A DNA stretch of 64,000 bases, taken from positions 66,758-130,757 of the forward strand of contig DAOLSP010000006.1 of NCBI GenBank assembly GCA_035419245.1, in the 5' to 3' direction. Made by a program: the position numbers and the translations under genes. Below the pieces are notes generated by a model that made no database searches, had not been told where the DNA came from, and was given only the letters and a program-made list of their open reading frames with translations. Each line of letters begins with the position of its first letter. Within the stretch, counting starts at the first letter, position 1. Shown in pieces: positions 1 to 64,000 of the stretch. The DNA is from a bacterium. GTDB lineage: Bacteria; Zhuqueibacterota; Zhuqueibacteria; Residuimicrobiales; Residuimicrobiaceae.

Positions 1-1
1 G

Positions 2-1090
2 ATCGACCTGCCCCCCGAAACCGACCTCTACTCCGAGCCGGTCTACGCCAAGGGGGCGGAAAACCTGCGCCGCTTCATGGCGGAGGGGATCCTGCAGCAG
101 GACCAGTCGCCATCGATCTATGTCTACCGGCAGGAGTGGCGCGGCCGCGTCCAGACCGGCTACCTCTGCCTGGCTTCGGTCGAGGATTACGACAGCAACC
201 GCATCCGCAAACATGAGCTCACGCGGGCGAGCAAGGAGAAAGATCGTACCACACTGATGGACCGCCAGAACGCCCAGATCGGGCCGGTTTTTCTGATGTA
301 TCAGGCTGAACCGGAACTCGATGGACTCCTCGCGGCAGCGGCAGCCGGAGTCCCCCTGGTCGACTTCACTACGTCTGACCAGGTCCGCCACACCCTCTGG
401 CGCATCGAGGATCCCGGGCGGATCAGTGCGATCATCTCAGGATTCGCCCATCTTGAAAAACTCTACGTCGCCGACGGGCATCACCGCTCCGCGGCCGCAA
501 GCAACCTGTGCCGCGAGCGGCGTGCCGCCAATCCGCATCACACCGGGGAAGAACCCTACAACTACTTTCTCGCGGTGATCTTCCCCCACAACCACCTTCG
601 CATTCTCCCCTACAACCGCGTCGTCACCGATCTGAACGGGCTGAGCGTCGCCGAATTTCTGCAAAAGGCGGGAGAGACATTCTTAATCGAGCCCGCTGGA
701 TCCACACCCCCCGAGGTGTCGGAACACACCATCGGAATGTACCTCGATGGCCGATGGTACCTGCTCACCCCCAGGCCGGGGATCTGGAATCCGGCGGACG
801 CTCTTGAGAACCTCGATGTCAACATTCTCATGAACAACATCCTCGGGCCGCTGCTCGCTATCGGCGATCCGCGCACCGACCAACGCATCGACTTTATCGG
901 CGGCATCCGCGGACCCGAAGAGCTGGTCCGGCTGGTTGATTCCGGCAAATTCAGGGTTGCATTCCTGATGCATCCCACCTCGATCGAGCAGCTGATCGCG
1001 GTCGCCGATGCCGGTCTGATCATGCCGCCCAAATCGACCTGGTTCGAGCCGAAACTGCGCAGCGGCCTGGTCATTCACCTGCTGGACTGA
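2..1090 (+). CDS. DUF1015 family protein, 5' end outside the window
   Basis: The reading frame is open from nt 2 (IDLPPETDLYSEPVY…) into the ORF listed at 77..1090. Conserved YVADGHHR motif and overall length are typical of DUF1015. Stop at 1090. Confidence 0.75.
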   Translation: MDLPPETDLYSEPVYAKGAENLRRFMAEGILQQDQSPSIYVYRQEWRGRVQTGYLCLASVEDYDSNRIRKHELTRASKEKDRTTLMDRQNAQIGPVFLMYQAEPELDGLLAAAAAGVPLVDFTTSDQVRHTLWRIEDPGRISAIISGFAHLEKLYVADGHHRSAAASNLCRERRAANPHHTGEEPYNYFLAVIFPHNHLRILPYNRVVTDLNGLSVAEFLQKAGETFLIEPAGSTPPEVSEHTIGMYLDGRWYLLTPRPGIWNPADALENLDVNILMNNILGPLLAIGDPRTDQRIDFIGGIRGPEELVRLVDSGKFRVAFLMHPTSIEQLIAVADAGLIMPPKSTWFEPKLRSGLVIHLLD

Positions 1091-1108
1091 TCTTGAATAA
1101 AGGATGGA

Positions 1109-1996
1109 ATGATGAAAATAATCCTCAGTGATAAATTCGACCCCTCCCTGCCCGGCCGACTGGCACCCTATGGTGAGGTGAGTGACAATAAAGAGATGAT
1201 CCCAGACGCTGATGTCGTGCTCATCCGCAGTAAAACCAAATGCACCAAAGAGTTCATCGACAACGCGCCGAAGCTCAAGCTGATCATCCGCGGCGGTGTC
1301 GGCCTCGATAATGTCGACCGCGACTATGCCAGGAGCAAGGGGATTAAGGTCTACAACACCCCCAAGGCCTCGAGTGTGGCGGTGGCCGAACTGGCCTTCG
1401 CCCTGATGCTCGCCCTGCCCAACCGGCTGATCACCGGTCACAACACCACGGTCGCTGGCCAGTTCCTCAAGAGCGAACTGAAACGAACCGAGCTGTTCAA
1501 CAAAATCCTCGGCATCCTCGGCTGCGGCCGCATCGGCCTCGAGGTGGCTAAGCGCGCCTGCGCATTCGGCATGACGGTCTATGCGTATGACGTCGTCCCG
1601 GTCAAGAGTGAGTACGTCCAGGGACAAAAATCTCTCGACGAGCTGCTGCCGCTGTGCGACTATTTTTCGCTGCACCTGCCGCTGACCCCGGAGACCACCG
1701 CTCTGATCAACCAGGAGCGCATCGCCCGGATGAAGAAGGGGGCCTATATCGTCAACACCGGCCGCGGCAAAACGGTCGTGGAGGCGGATCTGGCCGCGGC
1801 GCTGGAGAGCGGCCAGCTGGCCGGCTACGGCACCGATGTCTTTTTCACCGAGCCGCCCGAAGGCTCGCCGTTGCTTCATGCTCCTAATGTCATCATGACC
1901 CCGCATCTCGGCGCTTCGACCGCCGAAAATCTGCTGCGGATCGCCGACGAGGTGGTCCAGCTGATCGACAAGTTCTCCAAGGGGGAGCTGGCCTGA
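1109..1996 (+). CDS. serA: D-isomer-specific 2-hydroxyacid dehydrogenase, likely short-form D-3-phosphoglycerate dehydrogenase
   Basis: NAD-binding GxGxxG (GILGCGRIGLEV); catalytic-domain motifs (RGG..D, TPHLGAST). Sits immediately upstream of serC with a 44-nt gap. GGA RBS 5 nt before ATGATG. Confidence 0.7.
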   Translation: MMKIILSDKFDPSLPGRLAPYGEVSDNKEMIPDADVVLIRSKTKCTKEFIDNAPKLKLIIRGGVGLDNVDRDYARSKGIKVYNTPKASSVAVAELAFALMLALPNRLITGHNTTVAGQFLKSELKRTELFNKILGILGCGRIGLEVAKRACAFGMTVYAYDVVPVKSEYVQGQKSLDELLPLCDYFSLHLPLTPETTALINQERIARMKKGAYIVNTGRGKTVVEADLAAALESGQLAGYGTDVFFTEPPEGSPLLHAPNVIMTPHLGASTAENLLRIADEVVQLIDKFSKGELA

Positions 1997-2040
1997 TCCG
2001 TTCTAAAACCAACAGACCAACGATTGATAAGGAGATCATC

Positions 2041-3123
2041 ATGGGACGTGTCTATAATTTCAATCCGGGGCCCAGCACCCTGCCCCTCTCCGCTCTTGAA
2101 AAAGCTCAGGCGGAGTTCACCGATTACAAAGGCACCGGCTTATCCGTCCTCGAGATGTCGCATCGGTCCAAGGAGTTCGAGGCTATTCTCGCCGACACGC
2201 AAAATCTGTTGCGGGAGTTGATCGGCATCCCCGAGAATTACAAGATCCTCTTCCTCGGCGGCGGCGCCAGTCTGCAATTTGCGATGCTGGCGATGAATTT
2301 CATCCCCCAGGGCGGTTCGGCCGATTATGTGGTCACCGGCGAATGGGCCAAACGGGCCTTCAAGGAGGCCAACATCGTCGCCAAAGGCCGCGCCGCTGCC
2401 TCCTCCGAGGACAAAAACTTTTCCTATCTCCCGCAGCCGGCGAGCTGGGACCTCGCTCCCGACGCCGCCTATGTGCACATCACCTCCAACAATACCATTT
2501 TCGGCACCCAGTATCGCACTTTTCCGGACCTCAAGGGCAAATTTCTGGTCTGCGACATGTCGTCGGACATCCTCTCCCGCCGCTTTGACATCAACCGGTT
2601 CGCGATGATCTATGCAGGGGCGCAGAAAAACCTCGGCCCGGCGGGCGTCACCGTGGTCATTCTGCGCGATGACCTGGCCGCCACCGCACGCGAGGGTTTA
2701 CCCACCATGCTCTCCTATGCCACCCATATCAAGAACAACTCGCTATACAATACGCCGCCCTGTTTCTCGATTTACATCATGCAGCTGACCCTGCAATGGG
2801 CCAAGGAGATCGGCGGACTGACCGCCATCGAAAAAGTCAATCGCGACAAGGCGGAACTGCTCTATTCGGCCATCGACGGCAGCGACGGCTTTTACCGCGG
2901 CACGGTTGCGCCCGATTCCCGCTCCTGGATGAACGTTCCCATCCGCCTGGCTACCGAAGAGCTCGAAGCGGCCTTCATCGCCGAAGCCAAGAACCAAGGC
3001 ATGATCGGCCTCAAGGGACATCGTTCAGTGGGCGGCCTACGGGTCTCGATGTACAACGCTATGCCTCTGGCCGGGATCGAAAAGCTGGTCAAGTTTATGA
3101 AACAATTCAAGGCGAGCCACTAA
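2041..3123 (+). CDS. serC: Phosphoserine aminotransferase
   Basis: Characteristic N-terminus FNPGPSTLP, class-V aminotransferase body, 360 aa. Strong RBS AAGGAG 7 nt upstream of ATG. Confidence 0.9.
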   Translation: MGRVYNFNPGPSTLPLSALEKAQAEFTDYKGTGLSVLEMSHRSKEFEAILADTQNLLRELIGIPENYKILFLGGGASLQFAMLAMNFIPQGGSADYVVTGEWAKRAFKEANIVAKGRAAASSEDKNFSYLPQPASWDLAPDAAYVHITSNNTIFGTQYRTFPDLKGKFLVCDMSSDILSRRFDINRFAMIYAGAQKNLGPAGVTVVILRDDLAATAREGLPTMLSYATHIKNNSLYNTPPCFSIYIMQLTLQWAKEIGGLTAIEKVNRDKAELLYSAIDGSDGFYRGTVAPDSRSWMNVPIRLATEELEAAFIAEAKNQGMIGLKGHRSVGGLRVSMYNAMPLAGIEKLVKFMKQFKASH

Positions 3124-3133
3124 CCGGACCAGT

Positions 3134-3171
3134 ACAAAAAAAAGGCGCTGAGGTTTCAGCGCCTTTTTTTA
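3134..3171. terminator. Bidirectional rho-independent terminator between serC (+) and the minus-strand genes
   Basis: aaaaaaaaGGCGCTGAggttTCAGCGCCttttttt: 8-bp GC-rich stem flanked by an A-run and a T-run. Confidence 0.8.
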
Positions 3172-3184
3172 TTCCCGGCAGTTA

Positions 3185-4021
3185 TCAGGGAAGATAGGTA
3201 AGGGTGGAATGGGTCGAAAGCGTCTGCGGGAAAGTCATATTGGCCGCCCCGGTGACGGCGATGGTCATCTCCTGGTCAGCGCTGCTTTCAGAAGCCACCA
3301 GGAGGCCTTTGGCTATGCTGAAATAGAGGGTCCCCTCCTGTTTGCCCTCGCCGTCGATGACCACATTGGCGCCCATCTGGCTGCCGCTGCCGGTGAGCTT
3401 CATCGTCCCCTGAAAGGCGATTTTTTGGCAGGGAAATCCGCCATGCTGCTCCTCACCCGCCAGCGTGTAGGTGATGTTGGGAACGATCGCCACCGCGATG
3501 CCCCCCTGGTGGACCGTATCCACCCGGGTGTCGGTCCAGCTGCCGCCGGCTGCAAGGCCATTTTCGGGAAAATGGACCATAAGTCGCTTGAAGAGGTTCG
3601 CCGGTTCGATGCCCATCTGTATCAGCATGGGGTCCGCAGCGATGGTATCAATCATCACCGAAGAAAGAACCTCGCCCAGCGGTGTCTGGACGATTTCGGC
3701 GCGTTTGTTCAACAGCGCACTCATCACCATGGTGGAATCCATACGAAAGTTCTTGATTTTGACGCTGAGTTCGGGAAAGGAGACCCAGCAGGTAAAATCA
3801 CCGTTCGCGGCCACAGCCTGGGGCACGATAGCCACCTTGGCATTCTGCCCCATCTCCGTGACCATTTCCTGTCCATTCATCTCCATCGTGACGGTGGTCT
3901 GCGTAGTCAGCGCATAGGTATAGGTTTTCCCCGACTCATAGGCATAGCGCAGGGTGGTCGAATTTTGCCCAAAGGCGAGAATAGCGCTGCAGAGCAAAAC
4001 GACCAGAGCGATCTTTTTCAT
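3185..4021 (-). CDS. Secreted hypothetical protein with signal peptide
   Basis: N-terminal MKKIALVVLLCSAILAFGQ signal peptide. GGGAGGAA RBS upstream of ATG. No recognisable family. Follows the M28 peptidase gene after 16 nt on the same strand. Confidence 0.65.
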   Translation of the reverse strand: MKKIALVVLLCSAILAFGQNSTTLRYAYESGKTYTYALTTQTTVTMEMNGQEMVTEMGQNAKVAIVPQAVAANGDFTCWVSFPELSVKIKNFRMDSTMVMSALLNKRAEIVQTPLGEVLSSVMIDTIAADPMLIQMGIEPANLFKRLMVHFPENGLAAGGSWTDTRVDTVHQGGIAVAIVPNITYTLAGEEQHGGFPCQKIAFQGTMKLTGSGSQMGANVVIDGEGKQEGTLYFSIAKGLLVASESSADQEMTIAVTGAANMTFPQTLSTHSTLTYLP

Positions 4022-4037
4022 TCTTTCCTCCCGAGGG

Positions 4038-5621
4038 TTATTTGACCGGTTTTACAGGCGGAATAAAAACCGGTTTCTGTTTGTCGTTGGCGACTTGCCA
4101 GGCGACCCGGCTACACAGCTCCGCCACCCGGGCCATTTTATAGACGTTGCACTTGTCTGCTGCATCGCTGACCTTGTGGTAGTCCGGATGCATCCCGGAG
4201 TTGAAAAAGAGGACCGGGATCCCCTTGCGCACAAAGGGGGCATGATCGCTGCCGCCGCGCAGATAGTTGTCGCTGCTGACATCCAGCAGAAATCCGGTTT
4301 TCCGGTTGGCCTTGATCAGGTCTTTCTGCAGTTCGAGACTCGTCCTGCTGCCGGTAATAGAGAGAGAATCCAGCCGATTACGGCTGATCATGTCCATGTT
4401 GAGCATGACCGCGGTCTTGTCGAGCGGCCAAAGAGGTTCGGCCACATAATGGGTCGAACCGAACAGCCCCTTCTCCTCTCCAGCGAAAGCCATACAGAGG
4501 ATGGAGCGTTTTGGTTTTTTCTCCGCCATGGCCAGGGCCCGGGCGGCAGCGAGGACGCCCACCGTCCCGGAGGCGTTGTCGTCAGCACCGTTGTAAATGC
4601 TGTCCTGGCTGGCGGGACCATGATGGGTATAGCCGGTATGATCATAATGGGCTCCGATGATCACGACCTCGTCCTTGAGGCGTTTGTCGCTTCCCGGAAT
4701 GAGTCCGACCACATTTCGGGCATGCTGGACAAGATGCCGGGTCGAGGTGCGAATGTCCGCCCGGCAGCCGACAAGGGGATGTGAGTGTGGCATCATGGCG
4801 CTGTCGATCGCCGCCTGCTCGGCCCGCAGCGCTGCGACGCTGCCGAAAAGCTGGATGATCGCTTCCTCCCCCACCTGGATGGCGGGAATCTTGTCGCTCT
4901 CGGTCTTGCCGAGAGTGACCGGGACGGCATCGGCCGGAAATCCTGGAAAGAGGCTTGGCCAGGGGAATCCGCGCGGGGTAAGCATCCGGTTGTGCAACGG
5001 ATCGGTCACCAGCAAAATGCCTGCAGCGCCATGCTCTATCGCGGTTTTAATCTTTTCTTCCGTACGGGTGAAGCTGACATCCTTGTGAATGAAAAACGGG
5101 CTGGCCGGATCGTTCTGGCGCGGACCCCTTTTGAGGACGAGGACAATCTTGCCCGCAACGTCCAGGCCCGCATAATCATCGTAGCCCAGCTCCGGGGTGG
5201 CGAGGCCGTAACCCGCGAAGACGATCTCGCCATGGCAGAGCTTGTTGGCGGTCATCTCGAAGGGCATATACTCCTTCTTGATGAGATAATCCCGGCTGAG
5301 GCCATCGCGTCCGGTGATCCGGCAGCTGTTGCTGTCGCCCAGAAAGATTTGGTGCAGGTCAATCTCCTGGAAATAGCTGCCCTGGAACGGCTGCAAACCG
5401 CTCGACTGAAAGGCACGGGCGATGAAGGCAGCAGCGGTATCGAGGCCGGGGCTGGGCGTATTGCGTCCGAGCAACGAATCGGAAGCGAGAAAGAGCAGCT
5501 GCTGCCGCATGATGTCCGGTTGAATGGCTGCCAGGGAACGGGCTGGAAAATCGGAGGCGCTGCAGGGTAATATGCTTGCAGTGGTCAAGGCCGCGAGCAA
5601 CAGGATGGAGGGGGTACGCAT
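4038..5621 (-). CDS. M28 family zinc aminopeptidase with PA domain
   Basis: Signal peptide MRTPSILLLAALTTASILPCSAS. PA-domain region followed by the M28 metal-ligand motifs (HYDH, NGADDNASG, GEEKGLFGS, DH). Start placed at the internal ATG of the signal peptide; the ORF track begins 111 nt further upstream at 5732. Confidence 0.8.
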   Translation of the reverse strand: MRTPSILLLAALTTASILPCSASDFPARSLAAIQPDIMRQQLLFLASDSLLGRNTPSPGLDTAAAFIARAFQSSGLQPFQGSYFQEIDLHQIFLGDSNSCRITGRDGLSRDYLIKKEYMPFEMTANKLCHGEIVFAGYGLATPELGYDDYAGLDVAGKIVLVLKRGPRQNDPASPFFIHKDVSFTRTEEKIKTAIEHGAAGILLVTDPLHNRMLTPRGFPWPSLFPGFPADAVPVTLGKTESDKIPAIQVGEEAIIQLFGSVAALRAEQAAIDSAMMPHSHPLVGCRADIRTSTRHLVQHARNVVGLIPGSDKRLKDEVVIIGAHYDHTGYTHHGPASQDSIYNGADDNASGTVGVLAAARALAMAEKKPKRSILCMAFAGEEKGLFGSTHYVAEPLWPLDKTAVMLNMDMISRNRLDSLSITGSRTSLELQKDLIKANRKTGFLLDVSSDNYLRGGSDHAPFVRKGIPVLFFNSGMHPDYHKVSDAADKCNVYKMARVAELCSRVAWQVANDKQKPVFIPPVKPVK

Positions 5622-5889
5622 GAAGCGAAGTGTCCTTTTCTGGTGGATGGAAGATCCCCATTGATCGGCTAAATATACGCCCGTCCGTGGAGAAAAGCAA
5701 GAATTCTTCACGAAGAGTGCAGCAACACCCATGGTGGAACGGTGTGGTAATTGCTTGTGATTAAGCCGCAGATTTAGTATATTTTTTTTATTTTATGGTT
5801 TACCAAGCATACGCAGGCACGGCCGGGAGGTTTCATCCGCCGGGCCTTTTGTTGCAGCGTATCCAACCAAAAGCAGGGAATGGTTCCGC

Positions 5890-7707
5890 ATGCCGCCCAC
5901 CGACCAGCTGCGACGCTTTATCCTCTATTATCTGCTCCGGTACAAATGGACCCTGGTCATTGGAGGCCTCTTGACCCTCCTGACGACAGGATTCCAGTTG
6001 GCCACGCCGATGGTGCTCCGTTATGCCATCGAGTATGCGGAATGGCGATTGGGGAGCGCCGAGGCCGTCCTGCCGCGATGGCTCCAGAGCCAGGTTGGCG
6101 GTTATTCACCCCTGCTCGCCCTCGGACTCTTCGCAGCGGCCATGGTGGGGATGACTCTGCTGCAGGGCCTTTTCCGCTATTACCTGCGCATGGCGCTCAT
6201 CGGCATGTCGCGCAAGGTGGAATATAATCTGCGCAACGACTATCTCCGCCATCTGCAGACCCTTTCCGCCTCGTTCTATCAGCGTCACAAGACCGGGGAT
6301 CTCATGGCTCGGGCGACCAACGACATGGAAGCGGTGCGTTCGATGCTCGGGCCGGGGATCATGTACTTTGCCACGACCTTCATAGTCGCCCTCATTTCAA
6401 TCGCCCTGATGGCGGGGATTTCCTGGCGGACGACACTGTGGTCGCTGGCACTGATGCCTTTTGTCGCCTTGATCGTCTACAGTCAGGCCCGACAGATCGC
6501 TCGGCTTTTCGACAAGATTCAGGAGCAATTCTCCAGCCTGACGGCCAAAGTGCAGGAAAACATCTCCGGCATCCGCGTGGTCAAATCCTATGTCCAGGAG
6601 GCCCACGAAATCGAGGACTTTCGCAGCCAGAGTGAGGAGTACATCCGCCGCAATCTCAAACTGGTCAAGGTGCGGGCCGGGATGTGGACCTCCATCGATT
6701 TCCTCCTGGGCTTGACCACCCTCGCTGCTCTGGTTGCCGGCGGCCGTGAGGTCATGGAGGGCCGACTCAGCATTGGTGGTCTGGTGGCCTTCCTTTCCTA
6801 CCTGGCGATGCTCGCCTGGCCGATGATCGCCATGGGCTGGACCCTCAACATGTGGCAGGAAGGATTGGCCTCAACCGGCCGCATCCTCGAAATCTTTCGC
6901 GAACAGCCGGATATCAGCGATGGCCCGGAGACCGATCGTGGGATCACCGCCCTGCAGGGCGAAATCGAATTCCGTAACCTTTCCTTCGCCTATTCGCCGG
7001 AGGCGGAGCCGGTTCTCAAGGAGATCTCGCTACATATTCCCGCAGGAAAGACCGTGGCCATCGTCGGCGCAACCGGCTCCGGCAAATCGACCCTGGTCAA
7101 CCTGATCCCTCGCCTCCATCAAGCCGGACCGGGAGAGCTGCTGATCGACGGCCATCCAGTCGAACGCATCCCCCTTGCCCTGCTGCGGCGCAGCATCGGT
7201 ATGGTGCCTCAGGAGACCATCCTCTTCTCCGAGACCCTGCAAGAAAATATCGGCTTCGGGGAAGAGGAGATGCGTCTGGCCGAGATCGAAGCAGCGGCCG
7301 AGACCTCGCAGATCCGCAGCGATTTTGACCAGTTCCCCGATGGCTTTGCAACTCTTGTCGGGGAGCGCGGCATCACCCTTTCCGGCGGACAGAAGCAACG
7401 CACTGCGATTTCGCGCGCCGTCATCCGCAAGCCCAAAATCCTCATTCTCGATGATGCCCTCTCTGCAGTCGATACCTACACCGAGGAGGAGATTCTCAAG
7501 CGATTGCGAGGCGTCATGGCGGACCGCACGACCATCCTGGTCTCGCACCGGATCTCGACCGTGCGTGAGGCTGATCTCATCGTTGTCCTCAAGGAGGGCA
7601 GGATTATCGAACAGGGCCGGCATGACGCGCTTTTAGAGCAGAAAGGCGCGTACTGGCAGTTATACCAGCGGCAAATGCTGGAAGAATCATTGGCAGAAAT
7701 CGGTTGA
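5890..7707 (+). CDS. ABC exporter, fused transmembrane and ATPase (type I exporter), half-transporter 1
   Basis: Six-helix TMD followed by an NBD: Walker A GATGSGKST, signature LSGGQKQR, Walker B ILILDDALSAVD. The residue after Walker B is D, not the catalytic E. Confidence 0.9.
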   Translation: MPPTDQLRRFILYYLLRYKWTLVIGGLLTLLTTGFQLATPMVLRYAIEYAEWRLGSAEAVLPRWLQSQVGGYSPLLALGLFAAAMVGMTLLQGLFRYYLRMALIGMSRKVEYNLRNDYLRHLQTLSASFYQRHKTGDLMARATNDMEAVRSMLGPGIMYFATTFIVALISIALMAGISWRTTLWSLALMPFVALIVYSQARQIARLFDKIQEQFSSLTAKVQENISGIRVVKSYVQEAHEIEDFRSQSEEYIRRNLKLVKVRAGMWTSIDFLLGLTTLAALVAGGREVMEGRLSIGGLVAFLSYLAMLAWPMIAMGWTLNMWQEGLASTGRILEIFREQPDISDGPETDRGITALQGEIEFRNLSFAYSPEAEPVLKEISLHIPAGKTVAIVGATGSGKSTLVNLIPRLHQAGPGELLIDGHPVERIPLALLRRSIGMVPQETILFSETLQENIGFGEEEMRLAEIEAAAETSQIRSDFDQFPDGFATLVGERGITLSGGQKQRTAISRAVIRKPKILILDDALSAVDTYTEEEILKRLRGVMADRTTILVSHRISTVREADLIVVLKEGRIIEQGRHDALLEQKGAYWQLYQRQMLEESLAEIG

Positions 7708-9479
7708 GGCACTGCGTGAGTCAGCACGAAGAAGAGATTATCGGCAAGGCCTACGACAGCCGGCTGATGCGGCGGCTGCTCACCTATCTTCATCCCTACC
7801 GCTGGCAGGTGGTGCTGGCCGTGGTCGTTCTCATCTTTGGGTCGCTGGCGGAGTTGCTCCTGCCCTGGCTGACCAGGGTGGCCATCGACCGCTACATCAG
7901 CACCAGGCAATTCCGCGGGCTGATCGGGCTGGCGGCGGTCTATTTCGCCGTGCTGCTGATGCAAATGACCTTCATCTTTTTCCAAACCTTTCTGACACAA
8001 AAGATCGGGCAGAAGGTGATGTATGACATGCGCAACCAGATCTTTTCTCATCTGCAGCGTCTGCCCCTCTCCTTCTTCGACAAGAATCCGGTCGGCCGCC
8101 TGGTCACCCGCGCGACCAATGATGTCGAAACCCTCAACAGCATGCTCTCCAGCGGCGTCGTGACTCTGTTCGGGGATCTCTTTGTCCTCTTTGGCATTAT
8201 CATCGTGATGCTGGTCTTCAACTGGCAGTTGGCCTTGCTCTGCTTCACCGTCCTGCCCCTCATCTTCGCCGCCAGCGCCTGGTTCAGGATCAATGTGCGC
8301 GAATCCTTCCGCAAGGTGCGTCTGCGCATCGCCCGCATCAACAGCTATCTCCAGGAAAACATCATGGGGATGTCGATCGTGCAGATCTTCAACCGGGAGA
8401 AAAAGAACTACCGCCGTTTCGACGAGCTCAACCACGACTATCTGGAAGCCTATCTCGAGACCATCTATTACTATTCGGTCTTTTACCCCTTGGTCGAGAT
8501 CATCAGCTCCCTGGCCCTGGCCATCATTCTCTGGTATGGCGGGATCCGGGTCATCAGCGGTACCTTGACCATCGGTGTGGTTGTGGCCTTTGTCCAGTAT
8601 TCCCAGCGTTTTTTCCAGCCGATCCGCGATCTCTCGGAGAAATACAATCTGATGCAGTCGGCGATGGCCTCCAGCGAGCGGATTTTCAAACTCCTGGACG
8701 AGCCCGAGCAGACGCTGATACCTGATCACCCCGCGAAAATGCCGCCGCCTTGCGGCGAAATCGAGTTTCGCGGGGTCTCTTTCAGCTATAATCTGGATGA
8801 ACCGGTTCTGAAACAGATCTCCTTCCGGATCGGCTGCGGCCAAAAGGTGGCGATCGTTGGCGCCACAGGCGCCGGCAAAACCACCCTCATCAACCTCATC
8901 GACCGGCTCTATGAGCCCAGTTCCGGGCAGATTCTCCTAAACGGCATCGATACAGGACTTTACCCCCTGGCCGAGTTGCGCCGCCGGGTGCGCATGGTAC
9001 TTCAGGATGTCTTCATCTTCTCGGGAACGGTGGAATACAACATTCGTCTCGGTGATCAATCGATCCCGATGGATCGGGTGGTCCAGGCCGCAAAGGATGT
9101 GCATGCCCACGATTTCATCGAAAAACTGCCCAACGGCTACCAGACCGAATTGAGCGAGCGCGGCAGCAATCTTTCGGTCGGCCAGAAACAGCTGCTCTCC
9201 TTTGCCCGTGCCCTGGTCTTCGATCCGGAAGTCCTGATCATGGACGAGGCCACCTCCTCGGTCGACACCGAGACCGAACTGCTGCTGCGGGAAGCCACAA
9301 CCCGGCTGATGGCTGGTCGCACCTCGGTCATCATTGCCCATCGCCTCTCTACCATCCAGAACGTCGACTGGATTCTGGTTCTCCACAAGGGCGAGTTGCG
9401 CGAGATGGGCACCCATGCCGAGCTACTCGCCAGAAAGGGGATCTACCATCGGCTCTACCAACTGCAATATCAGAATTAG
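7704..9479 (+). CDS. ABC exporter, fused transmembrane and ATPase, half-transporter 2
   Basis: Overlaps the upstream stop by 4 nt, suggesting translational coupling. TTG start (GTG alternative at 7713). Walker A GATGAGKTT, degenerate signature LSVGQKQL, canonical Walker B + E (LIMDEATSSVD). Confidence 0.9.
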   Translation: MRHCVSQHEEEIIGKAYDSRLMRRLLTYLHPYRWQVVLAVVVLIFGSLAELLLPWLTRVAIDRYISTRQFRGLIGLAAVYFAVLLMQMTFIFFQTFLTQKIGQKVMYDMRNQIFSHLQRLPLSFFDKNPVGRLVTRATNDVETLNSMLSSGVVTLFGDLFVLFGIIIVMLVFNWQLALLCFTVLPLIFAASAWFRINVRESFRKVRLRIARINSYLQENIMGMSIVQIFNREKKNYRRFDELNHDYLEAYLETIYYYSVFYPLVEIISSLALAIILWYGGIRVISGTLTIGVVVAFVQYSQRFFQPIRDLSEKYNLMQSAMASSERIFKLLDEPEQTLIPDHPAKMPPPCGEIEFRGVSFSYNLDEPVLKQISFRIGCGQKVAIVGATGAGKTTLINLIDRLYEPSSGQILLNGIDTGLYPLAELRRRVRMVLQDVFIFSGTVEYNIRLGDQSIPMDRVVQAAKDVHAHDFIEKLPNGYQTELSERGSNLSVGQKQLLSFARALVFDPEVLIMDEATSSVDTETELLLREATTRLMAGRTSVIIAHRLSTIQNVDWILVLHKGELREMGTHAELLARKGIYHRLYQLQYQN

Positions 9480-11394
9480 GCACGCCCTCGCCGCCGCCCT
9501 CCTGCTGCTGGCCGCACCGGCTGGCGCCGGGGAACTTGGCCCGGTCTGGTATCCCCGAGTCACGCTGGCCCGGTCACCGCATCCCCGGCGGGCCATCGAC
9601 TGGTCGCAAGAAAATCTCTATCTGATCCTGGTCGACCGCTTCTACAACGGCTGCCCGGCCAACGACTTCGGCCGCAATCCCGCCAGCTTTTGCCGCTTCG
9701 ACAGCGCCCGCAACAACTTTTCGGCCTTGAAATATTACCAGGGAGGCGATCTCCAGGGGGTCATTGACAAGCTCGATTACCTCCAGGATCTTGGGGTCAC
9801 CACCCTGTGGCTCTCGCCGCTGTTTGACAACAGCGACAGCGCCTTCGTCGGCTGGTGGCCCTACCACGGATATCACCCGATCGATTTCTTCAAGGTCGAC
9901 GAGCACTTCGGCGACATAGCGACCCTGCGGCGTCTGATCACCCTAGCGCACCGGCGCGGCATGAAGGTGCTGCTGGACATGATCTTCAACCATGTCGCGC
10001 CGGACCACCCCTGGGTTGCCCGGAAAGAGCTGTGGGAAGGGGAGGGTTACCGGTACTGGTTCCATCCCCACAGCGGCACCGACGCCTCAACCAGCATCGT
10101 CAATTGGCAGGATCAACAGCAACTCGAGACGTGCGAACTCAACGGCTTGCCCGACCTGGCCCAGGAGAATCCCCATGTCTACGATTTCCTCCTGGATATG
10201 GCCAAGTTCTGGATTGTCGAAAGCGGCTGCGACGGATTCCGCCTCGATGCGGTCAAACATATCCCGAAATCCTTCTGGGAGCGGATCTGCCGGGATCTCC
10301 ATGCTTTCGCGGGGCCGGATTTTCTCCTGCTGGGCGAAGTTTTTGCTGGCGAGACGCCGTATGTGGCCGGCTACCAGGAGCTGGGATTCAATGCCCTCTT
10401 TGACATCCCTCTTTACTACACCCTCAATCGCGTCTTCGCCCAGGGTGGCTCTTTCACGCTGCTCAGCCGTCAAACGGCCCTCAACCGCCAGTGGTACCAC
10501 GACCTACTGCTCTCGCAGGTCCTCGATAACCACGATGTCGCCCGCTTCAGCTACTGGGCGGACGGTCATGCCCGCGAAAAGATGTCCGCCGCCCTGACCT
10601 ATACCCTGGTCCAGCACGGCTTGCCGATGCTCTATTATGGTAATGAGGTCGCTCTCGAGGGAGCGGCCGCGACCAATGAGCAAACCGGAGCCGGGCAAGA
10701 CTATCTCAATCGACTGCCGATGCCTTGGCCCCGCGTGACGGGTTCAGACCGCGCTCTGGTCCGTCACACCCGTCGCCTCCTCCATCTGCGTGCCAGACTG
10801 GCCGCTCTGCGCAGTGACTCGCTGGTGGAGATTTACCAGGACTATGGGGTATACGCCTTCGTCAAATACGAGCCCAAAGAGGCAATCCTGGTGGTGCTCT
10901 CCAACTCGTCCGCTCCCGAAGAGCGGCGTTTGCCCCTGCCGCCTGGCCTTTTTTCCGCGCAAACCCGCTTCGAGGATCAGCTCTCCCCGCTACGGATCAA
11001 ACCCGACGCCGACGGCCTCTCCCTGCGCCTGAAGCCGTGGGCCAGCCATCTCTTCAGAATCAAAGGCTACTGGAACCGTCGTCTCCTCCGTACCCTGGAC
11101 TGGGCGTGCCAATTCACCCCGCGCATCAGCAGCGACATGGCCTGGGTCACGTTCCGCTATCTGGGCGACGCGCGCAGTGTCTCCCTTGCGGGTGATTTCA
11201 ACGGCTGGAGCGCCAGCGTGGACAGCCTGGCCCGCAGCAGTGAGGGTGGATGGCAGCTCCGCCTCCCGCTTAAAAAGGGCCGCTACCGCTACAAGCTGGT
11301 CATCGACAACAGCCGCTGGATCGCCGATCCTTCCGCCCCAGAGACGGAACTGGATCCCTATGGCGGGAAAAACTCCATTGTGATTGTGCCATAA
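9415..11394 (+). CDS. Secreted GH13 alpha-amylase family enzyme with C-terminal CBM48/E-set-like domain
   Basis: GH13 conserved regions: DMIFNHV, GFRLDAVKH (nucleophile), LLGEVF (acid), LDNHD. C-terminal ~90-aa AMPK-beta/CBM48-like module. Hydrophobic signal segment ALAAALLLLAAPAGA. The start is uncertain: the first ATG after the upstream stop is absent, so the nearest in-frame ATG is 9415, overlapping the ABC gene by 65 nt; a non-canonical ATT at 9475 is the alternative. Confidence 0.75.
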   Translation: MPSYSPERGSTIGSTNCNIRIRHALAAALLLLAAPAGAGELGPVWYPRVTLARSPHPRRAIDWSQENLYLILVDRFYNGCPANDFGRNPASFCRFDSARNNFSALKYYQGGDLQGVIDKLDYLQDLGVTTLWLSPLFDNSDSAFVGWWPYHGYHPIDFFKVDEHFGDIATLRRLITLAHRRGMKVLLDMIFNHVAPDHPWVARKELWEGEGYRYWFHPHSGTDASTSIVNWQDQQQLETCELNGLPDLAQENPHVYDFLLDMAKFWIVESGCDGFRLDAVKHIPKSFWERICRDLHAFAGPDFLLLGEVFAGETPYVAGYQELGFNALFDIPLYYTLNRVFAQGGSFTLLSRQTALNRQWYHDLLLSQVLDNHDVARFSYWADGHAREKMSAALTYTLVQHGLPMLYYGNEVALEGAAATNEQTGAGQDYLNRLPMPWPRVTGSDRALVRHTRRLLHLRARLAALRSDSLVEIYQDYGVYAFVKYEPKEAILVVLSNSSAPEERRLPLPPGLFSAQTRFEDQLSPLRIKPDADGLSLRLKPWASHLFRIKGYWNRRLLRTLDWACQFTPRISSDMAWVTFRYLGDARSVSLAGDFNGWSASVDSLARSSEGGWQLRLPLKKGRYRYKLVIDNSRWIADPSAPETELDPYGGKNSIVIVP

Positions 11395-11430
11395 AAAAAA
11401 AGCCGGATGCACTTTCCGGCTTTTTTTGTA
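11393..11430. terminator. Bidirectional terminator between the convergent amylase and amidohydrolase genes
   Basis: aaaaaaaaAGCCGGAtgcacttTCCGGCTttttttg: stem-loop flanked by an A-run and a T-run. Confidence 0.75.
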
Positions 11431-11454
11431 ACCTCCATGGCGGCGGCAGAGCGA

Positions 11455-13173
11455 TCAACGCGTGGGGATGGAATCGCCCCTTGCGCGCTCGAAGATCACC
11501 TGGCCGTTCAGGATGGTAAAATCGACCTGGACTTCCCGGATCTTCTCCGGCGGAAGCGTGAAAATATCCTCGGAGAGGACGGCCAGATCAGCCAGGTAGC
11601 CCTCCTTCAGCTGGCCTTTGATCTTTTCATCAAAGGAAGCATAAGCGCTGTTGCGGGTATAGCAGGCGACCGCTTCGGCGAGGGTGATTTTCTGCTCCGG
11701 GATCCATCCTTCGGGATTCTTGTCATCGAGGGTCCGGCGCGTTACCGCCGCATAGAGGCCGAGCAGGGGATTGAGCGGCGCGACGGACCAGTCGGTGCCG
11801 AAGCAGAGATGCACGCCCTGGTCGAGCAGCGAGCGGAAGGGATAAGCCTCATGGCAGCGCGCTTCACCGATGCGCTTCCAGGCCCAGCGGCCGTCATCGA
11901 TCGCGTGATAGGGCTGCATTGAGGCGATAACACCGAGCTTGGCGAAGCGGGGGAGGTCCTTGCGGGCGATGTGCTGGGCATGTTCGATGCGGAAGCGGCG
12001 GTCCCAGGCGGGATTTTCGCGGACGCAGCGATCAAAGATATCGAGCATGCGGCTGTTGGCGCTGTCGCCGATGGCATGAACGGAGAGCTGCAGACCGGAT
12101 CGATCTGCATCCAGGGCCCACTGTTCGAGACGGCCATCGAGGAGGATATCCATGGGCAGGCCGTGATGGTAGGTGCCTTCGTAGGGTGCGAAAAAGAGCG
12201 CGGTGGTCGAGCCGAGCGAACCGTCGGCGAAGGCCTTGAGGCTGCCGATGCGCAGCTGATCGTTGCCGAAATGGGCGCGGATGCCGGCGTCGGCGAGCAG
12301 ACGATATTGGCTGATGGGCAGGCGGCAATCGACGCGCAGGGTCAGTTCGCCCGTTTCGAGGAGCGTCTGATAGGTGCGGAGGTCCGCGGCCGAGCTGACA
12401 TCCTGGATGCTGGTAATCCCGCAGCGGCGCGCCAGGGCCATGGCGGCCCGTGCGCCTTCAAGACGTTCCGCCTCACTCGCGTCCGGGATGACGGCATAGA
12501 CCGGCGTCATCGCCTCGTCCTTGAGCAGGCCAGTGGGTTCCCCGCTCACCGGATCGCGTACGATCTCCCCTCCAGGAGGATCAGGAGTATTGCGGTCGAT
12601 CCCCGCCAGCCGGAGGGCGGCGGAATTGGCAAGCGCCATATGGCCGTCCAGGCGGTTGACGAAGACCGGCGTGTTGGCGGTCACGGCATCGATCAGGTCG
12701 CGGTACGGCTCGCGCGCACCGGGCCAGCTCTCGTGATCCCAGTCGCCGCCGGTAATCCAGCGGCCGGGATAGCGTTCCGCGCGCTCCTTGATCCTTGCCA
12801 CGAATTCGGCTTCGCTCCTGGCCGTGCGCAATTCTATTCCCAGGAGCTGCACGCCGCTGCTAAGAAAATGGACATGATTGTCGATGAAACCCGGCAGCAG
12901 CACCCGGCCTTTCAAATCGATCACCCGGGTGGTGCGGCCGATCAGGGCCTCGATCGCCTTGCGGCTGCCAAGGGCAAGGATCCGGTCGTTGCGTACGGCC
13001 AGGGCCTCCTCCTCGGGCCGCTGTGGATCGGCCGTCCATATCCGGCCGTTATAGAAAACCAGGTCGGCCGGGCCCGAAGGCTGCGCCCGAACCGCCACCG
13101 CCAGGATGAAGCCAGCCAGAGAGAGCGCCAAGATAAAGCGGCCACCATGCAGTGCACATTCCTGCAGCATCAT
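11455..13173 (-). CDS. Amidohydrolase-family (Amidohydro_3-like) metal-dependent hydrolase, exported or membrane-anchored
   Basis: N-terminal hydrophobic segment. Metal-binding HxH motif early in the sequence (FIDNHVHF). Size and conserved His/Asp residues of amidohydrolase family 3. Confidence 0.75.
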   Translation of the reverse strand: MMLQECALHGGRFILALSLAGFILAVAVRAQPSGPADLVFYNGRIWTADPQRPEEEALAVRNDRILALGSRKAIEALIGRTTRVIDLKGRVLLPGFIDNHVHFLSSGVQLLGIELRTARSEAEFVARIKERAERYPGRWITGGDWDHESWPGAREPYRDLIDAVTANTPVFVNRLDGHMALANSAALRLAGIDRNTPDPPGGEIVRDPVSGEPTGLLKDEAMTPVYAVIPDASEAERLEGARAAMALARRCGITSIQDVSSAADLRTYQTLLETGELTLRVDCRLPISQYRLLADAGIRAHFGNDQLRIGSLKAFADGSLGSTTALFFAPYEGTYHHGLPMDILLDGRLEQWALDADRSGLQLSVHAIGDSANSRMLDIFDRCVRENPAWDRRFRIEHAQHIARKDLPRFAKLGVIASMQPYHAIDDGRWAWKRIGEARCHEAYPFRSLLDQGVHLCFGTDWSVAPLNPLLGLYAAVTRRTLDDKNPEGWIPEQKITLAEAVACYTRNSAYASFDEKIKGQLKEGYLADLAVLSEDIFTLPPEKIREVQVDFTILNGQVIFERARGDSIPTR

Positions 13174-13228
13174 GCTTCCACCTCCGTAAATGGCGCCGGC
13201 GACAGCAGCCGGCAGGACCAGAACACAT

Positions 13229-13262
13229 AAAAAAAGGGCTGATTCCCGGGAATCGGCCCTTT
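13229..13262 (-). terminator. Rho-independent terminator downstream of the ferredoxin gene (minus strand)
   Basis: Read on the minus strand: GGGCCGATTCCcgGGAATCAGCCC followed by TTTTTTT. One G·U pair in the stem. Confidence 0.65.
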
Positions 13263-13288
13263 GGCTCTAAAATGGGGAACGCCGCTGC

Positions 13289-13474
13289 TTACTCGACGCT
13301 GATCGCGCCGGCGGGGCAGTTATCGGCAGCGTCCCGGGCGGCGGCTTCCATATCGGCGGGCACCTCTTCCGAGATCGCCACAGCCACATCGCCCTTCATT
13401 TCATAAAGTTCGGGATGATCACCAGAGCAGAGCTCGCAAGCGGTGCAGAGATCAGGATCAACTTTGGTCTTCAT
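13289..13474 (-). CDS. Small ferredoxin, single [4Fe-4S]/[3Fe-4S] type
   Basis: 61 aa; CxxCxxC…CP cysteine pattern (DLCTACELC…DNCP). GGAGG RBS 5 nt upstream of the ATG chosen (MKTK…). The ORF track starts 11 codons further upstream without an RBS. Confidence 0.8.
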   Translation of the reverse strand: MKTKVDPDLCTACELCSGDHPELYEMKGDVAVAISEEVPADMEAAARDAADNCPAGAISVE

Positions 13475-13706
13475 TACTTCCTCCATATCATTGGGTTTTG
13501 CTGTCATTCACGAAAGGCGTAAATGATCGCCGTAAATATACAAACTCCCACCCAAGGATACAAGCGAATTATTTGTCCACGGCGGGATCCTCGGCTGGTC
13601 GTGCAGCCGGGCATCGCCGGGCGAGGTATTGCGATATTTTGCTTGTTTCCTATCGCAAAAGGTGTAATTTAGGTGGGACAGAACGGACCTCAGTGAGAAC
13701 ACCGCT

Positions 13707-14954
13707 ATGATGAACTATGTCTGGTTTGCACTGGTGGCGATTGCCTTTGTCGTGGGAGCCTTCAAGGGGAACATCGAGGCGGTCACCAAGGGCGCGCTCG
13801 ACTCCGCCAGCACCGCGGTGAACATCGCCCTCGGCCTGATCGGCATCATGACGATGTGGCTGGGCATCATGAAGCTTGCCGAAGAAGCGGGTTTGGTGCA
13901 GATCCTCTCCCGGGCCATCCGCCCCGTCAGTAAACGGCTTTTCCCGGATATCCCCTCCGATCATCCCGCCATCGGCGCCATTCTCCTCAACATCTCGGCC
14001 AACTGGCTCGGTCTCAGCAACGCCGCGACCCCCATGGGCCTCAAGGCCATGGAGCAGCTCCAGACCCTGAATCCGAAAAAGGAGTCCGCGAGCGACGCGA
14101 TGATCATGTTTCTCGCCCTTAATACCGGCAGCATCACCCTCATCCCCATGACCGTTATCGCGGTGCGCGCCACCATGGGCTCGGCTAATCCGACCGAGAT
14201 CATCGGCTCAACCATTTTCGCCTCCATGCTGGCAACCCTCACCGGCATCCTGGCCGCTAAGAGCTTTCTCGCGCTCGACGCCGGCCGGGACCATTTCAGG
14301 GCCGCGCTGCGTCGCGCCTGGCGGCCCCTGGGGATTGCCGCAGCGATGGTTGCCGCCATCGCCATGCTCGCCGCCAGCGGCGTTCTCTCCGTTCTCGCTG
14401 CCCTGATGCCGCCGGACGCCTTCCGCAGCGGTGTCACGTGGGTTTCTACATGGGCCATACCGCTTCTCCTTTTCATCATTCCGCTCTATGCCTTCATCAA
14501 GAAGATCAAGGTTTATGAGGTCTTTATCGACGGCGCCAAGGAGGGATTCCAGGTGGCCGTCCGCATCATCCCCTTTCTGACCGCCATTCTCGTCGCCATC
14601 GGCATGTTCCGGGCCTCCGGCGCCATGGAGACCTTTGTATCTCTCCTCTCCCCCCTGACCAACCTGATCGGCATGCCCGCCGAGGTTTTGCCCGCGGCGC
14701 TGATGCGCCCGCTCTCAGGCAGCGGTTCCCTCGGGATCATCACCGAACTGCTTAAAAACCACGGCCCGGATTCGCTGATAGGGCGCATGGCCTCGACCAT
14801 CTATGGCTGCTCGGAGACCACCTTTTACGTCGTCGCCGTCTATTTCGGATCGGTTCAGATCAAGAACATCCGCAGCGCGATCTGGGTGGGGCTGCTCGCC
14901 GATCTCGCCGGAATCCTCGGTGCGGTCTTCATCTGCCGCTATCTTTTCGCGTGA
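13707..14954 (+). CDS. Fused SpmA/SpmB-like nucleoside-recognition (Gate) domain membrane protein
   Basis: 415-aa polytopic membrane protein. The two halves each resemble spore-maturation protein A/B nucleoside-transporter Gate domains. Confidence 0.65.
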   Translation: MMNYVWFALVAIAFVVGAFKGNIEAVTKGALDSASTAVNIALGLIGIMTMWLGIMKLAEEAGLVQILSRAIRPVSKRLFPDIPSDHPAIGAILLNISANWLGLSNAATPMGLKAMEQLQTLNPKKESASDAMIMFLALNTGSITLIPMTVIAVRATMGSANPTEIIGSTIFASMLATLTGILAAKSFLALDAGRDHFRAALRRAWRPLGIAAAMVAAIAMLAASGVLSVLAALMPPDAFRSGVTWVSTWAIPLLLFIIPLYAFIKKIKVYEVFIDGAKEGFQVAVRIIPFLTAILVAIGMFRASGAMETFVSLLSPLTNLIGMPAEVLPAALMRPLSGSGSLGIITELLKNHGPDSLIGRMASTIYGCSETTFYVVAVYFGSVQIKNIRSAIWVGLLADLAGILGAVFICRYLFA

Positions 14955-15056
14955 AAAAAGCTTTACATTTTTGCTTGCAGGTTGTAACTTCCATTCAGGA
15001 GTAGGGGGCGCATCAAGTGGATTTGGAAAACGGGGCTTGAAGGACAACCGTTCCCT

Positions 15057-15680
15057 ATGTACATTGTGATCGCTGCCATCATCGGCTTCATCGCCGCCAT
15101 CCCCATCGGCCCGATCAACGTCTATGCCATCACCCAGACGATGAAACGCGACTTTACGCATGGATTCCTGGCCGGTCTCACCTCCGCACTTCTTGATGTT
15201 ATCTTTTGCTTTGCAGCCATCGCCGGCACGCATCATCTGACCTCCCGAATCACCGAATTGCTCCCCTATATCAAGCTACTCGGCGTTATCATCATCCTCT
15301 CCATTGCCTTCCGGCTCCTCCATCAGGCCCGGCATTTTATCCCGATCAGGAGCAGCGACCAACCCAAGGTGATGACGGCGCCGCGCCCGATCATCGGCGC
15401 CATGCTACTCTATCTGACCAATCCCAGCCTGTATATGTTCTGGCTCGCTGTCGGCGGTACCATCAGCGCCCACCGCCTGGTCTCGCCGCGCGAGTGGAGC
15501 GGTCTCGTATTTGCCCTGATGGCAGGGGTTGGCACAACCCTCTGGTACCTGCTCCTCTGCCGCTATGTCGCCAAATACCACCACCAGTTTTCGCAATCTA
15601 CCTTCGCAAGAATCTTGCGTTTCACCGCCCTCATCCTCATCCTCCTTGCGCTCTATACCGCAGTCACCCTGGTGATTTAG
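15057..15680 (+). CDS. LysE/RhtB-family amino-acid exporter
   Basis: 207 aa, about six TM segments. N-terminal IGPINVY… motif typical of the LysE/RhtB family. Confidence 0.75.
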   Translation: MYIVIAAIIGFIAAIPIGPINVYAITQTMKRDFTHGFLAGLTSALLDVIFCFAAIAGTHHLTSRITELLPYIKLLGVIIILSIAFRLLHQARHFIPIRSSDQPKVMTAPRPIIGAMLLYLTNPSLYMFWLAVGGTISAHRLVSPREWSGLVFALMAGVGTTLWYLLLCRYVAKYHHQFSQSTFARILRFTALILILLALYTAVTLVI

Positions 15681-15697
15681 CGGCCAAGGGCGAAAAG

Positions 15698-15722
15698 AAG
15701 CGATTCTTTTCAAGAATCGTTT
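15698..15722 (+). terminator. Hairpin followed by a T-rich tract downstream of the LysE gene
   Basis: aaGCGATTCTTttcAAGAATCGttt: 8-11 bp stem with a 3-nt loop, then tttgacaccTTTGTTTG. Confidence 0.5.
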
Positions 15723-15749
15723 GACACCTTTGTTTGCAAAGCGTATATT
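15721..15749 (+). promoter_or_regulatory. Sigma70-like promoter for the C1 peptidase gene
   Basis: TTGACA (15721-15726), 17-nt spacer, TATATT (15744-15749). About 60 nt upstream of an AGGAGG RBS and the ATG at 15814. Confidence 0.6.
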
Positions 15750-15813
15750 GAGAGAGAGGTCCTGCTCCCATTCCGCGCGGTGGTTCAGATTTGCTCTGAA
15801 AGGAGGCCTATTC

Positions 15814-16686
15814 ATGGCAGCTATCAAATATTCCATGGGCTGGCTGCCCGACTATCCGGATTTTCGCGATTATACCCCCGATCATGCTATCATCCATCCC
15901 ATGCTGGCAAAAATCGGTTTGACGGGCAAAGGTAAAAAAACGCTGCCCGCGGCGGTGGATCTCCGTCCCTGGTGCTCCGCGATCGAGGATCAGGGTGATC
16001 TTGGCTCATGCACCGCCCAGGCTGGCGCCAGTCTGGTGGAGTATTTCGCCCGTCGTACGATGGAACGGTACACGGATGTCTCGCGGCTCTTTCTTTATAA
16101 AGTCACCCGCAACCTGATGCGGCAGAAAGGCGACACCGGAGCCTTCATCCGGACCACCATGGGCGCGCTGGTGCTCTTTGGCGTGCCTCCGGAACTCTAT
16201 TGGCCCTACAAGGAGAAGGATTTCGACAGAGAGCCGCCCGCCTTTTGCTATGCCTTTGCACAGAATTATCAGGCCATCAGCTACTATCGTCTGGACGCGG
16301 CAGGCACCAGCAAACCGGAGGCCCTGGAGGCGGTGAAAACCAATCTGGCGGCAGGGCTGCCGGTGATGTTCGGTTTTACCGTATTCAGCTCGATCACCCA
16401 GGCGAGTGATACCGGATTGATCCCCTATCCGACACAGGGTGAAAAGATCCTCGGAGGGCATGCGATTATGGCGGTGGGCTACGACGACAAGGTCGAGATC
16501 GTCAACGCCAATCCCGAGGGGCCCAAATCCCGGGGTGCTTTTCTGATCCGCAACTCCTGGGGTCCCAAATGGGGCCTGGAGGGCTACGGCTGGCTCCCCT
16601 ATGATTATCTGCTCAAGGGATTGGCGATCGATTGGTGGTCGATCCTCAAAAACGAGTGGGTCGAGACCGGGCAGTTTGAGCCCTGA
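15814..16686 (+). CDS. Papain-like (C1 family) cysteine peptidase, no signal peptide
   Basis: Catalytic Gln/Cys in QGDLGSCTAQAGAS, His in GGHAIMAVGYDD, Asn/Trp in NSWGPKWG. AGGAGG RBS 7 nt upstream of the ATG used. The ORF track includes a 31-codon N-terminal extension without an RBS. Confidence 0.8.
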   Translation: MAAIKYSMGWLPDYPDFRDYTPDHAIIHPMLAKIGLTGKGKKTLPAAVDLRPWCSAIEDQGDLGSCTAQAGASLVEYFARRTMERYTDVSRLFLYKVTRNLMRQKGDTGAFIRTTMGALVLFGVPPELYWPYKEKDFDREPPAFCYAFAQNYQAISYYRLDAAGTSKPEALEAVKTNLAAGLPVMFGFTVFSSITQASDTGLIPYPTQGEKILGGHAIMAVGYDDKVEIVNANPEGPKSRGAFLIRNSWGPKWGLEGYGWLPYDYLLKGLAIDWWSILKNEWVETGQFEP

Positions 16687-17068
16687 TCCGGACGCCTCGC
16701 TCCCGTGGCATCGCCAGGTCGGTACGAACCCAAATTCAGTTTGGGACAGTCCTGCGGCTGCGGACGGACGTGTCGTCGGGAAAACGCCGGCGGGCAAAAT
16801 TTAGCTGGTATCGATTTTATTGATTTTGCATACTTTACCATTTTAATAAGAGCGTGCCCAATGAACAGTTCGTGAAACGAACCCGATCGGTATCGTCCGG
16901 GAACAATGACAGGGTGAACCCCACATGGGGAAGGAGGTGATCGCCCAGCTTTAGGAGTGCACGGCAGTGCACGAAACAAAATCCGCTGACCCGTGGAGGT
17001 TTTGCGGTGCTCATCGACATGTGTACGCTAACAACCCCTTAGGGGCAAGTCTAACAAGGAGAGTAAAA

Positions 17069-18898
17069 ATGCGTATTCGAGCAATTGTTACCATTATGGC
17101 CCTTGTGTTGATGACCTCCTGGGCCTTCTCCCAGGAGTACTCCGCCAGAGAATCCTTCGATTATCCCATCGGCGCCTCCATCGATACCCTCATGGGCGCA
17201 GCAGCCAACGGCTTTCAGGGCGGGTGGTACAAGATCGTCGCTGCGGCCCCCAATGCGGCCGTCGCTTCCGATGCCGGCCTGCCCTATGACGACCTTAACT
17301 ACAACGTCCCCCACGCCGGCAATCACCTCGAAAGTGTGCCGTTGGCTACCGCCACCGAGCAGCGCTGGGGCCGGCACCTCGATAAAACCTGGCCCTGCGT
17401 CGCCGGCAACGTCTACTGGATCAGTATTATAATGGATGTCAAGAACGCCACCGACAACGCCACCTGGGTCGGCGTCAAGTACTACGACGGCGATACCGGC
17501 GAACTCGGCATGTTCGGCAAAGGGCACGGCATGGACAAATACTCCGTAGGCAGCGGCTGGCATGGCAGCGCCGGCCCTGAAGTATCCAATGTCTCCTGGG
17601 ATGCCGGCCCGGTCTGGCTGGTTGGCAAGACCGTAATGAAGGGCGTTGGCAACCCTGCCTACGACACCACCTACATGTGGATCAATCCCGATCCGACCGC
17701 GGGCGAGCCCAGCACGACAACCGCTGATGCCGTGGCCAATACCAGCATGGAAAACGGTTTCAATACAGTCCGCATCGAATTCGGCGGCACCGTCGGTGAC
17801 GGGCTCCAGGTCAGTTTCGACGAACTGCGCATGGGTACCTCCTTCGCCGCAGTCTCCTCCGACATCTACCTGGCCCGCGAATCCTTCGAGTACCCCGTCG
17901 GCACCTCCATTGATGCCGGAATGGGCACTGCGGGCAATGGCTGGCAGGATGCCTGGTATACCATAGTTGCTGCCCAGGCTGGCGCCGCGATCACTTCCGA
18001 TACCGGCCTGCCCTATGACGATCTCAACTACAGCATCGCCAATGTCGGCAATCACCTCGAAAGCGTGCCGTTAGCAACCGCCACCGAGCAGCGCTGGGGC
18101 CGTCGCCTCGATAAAACCTGGCCTTGCGTCGCCGGTCAGAACTACTGGATCAGCTTTATCATGGATGTCAAGAACGCTTCCGACAACGCGACCTGGCTTG
18201 GCATCAAATATTATGATGGCGATACCGGCGAGCTGGGGATGTTCGGCAAAGGCCACGGCATGGACAAATACACCGTGGGCAGCGGATGGCATGGCAGCGC
18301 CGGCCCCGAAGTCTCCAACGTCTCCTGGGATGCCGGCCCGGTATGGATCGTCGGCAAAACAGTCATGAAGGGCGTCGGCAACGCCGATTATGACACCACC
18401 TACATGTGGATCAACCCGGATCCGGCAGGTGGACAGCCCGCCGTAGCGGCCGCGGACGCCGTTGCCAACACCAGCATGGAGAACGGCTTCAACACGGTCC
18501 GCATCGAATTCGGCGGCACGGTGGGTGACGGCCTCCAAGCCAGTTTTGATGAGCTGCGGATGGGCACCACATGGGGCGACATCTCCACGCCACTGCTCGC
18601 CACTGCAGTGGAGTCCCACCCGGTCGCCTCGCCGGAATCGTTCAGCCTTTCCCAGAACTATCCGAACCCCTTCAATCCGAGCACCACGATCAATTATACG
18701 CTCCGGACCACCGGCAAGGTGCGTCTCGCCGTCTATGATATGACCGGGCGCGAGGTGGCGGTTCTCGTGGATCAGGTCCAGAATGCCGGCGAGCACATCG
18801 CCCGCTTCACCCCGAAGGACCTGCCCAGCGGCATCTATGTCTATCAACTCAGGACTGCTGATCAGCTCCTCAGCAACAAGATGGTCCTGATCAAGTAA
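17069..18898 (+). CDS. T9SS cargo protein: signal peptide, two tandem ~243-aa repeats of an unrecognised domain, type-A C-terminal sorting domain
   Basis: AAGGAG RBS before ATG 17069. Signal peptide MRIRAIVTIMALVLMTSWAFSQ. Repeat 1 (ARESFDYPIGAS…) and repeat 2 (ARESFEYPVGTS…) are ~85% identical. C-terminus LSQNYPNPFNPSTTINYTL…GIYVYQL…KMVLIK matches the Por_Secre_tail pattern. Confidence 0.85.
   Translation: MRIRAIVTIMALVLMTSWAFSQEYSARESFDYPIGASIDTLMGAAANGFQGGWYKIVAAAPNAAVASDAGLPYDDLNYNVPHAGNHLESVPLATATEQRWGRHLDKTWPCVAGNVYWISIIMDVKNATDNATWVGVKYYDGDTGELGMFGKGHGMDKYSVGSGWHGSAGPEVSNVSWDAGPVWLVGKTVMKGVGNPAYDTTYMWINPDPTAGEPSTTTADAVANTSMENGFNTVRIEFGGTVGDGLQVSFDELRMGTSFAAVSSDIYLARESFEYPVGTSIDAGMGTAGNGWQDAWYTIVAAQAGAAITSDTGLPYDDLNYSIANVGNHLESVPLATATEQRWGRRLDKTWPCVAGQNYWISFIMDVKNASDNATWLGIKYYDGDTGELGMFGKGHGMDKYTVGSGWHGSAGPEVSNVSWDAGPVWIVGKTVMKGVGNADYDTTYMWINPDPAGGQPAVAAADAVANTSMENGFNTVRIEFGGTVGDGLQASFDELRMGTTWGDISTPLLATAVESHPVASPESFSLSQNYPNPFNPSTTINYTLRTTGKVRLAVYDMTGREVAVLVDQVQNAGEHIARFTPKDLPSGIYVYQLRTADQLLSNKMVLIK
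17144..18602 (+). repeat. Tandem direct repeat, 2 x ~729 bp, within the CDS
   Basis: Period 729 nt (second copy begins ~17873), ~88% nucleotide identity. Mirrored by duplicated spurious ORFs on the minus strand (17051..18055 and 18071..18913). Confidence 0.85.
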
Positions 18899-18906
18899 AG
18901 CAAAAA

Positions 18907-18950
18907 AAGACAAGCCGGCAGTCCTGAACTGCCGGCTTGTCTTGCTTTGA
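18907..18950. terminator. Bidirectional terminator between convergent genes
   Basis: aaaaaaaGACAAGCCGGCAGtcctgaaCTGCCGGCTTGTCttgcttt: 13-bp perfect stem. Confidence 0.8.
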
Positions 18951-19010
18951 CCCGGAACGACGCTCTGGATTTATCGCTTCCCTGCCATTCCTCACCGTTC
19001 TTTGAAAAAC

Positions 19011-21005
19011 TCACTTTTCCGCCGGGAGGTTCTTTGCCGTTTTCACTCGCGCAAGCAGCACCCGGGCAGGCTGATAGCCCGGGAAGCGCCGAAGGGTGCG
19101 CTCGAGCAGGCTGACGGCGAGTTCCGCTTTTCCTGTGGCAAAATAGGCCAGGGCAAGCATATAGGCCGTATCGGGTGCTGTGGCCGGGTCCTCCGGAAAG
19201 CGCCCCAGGGATTCGTAGTAGCGGATGGCTTCTGTGAGACGGCGCTGCTTGAGGCAAATGTCACCGAGAACCCGTGTTGCCACCCGGGTGGGCTCCACCT
19301 GCAGTGAAGCCAGCAGCAGGGTCTCCGCCTTGACAAAATCCTGATCATCGTAGTGAATTTTTGCTAGATGGAGATAGGCCATGACCTGGTGCGGCAGCTG
19401 ATTGATAATGGTTTCGTATTCTTTCGCTGCGCGTCCGCGCTCGCCCCGCCGCAGATAATAGGCCGCGGCGCGCTCATGCACGGTGACCCAGCCGAACTGG
19501 TTGCGGACGGCTTGATCCGCGAGCGCGCGTAGGGTATCGCTGGCCGGGACGGCTGGAATGGGCAGCGCCCGGGTTTGAAAAGGCCAGCGGGTGGTAAGGA
19601 GAGCAATCTTGCGCTCGGCCATATAGTCATCCACCGGAGTCAAGGGCCGGTTCTGCCAGAGCAGGCTCTCCGCCGCTGCGCCACCATGCTCCCAGGCCGC
19701 CGCCGGCACCGGCAAACCCCGCTGCTGCAAGATGCGGGCATACTCCGCGGCCATCAGAAACTGTCCTCGAGCGGTGGGATGAAGATGTTCGCTGATGAGA
19801 TTAAGGCCGATGAGGGAGTCCGGCGAAGCTGCCTTGAAGCAGAGTTCGATATCCGCGACCTGGCAACCCTCCCGGTGCGCCATCGAGCGGATCAGATCGT
19901 TGAACCGGCTGTCGGTGCGGAAGCGCAGCGCATCAAGATCCCTCGCCCGCTGGTATTCGTGCAAGGCCTGTTCCTTGTGGCCGAGGGCATCGCAGCACTG
20001 CGCCAGGCGATAATGGACCTCGGCATAGCTGGAATCTAGCTGCATCGCCTCCTGAAAAGGGACCCGCGCGGAATCCGCCTGACCGCGAGCCTGCAGATCC
20101 CGCCCGATCTGGAAGAGCTGCTGAAATCGCCTGATGACAGCCGGATCCAGGCCCGCGGCATGCAGCGAAACAAAAGGTACCTGCTGGCGCAGGTTGGAGG
20201 CCTGGGTCGAAAACAGCAGCGGGATGTGATGCTGCCGGCAAAGATCCGCTAGCGCCAGCATGTTCTTTTGAAAAATCTCAAAGGCCTGGTTGTAAAGCCG
20301 GCTTCCCTGTGGTACTGTGCGCCCGCCCGCGACCTGTTCCATCAGCGTCGTGCGCCCGACCGATTCCTCATCCTGGGTCCCGAAAAGGCCGAGCACCTTG
20401 AGGAGCCCCTCCCGGACGAGTTGGAAGGTGCGCATGTGGACCAGTCGGAGATAGAGGAGATTGAGGGTGCGGGAGGTTGTCAGGCGTGCGTTCGAGGCGA
20501 CTCCAAGCGCCCCATAGAATTCATTGTGGCCGTCGTAGACGATCACAAGGTCGGGCTGGTACCGGAAGAGCTCCCGGCCAATATCGAGCACCGTGTAGCT
20601 GTTAGTCGCCGTCATGCCGAGATTGATGACCTCGACCGGCTGGCCGGGACAAAGCGCTTTCAGACGCTCGCGGAGAAAGGAAGCAAAGGCCCCGTTGTAC
20701 CAGTAGGGGTAGCCGACGGTGGTCGATCCACCCAGGCAGAAAATCCGGAAGGTTCCAGCCGGCTTGTCCGCACCTAGGTACTCCGGCGATGGATCCGGAG
20801 TGAAACGGGTGCTGTTGCCGAAATAACGGTTCTTGCAGGCGGGATTGAGGGTGTACCAAGTACGGCCCTGAAAACGCTCCTGCGAAAAAAGGGCGAGATC
20901 GGGGCCAAAATCAATCCAGCGTAATAAAAGCTCGAACAAGCCGAGAAGCAGTAGGGGTAGCAGCACGGCAAGCAGGGTGAAGAGACACCTTCGCCGGGGA
21001 TTCAT
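19011..21005 (-). CDS. Membrane-anchored SGNH/GDSL-like hydrolase domain protein with C-terminal TPR repeats
   Basis: N-terminal anchor MNPRRRCLFTLLAVLLPLLLLGLF. SGNH-like blocks (FCLGGSTTVGY, VIVYDGHNEF, SEHLHPT). Multiple TPR-like helical repeats in the last ~250 aa. The longest ORF starts with TTG at 21101; internal ATGs at 21053 and 21005. 21005 was chosen because it places the signal anchor at the N-terminus. Confidence 0.65.
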   Translation of the reverse strand: MNPRRRCLFTLLAVLLPLLLLGLFELLLRWIDFGPDLALFSQERFQGRTWYTLNPACKNRYFGNSTRFTPDPSPEYLGADKPAGTFRIFCLGGSTTVGYPYWYNGAFASFLRERLKALCPGQPVEVINLGMTATNSYTVLDIGRELFRYQPDLVIVYDGHNEFYGALGVASNARLTTSRTLNLLYLRLVHMRTFQLVREGLLKVLGLFGTQDEESVGRTTLMEQVAGGRTVPQGSRLYNQAFEIFQKNMLALADLCRQHHIPLLFSTQASNLRQQVPFVSLHAAGLDPAVIRRFQQLFQIGRDLQARGQADSARVPFQEAMQLDSSYAEVHYRLAQCCDALGHKEQALHEYQRARDLDALRFRTDSRFNDLIRSMAHREGCQVADIELCFKAASPDSLIGLNLISEHLHPTARGQFLMAAEYARILQQRGLPVPAAAWEHGGAAAESLLWQNRPLTPVDDYMAERKIALLTTRWPFQTRALPIPAVPASDTLRALADQAVRNQFGWVTVHERAAAYYLRRGERGRAAKEYETIINQLPHQVMAYLHLAKIHYDDQDFVKAETLLLASLQVEPTRVATRVLGDICLKQRRLTEAIRYYESLGRFPEDPATAPDTAYMLALAYFATGKAELAVSLLERTLRRFPGYQPARVLLARVKTAKNLPAEK

Positions 21006-21143
21006 GGCCTGGAGCACAACATCACGATCTTGCTTTTTCACATCTCTCTCCATTGTCGGAAGCAGAGCAAACGGGATGGGAGAATATATAGCAATAAACA
21101 ATCCGATTCAATTCCTATTTATCATTTCCTGGAGGTACAGAAG

Positions 21144-24100
21144 ATGAACCAGACGAAAAACCTGCTGGGATGGGTCCTCTTGCTTTCGCTCATTCTGGCG
21201 GGTGCGCTCCTCGCGGGAACGACCGGCAAGATCGCCGGGACTATCACCGAAAAGTCGACGGGGGAAGCCCTGCCCGGGGCCAACATCCTCGTCACCGGCT
21301 CTCGCCTGGGTGCAGTGACCGATCTTAGCGGTCGCTACACCATTCTCGAGGTTCCGCCCGGGACCTATTCGCTCCAGGTCACCTTTCTTGGCCATCAGAA
21401 GACCATCGTCAATGATGTCCGCGTTTACATCGACCAGACCGCGCGCGTCGATGTCGCCATGATCCAGGAAGCGATCGAGATCGGAGATGTGGTGGTGGTC
21501 GCTGAACGGCCGCTGATAAAGCCCGATGTGGCCACCAGTGTGGTCGCCGTCTCCGGCACCGAGCTCAAAAGCCTGCCGGTAGCCAATGTGACCGACGTCA
21601 TGGGGATGCAGGCAGGCATTGACGGTACCAACATTCGCGGCGTCGGTCTCGATGAAGCCCTCTTCATGGTCGACGGCGTCACCATGCGCGATCCGCGCAA
21701 CAACCAGGCCCTCACCAAGGTGGCGCTAAGCACTGTACGCGAGATCTCGGTTGAGCGCGGCGGTTTCAATGCCGAATACGGCCAGGTTCAGTCCGGCATC
21801 GTCAACGTGGTCACCAACGAGGGCAAGGCCAGAGGCTACTCGGGCAGCTTCAATCTTCGTCTGACTCCGCCGGCACGCAAGTATTTCCACGGCTCGGACA
21901 TGCCCGATGTCAACTCACCCCAATCCTACTGGCTGCGCCCTTTCTATGATGACGCGGTCTGCTGGACTGGGACCACCAGCGGCGCCTGGGACACCTACAC
22001 CCAATCCAAATATCTTGAATTTGAGGGCTGGAATGCTGTTTCGCAGCAGCTCTGCACCGACAACAACCCGAACAATGATCTCTCACCGCTGGCTGCCCGG
22101 CGGGTTTTCGAATACTATACCCGCAAGCGGCAGATCAACGATCAGCCCGACTATGAAATCGATGGCGGCTTTGGCGGACCGGTGCCAATTGTCTCCAAGA
22201 TGCTGGGCAACCTGCGTTTCTTCGCCTCCTACCGCGGACAAAAGAGCCTCTTGCTGTGGCCGAGCGCGCGGCCGGATTACAAGGATTACGACGCCCGCAT
22301 CGTCGTCAATTCAGACGTCAGTGAGTCCATGAGGCTGCGCATTTCGGGCTTATCCGGAAACATCGCGACCATGGCCGGCAACCGCGCTTCCGAATCCACC
22401 TACAAGCAATGGCCCTACGAACTGGCCGGCACCACGCTCGGGACCGGGGGCTATGCCCTTTTCAACATGTTCAGCGACTGGACCTACGGCCTCGCAAACC
22501 GCAAACACAATGCCCTTTCCGCCAAACTGACCCACATGCTCAGCAAATCGACCTATTATGAGATTTCGGCGGAATATTTCAACCGTAAATACGACACCCA
22601 CTCGCCGGAGATGCGCGATACCTCCAAAACCACTGAAATCATCCCCGGCTATTTCGCCACCTCCACGCCTTATGGGGTTTTCTACGGCATCGACGGCATC
22701 GTTAGCGGCATCAATGAAGGCAACCAGAACGCCCTTGCCCGCGACAAGTCGAACGTCAGCAGCACTACGCTCAAGGCGGATTTGACCAGCCAGGTCAACT
22801 TCAACAACCTCGTCAAGTCGGGGGTCGAGTTTGTTTACAACGACCTGAACCTCGATTACGGCTACATCCGCATGCAAAGCGGCGGGCTGCAATATGACAA
22901 TCGGACCCAGATGCGCGATTTCCCGGTCCGGGCTGCCATGTATTTACAGGATAAACTCGAGACCAAGGGATTCATCCTCAACGTGGGCCTGCGCCTCGAT
23001 TATAGCAATTCGCGCACCGACTGGTGGGCCCTTGACCCATTCAATCCCCTGTTCTACTCCTACAAGTATACAGAGACCGCCGATTTGGCCAAGACCAAGG
23101 CGAAGGGGCAATGGCAGCTCTCTCCACGCCTCGGCATCTCCCACCCCATCACCGACCGGTCCAAGCTCTACTTCAACTATGGCCATTTCAAACAGATGCC
23201 GACCTATGAATCCCAGTACCGCTTTGACCGCTCCTCTGACAATACGCTGGTCCGTTTCGGCGATCCCAATCTGACCCTGGCCAAAACCATCGCCTATGAA
23301 CTGGGCTACGATCACGATCTCTTCAATGGCCAGCTTCTCCTCCAACTGGCCGCTTTTTACCGGGACATCAGCGACCAGCAGAATACCACCTCCTACCGCC
23401 CGGCCTATGGCACAGCCTACACGGTGACCACCAGCACCGCTTATTCCGACATCCGAGGCTTCGAGCTCACCCTGCGCAAATCGGCCGGACGCTGGTTCTA
23501 CGGCTTTTTAAATTATACCTATCAAGCCACCTCGAATGGCGCCTTCGGCGAGAATTATGTCTTCGAGGATCCCAAGTCGCAGCAAGATTACGATGAGAAC
23601 ACGGTGAATATCTATCAGACCCGCTCGGTGCCCTCTCCCTTCGCCCGGGCCAACCTGACCTTCTCCACGCCGCGACAGTTCGGCCGCCCAAGACTCTTCA
23701 ACCACGCGGTCCTGGGTGATCTGATCGCCAATATTCTGCTGCGTTGGAATCAGGGCGGCTGGACAACCTACAATCCCAATAACGCCGGCACCACCAGTTT
23801 CAACAACAACACCAATAACAAGATCCAGAACAACATTCAGTATCTCGACTACTTCGATGCCACCCTGCGTTTAAGCAAGTCCATCCAGATCCGCAAGGTC
23901 AATCTGCAGGTTTTCGCTGACATCAACAACCTCTTCAACACCCGTCGTCTCAATAACACCGGTGATCTGAACTATCGTAAATCCCTGCATCTGCCCCGGA
24001 GCGATGCCTACAACAATATCCCAGGCGACGATAAATTTGGCGATTACCGCAAGCCCGGCGTCGCCTGGCAGCCTATGGAGAATGGCGTGGACTTTAACTC

Positions 24101-24338
24101 CATCCCCTCCTCCAACCGTGCCTGGTATTACGACAAATCCACGAACGCTTACTGGTATTATACCGACAACGTTACGGTCCTGGAGGTTAAGGACCGCTGG
24201 GCCAAGGTCGATAAGGCCAAGGTCGATAAGGCCATCAAGGACAGGGCGTATATCGATATGCCCAATCCCTCCACTTACTGGTTCCTCAATCCGCGGACGG
24301 TCACCTTTGGGGTTCGTCTCGCCTTCGATATCGATTGA
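21144..24338 (+). CDS. TonB-dependent receptor-like outer-membrane protein with N-terminal CarboxypepD_reg-like domain
   Basis: GGAGG RBS 8 nt before ATG. Signal peptide. Cna-B/carboxypeptidase-regulatory-like beta-sandwich (GKIAGTITEKSTGEALPGANILV…). Plug-like region, then ~800 aa of alternating beta-barrel sequence. The C-terminus ends …VRLAFDID, which is not the canonical terminal aromatic. Confidence 0.7.
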   Translation: MNQTKNLLGWVLLLSLILAGALLAGTTGKIAGTITEKSTGEALPGANILVTGSRLGAVTDLSGRYTILEVPPGTYSLQVTFLGHQKTIVNDVRVYIDQTARVDVAMIQEAIEIGDVVVVAERPLIKPDVATSVVAVSGTELKSLPVANVTDVMGMQAGIDGTNIRGVGLDEALFMVDGVTMRDPRNNQALTKVALSTVREISVERGGFNAEYGQVQSGIVNVVTNEGKARGYSGSFNLRLTPPARKYFHGSDMPDVNSPQSYWLRPFYDDAVCWTGTTSGAWDTYTQSKYLEFEGWNAVSQQLCTDNNPNNDLSPLAARRVFEYYTRKRQINDQPDYEIDGGFGGPVPIVSKMLGNLRFFASYRGQKSLLLWPSARPDYKDYDARIVVNSDVSESMRLRISGLSGNIATMAGNRASESTYKQWPYELAGTTLGTGGYALFNMFSDWTYGLANRKHNALSAKLTHMLSKSTYYEISAEYFNRKYDTHSPEMRDTSKTTEIIPGYFATSTPYGVFYGIDGIVSGINEGNQNALARDKSNVSSTTLKADLTSQVNFNNLVKSGVEFVYNDLNLDYGYIRMQSGGLQYDNRTQMRDFPVRAAMYLQDKLETKGFILNVGLRLDYSNSRTDWWALDPFNPLFYSYKYTETADLAKTKAKGQWQLSPRLGISHPITDRSKLYFNYGHFKQMPTYESQYRFDRSSDNTLVRFGDPNLTLAKTIAYELGYDHDLFNGQLLLQLAAFYRDISDQQNTTSYRPAYGTAYTVTTSTAYSDIRGFELTLRKSAGRWFYGFLNYTYQATSNGAFGENYVFEDPKSQQDYDENTVNIYQTRSVPSPFARANLTFSTPRQFGRPRLFNHAVLGDLIANILLRWNQGGWTTYNPNNAGTTSFNNNTNNKIQNNIQYLDYFDATLRLSKSIQIRKVNLQVFADINNLFNTRRLNNTGDLNYRKSLHLPRSDAYNNIPGDDKFGDYRKPGVAWQPMENGVDFNSIPSSNRAWYYDKSTNAYWYYTDNVTVLEVKDRWAKVDKAKVDKAIKDRAYIDMPNPSTYWFLNPRTVTFGVRLAFDID

Positions 24339-24373
24339 TGGCCAGCCACCAACCTAACGAATGGGAATGCACG

Positions 24374-26647
24374 ATGAATAAAAAGAAAATGAGACGCTTG
24401 CCCCTGCTGCTGGCCATTAGTACCCTGTTAGGGGCCGGCAGTATCGATCGTACAACGGCCCAGGACCTCCGGTGGATCCGAGTCGGCCAGCTGCAATGCT
24501 TTTTCATGGATTTCGGAAACGAGTGCGAACTTTATCCTTTCACGACGACCAATTTTCTCGCCTGGCCCGCCCAGTATGGAGATAACCAGTATGCCACCCG
24601 CGCGAAAGCGGTCTGGATAGGGGCGAGCGATTTTTATGACCCCGTCGAGAAAAAGACCAAATCGGTCAAGGTGATCGGCTCCGGACCGCGTTATGACGCG
24701 GACAACCAGGCGGCGATGATTTTTTCGACCAGCATCAAGCTGATCGGCCGCGAACAACCCCCGAAAGTCATCGTCGACAACCAGAACGGCTCTTCCAATA
24801 CCCTTTATGATGCCCTGGACGAAATCGACCCCAACCTCCCCAGCGACCGGATGGTGGTCATCCGTTATAACACCTCCATGGGGGTGTCGGTCATCAAAAA
24901 AGTTCTCGGCTTTGTCCAGCAAAACCATGACACCTATTTCATCCACGACTACGTTTTCAAGAATACCGGCATTTATAATACCAAGGGTGAAATCAACGCC
25001 CAGACGCTCAAGAACTTTTGGGTCTATTTCAGCTACCGATATGCGATGAATGGGGTCTGCTCGAATGGTTACAGTTCGGCATGGGGCGATTTCGGAATGG
25101 AATGGGGCTCCAGCACGGTAGCCCACGACTTCGGACCCCCCTACCGCTCCCGCCCGGACAGCCTCCGCGGTTTTTATGCCTTCTACAGCCCGCTGAAGGG
25201 AAGTTATGGCACCCGCAACGCCGTGACCAGTCTCGGCTATGACTACGACTGGGGCTGCCCGAAGCAGACCGGCGGCGGACTCAACCTCGACGGTCTCCTC
25301 GGTGCCGCCAAATTTGCTGGCTGCGTAACCCTGCTCGCTTCCAAGGGATCCGGCGCCCTGTTCAACATCGACGACTACAATCAACCTGCGACCGTGAACT
25401 ATTTCAATGCCGACGGTTCAACAACAACCAACCCGCAAAGCCAGTATGACGAAACCGCAATGAAGCTGCGCTGGGCGGAGATGACCGAAGGCCACCTGCA
25501 AAAGTCGCTATGGGAGGCCGTCGGTGATGGACGCTACTACGCCGACTGGCTGAACACGGATCCCCTGCATCCCTCCGGCGGCATGTATGGCCAGGGCTTC
25601 GGCCCCTATACCCTGGCCCCCGGCGACAGCATCCGCATCGTCTTCGCCGAAGGCGTCAATGGTCTGGCTTGGGAAAAATGCCGCGAGGTGGGGGCCAACT
25701 GGTATCAGTACTTCGCCGGGACCGGGGCACCGACCCTCATCAAGCCGGATGGCAACACTACGACCAACGTCTCGGAATACCAGAAGGCCTGGGTCTTTTC
25801 GGGTGTCGATTCCATTCTACAGACGTATAAGAACGCCCGCGCCAATTTCCGCTCCGGCTACAAAATCCCCCAGCCCCCGCCGGCGCCGGCCTCCTTCACC
25901 GTCGCCTCCGGTGGCGATGCCATCAGCCTGACCTGGGCCGACAACGCCGACAAGACCCCCCACTTCAACGGCTATGTGATCTACCGCTCTGAGGGGCTGG
26001 TCAAGGACTACCGCGCGGTCTATGAAAAGATCTTTGAATGCGATGCCGCCCATGTGACCCACAGCTTTGACGACACCTCCGCAACCCGCGGCTTCAATTA
26101 TTACTACTTTATTCAATCCAAGGATGACGGGACGCAGAACGACGTCAAACCGGGCGTGCCGCTTTACAGCAGCATGTTCCTGACGATGACCTCGGTTTCT
26201 GCCAATCTGCTCCGCCCATCAGGCGATCTCCTCGCCGAGGTGCGCGTTGTCCCCAATCCCTACGATATCCGCTCCCGCAAATGGCAATTCGGCGAGGTCG
26301 GGCCTTATGATCGGATCATGTTTTATGGGATCCCACCCAAATGCAAGCTCAAAATCTTCAGCGACGACGGCACCCTGATCTGGGAAACCGTGCACAACAA
26401 TGGCTCCGGGGATGAGCCGTGGGACTCCAAGACCTCCTCTAACCAGATCGTCGTCAGCGGCATCTACATCCTCTATGTCGAGGTGACTGAGGATACCTAT
26501 GCAACCGACGACCGCATTGCGCGCTACGACATCACGGACGAGAATCTCAAGACGATCTATAAACAGGGTGAAGTGCTCTATCACAAAGGCGACAAAATCT
26601 TCAGCGCCGGACAGTCGACATTCCGCAAATTCGTAATTATTCGATAA
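24374..26647 (+). CDS. Secreted protein with Fn3 domain and a CTD-like C-terminal region
   Basis: Signal peptide MNKKKMRRLPLLLAISTLLGAG. Fn3-like segment (PPPAPASFTVASGGDAISLTWAD…YVIYRSEG…). C-terminal VVPNPYD…KLKIFSDDGTLIWE…WDSKT…GIYILYVEV… resembles T9SS/gliding CTD type B but carries ~50 extra residues ending …FVIIR. Lies 36 nt after the receptor gene. Confidence 0.7.
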   Translation: MNKKKMRRLPLLLAISTLLGAGSIDRTTAQDLRWIRVGQLQCFFMDFGNECELYPFTTTNFLAWPAQYGDNQYATRAKAVWIGASDFYDPVEKKTKSVKVIGSGPRYDADNQAAMIFSTSIKLIGREQPPKVIVDNQNGSSNTLYDALDEIDPNLPSDRMVVIRYNTSMGVSVIKKVLGFVQQNHDTYFIHDYVFKNTGIYNTKGEINAQTLKNFWVYFSYRYAMNGVCSNGYSSAWGDFGMEWGSSTVAHDFGPPYRSRPDSLRGFYAFYSPLKGSYGTRNAVTSLGYDYDWGCPKQTGGGLNLDGLLGAAKFAGCVTLLASKGSGALFNIDDYNQPATVNYFNADGSTTTNPQSQYDETAMKLRWAEMTEGHLQKSLWEAVGDGRYYADWLNTDPLHPSGGMYGQGFGPYTLAPGDSIRIVFAEGVNGLAWEKCREVGANWYQYFAGTGAPTLIKPDGNTTTNVSEYQKAWVFSGVDSILQTYKNARANFRSGYKIPQPPPAPASFTVASGGDAISLTWADNADKTPHFNGYVIYRSEGLVKDYRAVYEKIFECDAAHVTHSFDDTSATRGFNYYYFIQSKDDGTQNDVKPGVPLYSSMFLTMTSVSANLLRPSGDLLAEVRVVPNPYDIRSRKWQFGEVGPYDRIMFYGIPPKCKLKIFSDDGTLIWETVHNNGSGDEPWDSKTSSNQIVVSGIYILYVEVTEDTYATDDRIARYDITDENLKTIYKQGEVLYHKGDKIFSAGQSTFRKFVIIR

Positions 26648-26660
26648 CGGGAGCAGATCG

Positions 26661-27725
26661 ATGAAAAAAATAACCGCAATTCGCCTTTTCGGAAGTATCC
26701 TGGTCCTGCTCGCCTCGGTCGGTGGAAATGCCCAGGATAACCAGAAACTGGCGCAGACCAGTTTCAAATTCCTGAGTGTCGTCTCTGACGCCCAGGGCGC
26801 CGCCATGGCCGGCGCAATGACCAGCCTGCCGTTGGGCTCCAGCGCCCTCTTTTTCAATCCGGCAGGGATGGCGAATATGGAAAGGCGCGCCGACCTATCG
26901 CTCAGCAATAACGAGTGGATCGCTGATATCCGGCACTATACGGTGGGCCTGGCACTCAATCCGGCCAATGGCAAATACGGCGTGGTCGGACTGAGTCTGC
27001 AGTATGCCGATTTTGGGAGCTTCATTGGCACAGTGGTCAGCAAGGATCCTGCCAACCTCAAAGGCTACGAAGAGACCGGCCTTTTCGATCTCAATGCCTA
27101 TGCCGTGGGTCTCGGCTACGCCAGGGCGCTTACCGACCGCTTCAGCGTCGGTGGGCAAATCCGTATGGCCCATCAGGATCTCGGAGAGAGCCGGATTCCC
27201 AACGAATCCAAACACATCCCGATCTATGATGATTCGAATCACGCCATCATCGGCTATGAGGACTCGACGGCTACAGGCACCAACCGCCTCACGCCCCTGG
27301 TCTTCGACTTTGGCACCCAGTTCAAGACCGGCGTTAAGAGCCTCGTCTTCGGCATGTCGGTGCGTAACTTCTCCAAGGAAATTCAATATGTCTATGAGCA
27401 GTTCCAGCTGCCCCTGGTTTTCACCCTCGGGATCTCGATGAATCTGATGGATCTTTTTCATGAGGTCCCGTATAACCAGTCCCTGGTGATGAGCATCGAT
27501 GCAAGCCATTACCGGGACCATCCCGAGCAGCTCAAGGTCGGATTGGATTACCGGATCATGAACATGATCGCCCTGCGCGGCGGCTATGTCACCGCCAGCG
27601 ATGAGAACAGTGGCTTTTCGTTCGGACTCGGCGTCTATAAATCAGGCTTCGCCTTTGATTACGCCTATACCCCCTACGGGGTCTTCGATAACGTCCAGCG
27701 CATGACCGCCCGGATCTCACTGTAA
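26661..27725 (+). CDS. FadL-superfamily outer-membrane beta-barrel (PorV/PorQ/PorP-like)
   Basis: Signal peptide. N-terminal hatch-like motif …SDAQGAAMAGAMTSLPLGSSALFFNPAGMAN, matching the GxGxA…DDA…NPA pattern shared by FadL/PorV-type 14-strand barrels. 354 aa. Lies 14 nt downstream of a CTD-bearing gene. Confidence 0.65.
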   Translation: MKKITAIRLFGSILVLLASVGGNAQDNQKLAQTSFKFLSVVSDAQGAAMAGAMTSLPLGSSALFFNPAGMANMERRADLSLSNNEWIADIRHYTVGLALNPANGKYGVVGLSLQYADFGSFIGTVVSKDPANLKGYEETGLFDLNAYAVGLGYARALTDRFSVGGQIRMAHQDLGESRIPNESKHIPIYDDSNHAIIGYEDSTATGTNRLTPLVFDFGTQFKTGVKSLVFGMSVRNFSKEIQYVYEQFQLPLVFTLGISMNLMDLFHEVPYNQSLVMSIDASHYRDHPEQLKVGLDYRIMNMIALRGGYVTASDENSGFSFGLGVYKSGFAFDYAYTPYGVFDNVQRMTARISL

Positions 27726-27745
27726 TCAAGGCCAAGGAGAATACC

Positions 27746-29002
27746 ATGATGAAACCTTGCTGTATCTTAACCCTCGTCACGCTCCTGCTGGCGGCTGCCG
27801 GACTTTTGCTGACCGGTTGCGAATTTGATGTCGCCGAGCCCAAGTGGGAGGAGCCCGCGCCTGCTACCGCCGCCGTCTCGATTTCATCGATCGATCCGGC
27901 AGCCGCGGTTGCGGGCGTGAATTATATCACCATTCATGGCGCTAATTTCACCGGCGCGATTGATACCCTGATCGTCAAGAGCTCGGACAAGGATACCAGT
28001 TACCGCTATCTCTATAATGGCATCTACTTCGATGATGTCAAGGCGGATGTTGTCGAGTTCTCCGACACCGTCATTAAGGTGCGCCGACCCAAACTGGCCA
28101 ACGAGGCCTGTCAGGTCAAGGTGGTCTCCAATAAGGCGATGGCCACGGCCAAATATGCCCAGCCTTACAGGATCGACGCGGTCGTCGGCCGCTATGGCCT
28201 GTTCAACGAGGATCTGCCGCTGGCAGTGGTTGTCGTGGATGCCCGCGAGAATCTCTATGTAGTTGAGACCAACACCCGTTATATCCAAAAAATCACCCCT
28301 AGCGGCGACAAGACCAACATCGCCTCCGCCCTGCGCGTCCCCTACGACGCCAGCATCGGAGGGGACGGCAATCTCTATCTGGCCGGAAACAACAGGGCCA
28401 TCGACCGGGTTGACCTCTCCACTGGAACCATCGCTCGCTGGGTGAACCTCCCATCGGGAAAAGTGGTGAAATTCCTTGATTTCAGCGAAACCGGATACTG
28501 CTTTGCCGGCGGAACCCGTACCGATCTGGTCGTCATTCCCGGGGATCTGTCAACCACCGCGGTCTCAGCCGGTTTTTACGCCACGCAGGAGATCCTCGCC
28601 ATCCGCTGCTATAACGGCGCCGTATACGTCGCTGCCCGGGCCACAGCAGCCGATCCGGTCAAGATCTACCGGCATGCCATTGGCGACAAGGGCAGCGTCG
28701 GCGCCCAAGAGCTGGTCCTCGATCTCTCCAAAACCAGCATGTTCGCCGGCCGAAGCCTCAAGGCCATCAGTTTCGCCTCGGATGGTACCATGATAATCGC
28801 AACCGATGCAGCCGATCCCCTGCTCAGCTATACTCCCGCCACCGGCCAGATGGATTATTATTACAAGGGAATCCTCAATCCATATTGCAAGCACTTTTCC
28901 TGGGGCAGTAAGACTTATCTCTATATGATCTGCGGCGATGACACCGCCGGCGAAGAGTGGACGGTCTATCGCGTCGACATGGGGACGACAGCGGGCAACT
29001 GA
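27746..29002 (+). CDS. Lipoprotein with IPT/TIG-like domain and beta-propeller-like C-terminal region
   Basis: Lipobox LLTGC. Ig-like segment (SISSIDPAAAVAGVNYITIHGANFTG). Repetitive beta-rich C-terminal part (NLYVVE / NLYLAG repeats). Confidence 0.65.
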   Translation: MMKPCCILTLVTLLLAAAGLLLTGCEFDVAEPKWEEPAPATAAVSISSIDPAAAVAGVNYITIHGANFTGAIDTLIVKSSDKDTSYRYLYNGIYFDDVKADVVEFSDTVIKVRRPKLANEACQVKVVSNKAMATAKYAQPYRIDAVVGRYGLFNEDLPLAVVVVDARENLYVVETNTRYIQKITPSGDKTNIASALRVPYDASIGGDGNLYLAGNNRAIDRVDLSTGTIARWVNLPSGKVVKFLDFSETGYCFAGGTRTDLVVIPGDLSTTAVSAGFYATQEILAIRCYNGAVYVAARATAADPVKIYRHAIGDKGSVGAQELVLDLSKTSMFAGRSLKAISFASDGTMIIATDAADPLLSYTPATGQMDYYYKGILNPYCKHFSWGSKTYLYMICGDDTAGEEWTVYRVDMGTTAGN

Positions 29003-29085
29003 CCCCCGTCACCATCCAGCCCAGGGCCTGTGGCGTCTGCAACAGGCCCTATTATTAATTGCACGGTCAACCCCAGGGAGTCTCC

Positions 29086-31017
29086 ATGCGTCTTACCATG
29101 TCAAGCCTGCTTTGTTTCCTCGGCCTCGCGGGATCCACGCTGCTTCCGGCGCAAACGGCCGAGAACTGTTTTCTCGTGGATTTCGCCCCCAGGACGGCGT
29201 GGATCCCACCCTCTCAGGCGGCGGCTAAACCGCCCGCCAATCCGGACGTGATCGTGACCATCAGCACCATGGATACGCTTGGCAAGGTTTCCCCGTACAT
29301 CTTTGGCAATGCCCTGGCGGCCTGGGTAGGCAATGACGTGATGAACAAGGTGCTTATCGGCCATATCCAGGAGCTCTCCCCCACCCTCATCCGCTATCCC
29401 GGCGGCAGCTGGGGCGATATCTTTTTTTGGAATGGCGATCCAGGCGACCTGCCTGCCACCATCCCCGACGGCGCCAACAATGGCGCAGCGATCCCCCTCT
29501 CCCCTCAGTTCGGTGCGAACAGCTGGACCACGACTCTGGATAACTATTATTCCATGCGCGATCAGGTCAACGCAACCCAGGGATTGATCACCGTCAACTA
29601 TGGCTATGCCCGCTACGGCCTTGGTGATAAACCGGTGGAGCGCGCCGCCCATCTGGCTGCCGACTGGGTCCGCCATGATGAAGGTCGCACCAAATTCTGG
29701 GAGATCGGTAATGAGAACGCCGGGCCGTGGGAAGCCGGCTGGCAGATTGATACCACCCGCAACCGGGACGGCCAACCCAAAATCATCACCGGCGAGATCT
29801 ATGGACGCCACTTTAGAATTTTCGCTGATTCCATGCGGGCCGCGGCGGCCGAAATGGATGAAACCATTTACATCGGCGGTCAGATCCTCCACTATGACGG
29901 CACGACCAGCTGGAATGTCGCGGACCGAACCTGGAATGAAGGGTTTTTCCGGGAAGTCGGTGGGAGTGCGGATTTTTATGTGATGCACAATTATTTCGGC
30001 AGCACCGGGGTCAGCAAGGCCAGGAGCCAGATCGATCTGGCGCGCAGCGAGATCAACAAAAACATAACCTTCATCCGCCAGGATATCGCCCGGAAACAGG
30101 CCTTCAGCAGACCGGTCGCCCTGACGGAGTGGAATATGGTCGATCATCCCCAGGCCGTGACCTCCATCGCGAACGGCATGCAGGCCGTCGTGCTCAGCTG
30201 CGAGATGATCCAGAACCAGTTCGGCCTGTCGGCCCGCTGGCTGCTGGTTCATTGGGAATCCGGCGGGATGTTCTACAAGGGCGCCAACCCGGCCATTCCA
30301 GCCTGGAGCCCGCGTCCCGACTTTTACTATCTCTACTACCTGCAGCGTTTCACCGGCAACCACAGCATCAAATCAGCTGTGGCCGGCAGCAGCGATGTGC
30401 TCTCGTACGCCACTACCTTCGCCTCCGGCGAGCTGGGCGTGGTGACCGTCAACAAGGGCGCCACCGAACAGATCATCCAGCTCTCGCCGCAAGATTTCTC
30501 CCCAGGCGGCCAATACTACCTCTACTCGCTCGTCGGAGAGACCAGCGAGCAATGGGCGCAAAAGGTCGTGGTGAACGACGCCGGCCCATCGGGAGCAGCC
30601 TGGGGACCGGTTGAGGGGCTGGAAAAGATACTCGCCCGGGCTTACGACACCAACGGCGGGATCCGCTACACCTCACCGCCGTTGTCGGTGCAGTATGTGC
30701 TCATTAGCCGCGCCGTGAACCGCGTCGAATCCGCACCCCCCCTAACGCCGGACCATTTCGAACTCGGCCCCAATTATCCGAATCCCTTCAACGCCCGGAC
30801 CATGATCTCTTATCGTCTACCCCATGAGATAGAGGTGAGGCTGCGGATCCTGGACCTGAGCGGGCGAGAGGTCGCTCAATTGCTCGCTGGCACCCGGCAG
30901 CAAGCTGGTGTGTACCGCATCGCGTTTGATGCCAGCTGTCTCAGCAGCGGCCTCTATCTCTGTAGACTGGAGGCAGGCCCCCTCGCTGCAACCCGGAAAA
31001 TGCTCCTGATCAAGTGA
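29086..31017 (+). CDS. T9SS-secreted clan GH-A glycoside hydrolase (GH51/GH39-like, possible alpha-L-arabinofuranosidase) with type-A CTD
   Basis: AGGGAG RBS. Signal peptide. RYPGGSWGDIFFWNGD N-terminal block. Acid/base WEIGNENAGPWE and nucleophile LTEWNM motifs of clan GH-A. C-terminal LGPNYPNPFNARTMISY…GLYLCRL…KMLLIK CTD. Confidence 0.8.
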   Translation: MRLTMSSLLCFLGLAGSTLLPAQTAENCFLVDFAPRTAWIPPSQAAAKPPANPDVIVTISTMDTLGKVSPYIFGNALAAWVGNDVMNKVLIGHIQELSPTLIRYPGGSWGDIFFWNGDPGDLPATIPDGANNGAAIPLSPQFGANSWTTTLDNYYSMRDQVNATQGLITVNYGYARYGLGDKPVERAAHLAADWVRHDEGRTKFWEIGNENAGPWEAGWQIDTTRNRDGQPKIITGEIYGRHFRIFADSMRAAAAEMDETIYIGGQILHYDGTTSWNVADRTWNEGFFREVGGSADFYVMHNYFGSTGVSKARSQIDLARSEINKNITFIRQDIARKQAFSRPVALTEWNMVDHPQAVTSIANGMQAVVLSCEMIQNQFGLSARWLLVHWESGGMFYKGANPAIPAWSPRPDFYYLYYLQRFTGNHSIKSAVAGSSDVLSYATTFASGELGVVTVNKGATEQIIQLSPQDFSPGGQYYLYSLVGETSEQWAQKVVVNDAGPSGAAWGPVEGLEKILARAYDTNGGIRYTSPPLSVQYVLISRAVNRVESAPPLTPDHFELGPNYPNPFNARTMISYRLPHEIEVRLRILDLSGREVAQLLAGTRQQAGVYRIAFDASCLSSGLYLCRLEAGPLAATRKMLLIK

Positions 31018-31026
31018 TCCCACTAC

Positions 31027-33462
31027 CTATTCGCTGATGATCTGCAGCACCGCCTCCTGCAAGCCTTCCGAACGGGCGGTTAAAACGATCACGCCCGGCT
31101 CGTCGCGCGTCTGGATCACGCACAGGCATTTACCGTTGAACGCCATGCGATGGTCCGCCTTGAAGGGCTCCATGCTGGTCTGGAGGCCGTTATCGACACC
31201 GGCGATCACAGCCGGCCCCTGCAGGGAAAACTGCACCAGGTTGTCCGCCCGCGGCGCCAGGACCCCGGCGCTATCCACGACCTCGACCGTCACGAACGAA
31301 AGATCACGGCCGTCCGCCTTGATGCGATCGCGGTCGGCGGTCAGGACTATTTTTGCCGGAGCCCCGGCAGTCTGCATACGCTGCTCGAGCACTGCGCTGC
31401 CCTCCTTATAGGCCACCGCCTTGAGAAAGCCTGGTTCGAAGGGCACCCGCCAGACCAGCTGGAAGGTATCGCGGGTCTTCTCCTTTTTGCCCAGGGAACG
31501 ACCGTTGAGGAACAGCTCCACCGCACCCTGGTTGGTGTAGGCCCAAACATCGATCACCTGGCCGGATTGCCAGTTCCAATGCGGGAAGAGATGCAGCATA
31601 GGCCGGCTGGTCCATTCGGCCTGATAAAAATAGTAGCCATCCTTGGGGAAACCGGCCAGATCGATCAGGCCGAAGTAGGAGCTGCGCGCCGGCCAGGGAT
31701 AGGGCGTCGGCTCGCCGAGATAATCGAAACCGGTCCAGATAAACATGCCGGAGACATAGGGATACTCGCGCACGATCCGCCAGTTATCAGCATGGGTGGC
31801 CCCCCAGGGGACGCGGCAGTTGTCGTAAGCCGAGCAGGTGAGATCGGGATTCATCGGCCCCCGTTTGTTCCAGGCAATCGGCCAGATCCGCACGGAATCG
31901 GAGGGCATGTCATACGCGCCACGGGTGGCGATGGCGGAGTTGGTTTCGCTGGCGACTAGTTTCAGTCCCGGATAATCCTGGGGGAAGGTTCGCAGATCTT
32001 GCTCGTGATAGTTGCGGCCGACGACATCCAGAGCGCCCGAGCGGATGATGCGATTCTGCGGCGAGGGGTCGTTGCAGGCCGAGGTGATCGGTCGGGTAGG
32101 ATCGAGATCGCGGACGATTGCAGCCAGCTCTTTGGCCATCTCGATGCCGCTGTCATCCCACTGTTCGGGAATCTCGTTGCCTATGCTCCAGAGCACCACG
32201 CAAGGATGGTTGCGGTCACGCCGTATCAGATCCTCGAGATCACGGCGGTGCCATGCATCCCAATCGAGGTGATAATCGTAGGGATTCTTGGGCAGCTTCC
32301 ACATATCGTAGGCCTCGTCCATAACCAGTAAGCCCATGCGGTCGCAAAGGTCGAGCAATTCCGGCGCCGGTGGATTGTGGGAGGTACGGATGGCATTGCA
32401 GCCCATCGCCTTGAGCAGCTCGAGCTGACGCTCGAGGGCGCGCTCGTTGATCGCCGCCCCGAGGCAGCCGAGATCGTGATGGTTGCAGACCCCCAGCAGC
32501 TTCATCGCCACCCCGTTGAGGGCGAAGCCTTTCTCCAGGTCGAAAGCGATGGTGCGGATGCCAAAGGGGGTCTCGTACCGGTCCTCCTCCCGGTTTTCAG
32601 CCAGCACCCGGGTCACCGCACGATAGAGCACCGGCTTTTCGACCGACCACAAGGCCGGCTGCGTCACGGTGACGTTCCCTGATATTGGTTCAACGGCTCC
32701 CGGGGGCACACTTATCGCATTGCGCAGAGCAGCCACCCGGCGGCCAGCGGGATCGAAAACCTCGGTCATGACCGTCACCTGCTGCGAAGTCTCGCGGTCA
32801 TTGCGAACCCGGATCTGCAGGGAAATCACCGCCTGCTGCGCCGAGACTTCCGGCGTAGTGATGCAGGTGCCCCAGTGATCAACATAGACCCGGCCGGTGA
32901 GGGTCAGCCAGACATTGCGGTAGATCCCCGAGCCGGAATACCAGCGCGAATTGGGCTGCTTCGAGTTGTCGACACGCACCGCGAGGACATTCGCGGCACC
33001 ACCGAATTTCAGCCACGGTGTGAGTTCATACCGGAAGGAACTGTACCCGTAGGGCCGCTTGCCAAGGTAATGGCCGTTAATCCATACCTCACTGTTGCGG
33101 TACACGCCGTCGAAATCAATGAAAGCGCTACGGCCCATGTCCGCCTGCAGCAGCGTGAAGGTTTTGCGGTACCATCCGATGCCGCCGGGCAGGGCGCCGC
33201 CGTCGGTCGTAGCGGGGTTATCCTTGCTGAACGCCCCCTCGATGCTCCAGTCGTGGGGCAGGTTCAGGGTTCGCCAGTCACTGTCGGCGAAACCGGGTTC
33301 CTGGGCGCCAGGGAGATCCCCCAGCTTGAACTTCCAGTCTCGGGTGAAGCGCTCGATCCTCCGCGGGGACGGTCCAGGGGCGGAACACTGCATGCAGATC
33401 GTCGCCAAGGCCATAAGGGAAACCGCCATCCTAAGGGCCACCAGACTCTGATTACAGGTCAT
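31027..33462 (-). CDS. GH2 beta-galactosidase-like glycoside hydrolase, secreted
   Basis: GH2 sugar-binding, Ig-like and TIM-barrel order (NLPHDWSIEG…, WSIGNE acid). ~800 aa. Hydrophobic N-terminus. Start ambiguous: GTG at 33468, ATG at 33462 (chosen, GGAG upstream) or ATG at 33429. Confidence 0.8.
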   Translation of the reverse strand: MTCNQSLVALRMAVSLMALATICMQCSAPGPSPRRIERFTRDWKFKLGDLPGAQEPGFADSDWRTLNLPHDWSIEGAFSKDNPATTDGGALPGGIGWYRKTFTLLQADMGRSAFIDFDGVYRNSEVWINGHYLGKRPYGYSSFRYELTPWLKFGGAANVLAVRVDNSKQPNSRWYSGSGIYRNVWLTLTGRVYVDHWGTCITTPEVSAQQAVISLQIRVRNDRETSQQVTVMTEVFDPAGRRVAALRNAISVPPGAVEPISGNVTVTQPALWSVEKPVLYRAVTRVLAENREEDRYETPFGIRTIAFDLEKGFALNGVAMKLLGVCNHHDLGCLGAAINERALERQLELLKAMGCNAIRTSHNPPAPELLDLCDRMGLLVMDEAYDMWKLPKNPYDYHLDWDAWHRRDLEDLIRRDRNHPCVVLWSIGNEIPEQWDDSGIEMAKELAAIVRDLDPTRPITSACNDPSPQNRIIRSGALDVVGRNYHEQDLRTFPQDYPGLKLVASETNSAIATRGAYDMPSDSVRIWPIAWNKRGPMNPDLTCSAYDNCRVPWGATHADNWRIVREYPYVSGMFIWTGFDYLGEPTPYPWPARSSYFGLIDLAGFPKDGYYFYQAEWTSRPMLHLFPHWNWQSGQVIDVWAYTNQGAVELFLNGRSLGKKEKTRDTFQLVWRVPFEPGFLKAVAYKEGSAVLEQRMQTAGAPAKIVLTADRDRIKADGRDLSFVTVEVVDSAGVLAPRADNLVQFSLQGPAVIAGVDNGLQTSMEPFKADHRMAFNGKCLCVIQTRDEPGVIVLTARSEGLQEAVLQIISE

Positions 33463-33545
33463 AGACACTCCTGATAAAATTAAAATACCTTGAAGGACGA
33501 GTGTCCAGCAGCCACGCCCTCCCTTCCCGCGTGGCTGCGCTCTTC

Positions 33546-36392
33546 CTATTGCATCCGTACAGTGACAGGGGCACCGGTATAGGGCACTCGGGCCGCGGGC
33601 GCAGCGGTAAAATCGAGTCCGGACGGTTTCTGCCGACTCACCCAGACCACTTCAAAGGTGCGCTCCCGGAGCATGCCGGGGAATTCTCCCTGGCGCGCGC
33701 CCAGCGTCAGCTTGCGCTCCTTTTCCGACCAGGTGACCGGGATAGTCGCGTACTGCCCTTTCTCGTAATTGTAATTGACCCCTTCATCCTCGTAAAGAGT
33801 GAAGGCGCCGTCGCGGCCGGTATAGACGTAGAGGCGGATGGGATCGGGAGGCTTTTCCATAACGTATTGCACAGGCGGCCCGAAGGGGATGATCGACCCC
33901 TCGCGGACATAGAGCGGGATATCGCCCAGCGGCGCTTCGGCGACGATTTCCCGCCCGCCGGCCGCAAATTCGCCGGTCTGGAGGCGATACCATCCGGTGC
34001 CGGCAGGCAGATAGAGGGCACGGGCGCGGGCCTTGTAGGTCGTGACCGGGTTGACCAGAATCGCCGGACCGAACAGGTACTGGTCGCCGATCGATCGCAC
34101 CTTCTGGTCCTTCGGGAAATCCATAACCAGAGCGCGCATGAAGGTATAGTCCTTGAAGGTCACCTCCGCAGCCATAGAGTAGATATAGGGCAGCAGGCGA
34201 TAGCGCAGCTCGTCATAAGCCAGCATAGCCTGGTAAGCGGGATGCCCGGTGGGGGCGATGTTCCATATCTCCCGGTAGGGAAATTCGCCATGCACCCGTA
34301 GCAGAGGCACAAAGGTCCCGAACTGGAACCAGCGGGCATTGAGCTCGCGCCACTCCTCGAGATCTTCGGGTTTGACGTTGCGTTCGAAACGCGGTTCGAC
34401 CGAGAAGCCGCCGATATCCATGGTCCACCAGGGTACACCGGAGAGATTGAAATTGAGCCCGGCGGAGATCTGCGCCTTGAGGTCATACCAGCGCGTGACG
34501 ATATCGCCGCTCCAGGTGGCGGCGGCATAACGCTGCTGCCCGGCGAAGACCGAACGGGTAAGGATGAAAACCCGCTGGTTGGGCCGGGTCTTGCGCTGAT
34601 TTTCGTAGATGCCGCCCGAATGGACCAGGGTGTAGCTGTTGAGATAGCGCGAGGAAGAACCCAGGCCGGTCGGGCCGATGCGCCGCCGCGTCTCCTCGAG
34701 AGAGAGGTTACTATGGATGTCTGGTTCCGTAGCATCAAGCCACCAGGCATCGAAGCCCTTGCTGAAGAGATGTTCGTTGATCTGGTCCCAGAAGAGCTTG
34801 CGGGCCTCGTCGCGGTAGGGATCGTAGAACGAGCAGGTGTAGCCCGGGCCCACCCAGTCGCGCTCTTTGACCAGAACATTGCGCATATAGAGCCAGCCGG
34901 GATGGGCGGCGAACTCGTTGTAATGTTCGGTGCCGACGTAGAACTTGGGCCAGACCGAAATCATGATCTGTGCATGCAGGTCGTTGTGGAGCTCGTCCAC
35001 CATCCCCTTGGGATCGGGGAAGCGGCTCGGGTCGAACTCATGGCTGCCCCATTGATCCTCTTTCCAGTAGAACCAGTCGAGGACGATATTGTCGAAGGGA
35101 ATCTTGCGGGCGCGAAACTCCTTGACCACGGAAAGGAGTTCCTCCTGCGAGGTGTAGCGTTGGCGGCTCTGCCAGAGGCCCAGTGCCCATTTGGGCATCA
35201 TCGGGGCCTTGCCGGTGAGGGTGCGGTAGCCATGGATGACCTCATCGAAGCTGCCGCCATGGACGAAGTAATAGTCAATCTGATCGCCAATCTGCGACCA
35301 GAGCGAAAGCGTATTGGGCGGGGTATCCCGGTCCAACGGCAGAAATTTGAGGCCGATGTAACCGCCCATCGGAATCCATTCGATTCGGAGGTCATAGCGC
35401 TTGCCCGCGGACATCTGCAGACGTGGCAGAGTCGTCCATGGCAGCCAGTTCTGCCGGTAGCCATCGGCGACCAGATCTCCATTCAGCCACATTTTATAAA
35501 AGCCGGAGGCATAAAGGCGGAATTTGAACTCACCACTCTCCGCGGCTTCGATCTGGCCGGAATAACGAACGCTGGCGACATTTTCCCGAAATCCATCAGG
35601 ATAGGGATCATTGACATCGATGAACTCATGCTCGATACGCGGCTCGGTGCGCGCCGTAAAGAGATCCTGAAAACCCGCCGTCCGGAAATATTCAGCGGTG
35701 AGGCCTCCCAAGGTGCCGTTCTTGTCGTAGAGTTTGAGACCGGAGAGCGATTGAAAATCGCGGCAGTCGCCGAAGCGAGTCTGGGAGGTATTGTCCCAGA
35801 GGATGCCGTAATTCCGGCTCGATACCAGGAAGGGATTGACATCGAGGATGTTAAGCTGGAAGAGATCGACATCCTGCCCCTTGTAATTCATCATGTCGTT
35901 TTGTTGCTCGCCGAGGCCGTAAAAGGCCTCATCAGCCGGGGAGTGAAAGAGCTGCTGGATGTGGTCGGCCTGCTCTTCCATAACCACCGCCGGGGTGAAG
36001 CGGCGGCCGTTGGTGCGCTCGGCGAGAAGAAGCGAGCCCTTGCGGTCATAGAACGAGACCGCGCCAGTGGTCTTGTGGACCCGAACCCGCAGCTTGGCGG
36101 TGGTCAACTCCACATAGACCCCTTTGTCTCTGATGTTCCAGCTCGGAGTCCCGGCATCGAAAGCGATGCGCATCAGACTGGGACGGGCTGAAAAGGTATC
36201 GGCGGGAGAGGCCACGACGCGGATGAGCTGATCACCGCAAACCTCGATTTTGAGGCGGGCCGTACCCGATGCCAGCCTTTTGTCCAGGGTGAAAAGGAGG
36301 CCATCCGGGAGTTTCTCAAAACTGAACGCTGCCGCGGCGAGGGCGGAGATCATCCCAGCTGCCAGCGAGAGGCGGGAGCACACACGATTCAT
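33546..36392 (-). CDS. GH31 alpha-glycosidase with inserted PA14 domain (alpha-xylosidase-like)
   Basis: GH31 catalytic region (…GFDAWWLDATEP…, …WSGDI…). PA14-like insertion (YFRTAGFQDLF…YSGQIEAAESGEFKFRLYASGFYKMWLNGD). This architecture is known from xyloglucan-active alpha-xylosidases. Signal peptide present. Confidence 0.8.
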   Translation of the reverse strand: MNRVCSRLSLAAGMISALAAAAFSFEKLPDGLLFTLDKRLASGTARLKIEVCGDQLIRVVASPADTFSARPSLMRIAFDAGTPSWNIRDKGVYVELTTAKLRVRVHKTTGAVSFYDRKGSLLLAERTNGRRFTPAVVMEEQADHIQQLFHSPADEAFYGLGEQQNDMMNYKGQDVDLFQLNILDVNPFLVSSRNYGILWDNTSQTRFGDCRDFQSLSGLKLYDKNGTLGGLTAEYFRTAGFQDLFTARTEPRIEHEFIDVNDPYPDGFRENVASVRYSGQIEAAESGEFKFRLYASGFYKMWLNGDLVADGYRQNWLPWTTLPRLQMSAGKRYDLRIEWIPMGGYIGLKFLPLDRDTPPNTLSLWSQIGDQIDYYFVHGGSFDEVIHGYRTLTGKAPMMPKWALGLWQSRQRYTSQEELLSVVKEFRARKIPFDNIVLDWFYWKEDQWGSHEFDPSRFPDPKGMVDELHNDLHAQIMISVWPKFYVGTEHYNEFAAHPGWLYMRNVLVKERDWVGPGYTCSFYDPYRDEARKLFWDQINEHLFSKGFDAWWLDATEPDIHSNLSLEETRRRIGPTGLGSSSRYLNSYTLVHSGGIYENQRKTRPNQRVFILTRSVFAGQQRYAAATWSGDIVTRWYDLKAQISAGLNFNLSGVPWWTMDIGGFSVEPRFERNVKPEDLEEWRELNARWFQFGTFVPLLRVHGEFPYREIWNIAPTGHPAYQAMLAYDELRYRLLPYIYSMAAEVTFKDYTFMRALVMDFPKDQKVRSIGDQYLFGPAILVNPVTTYKARARALYLPAGTGWYRLQTGEFAAGGREIVAEAPLGDIPLYVREGSIIPFGPPVQYVMEKPPDPIRLYVYTGRDGAFTLYEDEGVNYNYEKGQYATIPVTWSEKERKLTLGARQGEFPGMLRERTFEVVWVSRQKPSGLDFTAAPAARVPYTGAPVTVRMQ

Positions 36393-36505
36393 GGTTTGAT
36401 CCTTTCATCGGAAGAGGCGGAATGTCACCAGACACCAGGAGGCGTTCCGGCCGTTTCATCCCAAGCAAAGATACGAAAAAACATCCTCAATTTCAGCAAA
36501 AAAAC

Positions 36506-36550
36506 TTGTATTTGTAATAAAAGTATCGTATATTGATTAGTGAATCAATA
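36506..36550 (+). promoter_or_regulatory. Sigma70-like promoter overlapped by a perfect palindromic operator upstream of the TetR gene
   Basis: TTGTAT (36506-36511), 17-nt spacer, TATATT (36529-36534). Palindrome TATTGATTagtgAATCAATA (36531-36550; 8 bp + 4 + 8 bp) spans the -10 and the predicted start site. Lies in an AT-rich 181-bp divergent intergenic region. Confidence 0.6.
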
Positions 36551-36573
36551 TTCATTTTTAAAAATCGAGTACC

Positions 36574-37185
36574 ATGCGCACCAAGGAAGGCAACAAGGAA
36601 CAGGATATACTCCAGGCGGCCGTTCAGCTTTTCTCCGAGAACGGCTATCACAAGACCCGGATGTTCACCATTGCCGAGCGGGCAGGCGTAGCAACCGGCA
36701 GCGTCTATCTCTATTTCGCCAGCAAGGAGGAGATCCTTAACCGTATCTTTCATGATCTCTGGAAGCGCCTGGCGGCAGAGATCGAAATTCTGACGCTGCG
36801 GCTCGACCTGGAGCCTGTGCAAAAACTGGACCGGCTCATCGACCATGTCTTCGAACTCTTCCTTAACAAGCCCGCCCTGGCCCTGGTCTTCGTCAACGAG
36901 CAGAACCATCTGCTGCTAAATCAAGACAATGCCTTTCTCCCCTATTATGATCGCTTTCTGGAGCTCGCCCAGGAGATCCTGATCGAAGGGACTGAGCGGG
37001 GGGTTTTCCGTAAGAACATCGATCTCAGGATCATCCGGCTCTTCTTCTTCGGGGGTATCCGCTACCTTATCCACCAATGGGCCCAAAATCCCGAACAGAT
37101 CTCGCTGCAAAGCATCTGCCAGCAGGTGAAAAGCATCGTACGTGAGGGCATCCTGATCACTCCGCCTTCGCATGGCTTGACGTAA
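36574..37185 (+). CDS. TetR/AcrR-family transcriptional regulator
   Basis: N-terminal HTH (ILQAAVQLFSENGYHKTRMFTIAERAGVATGSVYLYFASKEEIL). 203 aa. Confidence 0.9.
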   Translation: MRTKEGNKEQDILQAAVQLFSENGYHKTRMFTIAERAGVATGSVYLYFASKEEILNRIFHDLWKRLAAEIEILTLRLDLEPVQKLDRLIDHVFELFLNKPALALVFVNEQNHLLLNQDNAFLPYYDRFLELAQEILIEGTERGVFRKNIDLRIIRLFFFGGIRYLIHQWAQNPEQISLQSICQQVKSIVREGILITPPSHGLT

Positions 37186-37267
37186 TGACGGAAGCGTTTC
37201 CAGAACCCCGCGGCCATGCCCTTTGATCAATAATGAACAGATATTCATTAATAATTTGGAGACTGCC

Positions 37268-38743
37268 ATGTCCCGTTCAACACCGAAAATCCGCCTGCTA
37301 CTGGTTGCCCTGTTGCTTCCGGCGCTGGCCCTGGCGCAGTCGATGACCCTTGCGGAAGCGGTCGATACCGCGCTGCGGGGCAACGAAAAGATCCGCCAGT
37401 ATGAAGAGCGCCTCAAACAGAAAAAACAGGCGAACAAGGCCGCCTGGGGCAACTTTTTGCCCACGGCCAAGGTCGAGGCCAGTTACCGGCACCTCGATGC
37501 GCCTTTGGCAATCGACCTCGATCCCATTCGGGAGGCGATCATCACGATTCAAGCCGGGAATCAGACCGAGATGACCAACATCTATTCGCTGCTGCAGGGC
37601 AAAGCGCCCTTGAGCGCGGCGCAGCGCCAGGCCTTGAATGGACAGTATTATGGCGCTCTGGACGGCTTGCTGCCGCCCTTTTCGGAAACCCTGAAGAAGC
37701 AGGATTATCCGAGTGCCGCGCTGGTCGGGGTGCAGCCGCTCTTTGTCGGCGGCAAGCTGATCGCCGCCAAGAAATATGCTGCGGCCGAGGAGGAAGCCGC
37801 GGCGGCCGAGCTGATCCAAGTCCGCAACCAGGTTTTCAAGCAGGCGGCCAACGACTATTTTGCTGTCGCCCTGCTCCAGCAGGTAGTCGCCACGCGCGCC
37901 GACGTGCTCGAGGGCATGAAACGCCACCGCCTGGATGCCCAGCGTCTCTTTGAGGAAGGCCTCATCCCCCGCTATCACCTGTTGCGGGCAGAGGTAGCGG
38001 TGGCCGATGCGGAACGCAACCTCCTCGATGACCAGAACAAGCTCGACCTGGCACGCATCGCCCTCGCCCATACCCTGGGTCTGGAGTCCGCATCTGTTTT
38101 ATTGGCTGCGGATACCCTTGCTTACACTGCCGCCGGTGACTCGCTCGACGCGCTCATCTATTCAGCGCAGGAGAACCAGCCCCTGTTGCATCTGGTAGCG
38201 ATGAAACAGCGCGCAGCCCGGCAAAACTATGCGGTCGCCCGCTCCGAACTGCTTCCGGAGGTGGCCGGTTTCGGCAAGTATGAGCTCTATCCGGAGTATC
38301 TATCGGCACTGGAACCGCGCTGGGTTGTCGGGATCCAAGCCAACTGGACCCTTTTTAACGGCCTGAAAAGGATGCATGCGCTCCAGCAATCGGTTCATCT
38401 TGAGCGCGAGGTCGAGCATATTCAGAAGGATGCCCGGCAGCAGGTGGATCTGTGGGTGCAAAAGGCATGGCGGGATGCAGCCAATGCCCGCTCTCGTTAT
38501 GAAAAGCTCGCCACCACCCTGGCTCTGGCGGACGAGAATCTACGTCTCAATGACAAACGCTTCCAATCGGGTTTAGGCACCTCTCTGGAGGTGGTGGACG
38601 CCCGCCTCTCGCAGGAGCGCATCCGCATGGAACGACTGAGCTCATTGCAGGCCTATTACTCCGCCCTGGCCGACATCTATATCGCCGCCGGCAAACCCGA
38701 AGCCCTACTGAAAGTCTGGAACCGGAACAAGCAGGTCGATTAA
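37268..38743 (+). CDS. TolC-like outer-membrane efflux protein
   Basis: Signal peptide MSRSTPKIRLLLVALLLPALALAQS. Two OEP-like repeats with coiled-coil regions. 491 aa. GGAG RBS. Confidence 0.8.
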   Translation: MSRSTPKIRLLLVALLLPALALAQSMTLAEAVDTALRGNEKIRQYEERLKQKKQANKAAWGNFLPTAKVEASYRHLDAPLAIDLDPIREAIITIQAGNQTEMTNIYSLLQGKAPLSAAQRQALNGQYYGALDGLLPPFSETLKKQDYPSAALVGVQPLFVGGKLIAAKKYAAAEEEAAAAELIQVRNQVFKQAANDYFAVALLQQVVATRADVLEGMKRHRLDAQRLFEEGLIPRYHLLRAEVAVADAERNLLDDQNKLDLARIALAHTLGLESASVLLAADTLAYTAAGDSLDALIYSAQENQPLLHLVAMKQRAARQNYAVARSELLPEVAGFGKYELYPEYLSALEPRWVVGIQANWTLFNGLKRMHALQQSVHLEREVEHIQKDARQQVDLWVQKAWRDAANARSRYEKLATTLALADENLRLNDKRFQSGLGTSLEVVDARLSQERIRMERLSSLQAYYSALADIYIAAGKPEALLKVWNRNKQVD

Positions 38744-38783
38744 AACACCATCAAGCGCCGGTGCGCCGGCTGGAGGAAATTGT

Positions 38784-39761
38784 ATGAAATCAAATGCCAA
38801 ATCCATATTACTGGTCCCGGCGATGATCGCCCTGATCGCGGCCATGACCCTGGTCATCCGCGCTTTTACGGCGAACAAAGTCGTTCTGACCGGCCAGGTT
38901 GAATGCACCGAAGTGGACGTTGCCTCCAAGCTCCCAGGACGGATGGACTCTATTTTTGTGCAGGAAGGATCGCCGGTACGGCGCGGACAGGTGCTGGCGC
39001 GGCTGCAGAGCCGGGAAATCGACGCCAAGGTGGAGCAAGCCCGCGCCCAGATGGCCGCCGCCCGGGCCAAATGGGAGATGGCGCGTCATGGCGCCCGCCC
39101 CGAGGAGAAGGAACAGGCCGCCAAGGGTTATGAGACCGCCAGGCATCAGTTCGAGCTCGCGGAAAAGACCTGGAACCGCATCAGCTCCGTCTATCGCGAC
39201 AGCGTCATCTCGACTCAGGAGCACGATCAAGTCGAATTCCAGTACAAGGCAGCGAAGGAACAGCTCGATGCCGCCCACGCCCGATACCAGATGGTGCTCA
39301 AAGGCGTGCGCAGTGAGGAGATACAGGCTGCCGAGGCGCTCTATCATCAAGCCGAGCAGGGGTTGGCCGAGGCGCTGGCCTATCAAGATGAGACCCTGAT
39401 CAAAAGCCCCTTGGATGGTGAGGTTTTCAAACGGATCAGCGATCCTGGCGAGATCGTCGCCGCCGGTTATCCGATCTTCACGCTGGTCGATCCGAAGGAT
39501 GTTTGGGTGATCCTGCAGGTACGCGAGGACCAGATGGCCTCGATTAGGAAGAATCAGATGATGGAGGTAGTCATTCCAGCTTTGGGCCCTGAGCGACACC
39601 CTTTCAAGGTGACCCAGATCGCCGCGATGGCGGACTTTGCCACCTGGCGCGCTACCAATCAGAAGGGTGACTTTGACATCAAGACTCTTGAAATCCACCT
39701 GCGCCCGCAGAAGGAAATTGCGGGGCTCATTCCGGGCATGACTGCCCGGGTGACGCTGTAA
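38784..39761 (+). CDS. HlyD-family membrane-fusion (periplasmic adaptor) protein
   Basis: N-terminal TM anchor, biotinyl/lipoyl-like hairpin, long coiled coil, beta-barrel domain. 325 aa. Confidence 0.8.
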   Translation: MKSNAKSILLVPAMIALIAAMTLVIRAFTANKVVLTGQVECTEVDVASKLPGRMDSIFVQEGSPVRRGQVLARLQSREIDAKVEQARAQMAAARAKWEMARHGARPEEKEQAAKGYETARHQFELAEKTWNRISSVYRDSVISTQEHDQVEFQYKAAKEQLDAAHARYQMVLKGVRSEEIQAAEALYHQAEQGLAEALAYQDETLIKSPLDGEVFKRISDPGEIVAAGYPIFTLVDPKDVWVILQVREDQMASIRKNQMMEVVIPALGPERHPFKVTQIAAMADFATWRATNQKGDFDIKTLEIHLRPQKEIAGLIPGMTARVTL

Positions 39762-39784
39762 CCGGCCAGAATAGAGAACACCCT

Positions 39785-40993
39785 ATGACAGACTATCTCA
39801 ATGCGGTGCGACGGATCATGGTACGGGAATGGCGCCGGATCGCCAACCGCAAAAATCTCTACCTATTGATGATCATCCTGCCGGTCATCCTCTTTGTCTT
39901 TGTCGCCGCCATCTACCGCAATGAGGTGGTCAAGGCTCTACCCGTGGCGGTGTTGGACGCCGACCAGTCGGAACTCTCACGGAGCCTGGTGCGCGCGGTC
40001 GCTGCCGATCGGCTTTTTCGGATCACCTCCGAAGTGCATTCCCCCGCCGATATCGAGGAGGCGATGCGTGCCGGCCGGATCCAGGGGGCTTTTTACCTGC
40101 CGGAAGGGATGGAGCGGGATATCAAGCAGGGGGTGCCGGCCCGGATGGTCGTCTACCGCAACCATATCAACCTGCTCTCGGGCAACATGATCTACAAGGA
40201 GGCGGCGACGATCGGCCGTATGGCCTCCGCTGCGATTCTTGTCAAAAAACTGGAAGGGCGCGGACTGGGTGCCGGCCAGGCCATGGCCCTCGCCAATCCG
40301 GTCAGTGTGGATACCCAGGCTCTTTTCAACCCCTCCTACAACTATGCCAACTATCTGGTTCCAGGACTGCTGCCGGCCTTCATGCAGATGTTCATCATGC
40401 TGGTGGCGGTGCTGGTGATCTCCGCAGAGTACCACGAAGGGACGCTCGCCGAGCTTTTCGCAGCGGCAGATGGCCATGCCGGGGTGGTATTGCTCGGCAA
40501 ATCCTTACCGCATCTGCTGGTATATGGCGCCATGGCGCTTGGCTTGTTGGGGATTGTCTTCCCGATTTTTCATATTCCCGTGGCGGCCCCGGCCGTGGTC
40601 ATCCTCGGACTCTTCCTGCTCTTCATCGCCGCCTCATTCTTTCTCGGTCTGATGATTTCCTGCCTGGTGCATAACCAGATGCTGGCGACTGAAGTGGCCG
40701 TCTTCATCAACACGCCGGCCTTCATGTTCAGTGGTTATACCTTCCCCCTTTGGGGGATGCCAGTCATCCACCGCGCCTTTGCACAGATCATGCCCTTCAC
40801 CCATTTCCTTACCGGATTCATCAAACTCTATCAGATGGGCGCGCCACTGCACAGCCTGCGCAATGAGGTGATGATCCTAGCGCTGTTCGTCGCCGTGCCT
40901 GCGGCAGTCAGCTGGACTTTGCTTCACTACCATTGCCGTCACCTTCCGGTGCTGCAGTCGGAGCAGCAAAGCGGAAAAGGAGGCATGCTATGA
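39785..40993 (+). CDS. ABC-2 family permease (no ATPase domain)
   Basis: 402 aa. One N-terminal TM, a large periplasmic loop, then about five C-terminal TMs: YhhJ/ABC-2 topology. No Walker motifs. Confidence 0.75.
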   Translation: MTDYLNAVRRIMVREWRRIANRKNLYLLMIILPVILFVFVAAIYRNEVVKALPVAVLDADQSELSRSLVRAVAADRLFRITSEVHSPADIEEAMRAGRIQGAFYLPEGMERDIKQGVPARMVVYRNHINLLSGNMIYKEAATIGRMASAAILVKKLEGRGLGAGQAMALANPVSVDTQALFNPSYNYANYLVPGLLPAFMQMFIMLVAVLVISAEYHEGTLAELFAAADGHAGVVLLGKSLPHLLVYGAMALGLLGIVFPIFHIPVAAPAVVILGLFLLFIAASFFLGLMISCLVHNQMLATEVAVFINTPAFMFSGYTFPLWGMPVIHRAFAQIMPFTHFLTGFIKLYQMGAPLHSLRNEVMILALFVAVPAAVSWTLLHYHCRHLPVLQSEQQSGKGGML

Positions 40994-42180
40994 TCCAGTC
41001 CAAGATCCATGGCTGGTGGTCGGTCGTGCGCCGGGAGGTCCGCCGTATCCACAGTGATACCAACATCTTTGTGGTGATTCTGCTCGCGCCGCTATTTTAT
41101 GCCTTCTTCTATGGCTCCATCTACAGTCTGAAGAGTGAATGGGATGTGCCCATTGCCATTGTGGATCAGGACCATTCGCAGGTGGCGCGCGACCTGATCC
41201 GCTACCTCGACAGCAGCAAGCTGGTGCGCATTGCTGAACAGCCTGCCACCTATGCCGAAGCGGTTGCGGGGCTCATGGAGATGCGGGTTCATGGCATCGT
41301 CTATATCCCGGAGGATTTTAGCGTGCAGATTAAAAGAGGCCGCACCGCGCATCTTCCGGTGTATCTCAATACCAGCCGCTTTCTCATCGCCAATGACATC
41401 AGCAAGGCCGTCGCCGAGGTCAGCGGTACCCTGGCGGGCGGGATCCGGTTGCACTTCTTTGAGAGTGCAGGTTTCAGCCGGGCGCAGGCACTCGAAATGA
41501 TCGAACCCCTGGAGGTCGAGCACAAGGCGCTTTTTAACCCGACCGACAGCTATGGTGATTTTCTTATCCCCGGACTGCTGGTGATGATTCTCCAGCAGAC
41601 CCTGCTCATCGGGCTCGCCGAGAGTGTGGCCAAGGAGCGTGAATTTGGCACACTGGGTGAGCTCTACCGGATTTCCGGCAAGAGCACCTGGGCGGTGATG
41701 AGCGGCAAGGGATTCTTTTATCTCGTCCTCTATCTGGCCTATGCCTTCTTTTTCTATGGCTCTCTTTTTGCGCTTTTCAGGATCCCTTTCCGCGGCAGCA
41801 TCACGGCATTGGCGCTGTTGACGGTGCTCTTTTTACTCGCTGTGATTTATTTCAGCCTCTTTATCTCCTCCTTTTTCGGCAAAAAGATCGTCGCCATGCA
41901 GTTCTTCGTCTTCACCTCCTACCCCCTGTTCCTGCTCTCCGGATACAGCTGGCCGCTGGATTCCATGCCCTGGGCGGTGCGAAGCTTCAGTCAGCTGTTA
42001 CCCTGCACCCCCTATTTACAGGCCTTTGTCCGGATCACACAAATGGGCGCGGGATGGCGGCATGTCAGCGGGGAGTTCCTCCATCTCGCTCTGTTGACGC
42101 TCATCGGGCTGGCTGTGGCGCGCTGGAGGATACGGGGGCAGCTGCGCGGCGTCTTCTATGAAAAAAAGAGCCAGGATTAG
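40990..42180 (+). CDS. ABC-2 family permease, paralog (no ATPase domain)
   Basis: AAGGAGG RBS. ATG overlaps the upstream stop (ATGA). Same topology as the preceding gene. The ORF track shows a 19-codon N-terminal extension. Confidence 0.75.
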   Translation: MIQSKIHGWWSVVRREVRRIHSDTNIFVVILLAPLFYAFFYGSIYSLKSEWDVPIAIVDQDHSQVARDLIRYLDSSKLVRIAEQPATYAEAVAGLMEMRVHGIVYIPEDFSVQIKRGRTAHLPVYLNTSRFLIANDISKAVAEVSGTLAGGIRLHFFESAGFSRAQALEMIEPLEVEHKALFNPTDSYGDFLIPGLLVMILQQTLLIGLAESVAKEREFGTLGELYRISGKSTWAVMSGKGFFYLVLYLAYAFFFYGSLFALFRIPFRGSITALALLTVLFLLAVIYFSLFISSFFGKKIVAMQFFVFTSYPLFLLSGYSWPLDSMPWAVRSFSQLLPCTPYLQAFVRITQMGAGWRHVSGEFLHLALLTLIGLAVARWRIRGQLRGVFYEKKSQD

Positions 42181-42198
42181 TTCTTATGGGGTGTGCTC

Positions 42199-42240
42199 GG
42201 CCGGTGATTGCGGGATCGCAGTCACCGGCCTTTTCTTTTA
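42199..42240. terminator. Bidirectional terminator between the efflux operon (+) and the minus-strand operon
   Basis: GGCCGGTGAttgcgggatcgcagTCACCGGCC followed by ttttctttt. Confidence 0.7.
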
Positions 42241-42927
42241 AAAGCAGGTTTGCAGGGAGAAGAGGCAGCGGGGCTGGAAGACCCCATCGCCGAAGTGCAG
42301 GTTAAAGTGTGTGTGACTGGCGAGGTTTTTATTGTGGCGGTTGACGCTCCAGACCGCATCTATGGCGCTGACCAGGTGGTTGGCGAGGATAGCGCCGAGA
42401 ACGAAGGTGGAGCGGTTGCGCGCCTTCTCGGAGGCGATGCGTATCTGGTCGAAATGGGCCTTGTTGGCGGCCGTGTCCCATTTCCAGTAATAGCGCGCCG
42501 TGTCCTGATAATAGTCCTCCAGATTACGCTGGCGCAGCTTGGCGGCGTTATACTGGCCGATATCGGCATAGTTGCCGATATTGGTGTAATAGGTATCGTT
42601 CTTGCCCTTCGGATCCACTCCGGCATGCCGGGCGGCGAAACTCTCATATTCATCACGCCGCCAGCCGGAATAGGTCACAAAGCCAGTATAGCCCAGCCAC
42701 AAGCTGATCTCGGTCCCGAGAAAGATGTAGGATTTGGTGGTTGCATCGGCGTAGCGCTCACCGAGCCCGGGCAGCAGGAAAGAGAGCATCATGGCCTTGC
42801 CCCTGGACTTGGCGGCGAGTGCCAGCGGATCGCTCGTCTCCTCCTGCATGGCGAATCCGCCGCTGATGCCCTGCGGCGCCGCGGCCAAAAGTAAAGCCAT
42901 ACCGATCCAGAATGCGATTCGCTTCAT
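42238..42927 (-). CDS. Secreted hypothetical protein, paralog of the next gene
   Basis: Signal peptide MKRIAFWIGMALLLAAAPQG. Shares blocks with 42933..43754: LLPGLGERY vs IVPGAGQVY; LWLGYTGF vs SWYLYSGY; LANHLVSAIDAVWSVNRHN vs LNHMTSALEAAFSVSRHN. Confidence 0.6.
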   Translation of the reverse strand: MKRIAFWIGMALLLAAAPQGISGGFAMQEETSDPLALAAKSRGKAMMLSFLLPGLGERYADATTKSYIFLGTEISLWLGYTGFVTYSGWRRDEYESFAARHAGVDPKGKNDTYYTNIGNYADIGQYNAAKLRQRNLEDYYQDTARYYWKWDTAANKAHFDQIRIASEKARNRSTFVLGAILANHLVSAIDAVWSVNRHNKNLASHTHFNLHFGDGVFQPRCLFSLQTCF

Positions 42928-42932
42928 AGGGC

Positions 42933-43754
42933 TCACCAATCTACGCGAAGAGTGAGCGCGCTGTAGTGCTTCTGGTCCATCTGCCGCGGCTCGAAATAGA
43001 GACGGGCCTCGGCGACTTCCCGGTTATGCCGGCTGACGCTAAACGCCGCTTCGAGGGCGCTGGTCATATGGTTGAGGATGACCACGGTCAGGCAGGTCGT
43101 TGCGTGCTTGAAATTCCGGTTGCTGGCGTCGCGACGGGTTTCGTAATAGAGCCGCCGCGGCGACCGAATCTGATCCTTGAGATAAGTCATCTTGTCCGTT
43201 GGACTCGGGGTGGTCGTATAAATGTCATTCCAGCCATAGTTGAACTGGTTATACTTGCCGATCATTTCGTAGTACTGCTGGTCTTTGGTCAAATGCAGAC
43301 CATGGCTGAAATTGAGGTGTTCCCACTCGCGCAGCGCTTCGATATCGCCGACTGGTTTGCCGGACATCGAGGCAATGGCTTGCCAGTATTTTTCTTCGCT
43401 CCAGTTGGAATCGGCATACTTTTCATATTCGTCCTCGATATCCTGACCCTTGCCCTGATACCCACTGTAGAGATACCAGCTCGCCGCTTCGACGGCGAGG
43501 AAGCCGAGGGCTTTGAGGTAGGAGCCGTCGTAAACCTGGCCGGCGCCCGGAACGATAGCGGAGAACAGGAGGGCTTTGCCGGGTTTTTTGAGGGCGACAT
43601 AGGCGTCCGCGGACTCGGCCGTCGAGTCTTGCAGCATGGCGGTATCGGCCAGGGCCAGCCGGGTACGCGGGCTATCGAGGATGAAATCCTGCCAATCTCC
43701 TGCTTGTGCGACGGCCGCCAGCGCCAGGAGGGCGGCCAGAAAGACCTTCTTCAT
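42933..43754 (-). CDS. Secreted hypothetical protein, paralog
   Basis: GGAAGGGAG RBS. Signal peptide MKKVFLAALLALAAVAQAG. Blocks shared with the preceding gene (see 42238..42927). Confidence 0.65.
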   Translation of the reverse strand: MKKVFLAALLALAAVAQAGDWQDFILDSPRTRLALADTAMLQDSTAESADAYVALKKPGKALLFSAIVPGAGQVYDGSYLKALGFLAVEAASWYLYSGYQGKGQDIEDEYEKYADSNWSEEKYWQAIASMSGKPVGDIEALREWEHLNFSHGLHLTKDQQYYEMIGKYNQFNYGWNDIYTTTPSPTDKMTYLKDQIRSPRRLYYETRRDASNRNFKHATTCLTVVILNHMTSALEAAFSVSRHNREVAEARLYFEPRQMDQKHYSALTLRVDW

Positions 43755-43771
43755 CTGCAACTCCCTTCCGA

Positions 43772-46700
43772 TCAATCCATAAAGTCAAACAAGGCCATCA
43801 GGTAGTACCGCCATTCGCGGCCGTACTGCTGTCCGCCGTTCTCGACGCGGTCCAGCCCATAGGCGGCCTCGAAGGAGAGGGCGGTCGGGAAACCATAAAA
43901 GGAGAAAGCACCTGCGCGCAAGGAGCCGCCGATGGCGCGTTTGAAGCGGTTGAGATCCACACGGTCCGCATCAAACGCGTTGCCATAGTCGAAAAAGGCG
44001 CCCAGGACGAGATTATCCCCGGTCAAGTGCAGGAACTGCTTCTGGAAGCCGGTCAGCACGGGAAGTCGGTAGGTGAAGCGGCCGATAAGCATCTTGCGTC
44101 CCTCGATGCTGTAATAGGGGTAGCCGCGCAATCCGGGGAGGCCGCCGGCAAAAAAATTAAAAAAGCTGTCGACTGGACGATCGATCCAGCCCGCCTGGAG
44201 GTTGGCGGAGAGGCCATGCCGGTGTGCCCAGGGCGCCGGCAGATACTCGTGCCAGTTCACTTCCAGCTTGTGGTAGTTGTAATGGGCATAAACCTCCTGA
44301 AGCGTGCCGTAGCTGTTGTCGGTAGCGAAATCCTCGAAAAAGCGGTTGCGCTCGTATCCATAGCGCACCTCAGCCTTGCGGCCCAACCGTGGGTTGATGC
44401 CGGAGGTCACTCCGGGGGCTACTGCGGAGAGATTCCAGGTGGCGGAGAACTGGTTGCCGATGAAATAGGTGTTCGCCGGCGAGACCCAGTCGATTCCCTT
44501 GAAGAAGAAATTGCCGATCTTGCTGGTGTAGCGGCTGTGGGCAAAAGCAGCGCGCAGGGTTTGCCCCTCCGCGAGATTGATCCGGCCGCCAAGATCGGCT
44601 TCGAGGATATTGAAGCGGATATCCACCCCGGCCTTGATAGGATAATCCTCAATGACCTCGATATCGCGCTTGATGTGTCGCGAGAAGGCGTAGAGCTCGA
44701 CGAAGAGGGTGGGTTTAAAACGGCGCATTTCTGCGATTGCAAAGGCATCGAGATCCATCTGCTTGTTGAGGGTCGCGCCGCCGAAAATGGAGTAACGGTC
44801 GAGGATGTCGCTGGCCGCGAAATAGCTGCCGAGTTTAAGGGTCTTGTAGTCGATCATCGCCCGCGGGAGCAGGGAGATCTGGCCGTAGGTCATCTCGTAG
44901 GGCTCGGCCTTGTATTCGGGCAGGCGGGTATCGTCGTAATCGCGCAGGGCCATCAGGTCGGCGGGGGTTTCCGACTCGGTCAATCCCAGTTCGTCCGCGT
45001 TGTCCGCTTGGGGATAGCGGGCCCACGTTGCAGGTACGGGCTTCGCGCTGCGCAACCGGGCGATCTTGTAGCCGTCGTGCTGAAATTCCGACCAGGCCAG
45101 GTCCCCTGTGCTTGCAACGGTGGGCATAAAAGCCCCGCCTGCTGTATTGGTCCACAGCTGCAAATCACCGCCGTCGGGCCGAATGCTGTAGATATTGAAA
45201 ATGCCGCTCTTGTCCCAGGCAAAGTAGATCCGCTGGCCGTCGGGAGCATAAACGGGATCGCGGGCATCGCCACCCTCGGCCACCAGGGCATGGCGTTCAC
45301 CGGTCGCGACATCGAGCAGAACCAACTCCCGCCCGTGGCGGTTCGCCTGGGAGTAGACGATCGACCGGCCATCCGGCGAGAAGCGGGGTGAATTGACCGC
45401 CTCGCCCTCGCTGAAGGTGGTCAACGGGCGGATCAATGCTCCCTCGGCATCCAGGAGCACCAGATTATCGGTGCCGTCCTTCTGCACGGCGCAAACGATG
45501 CTCCGGCCATCCGGCGCCAGATCGGGGGCAAAAGCGCGCATCCGCCGGGTGAGCCGTTTTTCCTTGCCGCTGTTGAGATCGTACCGAAAGAGGTCGCTGA
45601 GATGGGAACCGTACCGGCCGCGCTCGATGCGGCAGTAATAGAGCGACCGGCCGTCCGGGCTCCAGGCGAGCTGACTGTTAACACCGCGCTTGAGTACCTT
45701 TTTTTTGCCTGTGATGGCATCATAGAGGCAGAGATGGGTGAGGCTGAGGTAATCGTTGGCTTCGCTGCCGCAGAAAGCGAGCTGTTTGCCGTCCGGTGAC
45801 CAGGCAGCACCGGTGTTGCCCAATCCCTTGGGAGTGAGAATCTCGATCGCGACGCGATGGGAGTCGATGACCGCCAGGCGCTGGGCGTAATAACGCTGCA
45901 TCTGCGCCTGCCACTGCTGATACAGGCTCTCGCCATCCAGGCCGGTCACCTCCTTTAGGGCGCCATTCGCGGTGAAAGAGAGCGGGCTCGAGAGGCCTTC
46001 GCTCAGCTTTCGCAACGCCTCGCGGCCGTGTTGCCGGACGATGTACCGGATCAAGGCATAGCCGGAATTATAGGTTCGTTCGTTACCCAAGCTGGTCTTG
46101 CCAAAAACGCCCATCTCGTCATAGGTCAGCGCCTTGCCGGCAGTGATGGCGGTGCGGATGAGCATGTCCCGATGGCTGTCCCAGAGATCGTACTGGAGAC
46201 CGGGGATCTGCATCTGGGCCATGCCTTCGGCTATCCACATCGGCACGGCGGTCATGGCGATGGGATAGGAGGCGATGATATTGGGATAGCCATAAAGGAC
46301 ATCCTCGCGCTTTTCCGGTTCGTAGCTGAACATCTGCAGATAGAGGGCGGGGATCTTGCGGGGCATCTTGCGCGCCGCCCCGAGCGAGATCATGTGACTG
46401 AATTCGTGGGTGACGACGTTGCGCAGCCAGTCGTGGGTGCCGCGCAGGATGAAGGTCATTTGTGGCGACCAAATCTCGACCTTGTTGTCGTAGTAAAAGG
46501 CGGCGCCGTTAGAGTTGTCGTCGTAATCCTTGACAATGAAATGGATCAATCCGTTCGGGCGGTATCGATAGAGCGTGGTGATCGGTCCATAAATCTCCTC
46601 GGCCACTTTAGCGACCGTGCGGGCCGTGCGCTCGGCGCCTTCATGGAAATGAACCTCAAAGTGCTCGGTCCGGATCGTATACCAATCCAGTTCGGGATGG

Positions 46701-46825
46701 TTGATGGGCTCCTCCTGGCCGAAGAGCAGGGATGCAGGAAGCAATATCAGCAGCAGACAGGTTATGAGGAGATCTCGGTTTCTAGTGCGTCTCATTTTTG
46801 AAAGTACCCTGGGGTCATGTGCCAT
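43772..46825 (-). CDS. Large exported fusion protein: peptidase-MA-like zinc metalloprotease, TolB-like beta-propeller, Omp85-like beta-barrel
   Basis: Signal peptide (from the MRRTRNRDLLITCLLLILLPASLLFGQ start at 46795, or the upstream ATG at 46825). HEFSHM zinc motif with downstream WIAEGMAQ. Repeated SPDGK/SPDGR/APDGR propeller blades. C-terminal ~400 aa with FAGGLPGLRGYPYY…GRFTYRLPV and LGAFFDYGNAF motifs resembling the Omp85/Bac_surface_Ag barrel. No POTRA-like segment. Confidence 0.7.
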   Translation of the reverse strand: MAHDPRVLSKMRRTRNRDLLITCLLLILLPASLLFGQEEPINHPELDWYTIRTEHFEVHFHEGAERTARTVAKVAEEIYGPITTLYRYRPNGLIHFIVKDYDDNSNGAAFYYDNKVEIWSPQMTFILRGTHDWLRNVVTHEFSHMISLGAARKMPRKIPALYLQMFSYEPEKREDVLYGYPNIIASYPIAMTAVPMWIAEGMAQMQIPGLQYDLWDSHRDMLIRTAITAGKALTYDEMGVFGKTSLGNERTYNSGYALIRYIVRQHGREALRKLSEGLSSPLSFTANGALKEVTGLDGESLYQQWQAQMQRYYAQRLAVIDSHRVAIEILTPKGLGNTGAAWSPDGKQLAFCGSEANDYLSLTHLCLYDAITGKKKVLKRGVNSQLAWSPDGRSLYYCRIERGRYGSHLSDLFRYDLNSGKEKRLTRRMRAFAPDLAPDGRSIVCAVQKDGTDNLVLLDAEGALIRPLTTFSEGEAVNSPRFSPDGRSIVYSQANRHGRELVLLDVATGERHALVAEGGDARDPVYAPDGQRIYFAWDKSGIFNIYSIRPDGGDLQLWTNTAGGAFMPTVASTGDLAWSEFQHDGYKIARLRSAKPVPATWARYPQADNADELGLTESETPADLMALRDYDDTRLPEYKAEPYEMTYGQISLLPRAMIDYKTLKLGSYFAASDILDRYSIFGGATLNKQMDLDAFAIAEMRRFKPTLFVELYAFSRHIKRDIEVIEDYPIKAGVDIRFNILEADLGGRINLAEGQTLRAAFAHSRYTSKIGNFFFKGIDWVSPANTYFIGNQFSATWNLSAVAPGVTSGINPRLGRKAEVRYGYERNRFFEDFATDNSYGTLQEVYAHYNYHKLEVNWHEYLPAPWAHRHGLSANLQAGWIDRPVDSFFNFFAGGLPGLRGYPYYSIEGRKMLIGRFTYRLPVLTGFQKQFLHLTGDNLVLGAFFDYGNAFDADRVDLNRFKRAIGGSLRAGAFSFYGFPTALSFEAAYGLDRVENGGQQYGREWRYYLMALFDFMD

Positions 46826-46831
46826 TGTGCT

Positions 46832-48085
46832 CTAGTCAAGTATCGGGAAGCCACTCAGCTTCAAGAGATAGCTGTTAAAGGTCTGGCCGGTGAAGGGATA
46901 CTGTGCGTCCTTTTCATATTCCGCATGGTGTTTTTCAAAGGAAATTCGGCTCAAGATGCGCCCCCATCTCGTATTGTCCCGCTTGAATATCACGGCGGCG
47001 ATACGCAGCGGTTGGAGAAAACTGATACCATACCCTGAAGTCCCCGCGCTGGCCCTGCCTGCGATATCCTCATAGGTGCCAGAACGCAGAAAATAGAAAT
47101 CGGCGAGATTGATCTCGTGGCCGCATTTCCGGACAGTGCCGGAATTGGCCTTGCCCCGTACCACGTTATCCCAGAAGCGAAGATCCGGCGGTGCGTCGAG
47201 ATAGCGGAATGAGCCATCCCGATCGCGTTCAAGCAGCAGGTCATCCATTTCCCGGCTCCAGCTGAACCCGGCGAGGATCAGACCGCGATAGCGCACTCCT
47301 GCCTGGAGATTGAGGCCCATGCTGAGGGTGCGGGGCAGAGGATCAGCCTGGGCGGCATCGATATAGACGACTTTATCGCCGATATTGGTCTTGCTGTAAT
47401 AAAAGCCGGGATCGAGCCAGAAATCAAAAACTGGCGTGAGTCCGGGCTTGAGCACTCCGGTTTTCCGCCCCATTTCAACCAACGGCGCTTGCAGCATCAG
47501 GCCCCAGTCTTTGGCATCCAGTTGCGCTTCGGCCGCTGCGCTGAGAGGGGCGAGATGAGAATTCACTCTTTTCCAGGTGAAACCCAGGCTCACCCGGAGG
47601 AAATAATCCACCGCCAAAGCCAGGCTTGTGCCTTCGCTGTTTTCGAAACCGAAAGAGGACTCTATGGGTTCCGGGCTCGATTCGCTGGTCCGGTAGAGGA
47701 TCCCCAGATCCAGCGCAACCTTGGTACGGGCGACACCGATCGAGATCGGGATCCGGCTGAATTGCCTCAGGTTGATGCCTATCGCGGTCGCCTGCGCATC
47801 ATAGGTCATGTCCCCGCCGAGTTGCGGAAGCCAGGCGATTTCCTCCGGATAGTACTCCTGGCCGAAAAAATGATGCCGGCCGAAAAGTCCTAGGGCGGCC
47901 GGATTCATGATCGCAGCCATCGGCGATGTTGTGGCTGCCGCACCATAGCTCGAACCCATAGCAATGGCTTGCGGAGAAGGCGAAATGGTCAAAAAGAGGC
48001 AGGCCGTCGCTTCCGAGACGGCAAGAGCCCGGCAGCAGTTCACACCAAGAATCAGGATCACCATTCCTGCGGCTCTGTGTTTCAT
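46832..48085 (-). CDS. FadL-superfamily outer-membrane beta-barrel (PorV/PorQ-like)
   Basis: Signal peptide. N-terminal LFLTISPSPQAIAMGSSYGAAATTSPMAAIMNPAALG motif (FadL/PorV hatch with NPA). 417 aa. Ends 6 nt before the fusion-protein ORF begins. Confidence 0.7.
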   Translation of the reverse strand: MKHRAAGMVILILGVNCCRALAVSEATACLFLTISPSPQAIAMGSSYGAAATTSPMAAIMNPAALGLFGRHHFFGQEYYPEEIAWLPQLGGDMTYDAQATAIGINLRQFSRIPISIGVARTKVALDLGILYRTSESSPEPIESSFGFENSEGTSLALAVDYFLRVSLGFTWKRVNSHLAPLSAAAEAQLDAKDWGLMLQAPLVEMGRKTGVLKPGLTPVFDFWLDPGFYYSKTNIGDKVVYIDAAQADPLPRTLSMGLNLQAGVRYRGLILAGFSWSREMDDLLLERDRDGSFRYLDAPPDLRFWDNVVRGKANSGTVRKCGHEINLADFYFLRSGTYEDIAGRASAGTSGYGISFLQPLRIAAVIFKRDNTRWGRILSRISFEKHHAEYEKDAQYPFTGQTFNSYLLKLSGFPILD

Positions 48086-48124
48086 ACAGACTTCCCCTGA
48101 CAGGTCAAATCCAGACTCTCCCGC

Positions 48125-64000: not shown

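Follow-up and report, generated by a model that had tools for sequence, protein, structure and literature searches.

A duplicated concanavalin A-like domain on a predicted type IX secretion cargo: a candidate carbohydrate-binding family beside a TonB-dependent receptor cassette

[quoted passage not shown] The reading frame runs from an ATG at 17069 to a TAA ending at 18898, with an AGGAG Shine-Dalgarno sequence 8-9 nt 5' of the start, and this start is common to the orthologs P0001-P0003, which open with MRIRA. The features of the gene were as follows:

17069-18898, + strand: whole gene, 609 aa, with signal peptide, two lectin-like domains, linker and T9SS sorting domain (open reading frame and translation)
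17069-17131, + strand: Sec signal peptide MRIRAIVTIMALVLMTSWAFS, without a lipobox Cys (sequence inspection)
17132-17860, + strand: domain copy N, aa 22-264, predicted concanavalin A-like beta-sandwich and candidate glycan-binding module (AF2 and Foldseek)
17267-17626, + strand: segment of copy N with a gene-conversion signature, counterpart 17996-18355 in copy C (dS, quartet sites)
17861-18589, + strand: domain copy C, aa 265-507, abutting copy N without a linker (79.4% identity)
18659-18886, + strand: type-A T9SS C-terminal sorting domain, aa 531-606 (PF18962, TIGR04183)

By inspection, the signal peptide consists of MRIR, a hydrophobic stretch and then AFS/QE, and its N-terminal pattern recurs in ~60 homologs. 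Residues 531-606 matched both PF18962 (34.1 bits, cut-off 27, E = 3.3e-8) and TIGR04183 (41.7 bits, cut-off 23, E = 8.4e-11), in agreement with a preliminary description of the product as a T9SS cargo, and these features suggest that the protein is secreted and anchored on the cell surface. Of the T9SS, the window shows one PorV/PorQ-family gene, and two more of its proteins carry a sorting domain. The protein thus resembles other type-A cargos (TIGR04183/PF18962) in combining a signal peptide with a sorting domain above the cut-offs, but differs from them in its passenger domain, which belongs to an uncatalogued family, and in its host lineage, which is uncultured, the closest relatives being labelled KSB1, Bacteroidota or just 'bacterium'.

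A repeat search with offset counting revealed an indel-free direct repeat in this gene with a period of 729 nt (243 aa), bearing out the two tandem copies of a ~243-aa domain first described, and BLASTP aligned the copies far above chance (E = 4e-146, identities 193/241, gaps 0). Tandem Repeats Finder reported no repeat because its maximum period of 500 lies below 729. The copies are identical at 193/243 residues (79.4%) and 581/729 nucleotides (79.7%), lower than the ~85% and ~88% originally estimated; identity rises to 87% for protein and 84% for nucleotides only within aa 46-235, the core. The motifs PYDDLNY, GNHLESVPLATATEQRWGR, WPCVAG, KYYDGDTGELGMFGKGHGMDKY and WINPDP were all found in both copies. 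The single Cys of WPCVAG is likewise shared by the two, but as a conserved feature it is lineage-specific, the column holding C in 7 of 91 family copies and N or D in 71. Of 59 positions conserved in at least 80% of family copies, the two copies differ at three (F28W, L163I, V241I), all conservatively.

The duplication had been taken to be recent, and this view did not hold. Synonymous divergence between the copies is high (dS ~0.80, pS 0.49; ~1.2 in the unconverted ends), and across four genomes (the window, L002, L003 and L004) N copies cluster with N and C copies with C, so that the duplication is older than the split of at least four sampled lineages. With dN/dS of 0.16 between them, both copies are under purifying selection. 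Within the segment 17267-17626, between-copy dS falls to 0.51, from 1.17 and 1.25 on either side, and lies below the ortholog dS to L002 (0.61-0.64); quartet sites relative to L002 numbered 61 for orthology, 16 for concerted change and 2 other, with the concerted sites clustered. The tandem arrangement is therefore old, kept by selection and patchily homogenised by gene conversion, and the moderately high identity of the copies reflects purifying selection and patchy conversion rather than youth. In this reading both copies are kept by purifying selection, and their sequence is homogenised time and again by gene conversion or unequal exchange between them.

The same data bear on whether the two-copy structure is an assembly artefact, which is unlikely; together with a very recent unstable duplication, we regard that explanation as most improbable. 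Tandem repeats are open to mis-assembly, the one-copy relative P0022 is nearly identical to the two-copy P0005, and the contig of P0004 stops just past the second copy. Against this, 148 of 729 sites distinguish the copies, their longest identical run is 26 nt, their dS is 0.8, and N and C copies that group by position were recovered in four independent assemblies, the two-copy gene having been assembled independently in L002, L003 and L004 and also on the P0004 contig. At 80% copy identity, the concern that the region is prone to assembly collapse does not apply, but it may apply to relatives with copies that are 96-99% identical.

No Pfam or NCBIfam model matched either copy of the repeat, Pfam assigned no domain family at E <= 0.1 in 33 family members, and PDB sequence searches, whether started from one copy or from a profile of 33 sequences, returned noise and the sorting domain only. 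DUF7901 was considered as the family and rejected, since the 28.9-bit match in P0014 adds up two stretches that each fall below threshold and recurs in none of the other members scanned (33 + 10 + 8). An AF2 model of copy N (pLDDT 92.4, pTM 0.91, ~15 strands) matched calreticulin, legume lectins and GH16 best when compared with the PDB by Foldseek, with probability 1.0 and 6-12% identity; concanavalin A-like matches had E of 1.3e-6 to 1e-4 and TM of 0.4-0.56, and included the GH16-type beta-1,3-glucanase 7eo3 (rank 5), PL28 ulvan lyase and PL7 alginate lyase. On this model the domain is predicted to be a two-sheet jelly roll of the concanavalin A-like lectin/glucanase superfamily. The domain therefore remains unrecognised in Pfam-A, NCBIfam and PDB sequences, as was first noted, while its predicted fold is a standard one. 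A match of the repeat to a well-characterised domain had been named as a finding that would refute the first description, and the Foldseek result amounts to this only in part, because the match is at the level of the fold and not to a characterised family. The jelly roll is shared with calreticulin, legume lectins, ERGIC-53, sialidase lectin domains, GH16 and PL7, whereas at 6-12% identity there is no sequence match to the clan families in Pfam or the PDB, and by sequence the domain does not belong to families such as Laminin_G_3, Lectin_legB or Glyco_hydro_16. It carries a signature of its own relative to the clan: ESFxY near the N-terminus, GKGxG, MWxxPDP and a C-terminal FDExR. Two observations count against reading it as a binding module: at 243 aa it is large for a carbohydrate-binding module, and its fold is common to many endo-glycanases and lyases (GH16, PL7 and PL28 among the Foldseek matches).

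The family comprises ~130 clusters at 50% identity from Bacteroidota, Ignavibacteriota, KSB1 and Marinimicrobia; the representative library was queried with one sequence, not a profile, so more distant relatives may have been missed. Relatives carry one to six copies per protein, and the comparison of orthologs proposed earlier showed that one- and two-copy versions coexist. Several members are fused to other modules: P0098 combines GH31, CBM35, RicinB, the domain and a sorting domain; P0090 has CBM9, two domain copies, Flg_new_2 and a sorting domain; P0109 has CBM35, RicinB and the domain; and P0159 is a sulfatase with the domain. Because it is fused to GH31, sulfatase, CBM9 and CBM35 and occurs in one to six copies, we read the domain as an accessory module. 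Across 132 distant copies the near-invariant residues (E7, F9, Y11, W32, R81, W96, D230 and E231) belong to the fold core only, and the loop residues K116, E124, K130, W143, H144 and E216 differ between subfamilies, which we read as the behaviour of binding determinants.

Downstream of the gene, the window contains the following local cluster:

19011-21101, - strand: GDSL/SGNH hydrolase + TPR protein, divergent neighbour (Pfam), beside the gene in 12 loci by neighbour clustering
21030-24338, + strand: TonB-dependent receptor with a CarboxypepD_reg N-terminal domain (Pfam), SusC-like at the N-terminus only
24374-26647, + strand: U770, 757 aa, a conserved partner without a family (>500 homologs, no Pfam match)
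26661-27725, + strand: PorV/PorQ-family outer-membrane protein (NF033709, 171.5 bits, cut-off 90)
27746-29002, + strand: putative lipoprotein with a TIG domain (Pfam TIG; N-terminus LLLTGC)
29059-31017, + strand: second T9SS cargo, 652 aa, candidate glycanase, only the C-terminal sorting domain assigned
31027-33468, - strand: GH2 beta-galactosidase (Pfam; PDB 4ypj, E = 1e-226)
33546-36392, - strand: GH31 alpha-xylosidase with a PA14 insert (full-length match to BoGH31A, 5jou, E = 3.4e-298; CjXyl31A, 2xvg)

The receptor scored 68.7 bits against TIGR04056 (SusC), below the cut-off of 368. The AF2 model of U770 (pLDDT 85) is all-beta, with a supersandwich, an FN3 domain and a C-terminal sandwich, and Foldseek gave weak matches only, to the GH94/GH116-type beta-supersandwich and to FN3. 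With no SusD-like helical fold in this model and only weak Foldseek matches, U770 was rejected as a SusD analogue, and it was rejected as a PorZ homologue as well, since it has no propellers and the NCBIfam PorZ model scores only 20.7 bits (cut-off 260), over 85 aa at the C-terminus. The N-terminal 570 aa of the 29059-31017 protein had faint GH51-like matches (E ~0.1). There is no SusD in the window, no hybrid two-component regulator adjacent to the gene, and no recognised endo-xyloglucanase (GH5 or GH9) in the locus. The analogy with a polysaccharide-utilisation locus (PUL) is accordingly indirect, because of the missing SusD, the missing adjacent regulator and a receptor below the SusC cut-off.

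In KSB1, Ignavibacteriota and Marinimicrobia, the gene adjoins a hybrid two-component regulator and a conserved cassette of a TonB-dependent receptor, the unknown 770-aa protein, a PorV-like protein and a TIG protein. A receptor of the same blastp cluster as that of the window was present in 16 of 30 loci, including three Bacteroidota loci in which the receptor is paired with SusD, and a reverse search from U770 found a two-copy family member in 3 of 4 loci. In the Bacteroidota loci L026 (Portibacter marinus 10MBP4-2-1), L028 and L029, a protein with 4-6 copies lies directly 3' of SusC-SusD, the position of SusE/F; the protein of L026, which comes from a cultured organism, has six. Loci of relatives also carry GH3 and a hybrid two-component regulator, and their glycan-active neighbours vary, with GH13 in some and sulfatases in others.

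Taken together, these data suggest that the 17069-18898 product is a non-catalytic protein of a PUL-like locus that is anchored on the surface by the T9SS and binds glycan bivalently, a reading to which we assign a probability of slightly under 0.6. [quoted passage not shown] These modules may bind a polysaccharide with avidity and hold it close to the adjacent cassette of the TonB-dependent receptor and to the glycosidases encoded in the locus; we infer both the carbohydrate binding and the cooperation with the receptor. Xyloglucan, or a plant glucan related to it, is the probable local ligand, an assignment that draws on neighbouring genes, which differ among relatives. An alpha-glucan was also considered as the local ligand and rejected, since the GH13+CBM48 gene at 9334-11394 is split from the cluster by unrelated genes and the GH31 within the cluster is an alpha-xylosidase, not an alpha-glucosidase.

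The domain might instead be catalytic, although we think this unlikely, and represent a new GH or PL family of concanavalin A fold, for example a tandem enzyme that would supply the surface endo-xyloglucanase missing from the locus. The glucanase 7eo3 and the PL28 and PL7 lyases among the Foldseek matches are compatible with this, as are a domain size that fits GH16 or GH12 and the presence of exo-acting GH31 and GH2 beside no recognised endo-glucanase; the last point is weakened by the 652-aa T9SS protein at 29059-31017, an alternative candidate for the endo-enzyme. A regular-expression search found no GH16 catalytic motif (ExDxxE, E-x-D-x(x)-E) in either copy. Several polar residues (R81, K116, E124, K130, D187 and E216) are strongly conserved in the close subfamily, which also favours an enzyme, but those in loops vary in distant members, with K116 replaced by S, M or G and E216 by K or H. 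Acidic residues that are near-universal occur solely in the first and the last strand, the part that usually forms the structural core of jelly-roll binding modules. Moreover, the domain occurs in rows of 2-6 near-identical copies and behind catalytic modules (GH31 or sulfatase), as binding modules typically do. Rather unlikely, too, is a role as a surface adhesin or matrix protein that binds the cell's own or foreign exopolysaccharide for attachment or aggregation and does not feed the TonB-dependent receptor. Adhesins are numerous among T9SS cargos, concerted evolution of tandem repeats is frequent in surface adhesins, and distant family members end in a PEP-CTERM anchor, a sorting signal associated with exopolysaccharide-producing bacteria. 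These points are countered by the tight synteny across phyla with the TonB-receptor cassette, the hybrid two-component regulator and glycosidases, by the SusE/F position in Bacteroidota PULs, and by the fusion of the domain to glycoside hydrolases and sulfatases.

As a surface glycan-binding protein, the product would most resemble SGBP-B proteins of the SusE/SusF type, with which it shares a gene position beside an outer-membrane glycan importer (directly after SusC/SusD in Bacteroidota relatives), tandem internally duplicated beta-sandwich modules of a previously unassigned family, and a presumed role in docking polysaccharide on the surface. It differs in its predicted anchoring by a T9SS domain, the lipoprotein signal being absent (no lipobox Cys), and in a receptor that is not a true SusC and is accompanied by no SusD in the window. 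The laminarin SGBP of Christiangramia forsetii has four CBMxx repeats that are 47-84% similar (bioRxiv 10.1101/2023.09.07.556657), whereas a concanavalin A-like jelly roll of 243 aa is predicted for the module here; the 50 listed Foldseek matches were to proteins of other kinds (TM <=0.56), from a PDB copy that may lack the CBMxx structure. The xyloglucan locus of Bacteroides ovatus (XyGUL) likewise places a BoGH31A-like alpha-xylosidase with PA14 and a GH2 beta-galactosidase beside a TonB-dependent importer. The locus in the window is distinct in lacking both SusD and an endo-xyloglucanase of GH5 or GH9, in pairing its importer with a 757-aa protein, a PorV-like barrel and a TIG lipoprotein, and in having T9SS cargos as its surface proteins.

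If the binding is true, the domain would found a new carbohydrate-binding (CBM or lectin) family; the 17069-18898 protein is a candidate for such a family and does not represent a new kind of system. The family also marks polysaccharide-utilisation-like loci in largely uncultured phyla without SusD, where annotation currently offers just 'T9SS sorting domain protein' or 'hypothetical protein', and provides an entry to a widespread undescribed cassette in which a receptor stands with the 757-aa protein, a PorV-like and a TIG protein; in the literature on T9SS-linked PUL-like loci in Ignavibacteria/KSB1 we found no description of the domain or the cassette. We took KSB1, Ignavibacteriota and Marinimicrobia as the SusD-less phyla of the Fibrobacterota-Chlorobiota-Bacteroidota group. 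It is a speculative and quite improbable extension that in these phyla the tandem lectin is the glycan-capturing partner of a different machine, consisting of the TonB-dependent receptor, the 757-aa protein, a dedicated PorV/PorQ-like barrel and the TIG lipoprotein, in which T9SS-delivered binders and enzymes tethered at the importer would functionally replace SusD and SusE/F, and continual gene conversion would keep the modules matched because selection acts on bivalent binding of one repeating glycan. Within genomes the tandem modules of the family are 77-99% identical, and between lineages they are ~60% different, an example of concerted evolution that bears on assembly quality and on the evolution of multivalent binders.

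The lectin gene is a single ORF on the + strand, running from ATG 17069 to TAA 18898, with a ribosome-binding site (AGGAG) 8-9 nt 5' of its start. A longer ORF initiated by GTG at 16967 was not supported, because the close orthologs all begin MRIRA. The 609 AA product is laid out as follows:

aa 1-21: Sec-type signal peptide, no lipobox
aa 22-264 (nt 17132-17860, +): domain copy N
aa 265-507 (nt 17861-18589, +): domain copy C, abutting copy N without a linker
between copy C and the sorting domain: short Pro/Ser-rich linker
aa 531-606: type-A T9SS C-terminal sorting domain (PF18962, 34.1 bits, cut-off 27; TIGR04183, 41.7 bits, cut-off 23)

By these sequence criteria the product qualifies as a bona fide T9SS type-A cargo. 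The ORF, domain and repeat analysis agreed with a preliminary description of the gene in coordinates, architecture and motifs, but the identities given there for the two copies (~85% protein, ~88% nucleotide) were too high. Over the whole unit, 193/243 residues (79.4%) and 581/729 nt (79.7%) are identical, and the core (aa 46-235) alone attains 84-87%. The copies repeat at a period of exactly 729 nt or 243 AA without indels, and BLASTP aligns them at E = 4e-146.

The domain had been described as belonging to no known family, and this held at the level of sequence, with no match in Pfam-A, the NCBIfam models or the PDB sequences; its fold, however, is recognisable. Modelling copy N with AlphaFold2 on a 33-sequence alignment gave a confident (mean pLDDT 92.4, pTM 0.91), all-beta structure of about 15 strands, and a Foldseek search against the PDB returned 182 matches at E <= 1e-3, including calreticulin globular domains (E = 1.3e-6, TM 0.56). 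Almost all of the 50 matches listed were concanavalin A-like lectin/glucanase jelly rolls, among them legume lectins, ERGIC-53, the lectin domain of trypanosomal and Akkermansia sialidases, clostridial neurotoxin Hc-N, a GH16-type beta-1,3-glucanase, and PL7 and PL28 lyases. We place the domain in the concanavalin A-like superfamily by its predicted fold only.

Domain context, multiplicity and conservation lead us to favour a binding module. In homologous proteins the domain follows GH31, CBM35 and RicinB (P0098), two CBM9 (P0090), CBM35 and RicinB (P0109), or a sulfatase (P0159), while distant members consist of the domain and a PEP-CTERM anchor and nothing else; its joining to such differing catalytic and binding modules argues for binding, as do the arrays of 2-6 copies among relatives, which are typical of avidity-driven binding modules. 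Across 132 distant copies only E7, F9, Y11, W32, R81, W96, D230 and E231 are near-invariant, and these sit in the first (ESFxY) and last (FDExR) strands, which make up the structural core, often with bound Ca2+, of jelly-roll modules of the CBM and LamG types. In the loops, the polar and aromatic residues K116, E124, K130, Y137, W143, H144 and E216 are conserved in the window's subfamily and change between subfamilies, so that they behave as specificity determinants, unlike catalytic residues. That the domain is instead a novel catalytic one would fit the failure to recognise an endo-acting enzyme elsewhere at the locus, but we consider this rather unlikely in view of the changing loop residues, the fusions and arrays in relatives, and the absence of the GH16 motif ExDxxE from the domain copies.

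The genes from the lectin gene onwards are, in order:

17069-18898, +: lectin gene
19011-21101, -: GDSL/TPR protein (GDSL/SGNH hydrolase joined to a TPR-repeat region of ~350 aa)
21030-24338, +: TonB-dependent receptor
24374-26647, +: 757-aa protein without a Pfam domain
26661-27725, +: PorV-like protein (NF033709, 171.5 bits, cut-off 90)
27746-29002, +: TIG protein, putative lipoprotein
29059-31017, +: 652-aa T9SS cargo
31027-33468, -: GH2 beta-galactosidase (4ypj, 1e-226)
33546-36392, -: GH31 alpha-xylosidase with PA14 (full-length match to BoGH31A, 5jou, 3.4e-298)

In xyloglucan utilisation loci such as the B. ovatus XyGUL, side chains are removed by an alpha-xylosidase together with a beta-galactosidase, and xyloglucan is therefore the leading candidate for the ligand here. 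The GH2/GH31 pair (31027-36392, -) is also an occurrence of this xyloglucan-type combination in a non-Bacteroides lineage. Since relatives adjoin GH13 enzymes or sulfatases, specificity probably differs between subfamilies. The first ~570 aa of the 652-aa cargo match no Pfam family and have only faint, GH51-like PDB matches (E ~0.1); the gene is kept at the same position in two relatives' loci (L030 and L032), and its product is a candidate for the endo-glycanase that is otherwise missing here. For the GDSL/TPR protein, a role as esterase or as assembly factor is conceivable. The PorV/PorQ-family gene sits in this carbohydrate-utilisation-type cluster and not with T9SS core genes, and its product may serve the T9SS cargos of the locus specifically, as their shuttle or anchor. 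A further cargo, of 1024 aa with FG-GAP repeats (48125-51199, -), shows broad use of the T9SS by this genome. Immediately upstream of the lectin gene lies a papain-family (C1) cysteine peptidase gene (15721-16686, +), whose synteny holds in the closest relatives (L001/L002); in L023, too, it lies close to the lectin gene.

Clustering the ORFs of 30 loci defined the recurrent neighbours: a TonB-dependent receptor of ~1060-1100 aa with CarboxypepD_reg and Plug (16/30 loci), a ~760-aa unannotated protein directly 3' of it (13/30), the divergent GDSL+TPR protein adjoining the lectin gene (12/30), GH13 amylases (10/30), the ~340-aa PorV/PorQ-family member (8/30; NF033709, 171.5 bits), and a ~1400-aa hybrid two-component sensor-regulator of PUL type (8/30) with Reg_prop, Y_Y_Y, HisKA, HATPase, receiver and AraC domains. 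A reverse search, with four of the 757-aa protein's homologs from other genomes as starting points, found a four-gene cassette (receptor, ~757-aa protein, PorV/PorQ-family barrel and TIG lipoprotein; 21030-29002, +, in the window) in 4/4 loci (L030-L033), spread across KSB1, Marinimicrobia and Ignavibacteriota, with two cassettes in tandem in the KSB1 locus L031. In three of the four a two-copy lectin gene lay nearby: L032 and L033 have it directly 3' of the hybrid regulator, and in L030 the two are adjacent but on opposite strands. The cassette resembles an uptake module that lacks SusD and includes a T9SS-type component, and we found no description of it in the literature searched on T9SS-linked PUL-like loci in Ignavibacteria or KSB1. 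More than 500 homologs share 50-90% identity with the 757-aa protein, all annotated as hypothetical and without a Pfam domain. The AlphaFold2 model of the protein (pLDDT 85, all-beta) is neither SusD-like nor propeller-like, and comprises an N-terminal supersandwich weakly resembling the N-domain of GH94/GH116 enzymes, an FN3 domain, and a C-terminal sandwich with a faint match to the PorZ tail. In Bacteroidota (cultured Portibacter marinus and two MAGs), proteins with 4-6 copies are encoded between SusC/SusD, which they follow directly, and sulfatases, the classical place of SusE/F-type surface glycan-binding proteins (SGBPs).

We propose that the lectin-gene product is a surface glycan-capturing protein. 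Its signal peptide would direct Sec export, and the type-A sorting domain, by family membership, T9SS translocation and surface attachment; the two lectin modules would then capture polysaccharide bivalently, as fold, fusions, multiplicity and synteny suggest, and the glycan would pass to the locus-encoded surface or periplasmic glycosidases and the TonB-dependent receptor cassette, as synteny suggests. To this mechanism as a whole we assign a probability of about 0.58; that the protein is instead an adhesin or belongs to the matrix, with no part in uptake, is improbable. The proposed working would be analogous to that of SusE/F-type SGBPs, although here a T9SS sorting domain takes the place of the lipid anchor, the repeated unit is a concanavalin A-like domain of 243 aa, and the importer's partners in this phylum are not SusC/SusD. 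A close precedent is the Christiangramia forsetii SGBP, whose four CBMxx repeats in a PUL are likewise a previously unassigned, internally duplicated beta-sandwich module (10.1101/2023.09.07.556657). The finding is unsurprising in principle; its value lies in a candidate for a new family of CBMs or lectins and in the access it gives to a SusD-less receptor cassette not yet described. That the protein captures glycan as part of a distinct T9SS-coupled uptake machine replacing SusD and SusE/F in KSB1, Ignavibacteriota and Marinimicrobia is decidedly improbable.

The duplication had been thought recent, with an assembly artefact named as the alternative, and neither was borne out. The copies differ at 148 positions with no identical run longer than 26 nt, and independent assemblies recovered the same two-copy structure, making an artefact extremely unlikely. 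Synonymous divergence is high (pS = 0.49, dS ~0.80), and with dN = 0.127 the resulting dN/dS of 0.16 means that both copies are under purifying selection; among the 59 positions kept in at least 80% of family copies only three differ, all conservatively. A tree built from 91 copies of the domain grouped the window's copy N with the N copies of P0001-P0003 and its copy C with their C copies, and at nucleotide level the window's copy N is 89%, 84% and 80% identical to its counterparts in L002, L003 and L004, against only 80% to its neighbour copy C, from which we infer that the duplication is older than the split of at least four sampled genomes. Inter-copy dS nears saturation in the unit's first 135 nt (1.17) and last 234 nt (1.25), but is 0.51 in the middle segment (17267-17626), below the orthologous dS to L002 (0.61-0.64); in L002 the homogenised part is instead the 3' third (dS 0.41). 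Quartet site patterns between the window and L002 (61 orthology, 16 concerted, 2 of the third pattern), with the concerted sites clustered at 17317-17404, 17484-17581 and 17731-17739, are likewise suggestive of patchy gene conversion upon an old duplication.

Among 5.8 billion proteins, a word-indexed search picked out 62 with the domain, all carrying a T9SS sorting domain, and an exhaustive phmmer search of 1.84 billion representatives gave 130 clusters at E <= 1e-3. One-copy (~365 aa) and two-copy (~600-610 aa) versions each made up about half of the 62. Counted with the family HMM over all collected proteins, 107 had one copy, 43 two, two three, two five and one six. Tandem copies are 96-99% identical in many relatives (at nucleotide level L007, 98.6%; L008, 99.2%; L015, 97.8%; L018, 97.6%; L020, 96.2%; L023, 96.4%; also L030 and L032); their nucleotide identity is 85.7% in L017 and ~80% in L005, L028 and the window. 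Stable heterotypic pairs (30-46% identity) occur in other lineages. Between lineages the domain is only 35-60% identical in protein, far less than within genes in many of them, and the two-copy genes are positional orthologs beside the same regulator or receptor cassette; an ancestral two-copy gene under ongoing concerted evolution, or in cycles of collapse and re-duplication, would fit these patterns better than many independent recent duplications. The near identity of one-copy P0022 to two-copy P0005 points to real copy-number polymorphism or to collapsed repeats in metagenome assemblies. A single domain copy (aa 2628-2865) also occurs in a giant 3572-aa protein of an Ignavibacteriae MAG (L021, 126-10844, +), surrounded by other internally repeated segments.

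Follow-up and report, generated by a model that had tools for sequence, protein, structure and literature searches.

A polysaccharide-utilisation-type locus with a non-SusC TonB-dependent receptor and a conserved four-gene cassette in an uncultured FCB-group bacterium

Gene content and edges of the locus

The locus described here occupies positions 19011-36392 of the window, by which we mean the whole 64,000-nucleotide stretch of DNA that was analysed. The host is an uncultured FCB-group bacterium, with KSB1 and Calditrichaeota as its nearest named relatives by GatB. An ORF check on the window found eight ORFs in this interval, placed as in a preliminary description of the same DNA, and the independent public gene call for the source contig (ENA ERZ928041 k127_160693) has the same ORFs. 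They are listed below with two features to their left; CTD stands for a T9SS-type C-terminal domain and TBDR for TonB-dependent receptor.

17069-18898, + strand: secreted tandem-repeat protein with type-A T9SS CTD; outside the interval of the preliminary description
18907-18943, strand not applicable: hairpin with 17-bp stem, flanked on either side by T-runs; lies where the CTD-repeat gene and the SGNH gene converge
19011-21053, - strand: protein with TM helix, GDSL/SGNH domain (Lipase_GDSL_2) and TPR; divergent from the TBDR
21144-24338, + strand: TBDR, 1064 aa; CarboxypepD_reg, Plug and barrel
24374-26647, + strand: protX, 757 aa; no Pfam family, Fn3-like by fold, weak CHU_C match
26661-27725, + strand: PorV/PorQ-family (FadL-like) outer-membrane barrel, 354 aa; NF033709
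27746-29002, + strand: IPT lipoprotein, 418 aa; lipobox, IPT/TIG and weak beta-propeller matches
29086-31017, + strand: clan GH-A enzyme, 643 aa; TIM barrel, beta-sandwich and Por_Secre_tail
31027-33462, - strand: GH2 beta-galactosidase; GalB model, signal peptide, no CTD
33546-36392, - strand: GH31 + PA14 alpha-xylosidase; Pfam GH31 domains and PA14, signal peptide, no CTD

The five + strand genes from the TBDR to the GH-A enzyme are separated by gaps of 35, 13, 20 and 83 bp, a spacing that is operon-like. In the window, GH2 and GH31 form a separate transcription unit convergent to this block. The hairpin at 18907-18943 was the sole long stem that the terminator scan found in the region, and it is likely a bidirectional terminator marking the left edge of the locus. 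Overall, the sigma70/terminator scan returned a terminator count not above shuffled expectation, and inside the operon its counts were at shuffle level; promoters of the host phyla may also be of other types. Neither Rfam nor tRNA scanning of the window gave a match, and domain scans of the locus ORFs found no inner-membrane sugar transporter or regulator.

Enzymes and their probable substrate

The GH31 + PA14 protein aligns over its full length with BoGH31A (5jou, 995 bits), the Xanthomonas enzyme 7kmp (952 bits) and Cellvibrio Xyl31A (2xvg, 892 bits); 2xvg and 7kmp are GH31 structures from the Cellvibrio japonicus and Xanthomonas xyloglucan loci. This is an ortholog-level match to xyloglucan alpha-xylosidases, which bears out the alpha-xylosidase-like reading of the preliminary description. 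Its assignment of the GH2 protein as a beta-galactosidase also stands, as the protein passes the cut-off of the GalB model NF041463 (958 bits, cut-off 900) and beta-galactosidases head its list of PDB matches (~755 bits). With GH31 at this level and GH2 as its companion, the CAZyme set is coherent. Both proteins are presumably periplasmic, because they have a signal peptide and no CTD.

The GH-A enzyme ends in a CTD that marks it as T9SS type-A cargo (Por_Secre_tail 30.4 bits, cut-off 27; TIGR04183 27.1 bits, cut-off 23). It is the only glycosidase of the locus with such a tail, so that the earlier mention of T9SS-secreted glycosidases in the plural holds for one enzyme. The catalytic region had no Pfam match even at E<=10. 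WEIGNE (E210) and LTEWN (E348), which contain the clan GH-A catalytic motifs NE and TEW, do not vary across 50 homologs, and a Foldseek search with the AF2 model (pLDDT 86) placed GH51, GH79 and GH44 equally close (E~1e-21, 11-16% identity). GH44 xyloglucanases are among these fold neighbours and score no better than GH51 or GH79. In phmmer searches of PDB sequences, GH51 structures matched at E 0.08-0.6; by fold they were at 12-15% identity, and GH51 membership was rejected for want of sequence support. Because the enzyme falls in clan GH-A but in no assignable family, "GH51-like" is apt only at the level of fold, and the alpha-L-arabinofuranosidase role once given to it is not upheld, as GH51, GH79 and GH44 folds fit equally. 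We propose that it is an extracellular, possibly endo-acting, glycoside hydrolase; seven further loci also have its gene together with GH31 and GH2.

The divergent SGNH protein is a candidate membrane-anchored periplasmic esterase, with a Lipase_GDSL_2 match of 46.5 bits (cut-off 32.9) and an N-terminal hydrophobic helix visible in the translation. The 9-10 homologs that span each of its catalytic blocks GGSTT, GMT, GHNE and [ED]HLHP conserve them, but full-length homologs lie near the cassette described below in only 8 of 76 loci, and the O-acetyl debranching suggested previously is not upheld.

Judged by these matches, the most likely substrate of the locus is xyloglucan or xyloglucan oligosaccharides. 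Arabinoxylan, also named as a target in the preliminary description, was rejected, since the locus contains no xylanase or xylosidase. No known endo-xyloglucanase family (GH5_4, GH9, GH12, GH16, GH44, GH74) is recognisable in the locus, its sole secreted enzyme being the family-less GH-A protein, and no backbone beta-glucosidase (GH1/GH3) was found in the locus or in the 32 window ORFs scanned, all but ~10 smaller ones.

A four-gene cassette conserved across genomes

The first member of the cassette, the TBDR, scored 69-70 bits against the SusC model TIGR04056 (cut-off 368), and the match is confined to model positions 2-180, the N-terminal extension and plug. Searched against PDB sequences it had no match at E<=0.01, so that no SusC structure was matched, and no ORF in 19011-36392 matched a Pfam or NCBIfam model for SusD. 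By these scores the TBDR is not of the SusC/RagA family. The original description of a PUL-like locus with a non-SusC TBDR and no SusD is thus confirmed, and a SusC/SusD PUL was rejected as an explanation, with the TBDR below the SusC cut-off and SusD missing. According to a paddy-soil MAG study, the CAZyme clusters of Ignavibacteriales contain few susCD genes (PMC10576277); in the genome paper on Melioribacter roseus, Mros0761-0759 are named "SusC, SusD, SusE" (PMC3534657).

The second member, protX, begins with a signal peptide and a ~470-aa mostly-beta N-domain. An Fn3-like domain follows, and the C-terminal domain resembles a T9SS CTD into which a hairpin is inserted. No Pfam or NCBIfam family matched protX above cut-off; it has 505 homologs, nearly all unnamed or "hypothetical", and a search at E<=1e-30 gave 401 clusters (50% identity). 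The label "Fn3 protein" used earlier is correct for one domain by fold, but Fn3 makes up a minor part of a large conserved family. In the AF2 model (pLDDT 89, pTM 0.85), structural similarity found by Foldseek is limited to a GH94/GH15-type N-terminal sandwich and Fn3; PDB sequence searches returned nothing meaningful, bromodomain matches at E>0.03 being chance.

Several weak signals connect the C-terminus of protX with T9SS domains. All eight members tested match CHU_C at 17-23 bits (E 8e-5 to 4e-3), below the gathering score of 27; the match to the PorZ C-terminus is weak and sub-threshold; and an hhalign comparison with the type-A CTD of the GH-A family was collinear but weak (E 0.043, probability ~1%). 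The domain keeps the type-A CTD motif order, with RKFVxIR at the extreme C-terminus, and long protX paralogs end in above-threshold Por_Secre_tail (type-A) domains. The CTD core and tail are the best-conserved part of protX (0.81 vs 0.64 for the N-domain), in contrast to the GH-A family, where the cleavable-type CTD is at 0.60 and the catalytic domain at 0.71. Across cassettes with differing CAZyme neighbours, protX is ~40-60% identical, a level of conservation that suits a generic structural part better than substrate binding in the manner of SusD; it is also compatible with catalysis.

The third member is a PorV/PorQ-family barrel (NF033709, 171.5 bits, cut-off 90) that falls below the equivalog cut-offs for PorV (NF033710, 59.8 vs 250) and PorQ (NF033711, 79.8 vs 220). 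PDB sequences gave a marginal PorV match only. That it might be the housekeeping PorV was rejected, since a better, canonical-like candidate lies elsewhere in the window at 51307-52410 (231 bits vs the NF033710 cut-off of 250); the two are 21% identical. With a median identity of 58%, the barrel is the most conserved member of the cassette, and we propose that it is a specialised paralog serving as dedicated shuttle or anchor for protX.

The IPT lipoprotein, the fourth and most variable member (median 37% identity), has a TIG match of 25.6 bits (cut-off 20.9) and weak matches to ScyE, Mal_s_1 and WD40, from which it probably carries a beta-propeller. In its homologs the lipobox Cys opens a conserved C-[EK]-Y-D-V-A-E-P-x-W motif. 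It is a candidate substrate-binding "lid" or surface glycan-binding protein.

Across 76 loci, the order TBDR, protX, PorV/PorQ-family barrel, IPT lipoprotein is near-invariant; the loci come from MAGs that carry the labels Ignavibacteriota, KSB1, Calditrichia and Neomarinimicrobiota, and the taxon names are taken from these labels. Of 64 evaluable loci, 63 have a TBDR homolog as the gene directly upstream of protX; downstream of protX are a PorV-like barrel in 49 of 54 and an IPT lipoprotein in 44 of 48. The Fn3 protein, barrel and lipoprotein, which the preliminary description listed among the genes of the locus, are not incidental neighbours, and together with the TBDR they form one rigid module. 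Several MAGs carry 2-4 copies, some in tandem. Neighbouring genes include hybrid two-component regulators (10), LacI (9) and combinations of SBP, kinase and sigma54 regulators (5-8), as well as SSF symporters, FGGY kinases, GH13, PL11, GH27 and GH51-type genes. We found no description of this cassette in the literature.

Within 10 kb of the cassette, 24 of the 76 loci have a GH31, GH2 and/or GH-A gene, often on the same strand; measured from protX, a full-length GH31 homolog lies within that distance in 21 loci, GH31 and GH2 in 11, and all three genes in 7. Eight cassette loci, including that of the cultured Rosettibacter firmus, contain GH31, GH2 and GH-A, so that the + and - strand gene groups of the window are indeed linked, as first described. 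In seven of the eight, all three GH genes are on the cassette strand, and we therefore read the convergent arrangement in the window as a local inversion. They follow directly downstream on that strand in six loci, L012, L027, L032, L036, L038 and L080, of which five are among the 7 with all three genes within 10 kb and the sixth is that of Rosettibacter firmus (L080). Melioribacter genomes keep GH31, GH2 and GH-A, in that order, as a block of their own without an adjacent cassette.

Proposed working and relation to known systems

Conserved synteny and gene context suggest a general role in glycan import for the four-gene module, which is often multi-copy and would stand in place of the SusC/SusD of Bacteroidia. 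For the locus as a whole we favour, with moderate confidence, a polysaccharide-utilisation-type system, most likely for xyloglucan, in which a four-gene import complex would take part in a stepwise process. The type-A CTD would take the GH-A enzyme through the T9SS to the outside of the cell, where the enzyme would attack the polymer. Fragments would be caught at the surface by a complex of TBDR, protX, PorV paralog and IPT lipoprotein, which we infer from the conserved synteny and gene context, and pulled through the TBDR by TonB energy. As T9SS cargo, protX would keep its CTD-like domain bound to the adjacent dedicated barrel and so be held on the outer face, in parallel with PorZ-PorQ, PorU-PorV or type-B CTD proteins with a neighbouring PorP/SprF; it may thus be a surface protein that the T9SS exports and a PorV paralog of its own secures, and that together with the lipoprotein and TBDR takes the place of SusD. 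The fast-evolving IPT/propeller lipoprotein might give substrate specificity or serve as a lid. In the periplasm, where we would place both enzymes, the GH31 alpha-xylosidase and GH2 beta-galactosidase would remove xylose and galactose side chains, and the SGNH protein could perhaps take off acetyl groups.

Other explanations have to be weighed against this one. The locus might target a different glycan, such as another alpha-xylosylated or beta-galactosylated polymer, or mixed alpha-glucan/hemicellulose oligosaccharides, with the xyloglucan reading over-interpreting two exo-enzymes. The lack of a known endo-xyloglucanase family and of a beta-glucosidase points that way, as does a GH-A enzyme equally near GH51, GH79 and GH44. 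GH13 alpha-glucosidase-type genes separate GH31 from GH2 in L008 and L026 and adjoin GH31 in L007, so that for the ortholog group xyloglucan may not be the only substrate. For this locus we nevertheless consider a different glycan improbable, given the 892-995 bits of GH31 + PA14 to three enzymes from characterised xyloglucan systems, the xylose isomerase and xylulokinase genes adjoining the closest cassette orthologs (flanking in L004 and L005, downstream in L050), and a beta-galactosidase as the expected partner for L-type side chains.

A question of similar weight is whether protX is a surface enzyme (an unclassified GH, phosphorylase-like protein or lyase) and not a binding or scaffold subunit, in which case the cassette would be a TBDR, a surface enzyme, that enzyme's T9SS shuttle and a lipoprotein. 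Conservation is very high, and numerous Asp, Glu, Trp, Tyr and Arg residues of the N-domain are invariant; long paralogs join this domain to BNR/sortilin propellers or beta-helix repeats, as often in CAZyme modules; and the best structural neighbours of protX are GH94 phosphorylases, a GH15-type dextran dextrinase and an exo-beta-D-arabinanase. These structural matches, however, cover the non-catalytic N-terminal sandwich only (TM 0.22-0.28, 7-11% identity), the model contains neither an (alpha/alpha)6 nor a TIM barrel, and the same protein stands beside very different CAZyme sets, which would be unusual for a substrate-specific enzyme; we regard catalysis by protX as unlikely. Far less plausible is that the GH genes are mere neighbours of a cassette that imports peptides, metals or lipids, or that is a T9SS or outer-membrane biogenesis module. 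Such a view could draw on the opposite strand of GH2 and GH31 in the window, the missing sugar regulator and inner-membrane transporter, the membership of PorV-family barrels in the FadL superfamily, and the three Melioribacter GH genes without adjacent cassette. It is opposed by the 24 of 76 loci with these GH genes nearby, by sugar regulators, transporters, kinases and diverse CAZymes as the commonest neighbours across loci, and by multi-copy paralogy within genomes that mirrors PULs.

The favoured glycan-import locus can be compared with several known systems. Where the SusC/SusD PULs of Bacteroidia have co-localised CAZymes and a dedicated sugar regulator, the window locus has CAZymes (GH31, GH2, clan GH-A) and no regulator; cassette relatives in other genomes are flanked by HTCS, LacI or sigma54 systems, the hybrid two-component neighbours being as in PULs. 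Like the Bacteroides ovatus XyGUL, it is operon-like and groups a TonB-dependent outer-membrane importer, which bears an N-terminal CarboxypepD_reg-like extension, with accessory proteins of the surface, an enzyme acting outside the cell and exo-glycosidases of the periplasm, among them GH31 + PA14 at the BoGH31A ortholog level and a GH2 beta-galactosidase. Unlike XyGUL, its accessory set comprises a T9SS-type protein, a PorV paralog and an IPT lipoprotein, its extracellular enzyme is T9SS cargo of no known xyloglucanase family and not a surface lipoprotein, and GH3 and GH43 genes are missing.

Cellvibrio japonicus and Xanthomonas have xyloglucan loci that are TBDT CAZyme clusters without SusD. 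As in these proteobacterial loci, a non-SusC TBDR adjoins xyloglucan side-chain enzymes here, with closely related GH31 and no SusD, but the proteobacterial loci have no T9SS, PorV-family barrel, protX or TBDR-adjacent IPT lipoprotein and use other export routes for their enzymes. TBDT-containing CAZyme clusters without SusD have been described in Xanthomonas as "CUT loci" (PMC1790865).

The lipoprotein has a parallel in BtuG, whose fold is a beta-propeller. As with BtuG-type lids, its gene adjoins a non-SusC TBDR in conserved synteny, and a propeller-type fold is plausible; it differs in belonging to another family (IPT/TIG with propeller, C-[EK]-YDVAEP-x-W), in always occurring with two further accessory genes, and in its glycan context, as opposed to vitamin or siderophore uptake. 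Non-SusD lipoprotein lids of TonB-dependent transporters include BtuG on BtuB, XusB and the DUF4876 family (10.1101/2023.03.17.533168).

For protX and its barrel, cognate CTD-barrel gene pairs are known in which type-B CTD proteins lie beside PorP/SprF-like shuttles or anchors (PMC9143113, PMC12618676); the PorZ-PorQ and PorU-PorV pairs belong to the T9SS attachment complex (PMC10947112), and one FadL-like barrel is known to hold a surface partner in place (PMC12578637). Similarly, protX has a CTD-like C-terminus and its gene adjoins one for a specialised barrel from a family of T9SS shuttles; conservation of the CTD-like domain is what retention would produce, and the best protX matches are to the type-B CTD model and the PorZ C-terminus, both sub-threshold. 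Unlike in type-B pairs, the barrel is of the PorV/PorQ family and not PorP/SprF; unlike T9SS cargo-barrel pairs generally, this pair sits in a TBDR operon that is multiplied per genome alongside CAZymes.

More tentatively, and with slightly less than even confidence, TBDR, protX, PorV paralog and IPT lipoprotein may constitute a phylum-spanning, previously undescribed glycan-import machine of FCB phyla that lack SusC/SusD. If so, paralogs of T9SS shuttles would be tied directly to TonB-dependent nutrient uptake, extending the PorV family from secretion to import, and the annotation-less protX family (>400 clusters at 50% identity) would gain its first role. Sediments, soils, hot springs and oceans harbour Ignavibacteriota, KSB1, Calditrichota and Marinimicrobia in abundance. 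These phyla are CAZyme-rich, and the cassette would serve as a marker for predicting "PULs" in them, as SusC/SusD pairs do in Bacteroidia. Since the seven-gene arrangement also occurs in the cultured Rosettibacter firmus, the idea is open to direct testing.

Beyond the left edge, the protein encoded at 17069-18898 consists of two ~235-aa tandem repeat domains, a duplication visible in the translation, followed by its CTD (Por_Secre_tail 34 bits; TIGR04183 41.7 bits). Its gene is possibly accessory to the locus; close homologs (63-92% identity) adjoin the SGNH gene and TBDR in L001, L003, L008 and L037.

Gene content, boundaries and probable substrate of the locus

The interval 19011-36392 holds a real, coherent and PUL-like locus. 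It contains eight long ORFs at the positions given in the preliminary description, and public gene calls on contig k127_160693 (365 kb) of ENA metagenome assembly ERZ928041, the source of the window, agree with our ORF calls. Domain content was taken from Pfam and NCBIfam.

Genes and edges of the locus (window coordinates, strand, content; CTD, T9SS C-terminal sorting domain).
18907-18943: likely bidirectional terminator with a 17-bp stem, left edge
19011-21053, -: membrane-anchored SGNH/GDSL + TPR protein, divergent
21144-24338, +: TonB-dependent receptor (TBDR), 1064 aa; CarboxypepD_reg-type N-terminal extension, plug, barrel
24374-26647, +: protX, 757 aa, without a Pfam/NCBIfam family
26661-27725, +: PorV/PorQ-family barrel, 354 aa (NF033709, 171.5 bits vs. 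cut-off 90)
27746-29002, +: lipoprotein, 418 aa; IPT/TIG domain, weak beta-propeller matches
29086-31017, +: GH-A enzyme, 643 aa, with type-A CTD
31027-33462, -: GH2, convergent with the plus-strand block
33546-36392, -: GH31 with PA14 insert, convergent with the plus-strand block
36574-42180, +: TetR regulator, then outer-membrane efflux protein, HlyD-type adaptor, two ABC-2 permeases

Spacers within the plus-strand block are 35, 13, 20, and 83 bp. The genes at 36574-42180 are an ordinary efflux operon, divergent from the GH31 gene, and form the right boundary.

The locus works like a PUL, yet it lies outside the SusC/SusD PULs because its TBDR scores 69 bits against the SusC model TIGR04056 (cut-off 368) and SusD is absent, as the preliminary description had proposed. 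Xanthomonas and Cellvibrio have similar TBDT/CAZyme loci that also lack SusD, but those have neither the T9SS link nor the three accessory genes.

Three characterised xyloglucan alpha-xylosidases match the GH31 enzyme from end to end (BoGH31A, 995 bits; that of Xanthomonas, 952; Cellvibrio Xyl31A, 892), and the matches ranked after these score <300 bits; the match is thus at ortholog level. The GH2 enzyme exceeds the NCBIfam GalB beta-galactosidase cut-off (958 vs. 900), and the solved structures that it matches best are also beta-galactosidases. The GH-A enzyme has no catalytic Pfam match even at E<=10 and reaches GH51 structures by sequence only at E~0.08. An alignment of 50 homologs shows no variation in its clan GH-A motifs WEIGNE and LTEWN, and its AF2 model (pLDDT 86) is about equally close to GH51 arabinofuranosidases, GH79 glucuronidases/heparanases, and GH44 xyloglucanases (E~1e-21, 11–16% identity), which together make it a clan GH-A hydrolase of unassigned family. 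The earlier label “GH51-like” is therefore sound for the fold and not for the family. In the SGNH protein, Ser, Asn, and His blocks are kept in those homologs covering them; of the 76 related loci, only 8 have a full-length homolog close to the cassette (TBDR, protX, barrel, and lipoprotein).

Both the GH31 enzyme and the beta-galactosidase that mark xyloglucan loci are present. For an endo-xyloglucanase the GH-A enzyme is at most a candidate, as GH44 is no closer to it than GH51 or GH79. Within the window, the locus has no beta-glucosidase, no inner-membrane transporter, and no regulator. Xylose isomerase and xylulokinase genes flank the cassette in L004 and L005, whose protX proteins are close orthologs of the window protX (72–75% identity), and downstream of it in L050, which fits an alpha-xylosidase pathway. 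Nothing in the locus indicates arabinoxylan, the other hemicellulose first put forward as a target. About 8 kb upstream is the gene of a GH13 alpha-amylase whose C-terminus carries a CBM48/AMPK-type glycogen-binding module (9334-11394, +); with the GH13 genes interspersed in some related cassette loci, it is a hint that this organism also uses alpha-glucans.

The cassette across genomes

Homologs of protX number 505 at E<=1e-5, nearly all nameless or tagged “hypothetical,” with 47–92% identity to the window protein among the best matches listed; at E<=1e-30, an exhaustive profile search gave 401 clusters (50% identity). With each GTDB species represented by one genome, a scan yielded 76 protX loci (L001-L076), in MAGs labelled Ignavibacteriota/Ignavibacteriae, “Bacteroidota,” Melioribacteraceae, KSB1, Zhuqueibacter, Calditrichia, and Neomarinimicrobiota. 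Neighbours were counted by ORF calling and BLAST against the window proteins, with evaluable loci as denominators: a homologous TBDR lies immediately 5' of protX in 63 of 64, and 3' of it are a PorV-like barrel (49/54) and an IPT lipoprotein (44/48). Several MAGs carry 2–4 copies of the cassette. Two complete or near-complete cassettes stand in tandem or close by in L022, L030, L059, and L070; Zod_Metabat.1387 and SRP323688_co1_225 have 3–4 copies on separate contigs. Surrounding genes are mostly sugar-related: hybrid two-component regulators (10), LacI regulators (9), triplets of solute-binding protein, kinase, and sigma54 regulator (5–8), SSF symporters, FGGY sugar kinases, xylose isomerase, and varied CAZymes (GH13, PL11, GH27, GH51-type). 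Such a neighbourhood bears the hallmarks of a generic glycan-import module, duplicated and teamed with differing enzyme sets, much like SusC/SusD in Bacteroidia. This widespread accessory module holds more interest than the single locus.

In 21 loci a full-length GH31 homolog lies no more than 10 kb from protX; over the same distance, 11 loci have GH31 with GH2, and 7 have all three GH genes. In L012, L027, L032, L036, and L038 the GH31, GH2, and GH-A genes lie directly 3' of the cassette on its own strand. The genome of cultured Rosettibacter firmus (L080) shows this arrangement too, namely TBDR, protX (53% identity), PorV-like barrel (60%), IPT lipoprotein (46%), GH31 (60%), GH2 (60%), and GH-A (54%). 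These six cases link the plus- and minus-strand gene groups of the window and contradict the unlinked strands by which the preliminary description could have been refuted; Melioribacter genomes keep GH31, GH2, and GH-A as a separate block. L001 and L003, relatives at ~92% identity, share the convergent layout of the window, which is therefore a conserved unit inverted locally.

No paper describing the cassette came up in full-text literature searches; susCD is reported as scarce in Ignavibacteriales CAZyme clusters (PMC10576277). In the Melioribacter roseus genome paper, Mros0761-0759 are named “SusC, SusD, SusE” and share an operon with GH13 and GH31 genes (range concerned, Mros0758-0764; PMC3534657). 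Because the cassette adjoins GH31 in Melioribacter-labelled MAGs (L027, L028) and is flanked by GH13 + GH31 sets in L007, L008, and L026, these genes may in fact encode a TBDR, protX, and a PorV-like barrel.

The window's GatB (55738-57204) is 78–85% identical to proteins of MAGs labelled “bacterium” and 54–59% identical to proteins named KSB1 or Calditrichaeota, which, as far as MAG labels go, places the source in an FCB-group lineage outside Bacteroidia, in line with the preliminary description. In contrast to this housekeeping protein of the same contig (<=59% to any protein with a phylum-level name), protX is 72–82% identical to proteins from Ignavibacteriae- and KSB1-labelled MAGs. The gap could reflect unusually strong constraint on the cassette, transfer between FCB lineages, or unreliable MAG labels.

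protX and a proposed surface complex

The AF2 model of protX is confident (pLDDT 89, pTM 0.85). Foldseek matched it only to the N-terminal “super-sandwich” of GH94/GH15-type enzymes and to Fn3 repeats, and found no catalytic barrel. Its last ~140 residues (VVPNPY ... CKLKIF ... SGIYILYVE ... RKFVxIR-end) can be read as a CTD with an inserted hairpin: short family members without the insert have the length of a classical CTD, all eight members tested match the type-B CTD model CHU_C below threshold (17–23 bits), and there is a weak match to the PorZ C-terminus. Conservation peaks in this CTD-like core and tail (0.81 vs. 0.64 for the N-domain), whereas the type-A CTD of the GH-A family is less conserved than its catalytic domain (0.60 vs. 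0.71), which argues for a retained, interacting domain rather than a discarded signal. In paralogs of 1100–1600 aa (P0243, P0272, P0287, P0333, P0347, P0351) the N-domain is joined to propellers of the BNR/Sortilin type or to beta-helix repeats of the Chlamydia-PMP type, and most of those scanned end in an above-threshold type-A CTD (Por_Secre_tail; P0333 has only FlgD_ig); the N-domain thus behaves as a mobile extracellular module.

The cassette barrel is a specialised PorV paralog that shares just 21% identity with the canonical-like PorV at 51307-52410; no other cassette member is as well conserved (median 58% identity). The IPT lipoprotein evolves fastest (median 37%). Nearly all its homologs in L001-L076 share C-[EK]-Y-D-V-A-E-P-x-W from the lipidated Cys on, outside which identity falls to 25–50%; the motif could be a surface-export signal (acidic residues, cf. 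Bacteroidota LES motifs) or a docking peptide. Among lipoprotein lids of TBDTs, BtuG is a beta-propeller.

There are several published precedents. Type-B CTD proteins need, and are anchored by, PorP/SprF-like barrels encoded adjacently (PMC9143113, PMC12618676); the T9SS attachment complex consists of PorZ-PorQ and PorU-PorV (PMC10947112); in the Bacteroides BAM complex, a surface subunit has a FadL-like barrel as its anchor (PMC12578637); and lipoprotein lids have been proposed for non-SusC TBDTs (10.1101/2023.03.17.533168). From these, the conserved CTD-like end of protX, the specialised barrel, and the lipoprotein features, we infer that TBDR, lipoprotein, and protX would form one surface complex, in which the lipoprotein would give specificity or act as a lid and the PorV paralog would hold protX at the surface. 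We consider the overall explanation of the locus fairly probable, and the specific mechanism of a T9SS-anchored subunit a tentative proposal with slightly less than even chances.

Other T9SS-type genes in the window

T9SS-type genes beyond the locus (window coordinates, strand, content).
17069-18898, +: secreted protein, two ~85%-identical tandem domains of ~235 aa and type-A CTD
43772-46825, -: PD40/TolB-like + Peptidase_MA protein
46832-48085, -: weak PorV-family barrel
48125-51199, -: “M6-like inactivated metalloprotease” (502 vs. 600 bits), FG-GAP repeats, type-A CTD
51307-52410, -: canonical-like PorV (PorV_fam 299 bits; PorV equivalog 231 vs. 250)

The 17069-18898 product has no family match except the CTD. 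As close homologs (63–92% identity) adjoin the SGNH gene and TBDR in L001, L003, L008, and L037, the locus may include it as an additional surface component. A second T9SS-type cluster spans 43772-52410 (-). Its two successive pairs of barrel and large protein recall the PorV-PorU / PorQ-PorZ attachment complex, of which it is possibly a non-Bacteroidia version.

Follow-up and report, generated by a model that had tools for sequence, protein, structure and literature searches.

The 64,000-nt window (the whole stretch of DNA analysed) contains a conserved four-gene cassette in which a TonB-dependent transporter gene is followed by the gene for a putative type IX secretion system (T9SS) cargo, here called X757, an outer-membrane barrel gene, and a lipoprotein gene, the last of which directly follows the barrel gene in related loci too (Table 1). 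The ORF at 24335-26647 (+) encodes the protein quoted in the initial annotation, and the strings VVPNPYD, KLKIFSDDGTLIWE, WDSKTSSNQIVVSGIYILYVEV, and the terminal FVIIR were all recovered in the X757 translation. The alignment of homologues backs the ATG at 24374 as the start codon, from which the protein is 757 aa long instead of the 758 aa given before, and the TAA stop codon occupies positions 26645-26647. As the next ATG lies at 26661, the spacer to the barrel gene measures 13 nt and not 14 nt. No promoter-like or terminator-like sites above the shuffle expectation were found within the operon. The exact X757 sequence is deposited as a "hypothetical protein" and none of its more than 500 homologous proteins is named; the exact barrel sequence is deposited as a "PorV/PorQ family protein".

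Table 1. Features of the cassette and its surroundings, with positions in the window
Feature	Position	Strand	Basis or remarks
Type A T9SS-tailed protein, 643 aa, upstream of the cassette	16967..18898	+	PF18962 34 bits, TIGR04183 41.6 bits
TonB-dependent transporter, 1064 aa	21144..24338	+	Pfam CarboxypepD_reg, Plug, TonB_dep_Rec_b-barrel
X757, putative cargo, 757 aa	24374..26647	+	Translation; Sec signal peptide aa 1-29, unannotated beta-rich N-terminal domain aa 30-500, Fn3-like domain aa ~505-600, divergent T9SS C-terminal domain aa ~621-757
PorZ/PorU-like C-terminal domain, aa 621-757 of X757	26234..26644	+	Alignments, AF2 model, Foldseek
Variable insertion, aa 706-744 of X757	26489..26605	+	Separates strand six of the tail from its last strand
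Spacer between cargo and barrel genes, 13 nt, cgggagcagatcg	26648..26660	+	GGGAG ribosome-binding-like motif
Cognate outer-membrane barrel, 354 aa, PorV/PorQ family, signal peptide	26661..27725	+	NF033709
Lipoprotein, 418 aa, lipobox LLTGC, IPT/TIG domain and beta-propeller-like region	27746..29002	+	Pfam TIG, E 1.3e-5
Type A T9SS-tailed protein, 652 aa	29059..31017	+	PF18962 30.4 bits (cut-off 27), TIGR04183 27.1 bits (cut-off 23)
GH2 (31027-33468) and GH31 with PA14 domain (33546-36392)	31027..36392	-	Pfam
Housekeeping PorV candidate, 367 aa	51307..52410	-	PF19572 105 bits

The surroundings of the cassette share several traits with the SusC/SusD polysaccharide utilization loci of Bacteroidia, in that the SusC-like transporter carries a CarboxypepD_reg domain and its gene precedes those for surface proteins and glycoside hydrolases. 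GH2 and GH31 genes also follow the cassette in three related loci (L078, L083, and L081), and related loci carry GH13, GH31, GH2, GH42, GH29, and trehalase genes as well as hybrid two-component regulators with Reg_prop/Y_Y_Y/HisKA/HTH_AraC domains. Unlike in a SusC/SusD locus, the transporter is SusC-like in its N-terminal part only (69.6 bits to the SusC/RagA model TIGR04056, cut-off 368), and the gene that follows it has neither a SusD match in Pfam nor a lipobox in its translation. A SusD-family lipoprotein is thus missing after the transporter, and its place is taken by a protein with a putative T9SS tail and its own barrel. The locus is best described as PUL-like, with GH2 and GH31 as its carbohydrate-active enzymes. 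The 652-aa protein with an ordinary type A tail is encoded in the same operon direction as the cassette. The window encodes three cargoes of type A as well as a candidate PorV, and the host can therefore be taken to possess a T9SS.

The AF2 model of X757 is of high confidence (pLDDT 90.6). In Foldseek searches, the N-terminal domain weakly matched the N-terminal beta-sandwiches of GH94 and GH116 (TM about 0.2), and FnIII matches were also found. The description of X757 as an Fn3 protein holds insofar as the model and a PDB profile match back an Fn3-like domain at residues 505-600 or thereabouts, but the Pfam Fn3 models gave no match. By mean identity within the family (>500 proteins), the tail core is the best-conserved region of the protein (71% vs 56% in the N-terminal domain). 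The tails of the ordinary type A cargoes next door reach a conservation of 0.52-0.61, vs 0.53-0.58 in their bodies, and compared with these the X757 tail is not clearly more conserved.

The tail is predicted to form a compact seven-strand beta-sandwich (pLDDT 90.2) with invariant residues at PNP (627-629), G666, W683, SG.Y (695-698), and K752, and it ends in the motif RKFV(V/I)IR. P627-N628-P629, G666, G696/Y698, and K752 are invariant throughout an alignment of 115 sequences, which takes in two canonical type A tails, column for column. Thus, the hallmarks of type A C-terminal domains (CTDs) are kept, including the PNP-type first strand, the Gly of the beta3-beta4 loop, reported to be essential for secretion (PMC11285876), the GxY strand, and the Lys of the last strand, reported as a PorV contact in type A CTDs (PMC10994853). 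The conservation of this domain and its motifs far exceeds what chance would give. The "about 50 extra residues" noted earlier are real, but they vary in length and represent two insertions rather than one: PNPYD is followed by a helix of 13 aa, and a beta-meander of 0-60 aa precedes the last strand. The latter is predicted to contain three short strands (pLDDT 87-97) and has a mean identity of only 49%; it is missing in the homologues P0081, P0099, and P0054 and reaches 60 aa in P0052. Counted from PNPYD, the distance to the end of the protein comes to 131 aa in X757, 92 aa in insert-free homologues, and up to 149 aa in others. In some homologues the divergent tail is swapped, at the same position and column for column, for a canonical type A tail, in which this distance is 78 aa.

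No CTD model of NCBIfam or Pfam that we tried matched the X757 tail above its curated cut-off. TIGR04183, the type A model that the initial annotation had proposed for comparison, scored 12.9 bits (cut-off 23) and matched 18 of 50 family tails at E<=0.01, and the second type A model, PF18962 in Pfam, gave no match at E<=1. By sequence and predicted fold, the closest tail is the uncleaved type-A-like CTD of PorZ, followed by that of PorU. The PorZ model NF052228 matched X757 in the CTD region (E 5.6e-6) and 45/50 family tails, and the PorU sortase model matched 20/50. Likewise, PorZ was the best Foldseek match of the tail model (5m11, E 4e-6, TMq 0.50), with PorU (6za2) next, and the PorZ CTD was the best match in a PDB profile search with the tail (E 0.016). 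A further match of the tail model was 8glk_D, in which the CTD of NucA sits in the SprA translocon (TMt 0.71). X757 itself is not an orthologue of PorZ, whose beta-propeller body delivers A-LPS, as the match to NF052228 covers only positions 671-744 of 757 and scores 20.7-25.1 bits (cut-off 260). Cleaved tails measure 67-88 aa, whereas the uncleaved tails of PorZ and PorU reach 96 aa and 108 aa, respectively, owing to additional residues that follow strand 5 (PMC11285876). Tail lengths in the X757 family are 92-149 aa, and after strand 5 the X757 segment is as long as the corresponding NARGADGNRVA of PorZ in a gap-free alignment, whereas homologues with canonical tails are 5 aa shorter there.

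The gene downstream of X757 had been described as a FadL/PorP-like barrel gene. It does encode an outer-membrane barrel, but one of the PorV/PorQ family: the match to NF033709 spans model positions 1-324 of 326 and scores 171.5 bits, against a cut-off of 90. The FadL/OMPP1 model PF03349 scored 14.5 bits (cut-off 29.7) over 37 model positions only, and the PorP/SprF models of NCBIfam and Pfam gave no match at E<=1. Within its family, the barrel stays far under the equivalog cut-offs of both PorV (NF033710, 59.8 bits, cut-off 250) and PorQ (NF033711, 79.8 bits, cut-off 220), and the PorV2 model was likewise rejected (50.5 bits, cut-off 325). These scores mark the cassette barrel as a specialised paralogue, distinct from both PorV and PorQ proper. 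The housekeeping PorV candidate, also encoded in the window, scores 298.7 bits on NF033709 and 231 bits on the PorV equivalog (cut-off 250) in a full-length alignment. Its presence shows that the cassette barrel, which shares 21% identity with it, is an extra, specialised copy.

The nature of tail and barrel also bears on the proposal in the initial annotation that X757 carries a type B CTD, i.e. that the pair is a divergent branch of the type B systems known from gliding motility, with a PorP/SprF-like partner. The order of substrate and barrel genes does correspond to the sprB/sprF-type arrangement (PMC12618676), and the Pfam type B model PF13585 (CHU_C) weakly matches 39/50 family tails at E<=0.01 (best 3.1e-5). 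As X757 itself reaches only 17.4-17.6 bits with this model (cut-off 27), the motif likeness to type B is real but weak. In contrast, the type B model TIGR04131 gave no match to X757 at E<=1 and matched only one of the 50 tails at E<=0.01, the PorZ and PorU models fit better in both sequence and predicted fold, homologues swap the domain for type A and not type B tails, and the barrel belongs to another family. We therefore consider a type B assignment highly improbable. Several parallels with the type B pairs of Flavobacterium johnsoniae (SprB/SprF and Fjoh_3952/Fjoh_3951) remain, including a private barrel gene directly after the substrate gene, several cognate pairs per genome, and a tail that is probably uncleaved, with a barrel that would set secretion and final location as in F. 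johnsoniae (PMC12618676, PMC9143113). The X757 tail differs from type B tails in its predicted fold as well, and known type B cargoes are adhesins and not components of transporter operons.

What had been put forward as a divergent CTD-partner pair embedded in a nutrient-uptake operon is strongly supported by the comparison of related loci, and the pair is kept in orthologous operons. Among 59 non-redundant copies with the divergent tail, the barrel gene lies just downstream in 58, within 60 nt in 53 of them and with a median gap of 14 nt over the 58 related pairs, but it follows none of the five homologues with an ordinary type A tail (Fisher p 4e-6). In L083, homologues with divergent and type A tails are encoded side by side. 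The one exception is L057, where a divergent tail is present, yet the barrel was not found within 22 kb. The transporter gene is found upstream of the cargo gene in 53/59 copies. In L087 an unrelated FG-GAP/UnbV_ASPIC cargo bears the same tail, and a gap of 16 nt separates its gene from a downstream barrel gene (35% identity to the cassette barrel, E 4e-60); its type A-tailed neighbour has no barrel. As this locus contains tail and barrel but no transporter, the barrel tracks the tail and not the transporter. Tail and barrel distances correlate with a coefficient of 0.75, and the partial correlation with the barrel, given the N-domain distances, is 0.53 for the tail vs 0.21 for the Fn3 domain; such mirror-tree correlations may stem from shared operon history. 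The length of the tail insert correlates weakly with a variable barrel loop (rho 0.28, p 0.03, phylogeny not corrected for). Besides the pairing counts, L087, and this co-variation, the separate PorV candidate adds to the support for a dedicated pair. Pairs of this kind are met again in several phyla of uncultured bacteria, namely Ignavibacteriota, KSB1, Calditrichota, and Marinimicrobia, and the combination of such a tail with a private PorV/PorQ-family barrel appears not to have been described before.

These data also bear on a reading without any link to type IX secretion, in which the C-terminal region would be a generic FlgD-type Ig domain with a structural or carbohydrate-binding role and the barrel a FadL-like channel or accessory subunit of the transporter. 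The initial annotation had named the lack of a significant CTD match together with an Ig/FlgD-like domain as grounds for rejecting a T9SS tail, and for the curated cut-offs this is literally what we found. The tail core also resembles FlgD-type Ig domains in Foldseek and Pfam searches and unrelated giant proteins carry 7-15 internal copies of it in tandem; moreover, PorV-family barrels are FadL homologues, as is a BAM subunit of Bacteroides (PMC12578637). Nevertheless, these points are overruled by the fold match, the column-for-column replacement by type A tails in homologues, which then lack the barrel, and the gene-pair statistics. In addition, the tail of the X757 family always closes the protein and keeps the conserved Lys and a terminal motif that hardly varies, the barrel goes with the tail even where the transporter is missing, and it scores well above the PorV/PorQ cut-off and poorly on the FadL model. 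A reading without T9SS thus seems improbable.

The closest known counterparts are the PorZ-PorQ and PorU-PorV pairs of Porphyromonas gingivalis, in which the exported proteins PorZ and PorU keep their C-terminal beta-sandwich and are anchored on the PorV/PorQ-family barrels PorQ and PorV (PMC12365241, PMC10202324). The likeness extends to sequence, predicted fold, and the additional length after strand 5 (PMC11285876), and the PorQ model gives the cassette barrel a better score than the PorV model does. The differences are that X757 matches PorZ in the tail only (25 bits) and has two further insertions in it, that the tail and barrel genes lie next to each other, with several such pairs per genome within nutrient-uptake cassettes, instead of forming single-copy secretion machinery, and that their hosts do not belong to the Bacteroidia. 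Ordinary type A cargoes, served by the general PorV shuttle, share the seven-strand sandwich with its PNP strand, loop Gly, GxY, and near-terminal Lys (PMC10994853, PMC11285876), and some X757-family members carry such a tail in the same position. They differ in tail length (about 78 aa vs 92-149 aa), in exceeding the TIGR04183 and PF18962 cut-offs, and in the lack of a private barrel.

Based on the analogy with PorZ and PorU, the reading that we moderately favour is type IX export of X757, after which the uncleaved tail would be held on the private barrel, displaying a glycan-capture protein at the transporter. The signal-peptide-like N-terminus suggests that the cargo would first be exported by Sec, and the C-terminal beta-sandwich, with its type A hallmark residues, could then take it through the T9SS translocon. 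By analogy, the PorU sortase would leave the tail uncut, and the tail might dock on extracellular loops of the barrel as in PorZ-PorQ and PorU-PorV; the gene pairing (58/59 vs 0/5) and the co-variation of tail and barrel lend this docking indirect support. This would be compatible with the hypothesis, put forward in a review, that cognate PorV-like barrels shield tails from cleavage (PMC10202324). Alternatively, the private barrel may act as a shuttle only, pulling the cargo from the translocon before the tail is cleaved and the protein is freed or attached to lipopolysaccharide. The gene-pair statistics and the co-variation would be expected equally of a carrier and of an anchor, the residues for translocon recognition are conserved, and PorV and the PorP/SprF-like barrels have been described as shuttles of type A and type B substrates, respectively (PMC12618676, PMC10994853). 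We regard this alternative as rather unlikely, since the nearest tails are the two known uncleaved ones, down to the extra length after strand 5, a housekeeping PorV candidate is already present for ordinary cargo, and high conservation of the tail core would be unexpected for a disposable signal, although this last contrast is weak.

If the tail is indeed retained on its barrel, the N-terminal beta-rich domain and the Fn3 spacer would be presented on the cell surface, with the SusC-like transporter and the IPT/propeller lipoprotein as neighbours. There, the cargo may serve a polysaccharide utilization system without SusD, as its lid or as the component that captures glycans. The surrounding GH2, GH31, and GH13 genes and the hybrid two-component regulators of related loci point to this role, and the gene context together with the weak fold matches hints that the N-terminal domain may bind glycans. 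More tentatively, and with somewhat less confidence than in the retention of the tail, a PorZ-like tail with a private PorQ-like barrel could represent a portable two-gene module that mounts a SusD-analogous capture protein beside SusC-like transporters in Ignavibacteriota, KSB1, Calditrichota, and Marinimicrobia. If so, the assembly of the polysaccharide-uptake machines of these bacteria would depend on the T9SS and not on lipoprotein export.

The four cassette genes are arranged head to tail along the forward strand of the window (table), at a G+C content of ~58–60% across the window. All motifs quoted for the 757-aa cargo in the initial annotation are present in its translation, and the barrel gene does follow directly, although the spacer given as 14 nt is 13 nt long; it contains a GGGAG motif. 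No tRNA or Rfam match was obtained in the window, and a promoter and terminator scan gave signals not above shuffle expectation. The exact 757-aa sequence is in the database as a "hypothetical protein" and the adjoining barrel as a "PorV/PorQ family protein", while Pfam and NCBIfam contain no model for the 757-aa family or for its divergent C-terminal domain (the tail). A GDSL-lipase/acylhydrolase with TPR repeats adjoins the cassette and recurs near a KSB1 cassette (locus L079, 19126–21135); this protein is possibly an accessory esterase conserved at cassette loci.

Features of the cassette and its surroundings in the window
Feature	Coordinates	Strand	Remarks
GH13 alpha-amylase	9334–11394		C-terminal CBM48; ~10 kb upstream of cassette
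Gene with bona fide type A T9SS tail	16967–18898		one flank of operon
GDSL-lipase/acylhydrolase	19011–21101	minus	TPR repeats
TonB-dependent transporter	21144–24338	+	CarboxypepD_reg, plug and barrel domains
757-aa protein (cargo)	24374–26647	+	translation
354-aa barrel	26661–27725	+	PorV/PorQ family
Lipoprotein with IPT/TIG domain	27746–29002	+	
Gene with bona fide type A T9SS tail	29059–31017		other flank of operon
GH2 and GH31 genes	31027–36392	minus	beyond the type A-tailed flanking genes
PD40/peptidase_MA protein	43772–46825	minus	
417-aa protein	46832–48085	minus	weak PorV-family match, 40 bits (cut-off 90)
M6-like inactivated metalloprotease with type A tail	48125–51199	minus	beside housekeeping PorV candidate
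Housekeeping PorV candidate	51307–52410	minus	NF033709 298.7 bits; PorV equivalog 231 bits (cut-off 250)

Neither the whole 757-aa protein nor its last 148 residues reached any curated cut-off: the type B model CHU_C (Pfam) gave 17.4 bits (cut-off 27) and the type A model TIGR04183 12.9 bits (cut-off 23), and there was no match to PF18962 (type A, cut-off 27) or TIGR04131 (type B). The best model match was to the C-terminal 74 positions of PorZ (E 5.6e-6). When 50 family tails were scanned singly (E ≤ 0.01), the NCBIfam PorZ model matched 45, CHU_C 39, the NCBIfam PorU sortase model 20, TIGR04183 18, FlgD_ig (Pfam) seven, and TIGR04131 only one. The initial annotation had proposed a type B domain with a PorP-like partner. 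CHU_C matches are frequent in the family, but they fall below the cut-off in the 757-aa protein, and with the NCBIfam and Pfam results for this protein and the 50 tails, together with the lack of any PorP/SprF match of the barrel in either collection, we rejected this reading as highly improbable.

More than 500 homologues of the 757-aa protein were found, all unnamed. Their aligned tails (last 92–149 residues) start VRVVPNPYDIR.R..QFGD..QYDRIAFYGLPP.CKLKIFTERGDLIWEK.HT.GSGDE.WDS.TSS.QIVVSGIYILYVEV, followed by an insert of 0–60 aa and then GES.FRKFVVIR, with an almost invariant terminal motif. In some homologues (two from a first search and nine from a second), the place of this special tail is taken by a canonical type A tail, which aligns column for column with it and has the invariant PNP, G666, SG.Y, and K752 in common with it. 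The T9SS proteins with uncleaved tails are PorZ and PorU; at 96 and 108 aa, respectively, their tails exceed the 67–88 aa of cleaved ones owing to additional residues that follow strand 5 (PMC11285876). The special tail aligns gap-free to this extra segment of PorZ, whereas homologues with a canonical tail lack 5 aa at this point. A glycine in the beta3-beta4 loop reported to be essential (PMC11285876) and a conserved lysine reported as a PorV contact (PMC10994853) are both invariant in the special tail family. Comparing tail with body conservation showed no clear contrast to ordinary type A cargoes at the same loci and is weak as evidence.

AF2 predicts the tail (pLDDT 90.2) to fold as a sandwich of seven strands, strand 1 being followed by an inserted helix and the last strand preceded by three inserted short ones. 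Its best PDB match is PorZ (5m11, E 4e-6, TMq 0.50), followed by streptococcal C5a peptidase domains (ScpA/ScpB), RoxP, and FlgD; lower-ranked matches include PorU (6za2) and the tail of NucA in complex with the SprA translocon. Several giant proteins of 1250–2460 aa (P0151, P0154, P0164, P0172, P0190, P0220, and others) contain 7–15 internal tandem copies of the sandwich core without its first and last strands, indicating that the fold also serves as a generic FlgD-type repeat outside sorting.

The cassette barrel belongs to the PorV/PorQ family (NF033709, 171.5 bits over the full model length, cut-off 90) and is far under the equivalog cut-offs of PorQ (79.8 bits), PorV (59.8 bits), and PorV2 (50.5 bits). 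Its only PDB sequence match is Flavobacterium PorV (E 0.04). The FadL-like assignment in the initial annotation did not hold, as the Pfam FadL model gave only 14.5 bits.

A scan for related loci, restricted to one genome per species, found 304 loci, of which 77 were fetched. These are labeled Ignavibacteriota, KSB1/Zhuqueibacter, Neomarinimicrobiota, Calditrichota, or Melioribacter, or bear generic or loose MAG labels (Bacteroidota/Bacteroidetes, "uncultured Cytophagia", "bacterium"). The gene order of transporter, cargo, barrel, and IPT lipoprotein is kept throughout, often with several cassettes per genome and at times in tandem. Orthologous operons do retain tail and barrel together: among the non-redundant special-tail copies with at least 1.2 kb of downstream sequence (n = 59), 58 are followed by a barrel gene, in 53 cases within 60 nt (median gap 14 nt). 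In contrast, none of the five readable homologues with a canonical type A tail has an adjoining barrel, making the pairing near-obligate and tail-specific; P0095, another type A-tailed homologue, whose downstream gene encodes at least 397 aa, is outside this count. Locus L083 contains both kinds, a copy ending ...LLKFIVIR followed by barrel and IPT genes and a second copy ending ...NKMVLMK followed by a CBM9 protein. The Fisher p of the difference in barrel presence between special and type A tails (4e-6) is conservative, since the ...LLKFIVIR copy of L083 was counted in the wrong class.

The one special-tail copy without a barrel, within 22 kb, is at locus L057 (10001–12244), where xylose isomerase-like, kinase, and epimerase genes follow the cargo gene and the IPT lipoprotein gene lies upstream of the transporter. 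By analogy with orphan type B substrates, this copy may be an "orphan" using a barrel encoded elsewhere. At four loci (L018, L025, L070, and L083) an extra stretch widens the gap between cargo and barrel to 730–930 nt; in L083 (4394–5074) it holds a 226-aa ORF without a Pfam match.

The tail is also portable to another cargo. An exhaustive profile search for other cargoes with the special tail returned, among the top 150 matches, 117 proteins of the same family as the 757-aa protein, the others being fragments, giant proteins in which FlgD-like repeats occur internally, and two truly different cargoes (P0238 and P0160). P0238 is an FG-GAP/UnbV_ASPIC protein, and a cassette-type barrel gene (35% identity to the cassette barrel, E 4e-60) starts 16 nt downstream of it. 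Its locus (L087, 2339–8547) has neither transporter nor IPT gene, and the FG-GAP paralogue side by side with P0238 upstream, which ends in a canonical type A tail, lacks a barrel. Thus, it is the tail that the barrel accompanies, rather than the transporter or N-terminal domain. Pairwise distances point to co-variation as well: correlation with barrel distances is highest for the tail (r 0.75), against 0.67 for the N-terminal domain and 0.575 for Fn3. With the N-terminal domain controlled for, the tail retains a partial correlation of 0.53 and Fn3 one of 0.21. A correlation between tail insert length and the variable barrel loop (rho 0.28, p 0.03) is uncorrected for phylogeny and was discounted as evidence.

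The T9SS cargo genes and the PorV candidate in the window indicate that the host has a T9SS. A T9SS-independent reading, in which the tail would be one more sandwich of the kind also seen in FlgD, is in our view very unlikely. The housekeeping PorV candidate is encoded separately and shares only 21% identity with the cassette barrel, marking the latter as an extra copy. The region at 43772–52410 (minus strand) forms a second T9SS-related cluster, where the weak third barrel and the cargo gene that adjoins it might form a further cargo-barrel arrangement. In the 757-aa protein, Gln30 (window 24461–24463) directly follows the predicted signal-peptidase site (...TTA|QD) and is invariant in 115 of 115 aligned homologues; the cassette barrel likewise has NA|QD at its predicted site. 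This pattern resembles the "Q-rule" (N-terminal pyroglutamate), described as Bacteroidetes-specific and not common to the whole FCB group (PMC5837995).

The genomic context is PUL-like. Related cassettes have GH13, GH31, GH2, GH42, GH29, and trehalase genes beside them, as well as Bacteroides PUL-type hybrid two-component regulators, and the GH13 alpha-amylase and GH31 gene in the window fit an alpha-glucan theme. In the full-length model of the 757-aa protein (pLDDT 90.6), an Fn3 spacer lies between a large, beta-rich N-terminal domain and the tail. The N-terminal domain weakly resembles the carbohydrate-associated N-terminal sandwiches of GH94/GH116 (Foldseek TM about 0.2), a PDB profile search matched only Fn3 and the PorZ tail, and neither search yielded a catalytic assignment for this domain. 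Four paralogues (P0054, P0065, P0071, and P0116) carry a CBM5/12 chitin/cellulose-binding module (PF02839) between Fn3 and tail, consistent with a glycan-binding surface role. As the cassette has no SusD homologue and the cargo no lipobox, another route to the surface is needed, and the tail-plus-barrel module supplies one.

We consider it probable that the cargo is exported by Sec and translocated by the T9SS, and that its tail would be left uncleaved and dock on the private barrel as PorZ does on PorQ (PMC12365241, PMC10202324), displaying the cargo at the surface beside the transporter for glycan capture. Two T9SS signal classes are well characterized together with their carriers, PorV for type A and PorP/SprF-like barrels for type B, and protection of the PorZ and PorU tails by cognate barrels is only a hypothesis (PMC10202324). 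A shuttle-only role of the barrel appears unlikely to us for a tail resembling those of PorZ and PorU. Cognate tail-barrel pairs have precedents in type B domains with PorP/SprF, in PorZ with PorQ, and in PorU with PorV, so the cassette pair is not a new kind. It differs from them in its PorZ-like, type-A-derived tail class with insertions of its own, in a barrel from a distinct PorV/PorQ subfamily whose gene adjoins that of the cargo, in being multicopy per genome within SusD-less transporter cassettes, and in a distribution centered on Ignavibacteriota, KSB1, Calditrichota, and Marinimicrobia rather than named Bacteroidia, with several MAG labels being generic or loose. Full-text searches of open-access papers turned up no account of the cassette, nor of a gene pair of a PorV/PorQ-type barrel and a cargo in these phyla.

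The family provides hundreds of natural, adjacency-encoded pairs of PorZ-like tails and PorQ-like barrels, with built-in controls in the type A-tailed paralogues without a barrel and the foreign cargo with the same module, making the rules of recognition and retention testable by co-variation, complex modelling, and swaps. It also suggests how large, mostly uncultured, SusD-less FCB phyla build surface glycan-capture systems, which bears on carbon turnover in the sediments, peat, and digesters from which these MAGs come.

Follow-up and report, generated by a model that had tools for sequence, protein, structure and literature searches.

Omp85 proteins serve universally as the machinery by which outer membranes are built or crossed, and several of their subfamilies that lack POTRA domains were catalogued in 2014 and flagged in 2024 as intriguing targets (PMC4104836 for the catalogue). 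The window, i.e. the whole stretch of 64,000 nucleotides analysed here, encodes one such protein, which raises the question of what an Omp85 barrel does when it carries a zinc peptidase and a β-propeller in place of POTRA domains, and on which side of the outer membrane these domains lie. A preliminary description had taken the architecture for new, and proposed either a self-inserting, surface-exposed protease or a specialised Omp85 that engages the adjacent FadL/PorV-like barrels.

Domain organisation and family membership

The protein is preceded by a signal peptide with a hydrophobic core at residues 16–38 and a predicted mature N-terminus at Q37 as judged by hydropathy, and no lipobox Cys was found in this signal peptide. 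The predicted Gln37 at +1 is consistent with the Bacteroidetes ‘Q-rule’ of a Gln at this position, reportedly described by Bochtler in 2018. By searching 1.84 billion representatives, complete matches of ~980–1180 aa with a C-terminal barrel were obtained, so the barrel is tied to its N-terminal region. The features of the protein and its operon are collected in Table 1.

Table 1. Features of the Omp85-peptidase gene and its operon, in the direction of transcription (coordinates of the window)
Feature	Coordinates	Strand	Basis or content
PorV, T9SS outer-membrane shuttle, FadL-like barrel, first operon gene	51307..52410	-	NF033709 298.7 bits, NF033710 231 bits
M6-like pseudo-protease, FG-GAP repeats, T9SS type-A C-terminal sorting domain (CTD)	48125..51199	-	NF052323 502 bits, TIGR04183
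Extra PorV/PorQ-family paralogue, 417 aa	46832..48085	-	NF033709 40 bits; 29% identity to PorV, E 8e-26
Omp85-peptidase, whole ORF, 1017 aa	43772..46825	-	signal peptide, gluzincin peptidase, six-bladed PD40 propeller, linker, Omp85 barrel
Sec signal peptide, residues 1–36	46718..46825	-	hydropathy; family consensus ..AQ..
Clan MA gluzincin-type metallopeptidase domain, residues 37–325	45851..46717	-	Pfam Peptidase_MA_2 in 49/49; AF2 secondary structure
HEFSH zinc-binding/catalytic motif (H140, E141, H144), residues 140–144	46394..46408	-	conservation
WIAEGMAQ helix with E200, putative third zinc ligand, residues 197–204	46214..46237	-	conservation; AF2 model
Six-bladed PD40/TolB-like β-propeller, residues 326–592	45050..45850	-	
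Linker of 58 residues (593–650), non-POTRA	44876..45049	-	least conserved part, 32% identity
16-strand Omp85-superfamily β-barrel, residues 651–1017	43775..44875	-	
L6-type loop motif FFAGGLPGLRGYPYY, counterpart of BamA/TamA (V/I)RG(F/Y)	44111..44155	-	alignment to TamA FFAGGDQSVRGYDY
FFDYGNAF, strand-13 motif, counterpart of Omp85 (F/G)xDxG, residues 944–951	43973..43996	-	aligns with TamA FVDQGNAF
DUF5683-like exported protein, 280 aa	42933..43775	-	PF18935 31.1 bits
Second DUF5683-like paralogue, 233 aa, last operon gene	42238..42939	-	paralogy comparison
14-bp GC-rich hairpin between convergent genes	42199..42230	.	

The architecture has been named since 2014. Heinz & Lithgow 2014 defined a ‘WD40-Omp85’ (‘WD40-like’) subfamily by PD40 repeats plus PF01103 without POTRA, and the about 100 members in their Table S3 gave Phyre2 matches to the BamA/TamA barrel, to TolB and to an N-terminal M1/M9-type, aminopeptidase/collagenase-like region, the listed taxa including Caldithrix, Ignavibacterium, Melioribacter, Cloacimonas and Rhodothermus (PMC4104836). 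Their text leaves the peptidase undiscussed, gives no gene context and proposes a ‘BamA-BamB fusion’ (PMC4104836); the subfamily was called uncharacterised in papers of 2024 (PMC11116518, PMC11358297). In the protein studied here, a PD40 propeller lies N-terminal of an Omp85 barrel without POTRA and an M1/M9-like gluzincin region occupies the extreme N-terminus; no architectural difference from WD40-Omp85 was seen, and the taxa overlap, with full-length syntenic orthologues in Caldithrix sp. (L021), Melioribacter sp. (L075) and Ignavibacteria. It is a member of this POTRA-less subfamily, and the supposed novelty of the architecture falls away. Literature searches on Omp85, PD40, T9SS, DUF5683 and PorU/PorV in other FCB phyla returned no characterisation of the family or the operon.

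An intact gluzincin site and a six-bladed propeller

The HExxH and downstream Glu read earlier from the sequence do form an intact gluzincin site. In the AF2 secondary structure, H140, E141 and H144 lie on a helix (133–150) and E200 on a later one (196–205), i.e. the clan MA(E) pattern, and the four residues were unchanged in 49/49 full-length homologues and in 81/81 genomic relatives sharing 37–68% identity. All 49 family members matched Pfam Peptidase_MA_2 (best E-value 2e-12), the window protein itself scoring 27.8 bits, under the gathering cut-off of 32.4, and Peptidase_M9 matched weakly in three of the 49. Per-domain comparison gave the peptidase the highest conservation (mean identity 63.6%), which together with the invariant residues suggests that the active site is under selection. 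No other HExxH occurs in the operon.

The TolB-like propeller was likewise found as described, with PD40 repeats arranged in six blades, and was matched by Pfam Tricorn_N, Tricorn_2nd, DPPIV_N and Peptidase_S9_N. In a Foldseek search of the PDB with the full-length model, the top 50 matches were all propellers, so the C-terminal domain was modelled separately.

An Omp85 barrel without POTRA domains

The C-terminal domain is a barrel of 16 transmembrane strands of the BamA/TamA/Sam50 type, and these are its closest structural relatives, in agreement with the Omp85 assignment made beforehand. LRGY at residues 899–902, aligning with VRGY of TamA, is placed inside the 882–910 loop between strands 11 and 12 (loop pLDDT 50–59), and its [R/K]-G-Y is kept in 80/81 relatives; in the strand-13 motif, G948 and A950 are invariant among 49 homologues. 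Against PF01103 the window protein scored 18.2 bits (gathering score 24), and 15/49 close relatives matched at E≤0.01 (best 9.2e-10). A phmmer search with the barrel gave zero matches among PDB sequences and reached no canonical BamA or TamA among 1.84 billion representatives; TamA was reached only by a 9-sequence barrel profile. The protein does end in LFDFMD without a terminal aromatic, as had been pointed out, but this is a minor family quirk that extends two residues beyond a normal β-signal: the family consensus GxLFxFxD contains a GxxΦxΦ β-signal-like motif, with F1013 kept in 79/81 relatives, and because GxLFxF is conserved, the missing aromatic has little meaning.

None of the 49 members matched a POTRA Pfam family at E≤0.01. 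A cryptic POTRA between propeller and barrel was rejected because the 58-residue linker is too short and its AF2 secondary structure, a pair of short helices and a single strand of three residues, departs from the β-α-α-β-β pattern. Both the Pfam scan and the linker structure thus bear out the lack of N-terminal POTRA domains. Where BamA and TamA have POTRA domains, this protein has an enzyme and a propeller, and the equivalog scores, 12.2 bits for TIGR03303 (BamA; cut-off 297) and 11.6 for NF047950 (TamA; cut-off 625), are negligible. TolB (TIGR02800) was matched at 105.9 bits versus a cut-off of 343 and over the propeller part only. With scores so far below the cut-offs, the protein was rejected as the organism's BamA and as a TolB orthologue; it is also without the N-terminal TolA-binding domain of TolB, and Tol-Pal genes are absent from its gene context.

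A conserved gene order with PorV and an M6-like protein

The operon genes are 6 nt apart or overlapping, the start of the 280-aa DUF5683-like gene overlapping the stop codon of the Omp85-peptidase gene, and the hairpin downstream of the last gene is likely a terminator-like operon end. No HExxH was found in the M6-like neighbour. Among the loci compared, the 417-aa PorV/PorQ-family paralogue is present in the window and in L004 only and is a lineage-specific insertion. Three T9SS CTD proteins are encoded within the window, and none of the NCBIfam T9SS models matched the Omp85-peptidase itself.

The order PorV, M6-like (CTD), Omp85-peptidase and DUF5683-like was found in about 60 genomes of the FCB superphylum, spanning at least six phyla (KSB1, Calditrichota, Ignavibacteria, Marinimicrobia, Latescibacteria and Kryptonia). 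PorV was syntenic with the Omp85-peptidase gene in 58 of the 62 genomes having enough flank, the M6-like gene lay directly upstream of it in 64/67 loci and a DUF5683-like gene directly downstream in 62/68, and the second DUF5683-like gene was detected in 29/61. The conserved association is therefore one with T9SS genes, i.e. PorV and the CTD-bearing M6-like gene. Recent shared ancestry was rejected as its source because the genes flanking the cluster differ between loci and the synteny persists down to 37% identity. Of some 65 relatives whose flanks are complete, three (L049, L061 and L080) are stand-alone genes in unrelated contexts. The WD40-Omp85 accessions tabulated by Heinz & Lithgow presumably include members from Vibrio, Myxococcales and Geobacter, which are not known to have a T9SS; together with the stand-alone copies, this indicates that the fold as such is not T9SS-specific.

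Of the proposal that the protein engages the adjacent barrels, the part concerning the neighbours stands, as these are PorV-family proteins kept in synteny, and the synteny suggests a partnership with PorV. A physical association may be supposed by precedent: in the BAM of Bacteroidota, BamA binds the FadL-fold OMP BamG, and the T9SS genes porG and skpA lie at the bamA locus (PMC12611786). This is a similar Omp85 and FadL-fold pairing in FCB bacteria, but BamG is not PorV.

The N-terminal domains probably face the periplasm

From topology rules and model confidence, the peptidase and propeller are predicted to face the periplasm. The RGY loop corresponds to the extracellular loop L6 of Omp85 proteins and connects strands 11 and 12 of the 16; strand 1 would accordingly begin at the opposite, periplasmic face, and the N-terminal domains would be found there as well. 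In separate models, the linker had a pLDDT of about 86–95 with the N-terminal domains and of 58–66 without them; being confident only in their presence, it is probably not threaded through the lumen. The sole non-POTRA Omp85 passenger tested so far, that of PlpD, is periplasmic (PMC11116518). PlpD of the PL-Omp85 group likewise combines an Omp85 barrel with an N-terminal hydrolase, which is periplasmic, but it has one POTRA and a phospholipase and forms homodimers, whereas the present protein has no POTRA and bears a zinc peptidase and a propeller (Hanson et al. 2024, PMC11116518). The loop topology, the linker and the PlpD precedent all oppose the suggested self-inserting, surface-exposed protease, and a self-exported protease on the cell surface is unlikely.

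A proposed propeller-gated peptidase in a PorV-centred module and its alternatives

We favour, with moderate confidence, the reading that the protein is a zinc peptidase gated by its propeller, anchored in the outer membrane, facing the periplasm and linked in function to the PorV/T9SS module. After Sec export and removal of the signal peptide, the C-terminal 367 residues would form the 16-strand barrel in the outer membrane, serving as membrane anchor and docking surface, and the N-terminal 555 residues, a predicted competent HExxH...E peptidase packed on the propeller, would hang from strand 1 into the periplasm. The propeller may restrict access to the peptidase site to unfolded chains or peptides. 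BepA is a BAM-associated M48 metalloprotease, and tricorn and the S9 family are propeller-gated serine peptidases. To BepA the protein would be a functional analogue, i.e. a periplasmic zinc protease at an Omp85 machine, with no M48 sequence relationship; to tricorn and S9 the analogy lies in the propeller limiting access to the peptidase site, those being serine peptidases and this one of the zinc type. The gene is probably co-transcribed, and is co-inherited, with those for PorV, the protease-dead M6-like cargo of the T9SS and two DUF5683-like proteins. The peptidase would most likely act within this PorV-centred module, where it would process or clear envelope or T9SS-related polypeptides that are unfolded or stalled, and the protein would not be a general BamA-type insertase. 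Against such a T9SS-linked role, cargo of the T9SS is folded when it passes through the periplasm and loses its CTD outside the cell, which leaves no obvious T9SS substrate on the periplasmic side.

A rather unlikely alternative is a BAM/TAM-like insertase, in which the lateral gate would assemble particular OMPs, such as barrels of the PorV family or the translocon of the T9SS, the propeller would stand in for POTRA/BamB as the scaffold on which substrates dock, and the peptidase would dispose of failed clients, amounting to a fusion of BamA, BamB and BepA. BamA, TamA and Sam50 as nearest structural relatives, the conserved L6 RGY and strand-13 motifs, which are needed for BamA function, the two PorV-family barrels encoded in the operon and the ‘BamA-BamB fusion’ already proposed (PMC4104836) all speak for it. 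The negligible BamA and TamA equivalog scores, the failure of the phmmer barrel search to reach either canonical protein and the absence of POTRA speak against it; moreover, conservation is strongest in the peptidase rather than in the barrel, and PlpD exemplifies an Omp85 barrel able to serve a non-insertase role (PMC11116518).

We regard as unlikely that the protein is a general periplasmic oligopeptidase with a nutritional or housekeeping role that is simply tethered to the outer membrane, in which case its gene would stay close to PorV because envelope genes are regulated together and not because they share a mechanism. Propeller-peptidase pairs such as tricorn, DPP-IV and S9 typically degrade oligopeptides, and the matching Pfam families were found; stand-alone copies exist, and the subfamily presumably extends to phyla not known to have a T9SS. 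However, a five-gene order maintained in several phyla, at 37–68% identity and with differing flanks, would be difficult to account for if the genes were not functionally coupled, and the barrel keeps its Omp85 functional motifs instead of having decayed to a mere anchor.

In the porU-porV loci of Bacteroidia, porU adjoins porV. An N-terminal part that leaves the cell through or beside its own barrel, in the manner of an autotransporter or a two-partner system, and works outside, possibly as a CTD-removing PorU analogue for T9SS cargo where the PorV-adjacent protein is a dead protease, would suit the tight synteny, the M6-like gene in porU's place and the HExxH lost there and retained here, but is very doubtful. 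The Omp85 topology puts the N-terminus in the periplasm, and with L6 plugging the 16-strand barrel, a folded peptidase-propeller of 555 residues could not get through; nor is the linker predicted in the lumen. The N-terminal region is globular, unlike the β-helical or extended passengers of type V systems, and the POTRA-bearing TpsB-type barrel (PF03865) of two-partner systems is absent. The passenger of PlpD, for many years taken to be secreted, is located in the periplasm (PMC11116518).

Implications for T9SS outside Bacteroidia

More speculatively, and at low probability, the favoured peptidase could be an unrecognised outer-membrane component of the T9SS secretion/attachment machinery in non-Bacteroidia FCB phyla: the barrel would dock PorV laterally, as in BamA-BamG, the dead M6-like CTD protein would be a surface-retained, PorU/PorZ-like scaffold, and the zinc peptidase would supply the missing proteolysis, e.g. 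by freeing PorV of CTDs or cargo that have been cleaved or have stalled. If true, this would be the first Omp85 member working in T9SS and the first function for a WD40-Omp85 protein.

What is new at this locus is thus the gene context rather than the architecture, namely the fixed order of PorV, M6-like, Omp85-peptidase and DUF5683 genes. This order suggests T9SS-associated envelope proteolysis as a candidate function of the subfamily, and bears on the organisation of T9SS outside Bacteroidia, where experimental data are few.

Domain organization and the peptidase site

The protein under study is encoded by a single ORF in a tight operon on the minus strand: only 6 nt separate its start from the preceding stop codon, and at its other end its stop overlaps the start of the next gene. 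The N-terminus carries one strongly hydrophobic segment by hydropathy (residues 16-38), followed by LLFG/QEEP, with no lipobox cysteine there and with A-Q as the family consensus at the predicted cleavage point. These features fit a Sec signal peptide leaving a mature Gln end, as reportedly stated by the Bacteroidetes Q-rule of Bochtler in 2018 (cited in PMC11285876).

AlphaFold2, given 49 full-length homologues, produced a confident model (mean pLDDT 88.2, pTM 0.86) that resolved four parts (see table). H140-E-F-S-H144 falls on helix 133-150 and E200 (WIAEGMAQ) on helix 196-205 of the model. Pfam Peptidase_MA_2 matched 49/49 family members (best E-value 2e-12), although the window protein itself, at 27.8 bits, stayed under the gathering threshold of 32.4. 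H140, E141, H144 and E200 were invariant in the 49 full-length homologues and in 81/81 genomic relatives that are 37-68% identical, and mean identity was highest in the peptidase domain (63.6%, versus 53.3% in the barrel, 48.8% in the propeller and 32.2% in the linker). Together, the motif helices, the Pfam matches, the invariant residues and the top conservation point to a predicted working gluzincin-type zinc peptidase in the first domain, and the alignments show its site under strict purifying selection. The propeller carries [S/A]PDG motifs at residues 343, 389, 437, 483 and 527, and matches the Pfam families of tricorn, DPP-IV and S9 peptidase propellers.

Features of the operon, of the encoded Omp85-peptidase and of other genes in the window
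Feature	Position	Strand	Evidence or content
Biotin carboxylase, GatB/GatA	53240-58658	-	upstream of porV
PorV	51307-52410	-	NF033709 298.7 bits; NF033710 231 bits
M6-like protein, 1024 aa	48125-51199	-	NF052323 502 bits; FG-GAP repeats; type-A T9SS sorting domain
PorV/PorQ-family paralogue, 417 aa	46832-48085	-	29% identity to operon's PorV, E 8e-26
Omp85-peptidase, 1017 aa	43772-46825	-	
Alpha/beta peptidase domain	residues 37-325		AlphaFold2 model
Six-bladed PD40 propeller	residues 326-592		AlphaFold2 model; Pfam PD40 E 1.7e-24
Linker	residues 593-650		AlphaFold2 model; two short helices, one 3-residue strand; poorly conserved
Barrel, sixteen long beta-strands	residues 651-1017		AlphaFold2 model
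DUF5683-like exported protein	42933-43775	-	paralogue of second copy
Second DUF5683-like exported protein	42238-42939	-	25% identity to first, E 1e-14
14-bp GC-rich hairpin with T-runs	42199-42230		between two convergent gene ends
TolC-like OEP, HlyD-like adaptor, two ABC-2-type permeases	37223-42180	+	convergent with operon
T9SS CTD protein	29059-31017	+	no other Pfam domain
T9SS CTD protein	16967-18898	+	no other Pfam domain
SusC-like TonB-dependent receptor (1102 aa), then 770-aa ORF	21030-26647	+	CarboxypepD_reg in receptor
GH31	33546-36392		near SusC-like gene
GH2	31027-33468		near SusC-like gene
Alpha-amylase	9334-11394		near SusC-like gene

A POTRA-less Omp85 barrel of a catalogued subfamily

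The barrel is an Omp85 barrel, although its sequence similarity to known ones is faint. A loop of 29 residues joining strands 11 and 12 carries FFAGGLPGLRGYPYY, and this L6-type loop with the conserved RGY (residues 890-910) is strongly conserved in sequence despite the lowest pLDDT of the barrel (~50-59 in both AF2 models). By phmmer the barrel matched no PDB sequence, and among 1.84 billion representatives it reached only 257 proteins, the complete ones being 980-1180 aa with a C-terminal barrel, and no canonical BamA or TamA. A 9-sequence barrel profile matched TamA only (E 1e-3 to 7e-3), aligning exactly the two Omp85 signature motifs, those of loop L6 (FFAGGlpGlRGY versus FFAGGDQSVRGY) and strand 13 (FlDYGNAF versus FVDQGNAF). 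Pfam PF01103 matched 15/49 relatives (best E-value 9e-10), the window protein scoring 18.2 bits against a cut-off of 24. POTRA families matched 0/49 family members, and a cryptic POTRA in the linker was rejected, the segment being neither long enough nor of the right secondary structure. The protease-like domain, propeller and barrel of the preliminary description were confirmed by the model, Pfam, the invariant HExxH/Glu and the TamA alignment, and so was the lack of POTRA. The ending LFDFMD indeed lacks the terminal aromatic, but this is typical of the family, whose consensus reads GxLFxFxD: F1013 is kept in 79/81 relatives, and the C-terminus amounts, as judged from sequence, to a putative normal GxxPhi-x-Phi beta-signal plus two extra residues.

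The architecture, though real, is not new and had already been catalogued. Heinz & Lithgow (2014) divided the Omp85/TpsB superfamily into ten subfamilies, of which 'WD40-Omp85', or 'WD40-like', has a Pfam profile of one to five PF07676 plus PF01103 without POTRA (PMC4104836). The ~100 members in their Table S3 gave Phyre2 matches to BamA/TamA (~100% confidence) and TolB (100%), and the column 'best aminopeptidase hit' lists tricorn factor F3 1z5h, 4kxd and ERAP1 3qnf (~99%), as well as the collagenase peptidase domains 4ar1/4ar9 (~99%) (PMC4104836). Two papers of 2024 describe the subfamily as still uncharacterised, with 'divergent WD40 and peptidase domains' (PMC11358297), and as not well characterised, 'intriguing targets' (PMC11116518). 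A literature search found no further paper mentioning it; the subfamily is experimentally untouched. Orthologues of the window protein were found in the same lineages as the Table S3 members, which include Caldithrix abyssi, Ignavibacterium album, Melioribacter roseus, Cloacimonas, Rhodothermus and Salinibacter.

A conserved gene order across phyla

Relatives turned up in >571 species when one genome per species was scanned, and the best 80 loci were full-length at 37-68% identity, from KSB1, Calditrichota, Ignavibacteria/Melioribacteraceae, Marinimicrobia, Latescibacteria, Kryptonia and unclassified 'Bacteroidota' MAGs. In tblastn of the neighbouring window proteins against these 80 loci, with each count restricted to those of sufficient flank, the M6-like gene lay directly upstream on the same strand at 64/67 loci and a DUF5683-like gene directly downstream at 62/68, with a second one detectable at 29/61. 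PorV was further upstream at 58/62 loci, which backs in spirit the link to FadL/PorV-like barrels proposed in the preliminary description, whose interpretation is thus partly supported. Outside this PorV–DUF5683 block, the genes vary between loci. The 417-aa PorV paralogue between the M6-like gene and the Omp85-peptidase is a lineage-specific duplication, because no locus other than the window and its closest relative, L004, carries it; unlike PorV, it has no terminal aromatic residue. The window and L003, from a KSB1 genome whose Omp85-peptidase is only 57% identical, have similar gene sets upstream of porV (in L003:1-5599, GatB, EF-P, AccB/AccC and glycine-cleavage genes), so in some of the phylum the synteny reaches past the operon. 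The literature search found no publication on this gene order.

NF052323 denotes a 'T9SS-dependent M6-like inactivated metalloprotease', and HExxH is absent from the 1024-aa protein, so that it is a predicted pseudo-protease. The Omp85-peptidase is thereby shown to have a tight and ancient linkage with PorV and with a T9SS cargo that has lost its own catalytic motif. In Bacteroidia, porU adjoins porV, and the M6-like gene, between PorV and the Omp85-peptidase, occupies a comparable place. Two further CTD proteins in the window indicate that the organism uses a T9SS. Common to both DUF5683-like proteins are a signal peptide, a PGxGQ/E hydrophobic hairpin and, as in outer-membrane proteins, an aromatic residue (W or F) at the C-terminus; the sole paper found mentioning DUF5683 is unrelated. 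Elsewhere in the window, the SusC-like receptor and the GH31, GH2 and alpha-amylase genes suggest a polysaccharide-utilisation neighbourhood, in which the 770-aa ORF, without a Pfam match, is possibly the SusD-like partner.

Stand-alone copies among unrelated genes occur at three loci (L049, L061 and L080). L049 adjoins TatC, ArsA and carbamoyltransferase genes, and L080 is flanked by a 2203-aa ORF (3200-9811, -) and a TIR-domain gene (15213-16187, +). Such copies, and WD40-Omp85 members in phyla without T9SS, would suit a housekeeping oligopeptidase with incidental synteny to PorV, which we consider quite unlikely.

Probable membrane topology and proposed function

To our knowledge, L6 is extracellular in all solved Omp85 proteins; with the RGY loop joining strands 11 and 12 of the 16, strand 1 would begin at the periplasmic face. 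Linker pLDDT was ~86-95 with the N-terminal domains modelled versus 58-66 without them, suggesting that the linker packs on those domains and not in the lumen. We infer from the model and by analogy that the N-terminal domains are periplasmic, as is PlpD, the sole non-POTRA Omp85 'passenger' tested so far (PMC11116518). A surface-exposed protease, as the preliminary description also proposed, or a PorU analogue is very unlikely. Its attraction is that the PorV-adjacent M6-like protein is dead while the Omp85-peptidase keeps a live motif, but exposure conflicts with this topology.

An insertase like BAM that carries its own quality-control protease, a reading near to the BamA-BamB fusion suggested by Heinz & Lithgow (PMC4104836), is unlikely. 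We favour, with chances we judge about even, an outer-membrane-tethered, periplasm-facing peptidase, whose task in a module centred on PorV would be the processing or clearance of unfolded polypeptides. The Omp85 barrel of the exported protein would sit in the outer membrane with peptidase and propeller facing the periplasm; by analogy with tricorn, DPP-IV and S9 peptidases, the propeller may gate the site, limiting it to unfolded chains or peptides, and the barrel would probably serve as anchor and docking surface beside PorV-family barrels. In Bacteroidota, BamA has the FadL-fold OMP BamG as a binding partner, and T9SS genes lie at the bamA locus (PMC12611786). The substrate is the weakest point of the favoured reading, since T9SS cargo is already folded while in the periplasm and its CTD is removed only outside the cell. 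To the known subfamily these results add a conserved PorV / M6-like / Omp85-peptidase / DUF5683 module, through which the function of WD40-Omp85 proteins becomes directly testable.
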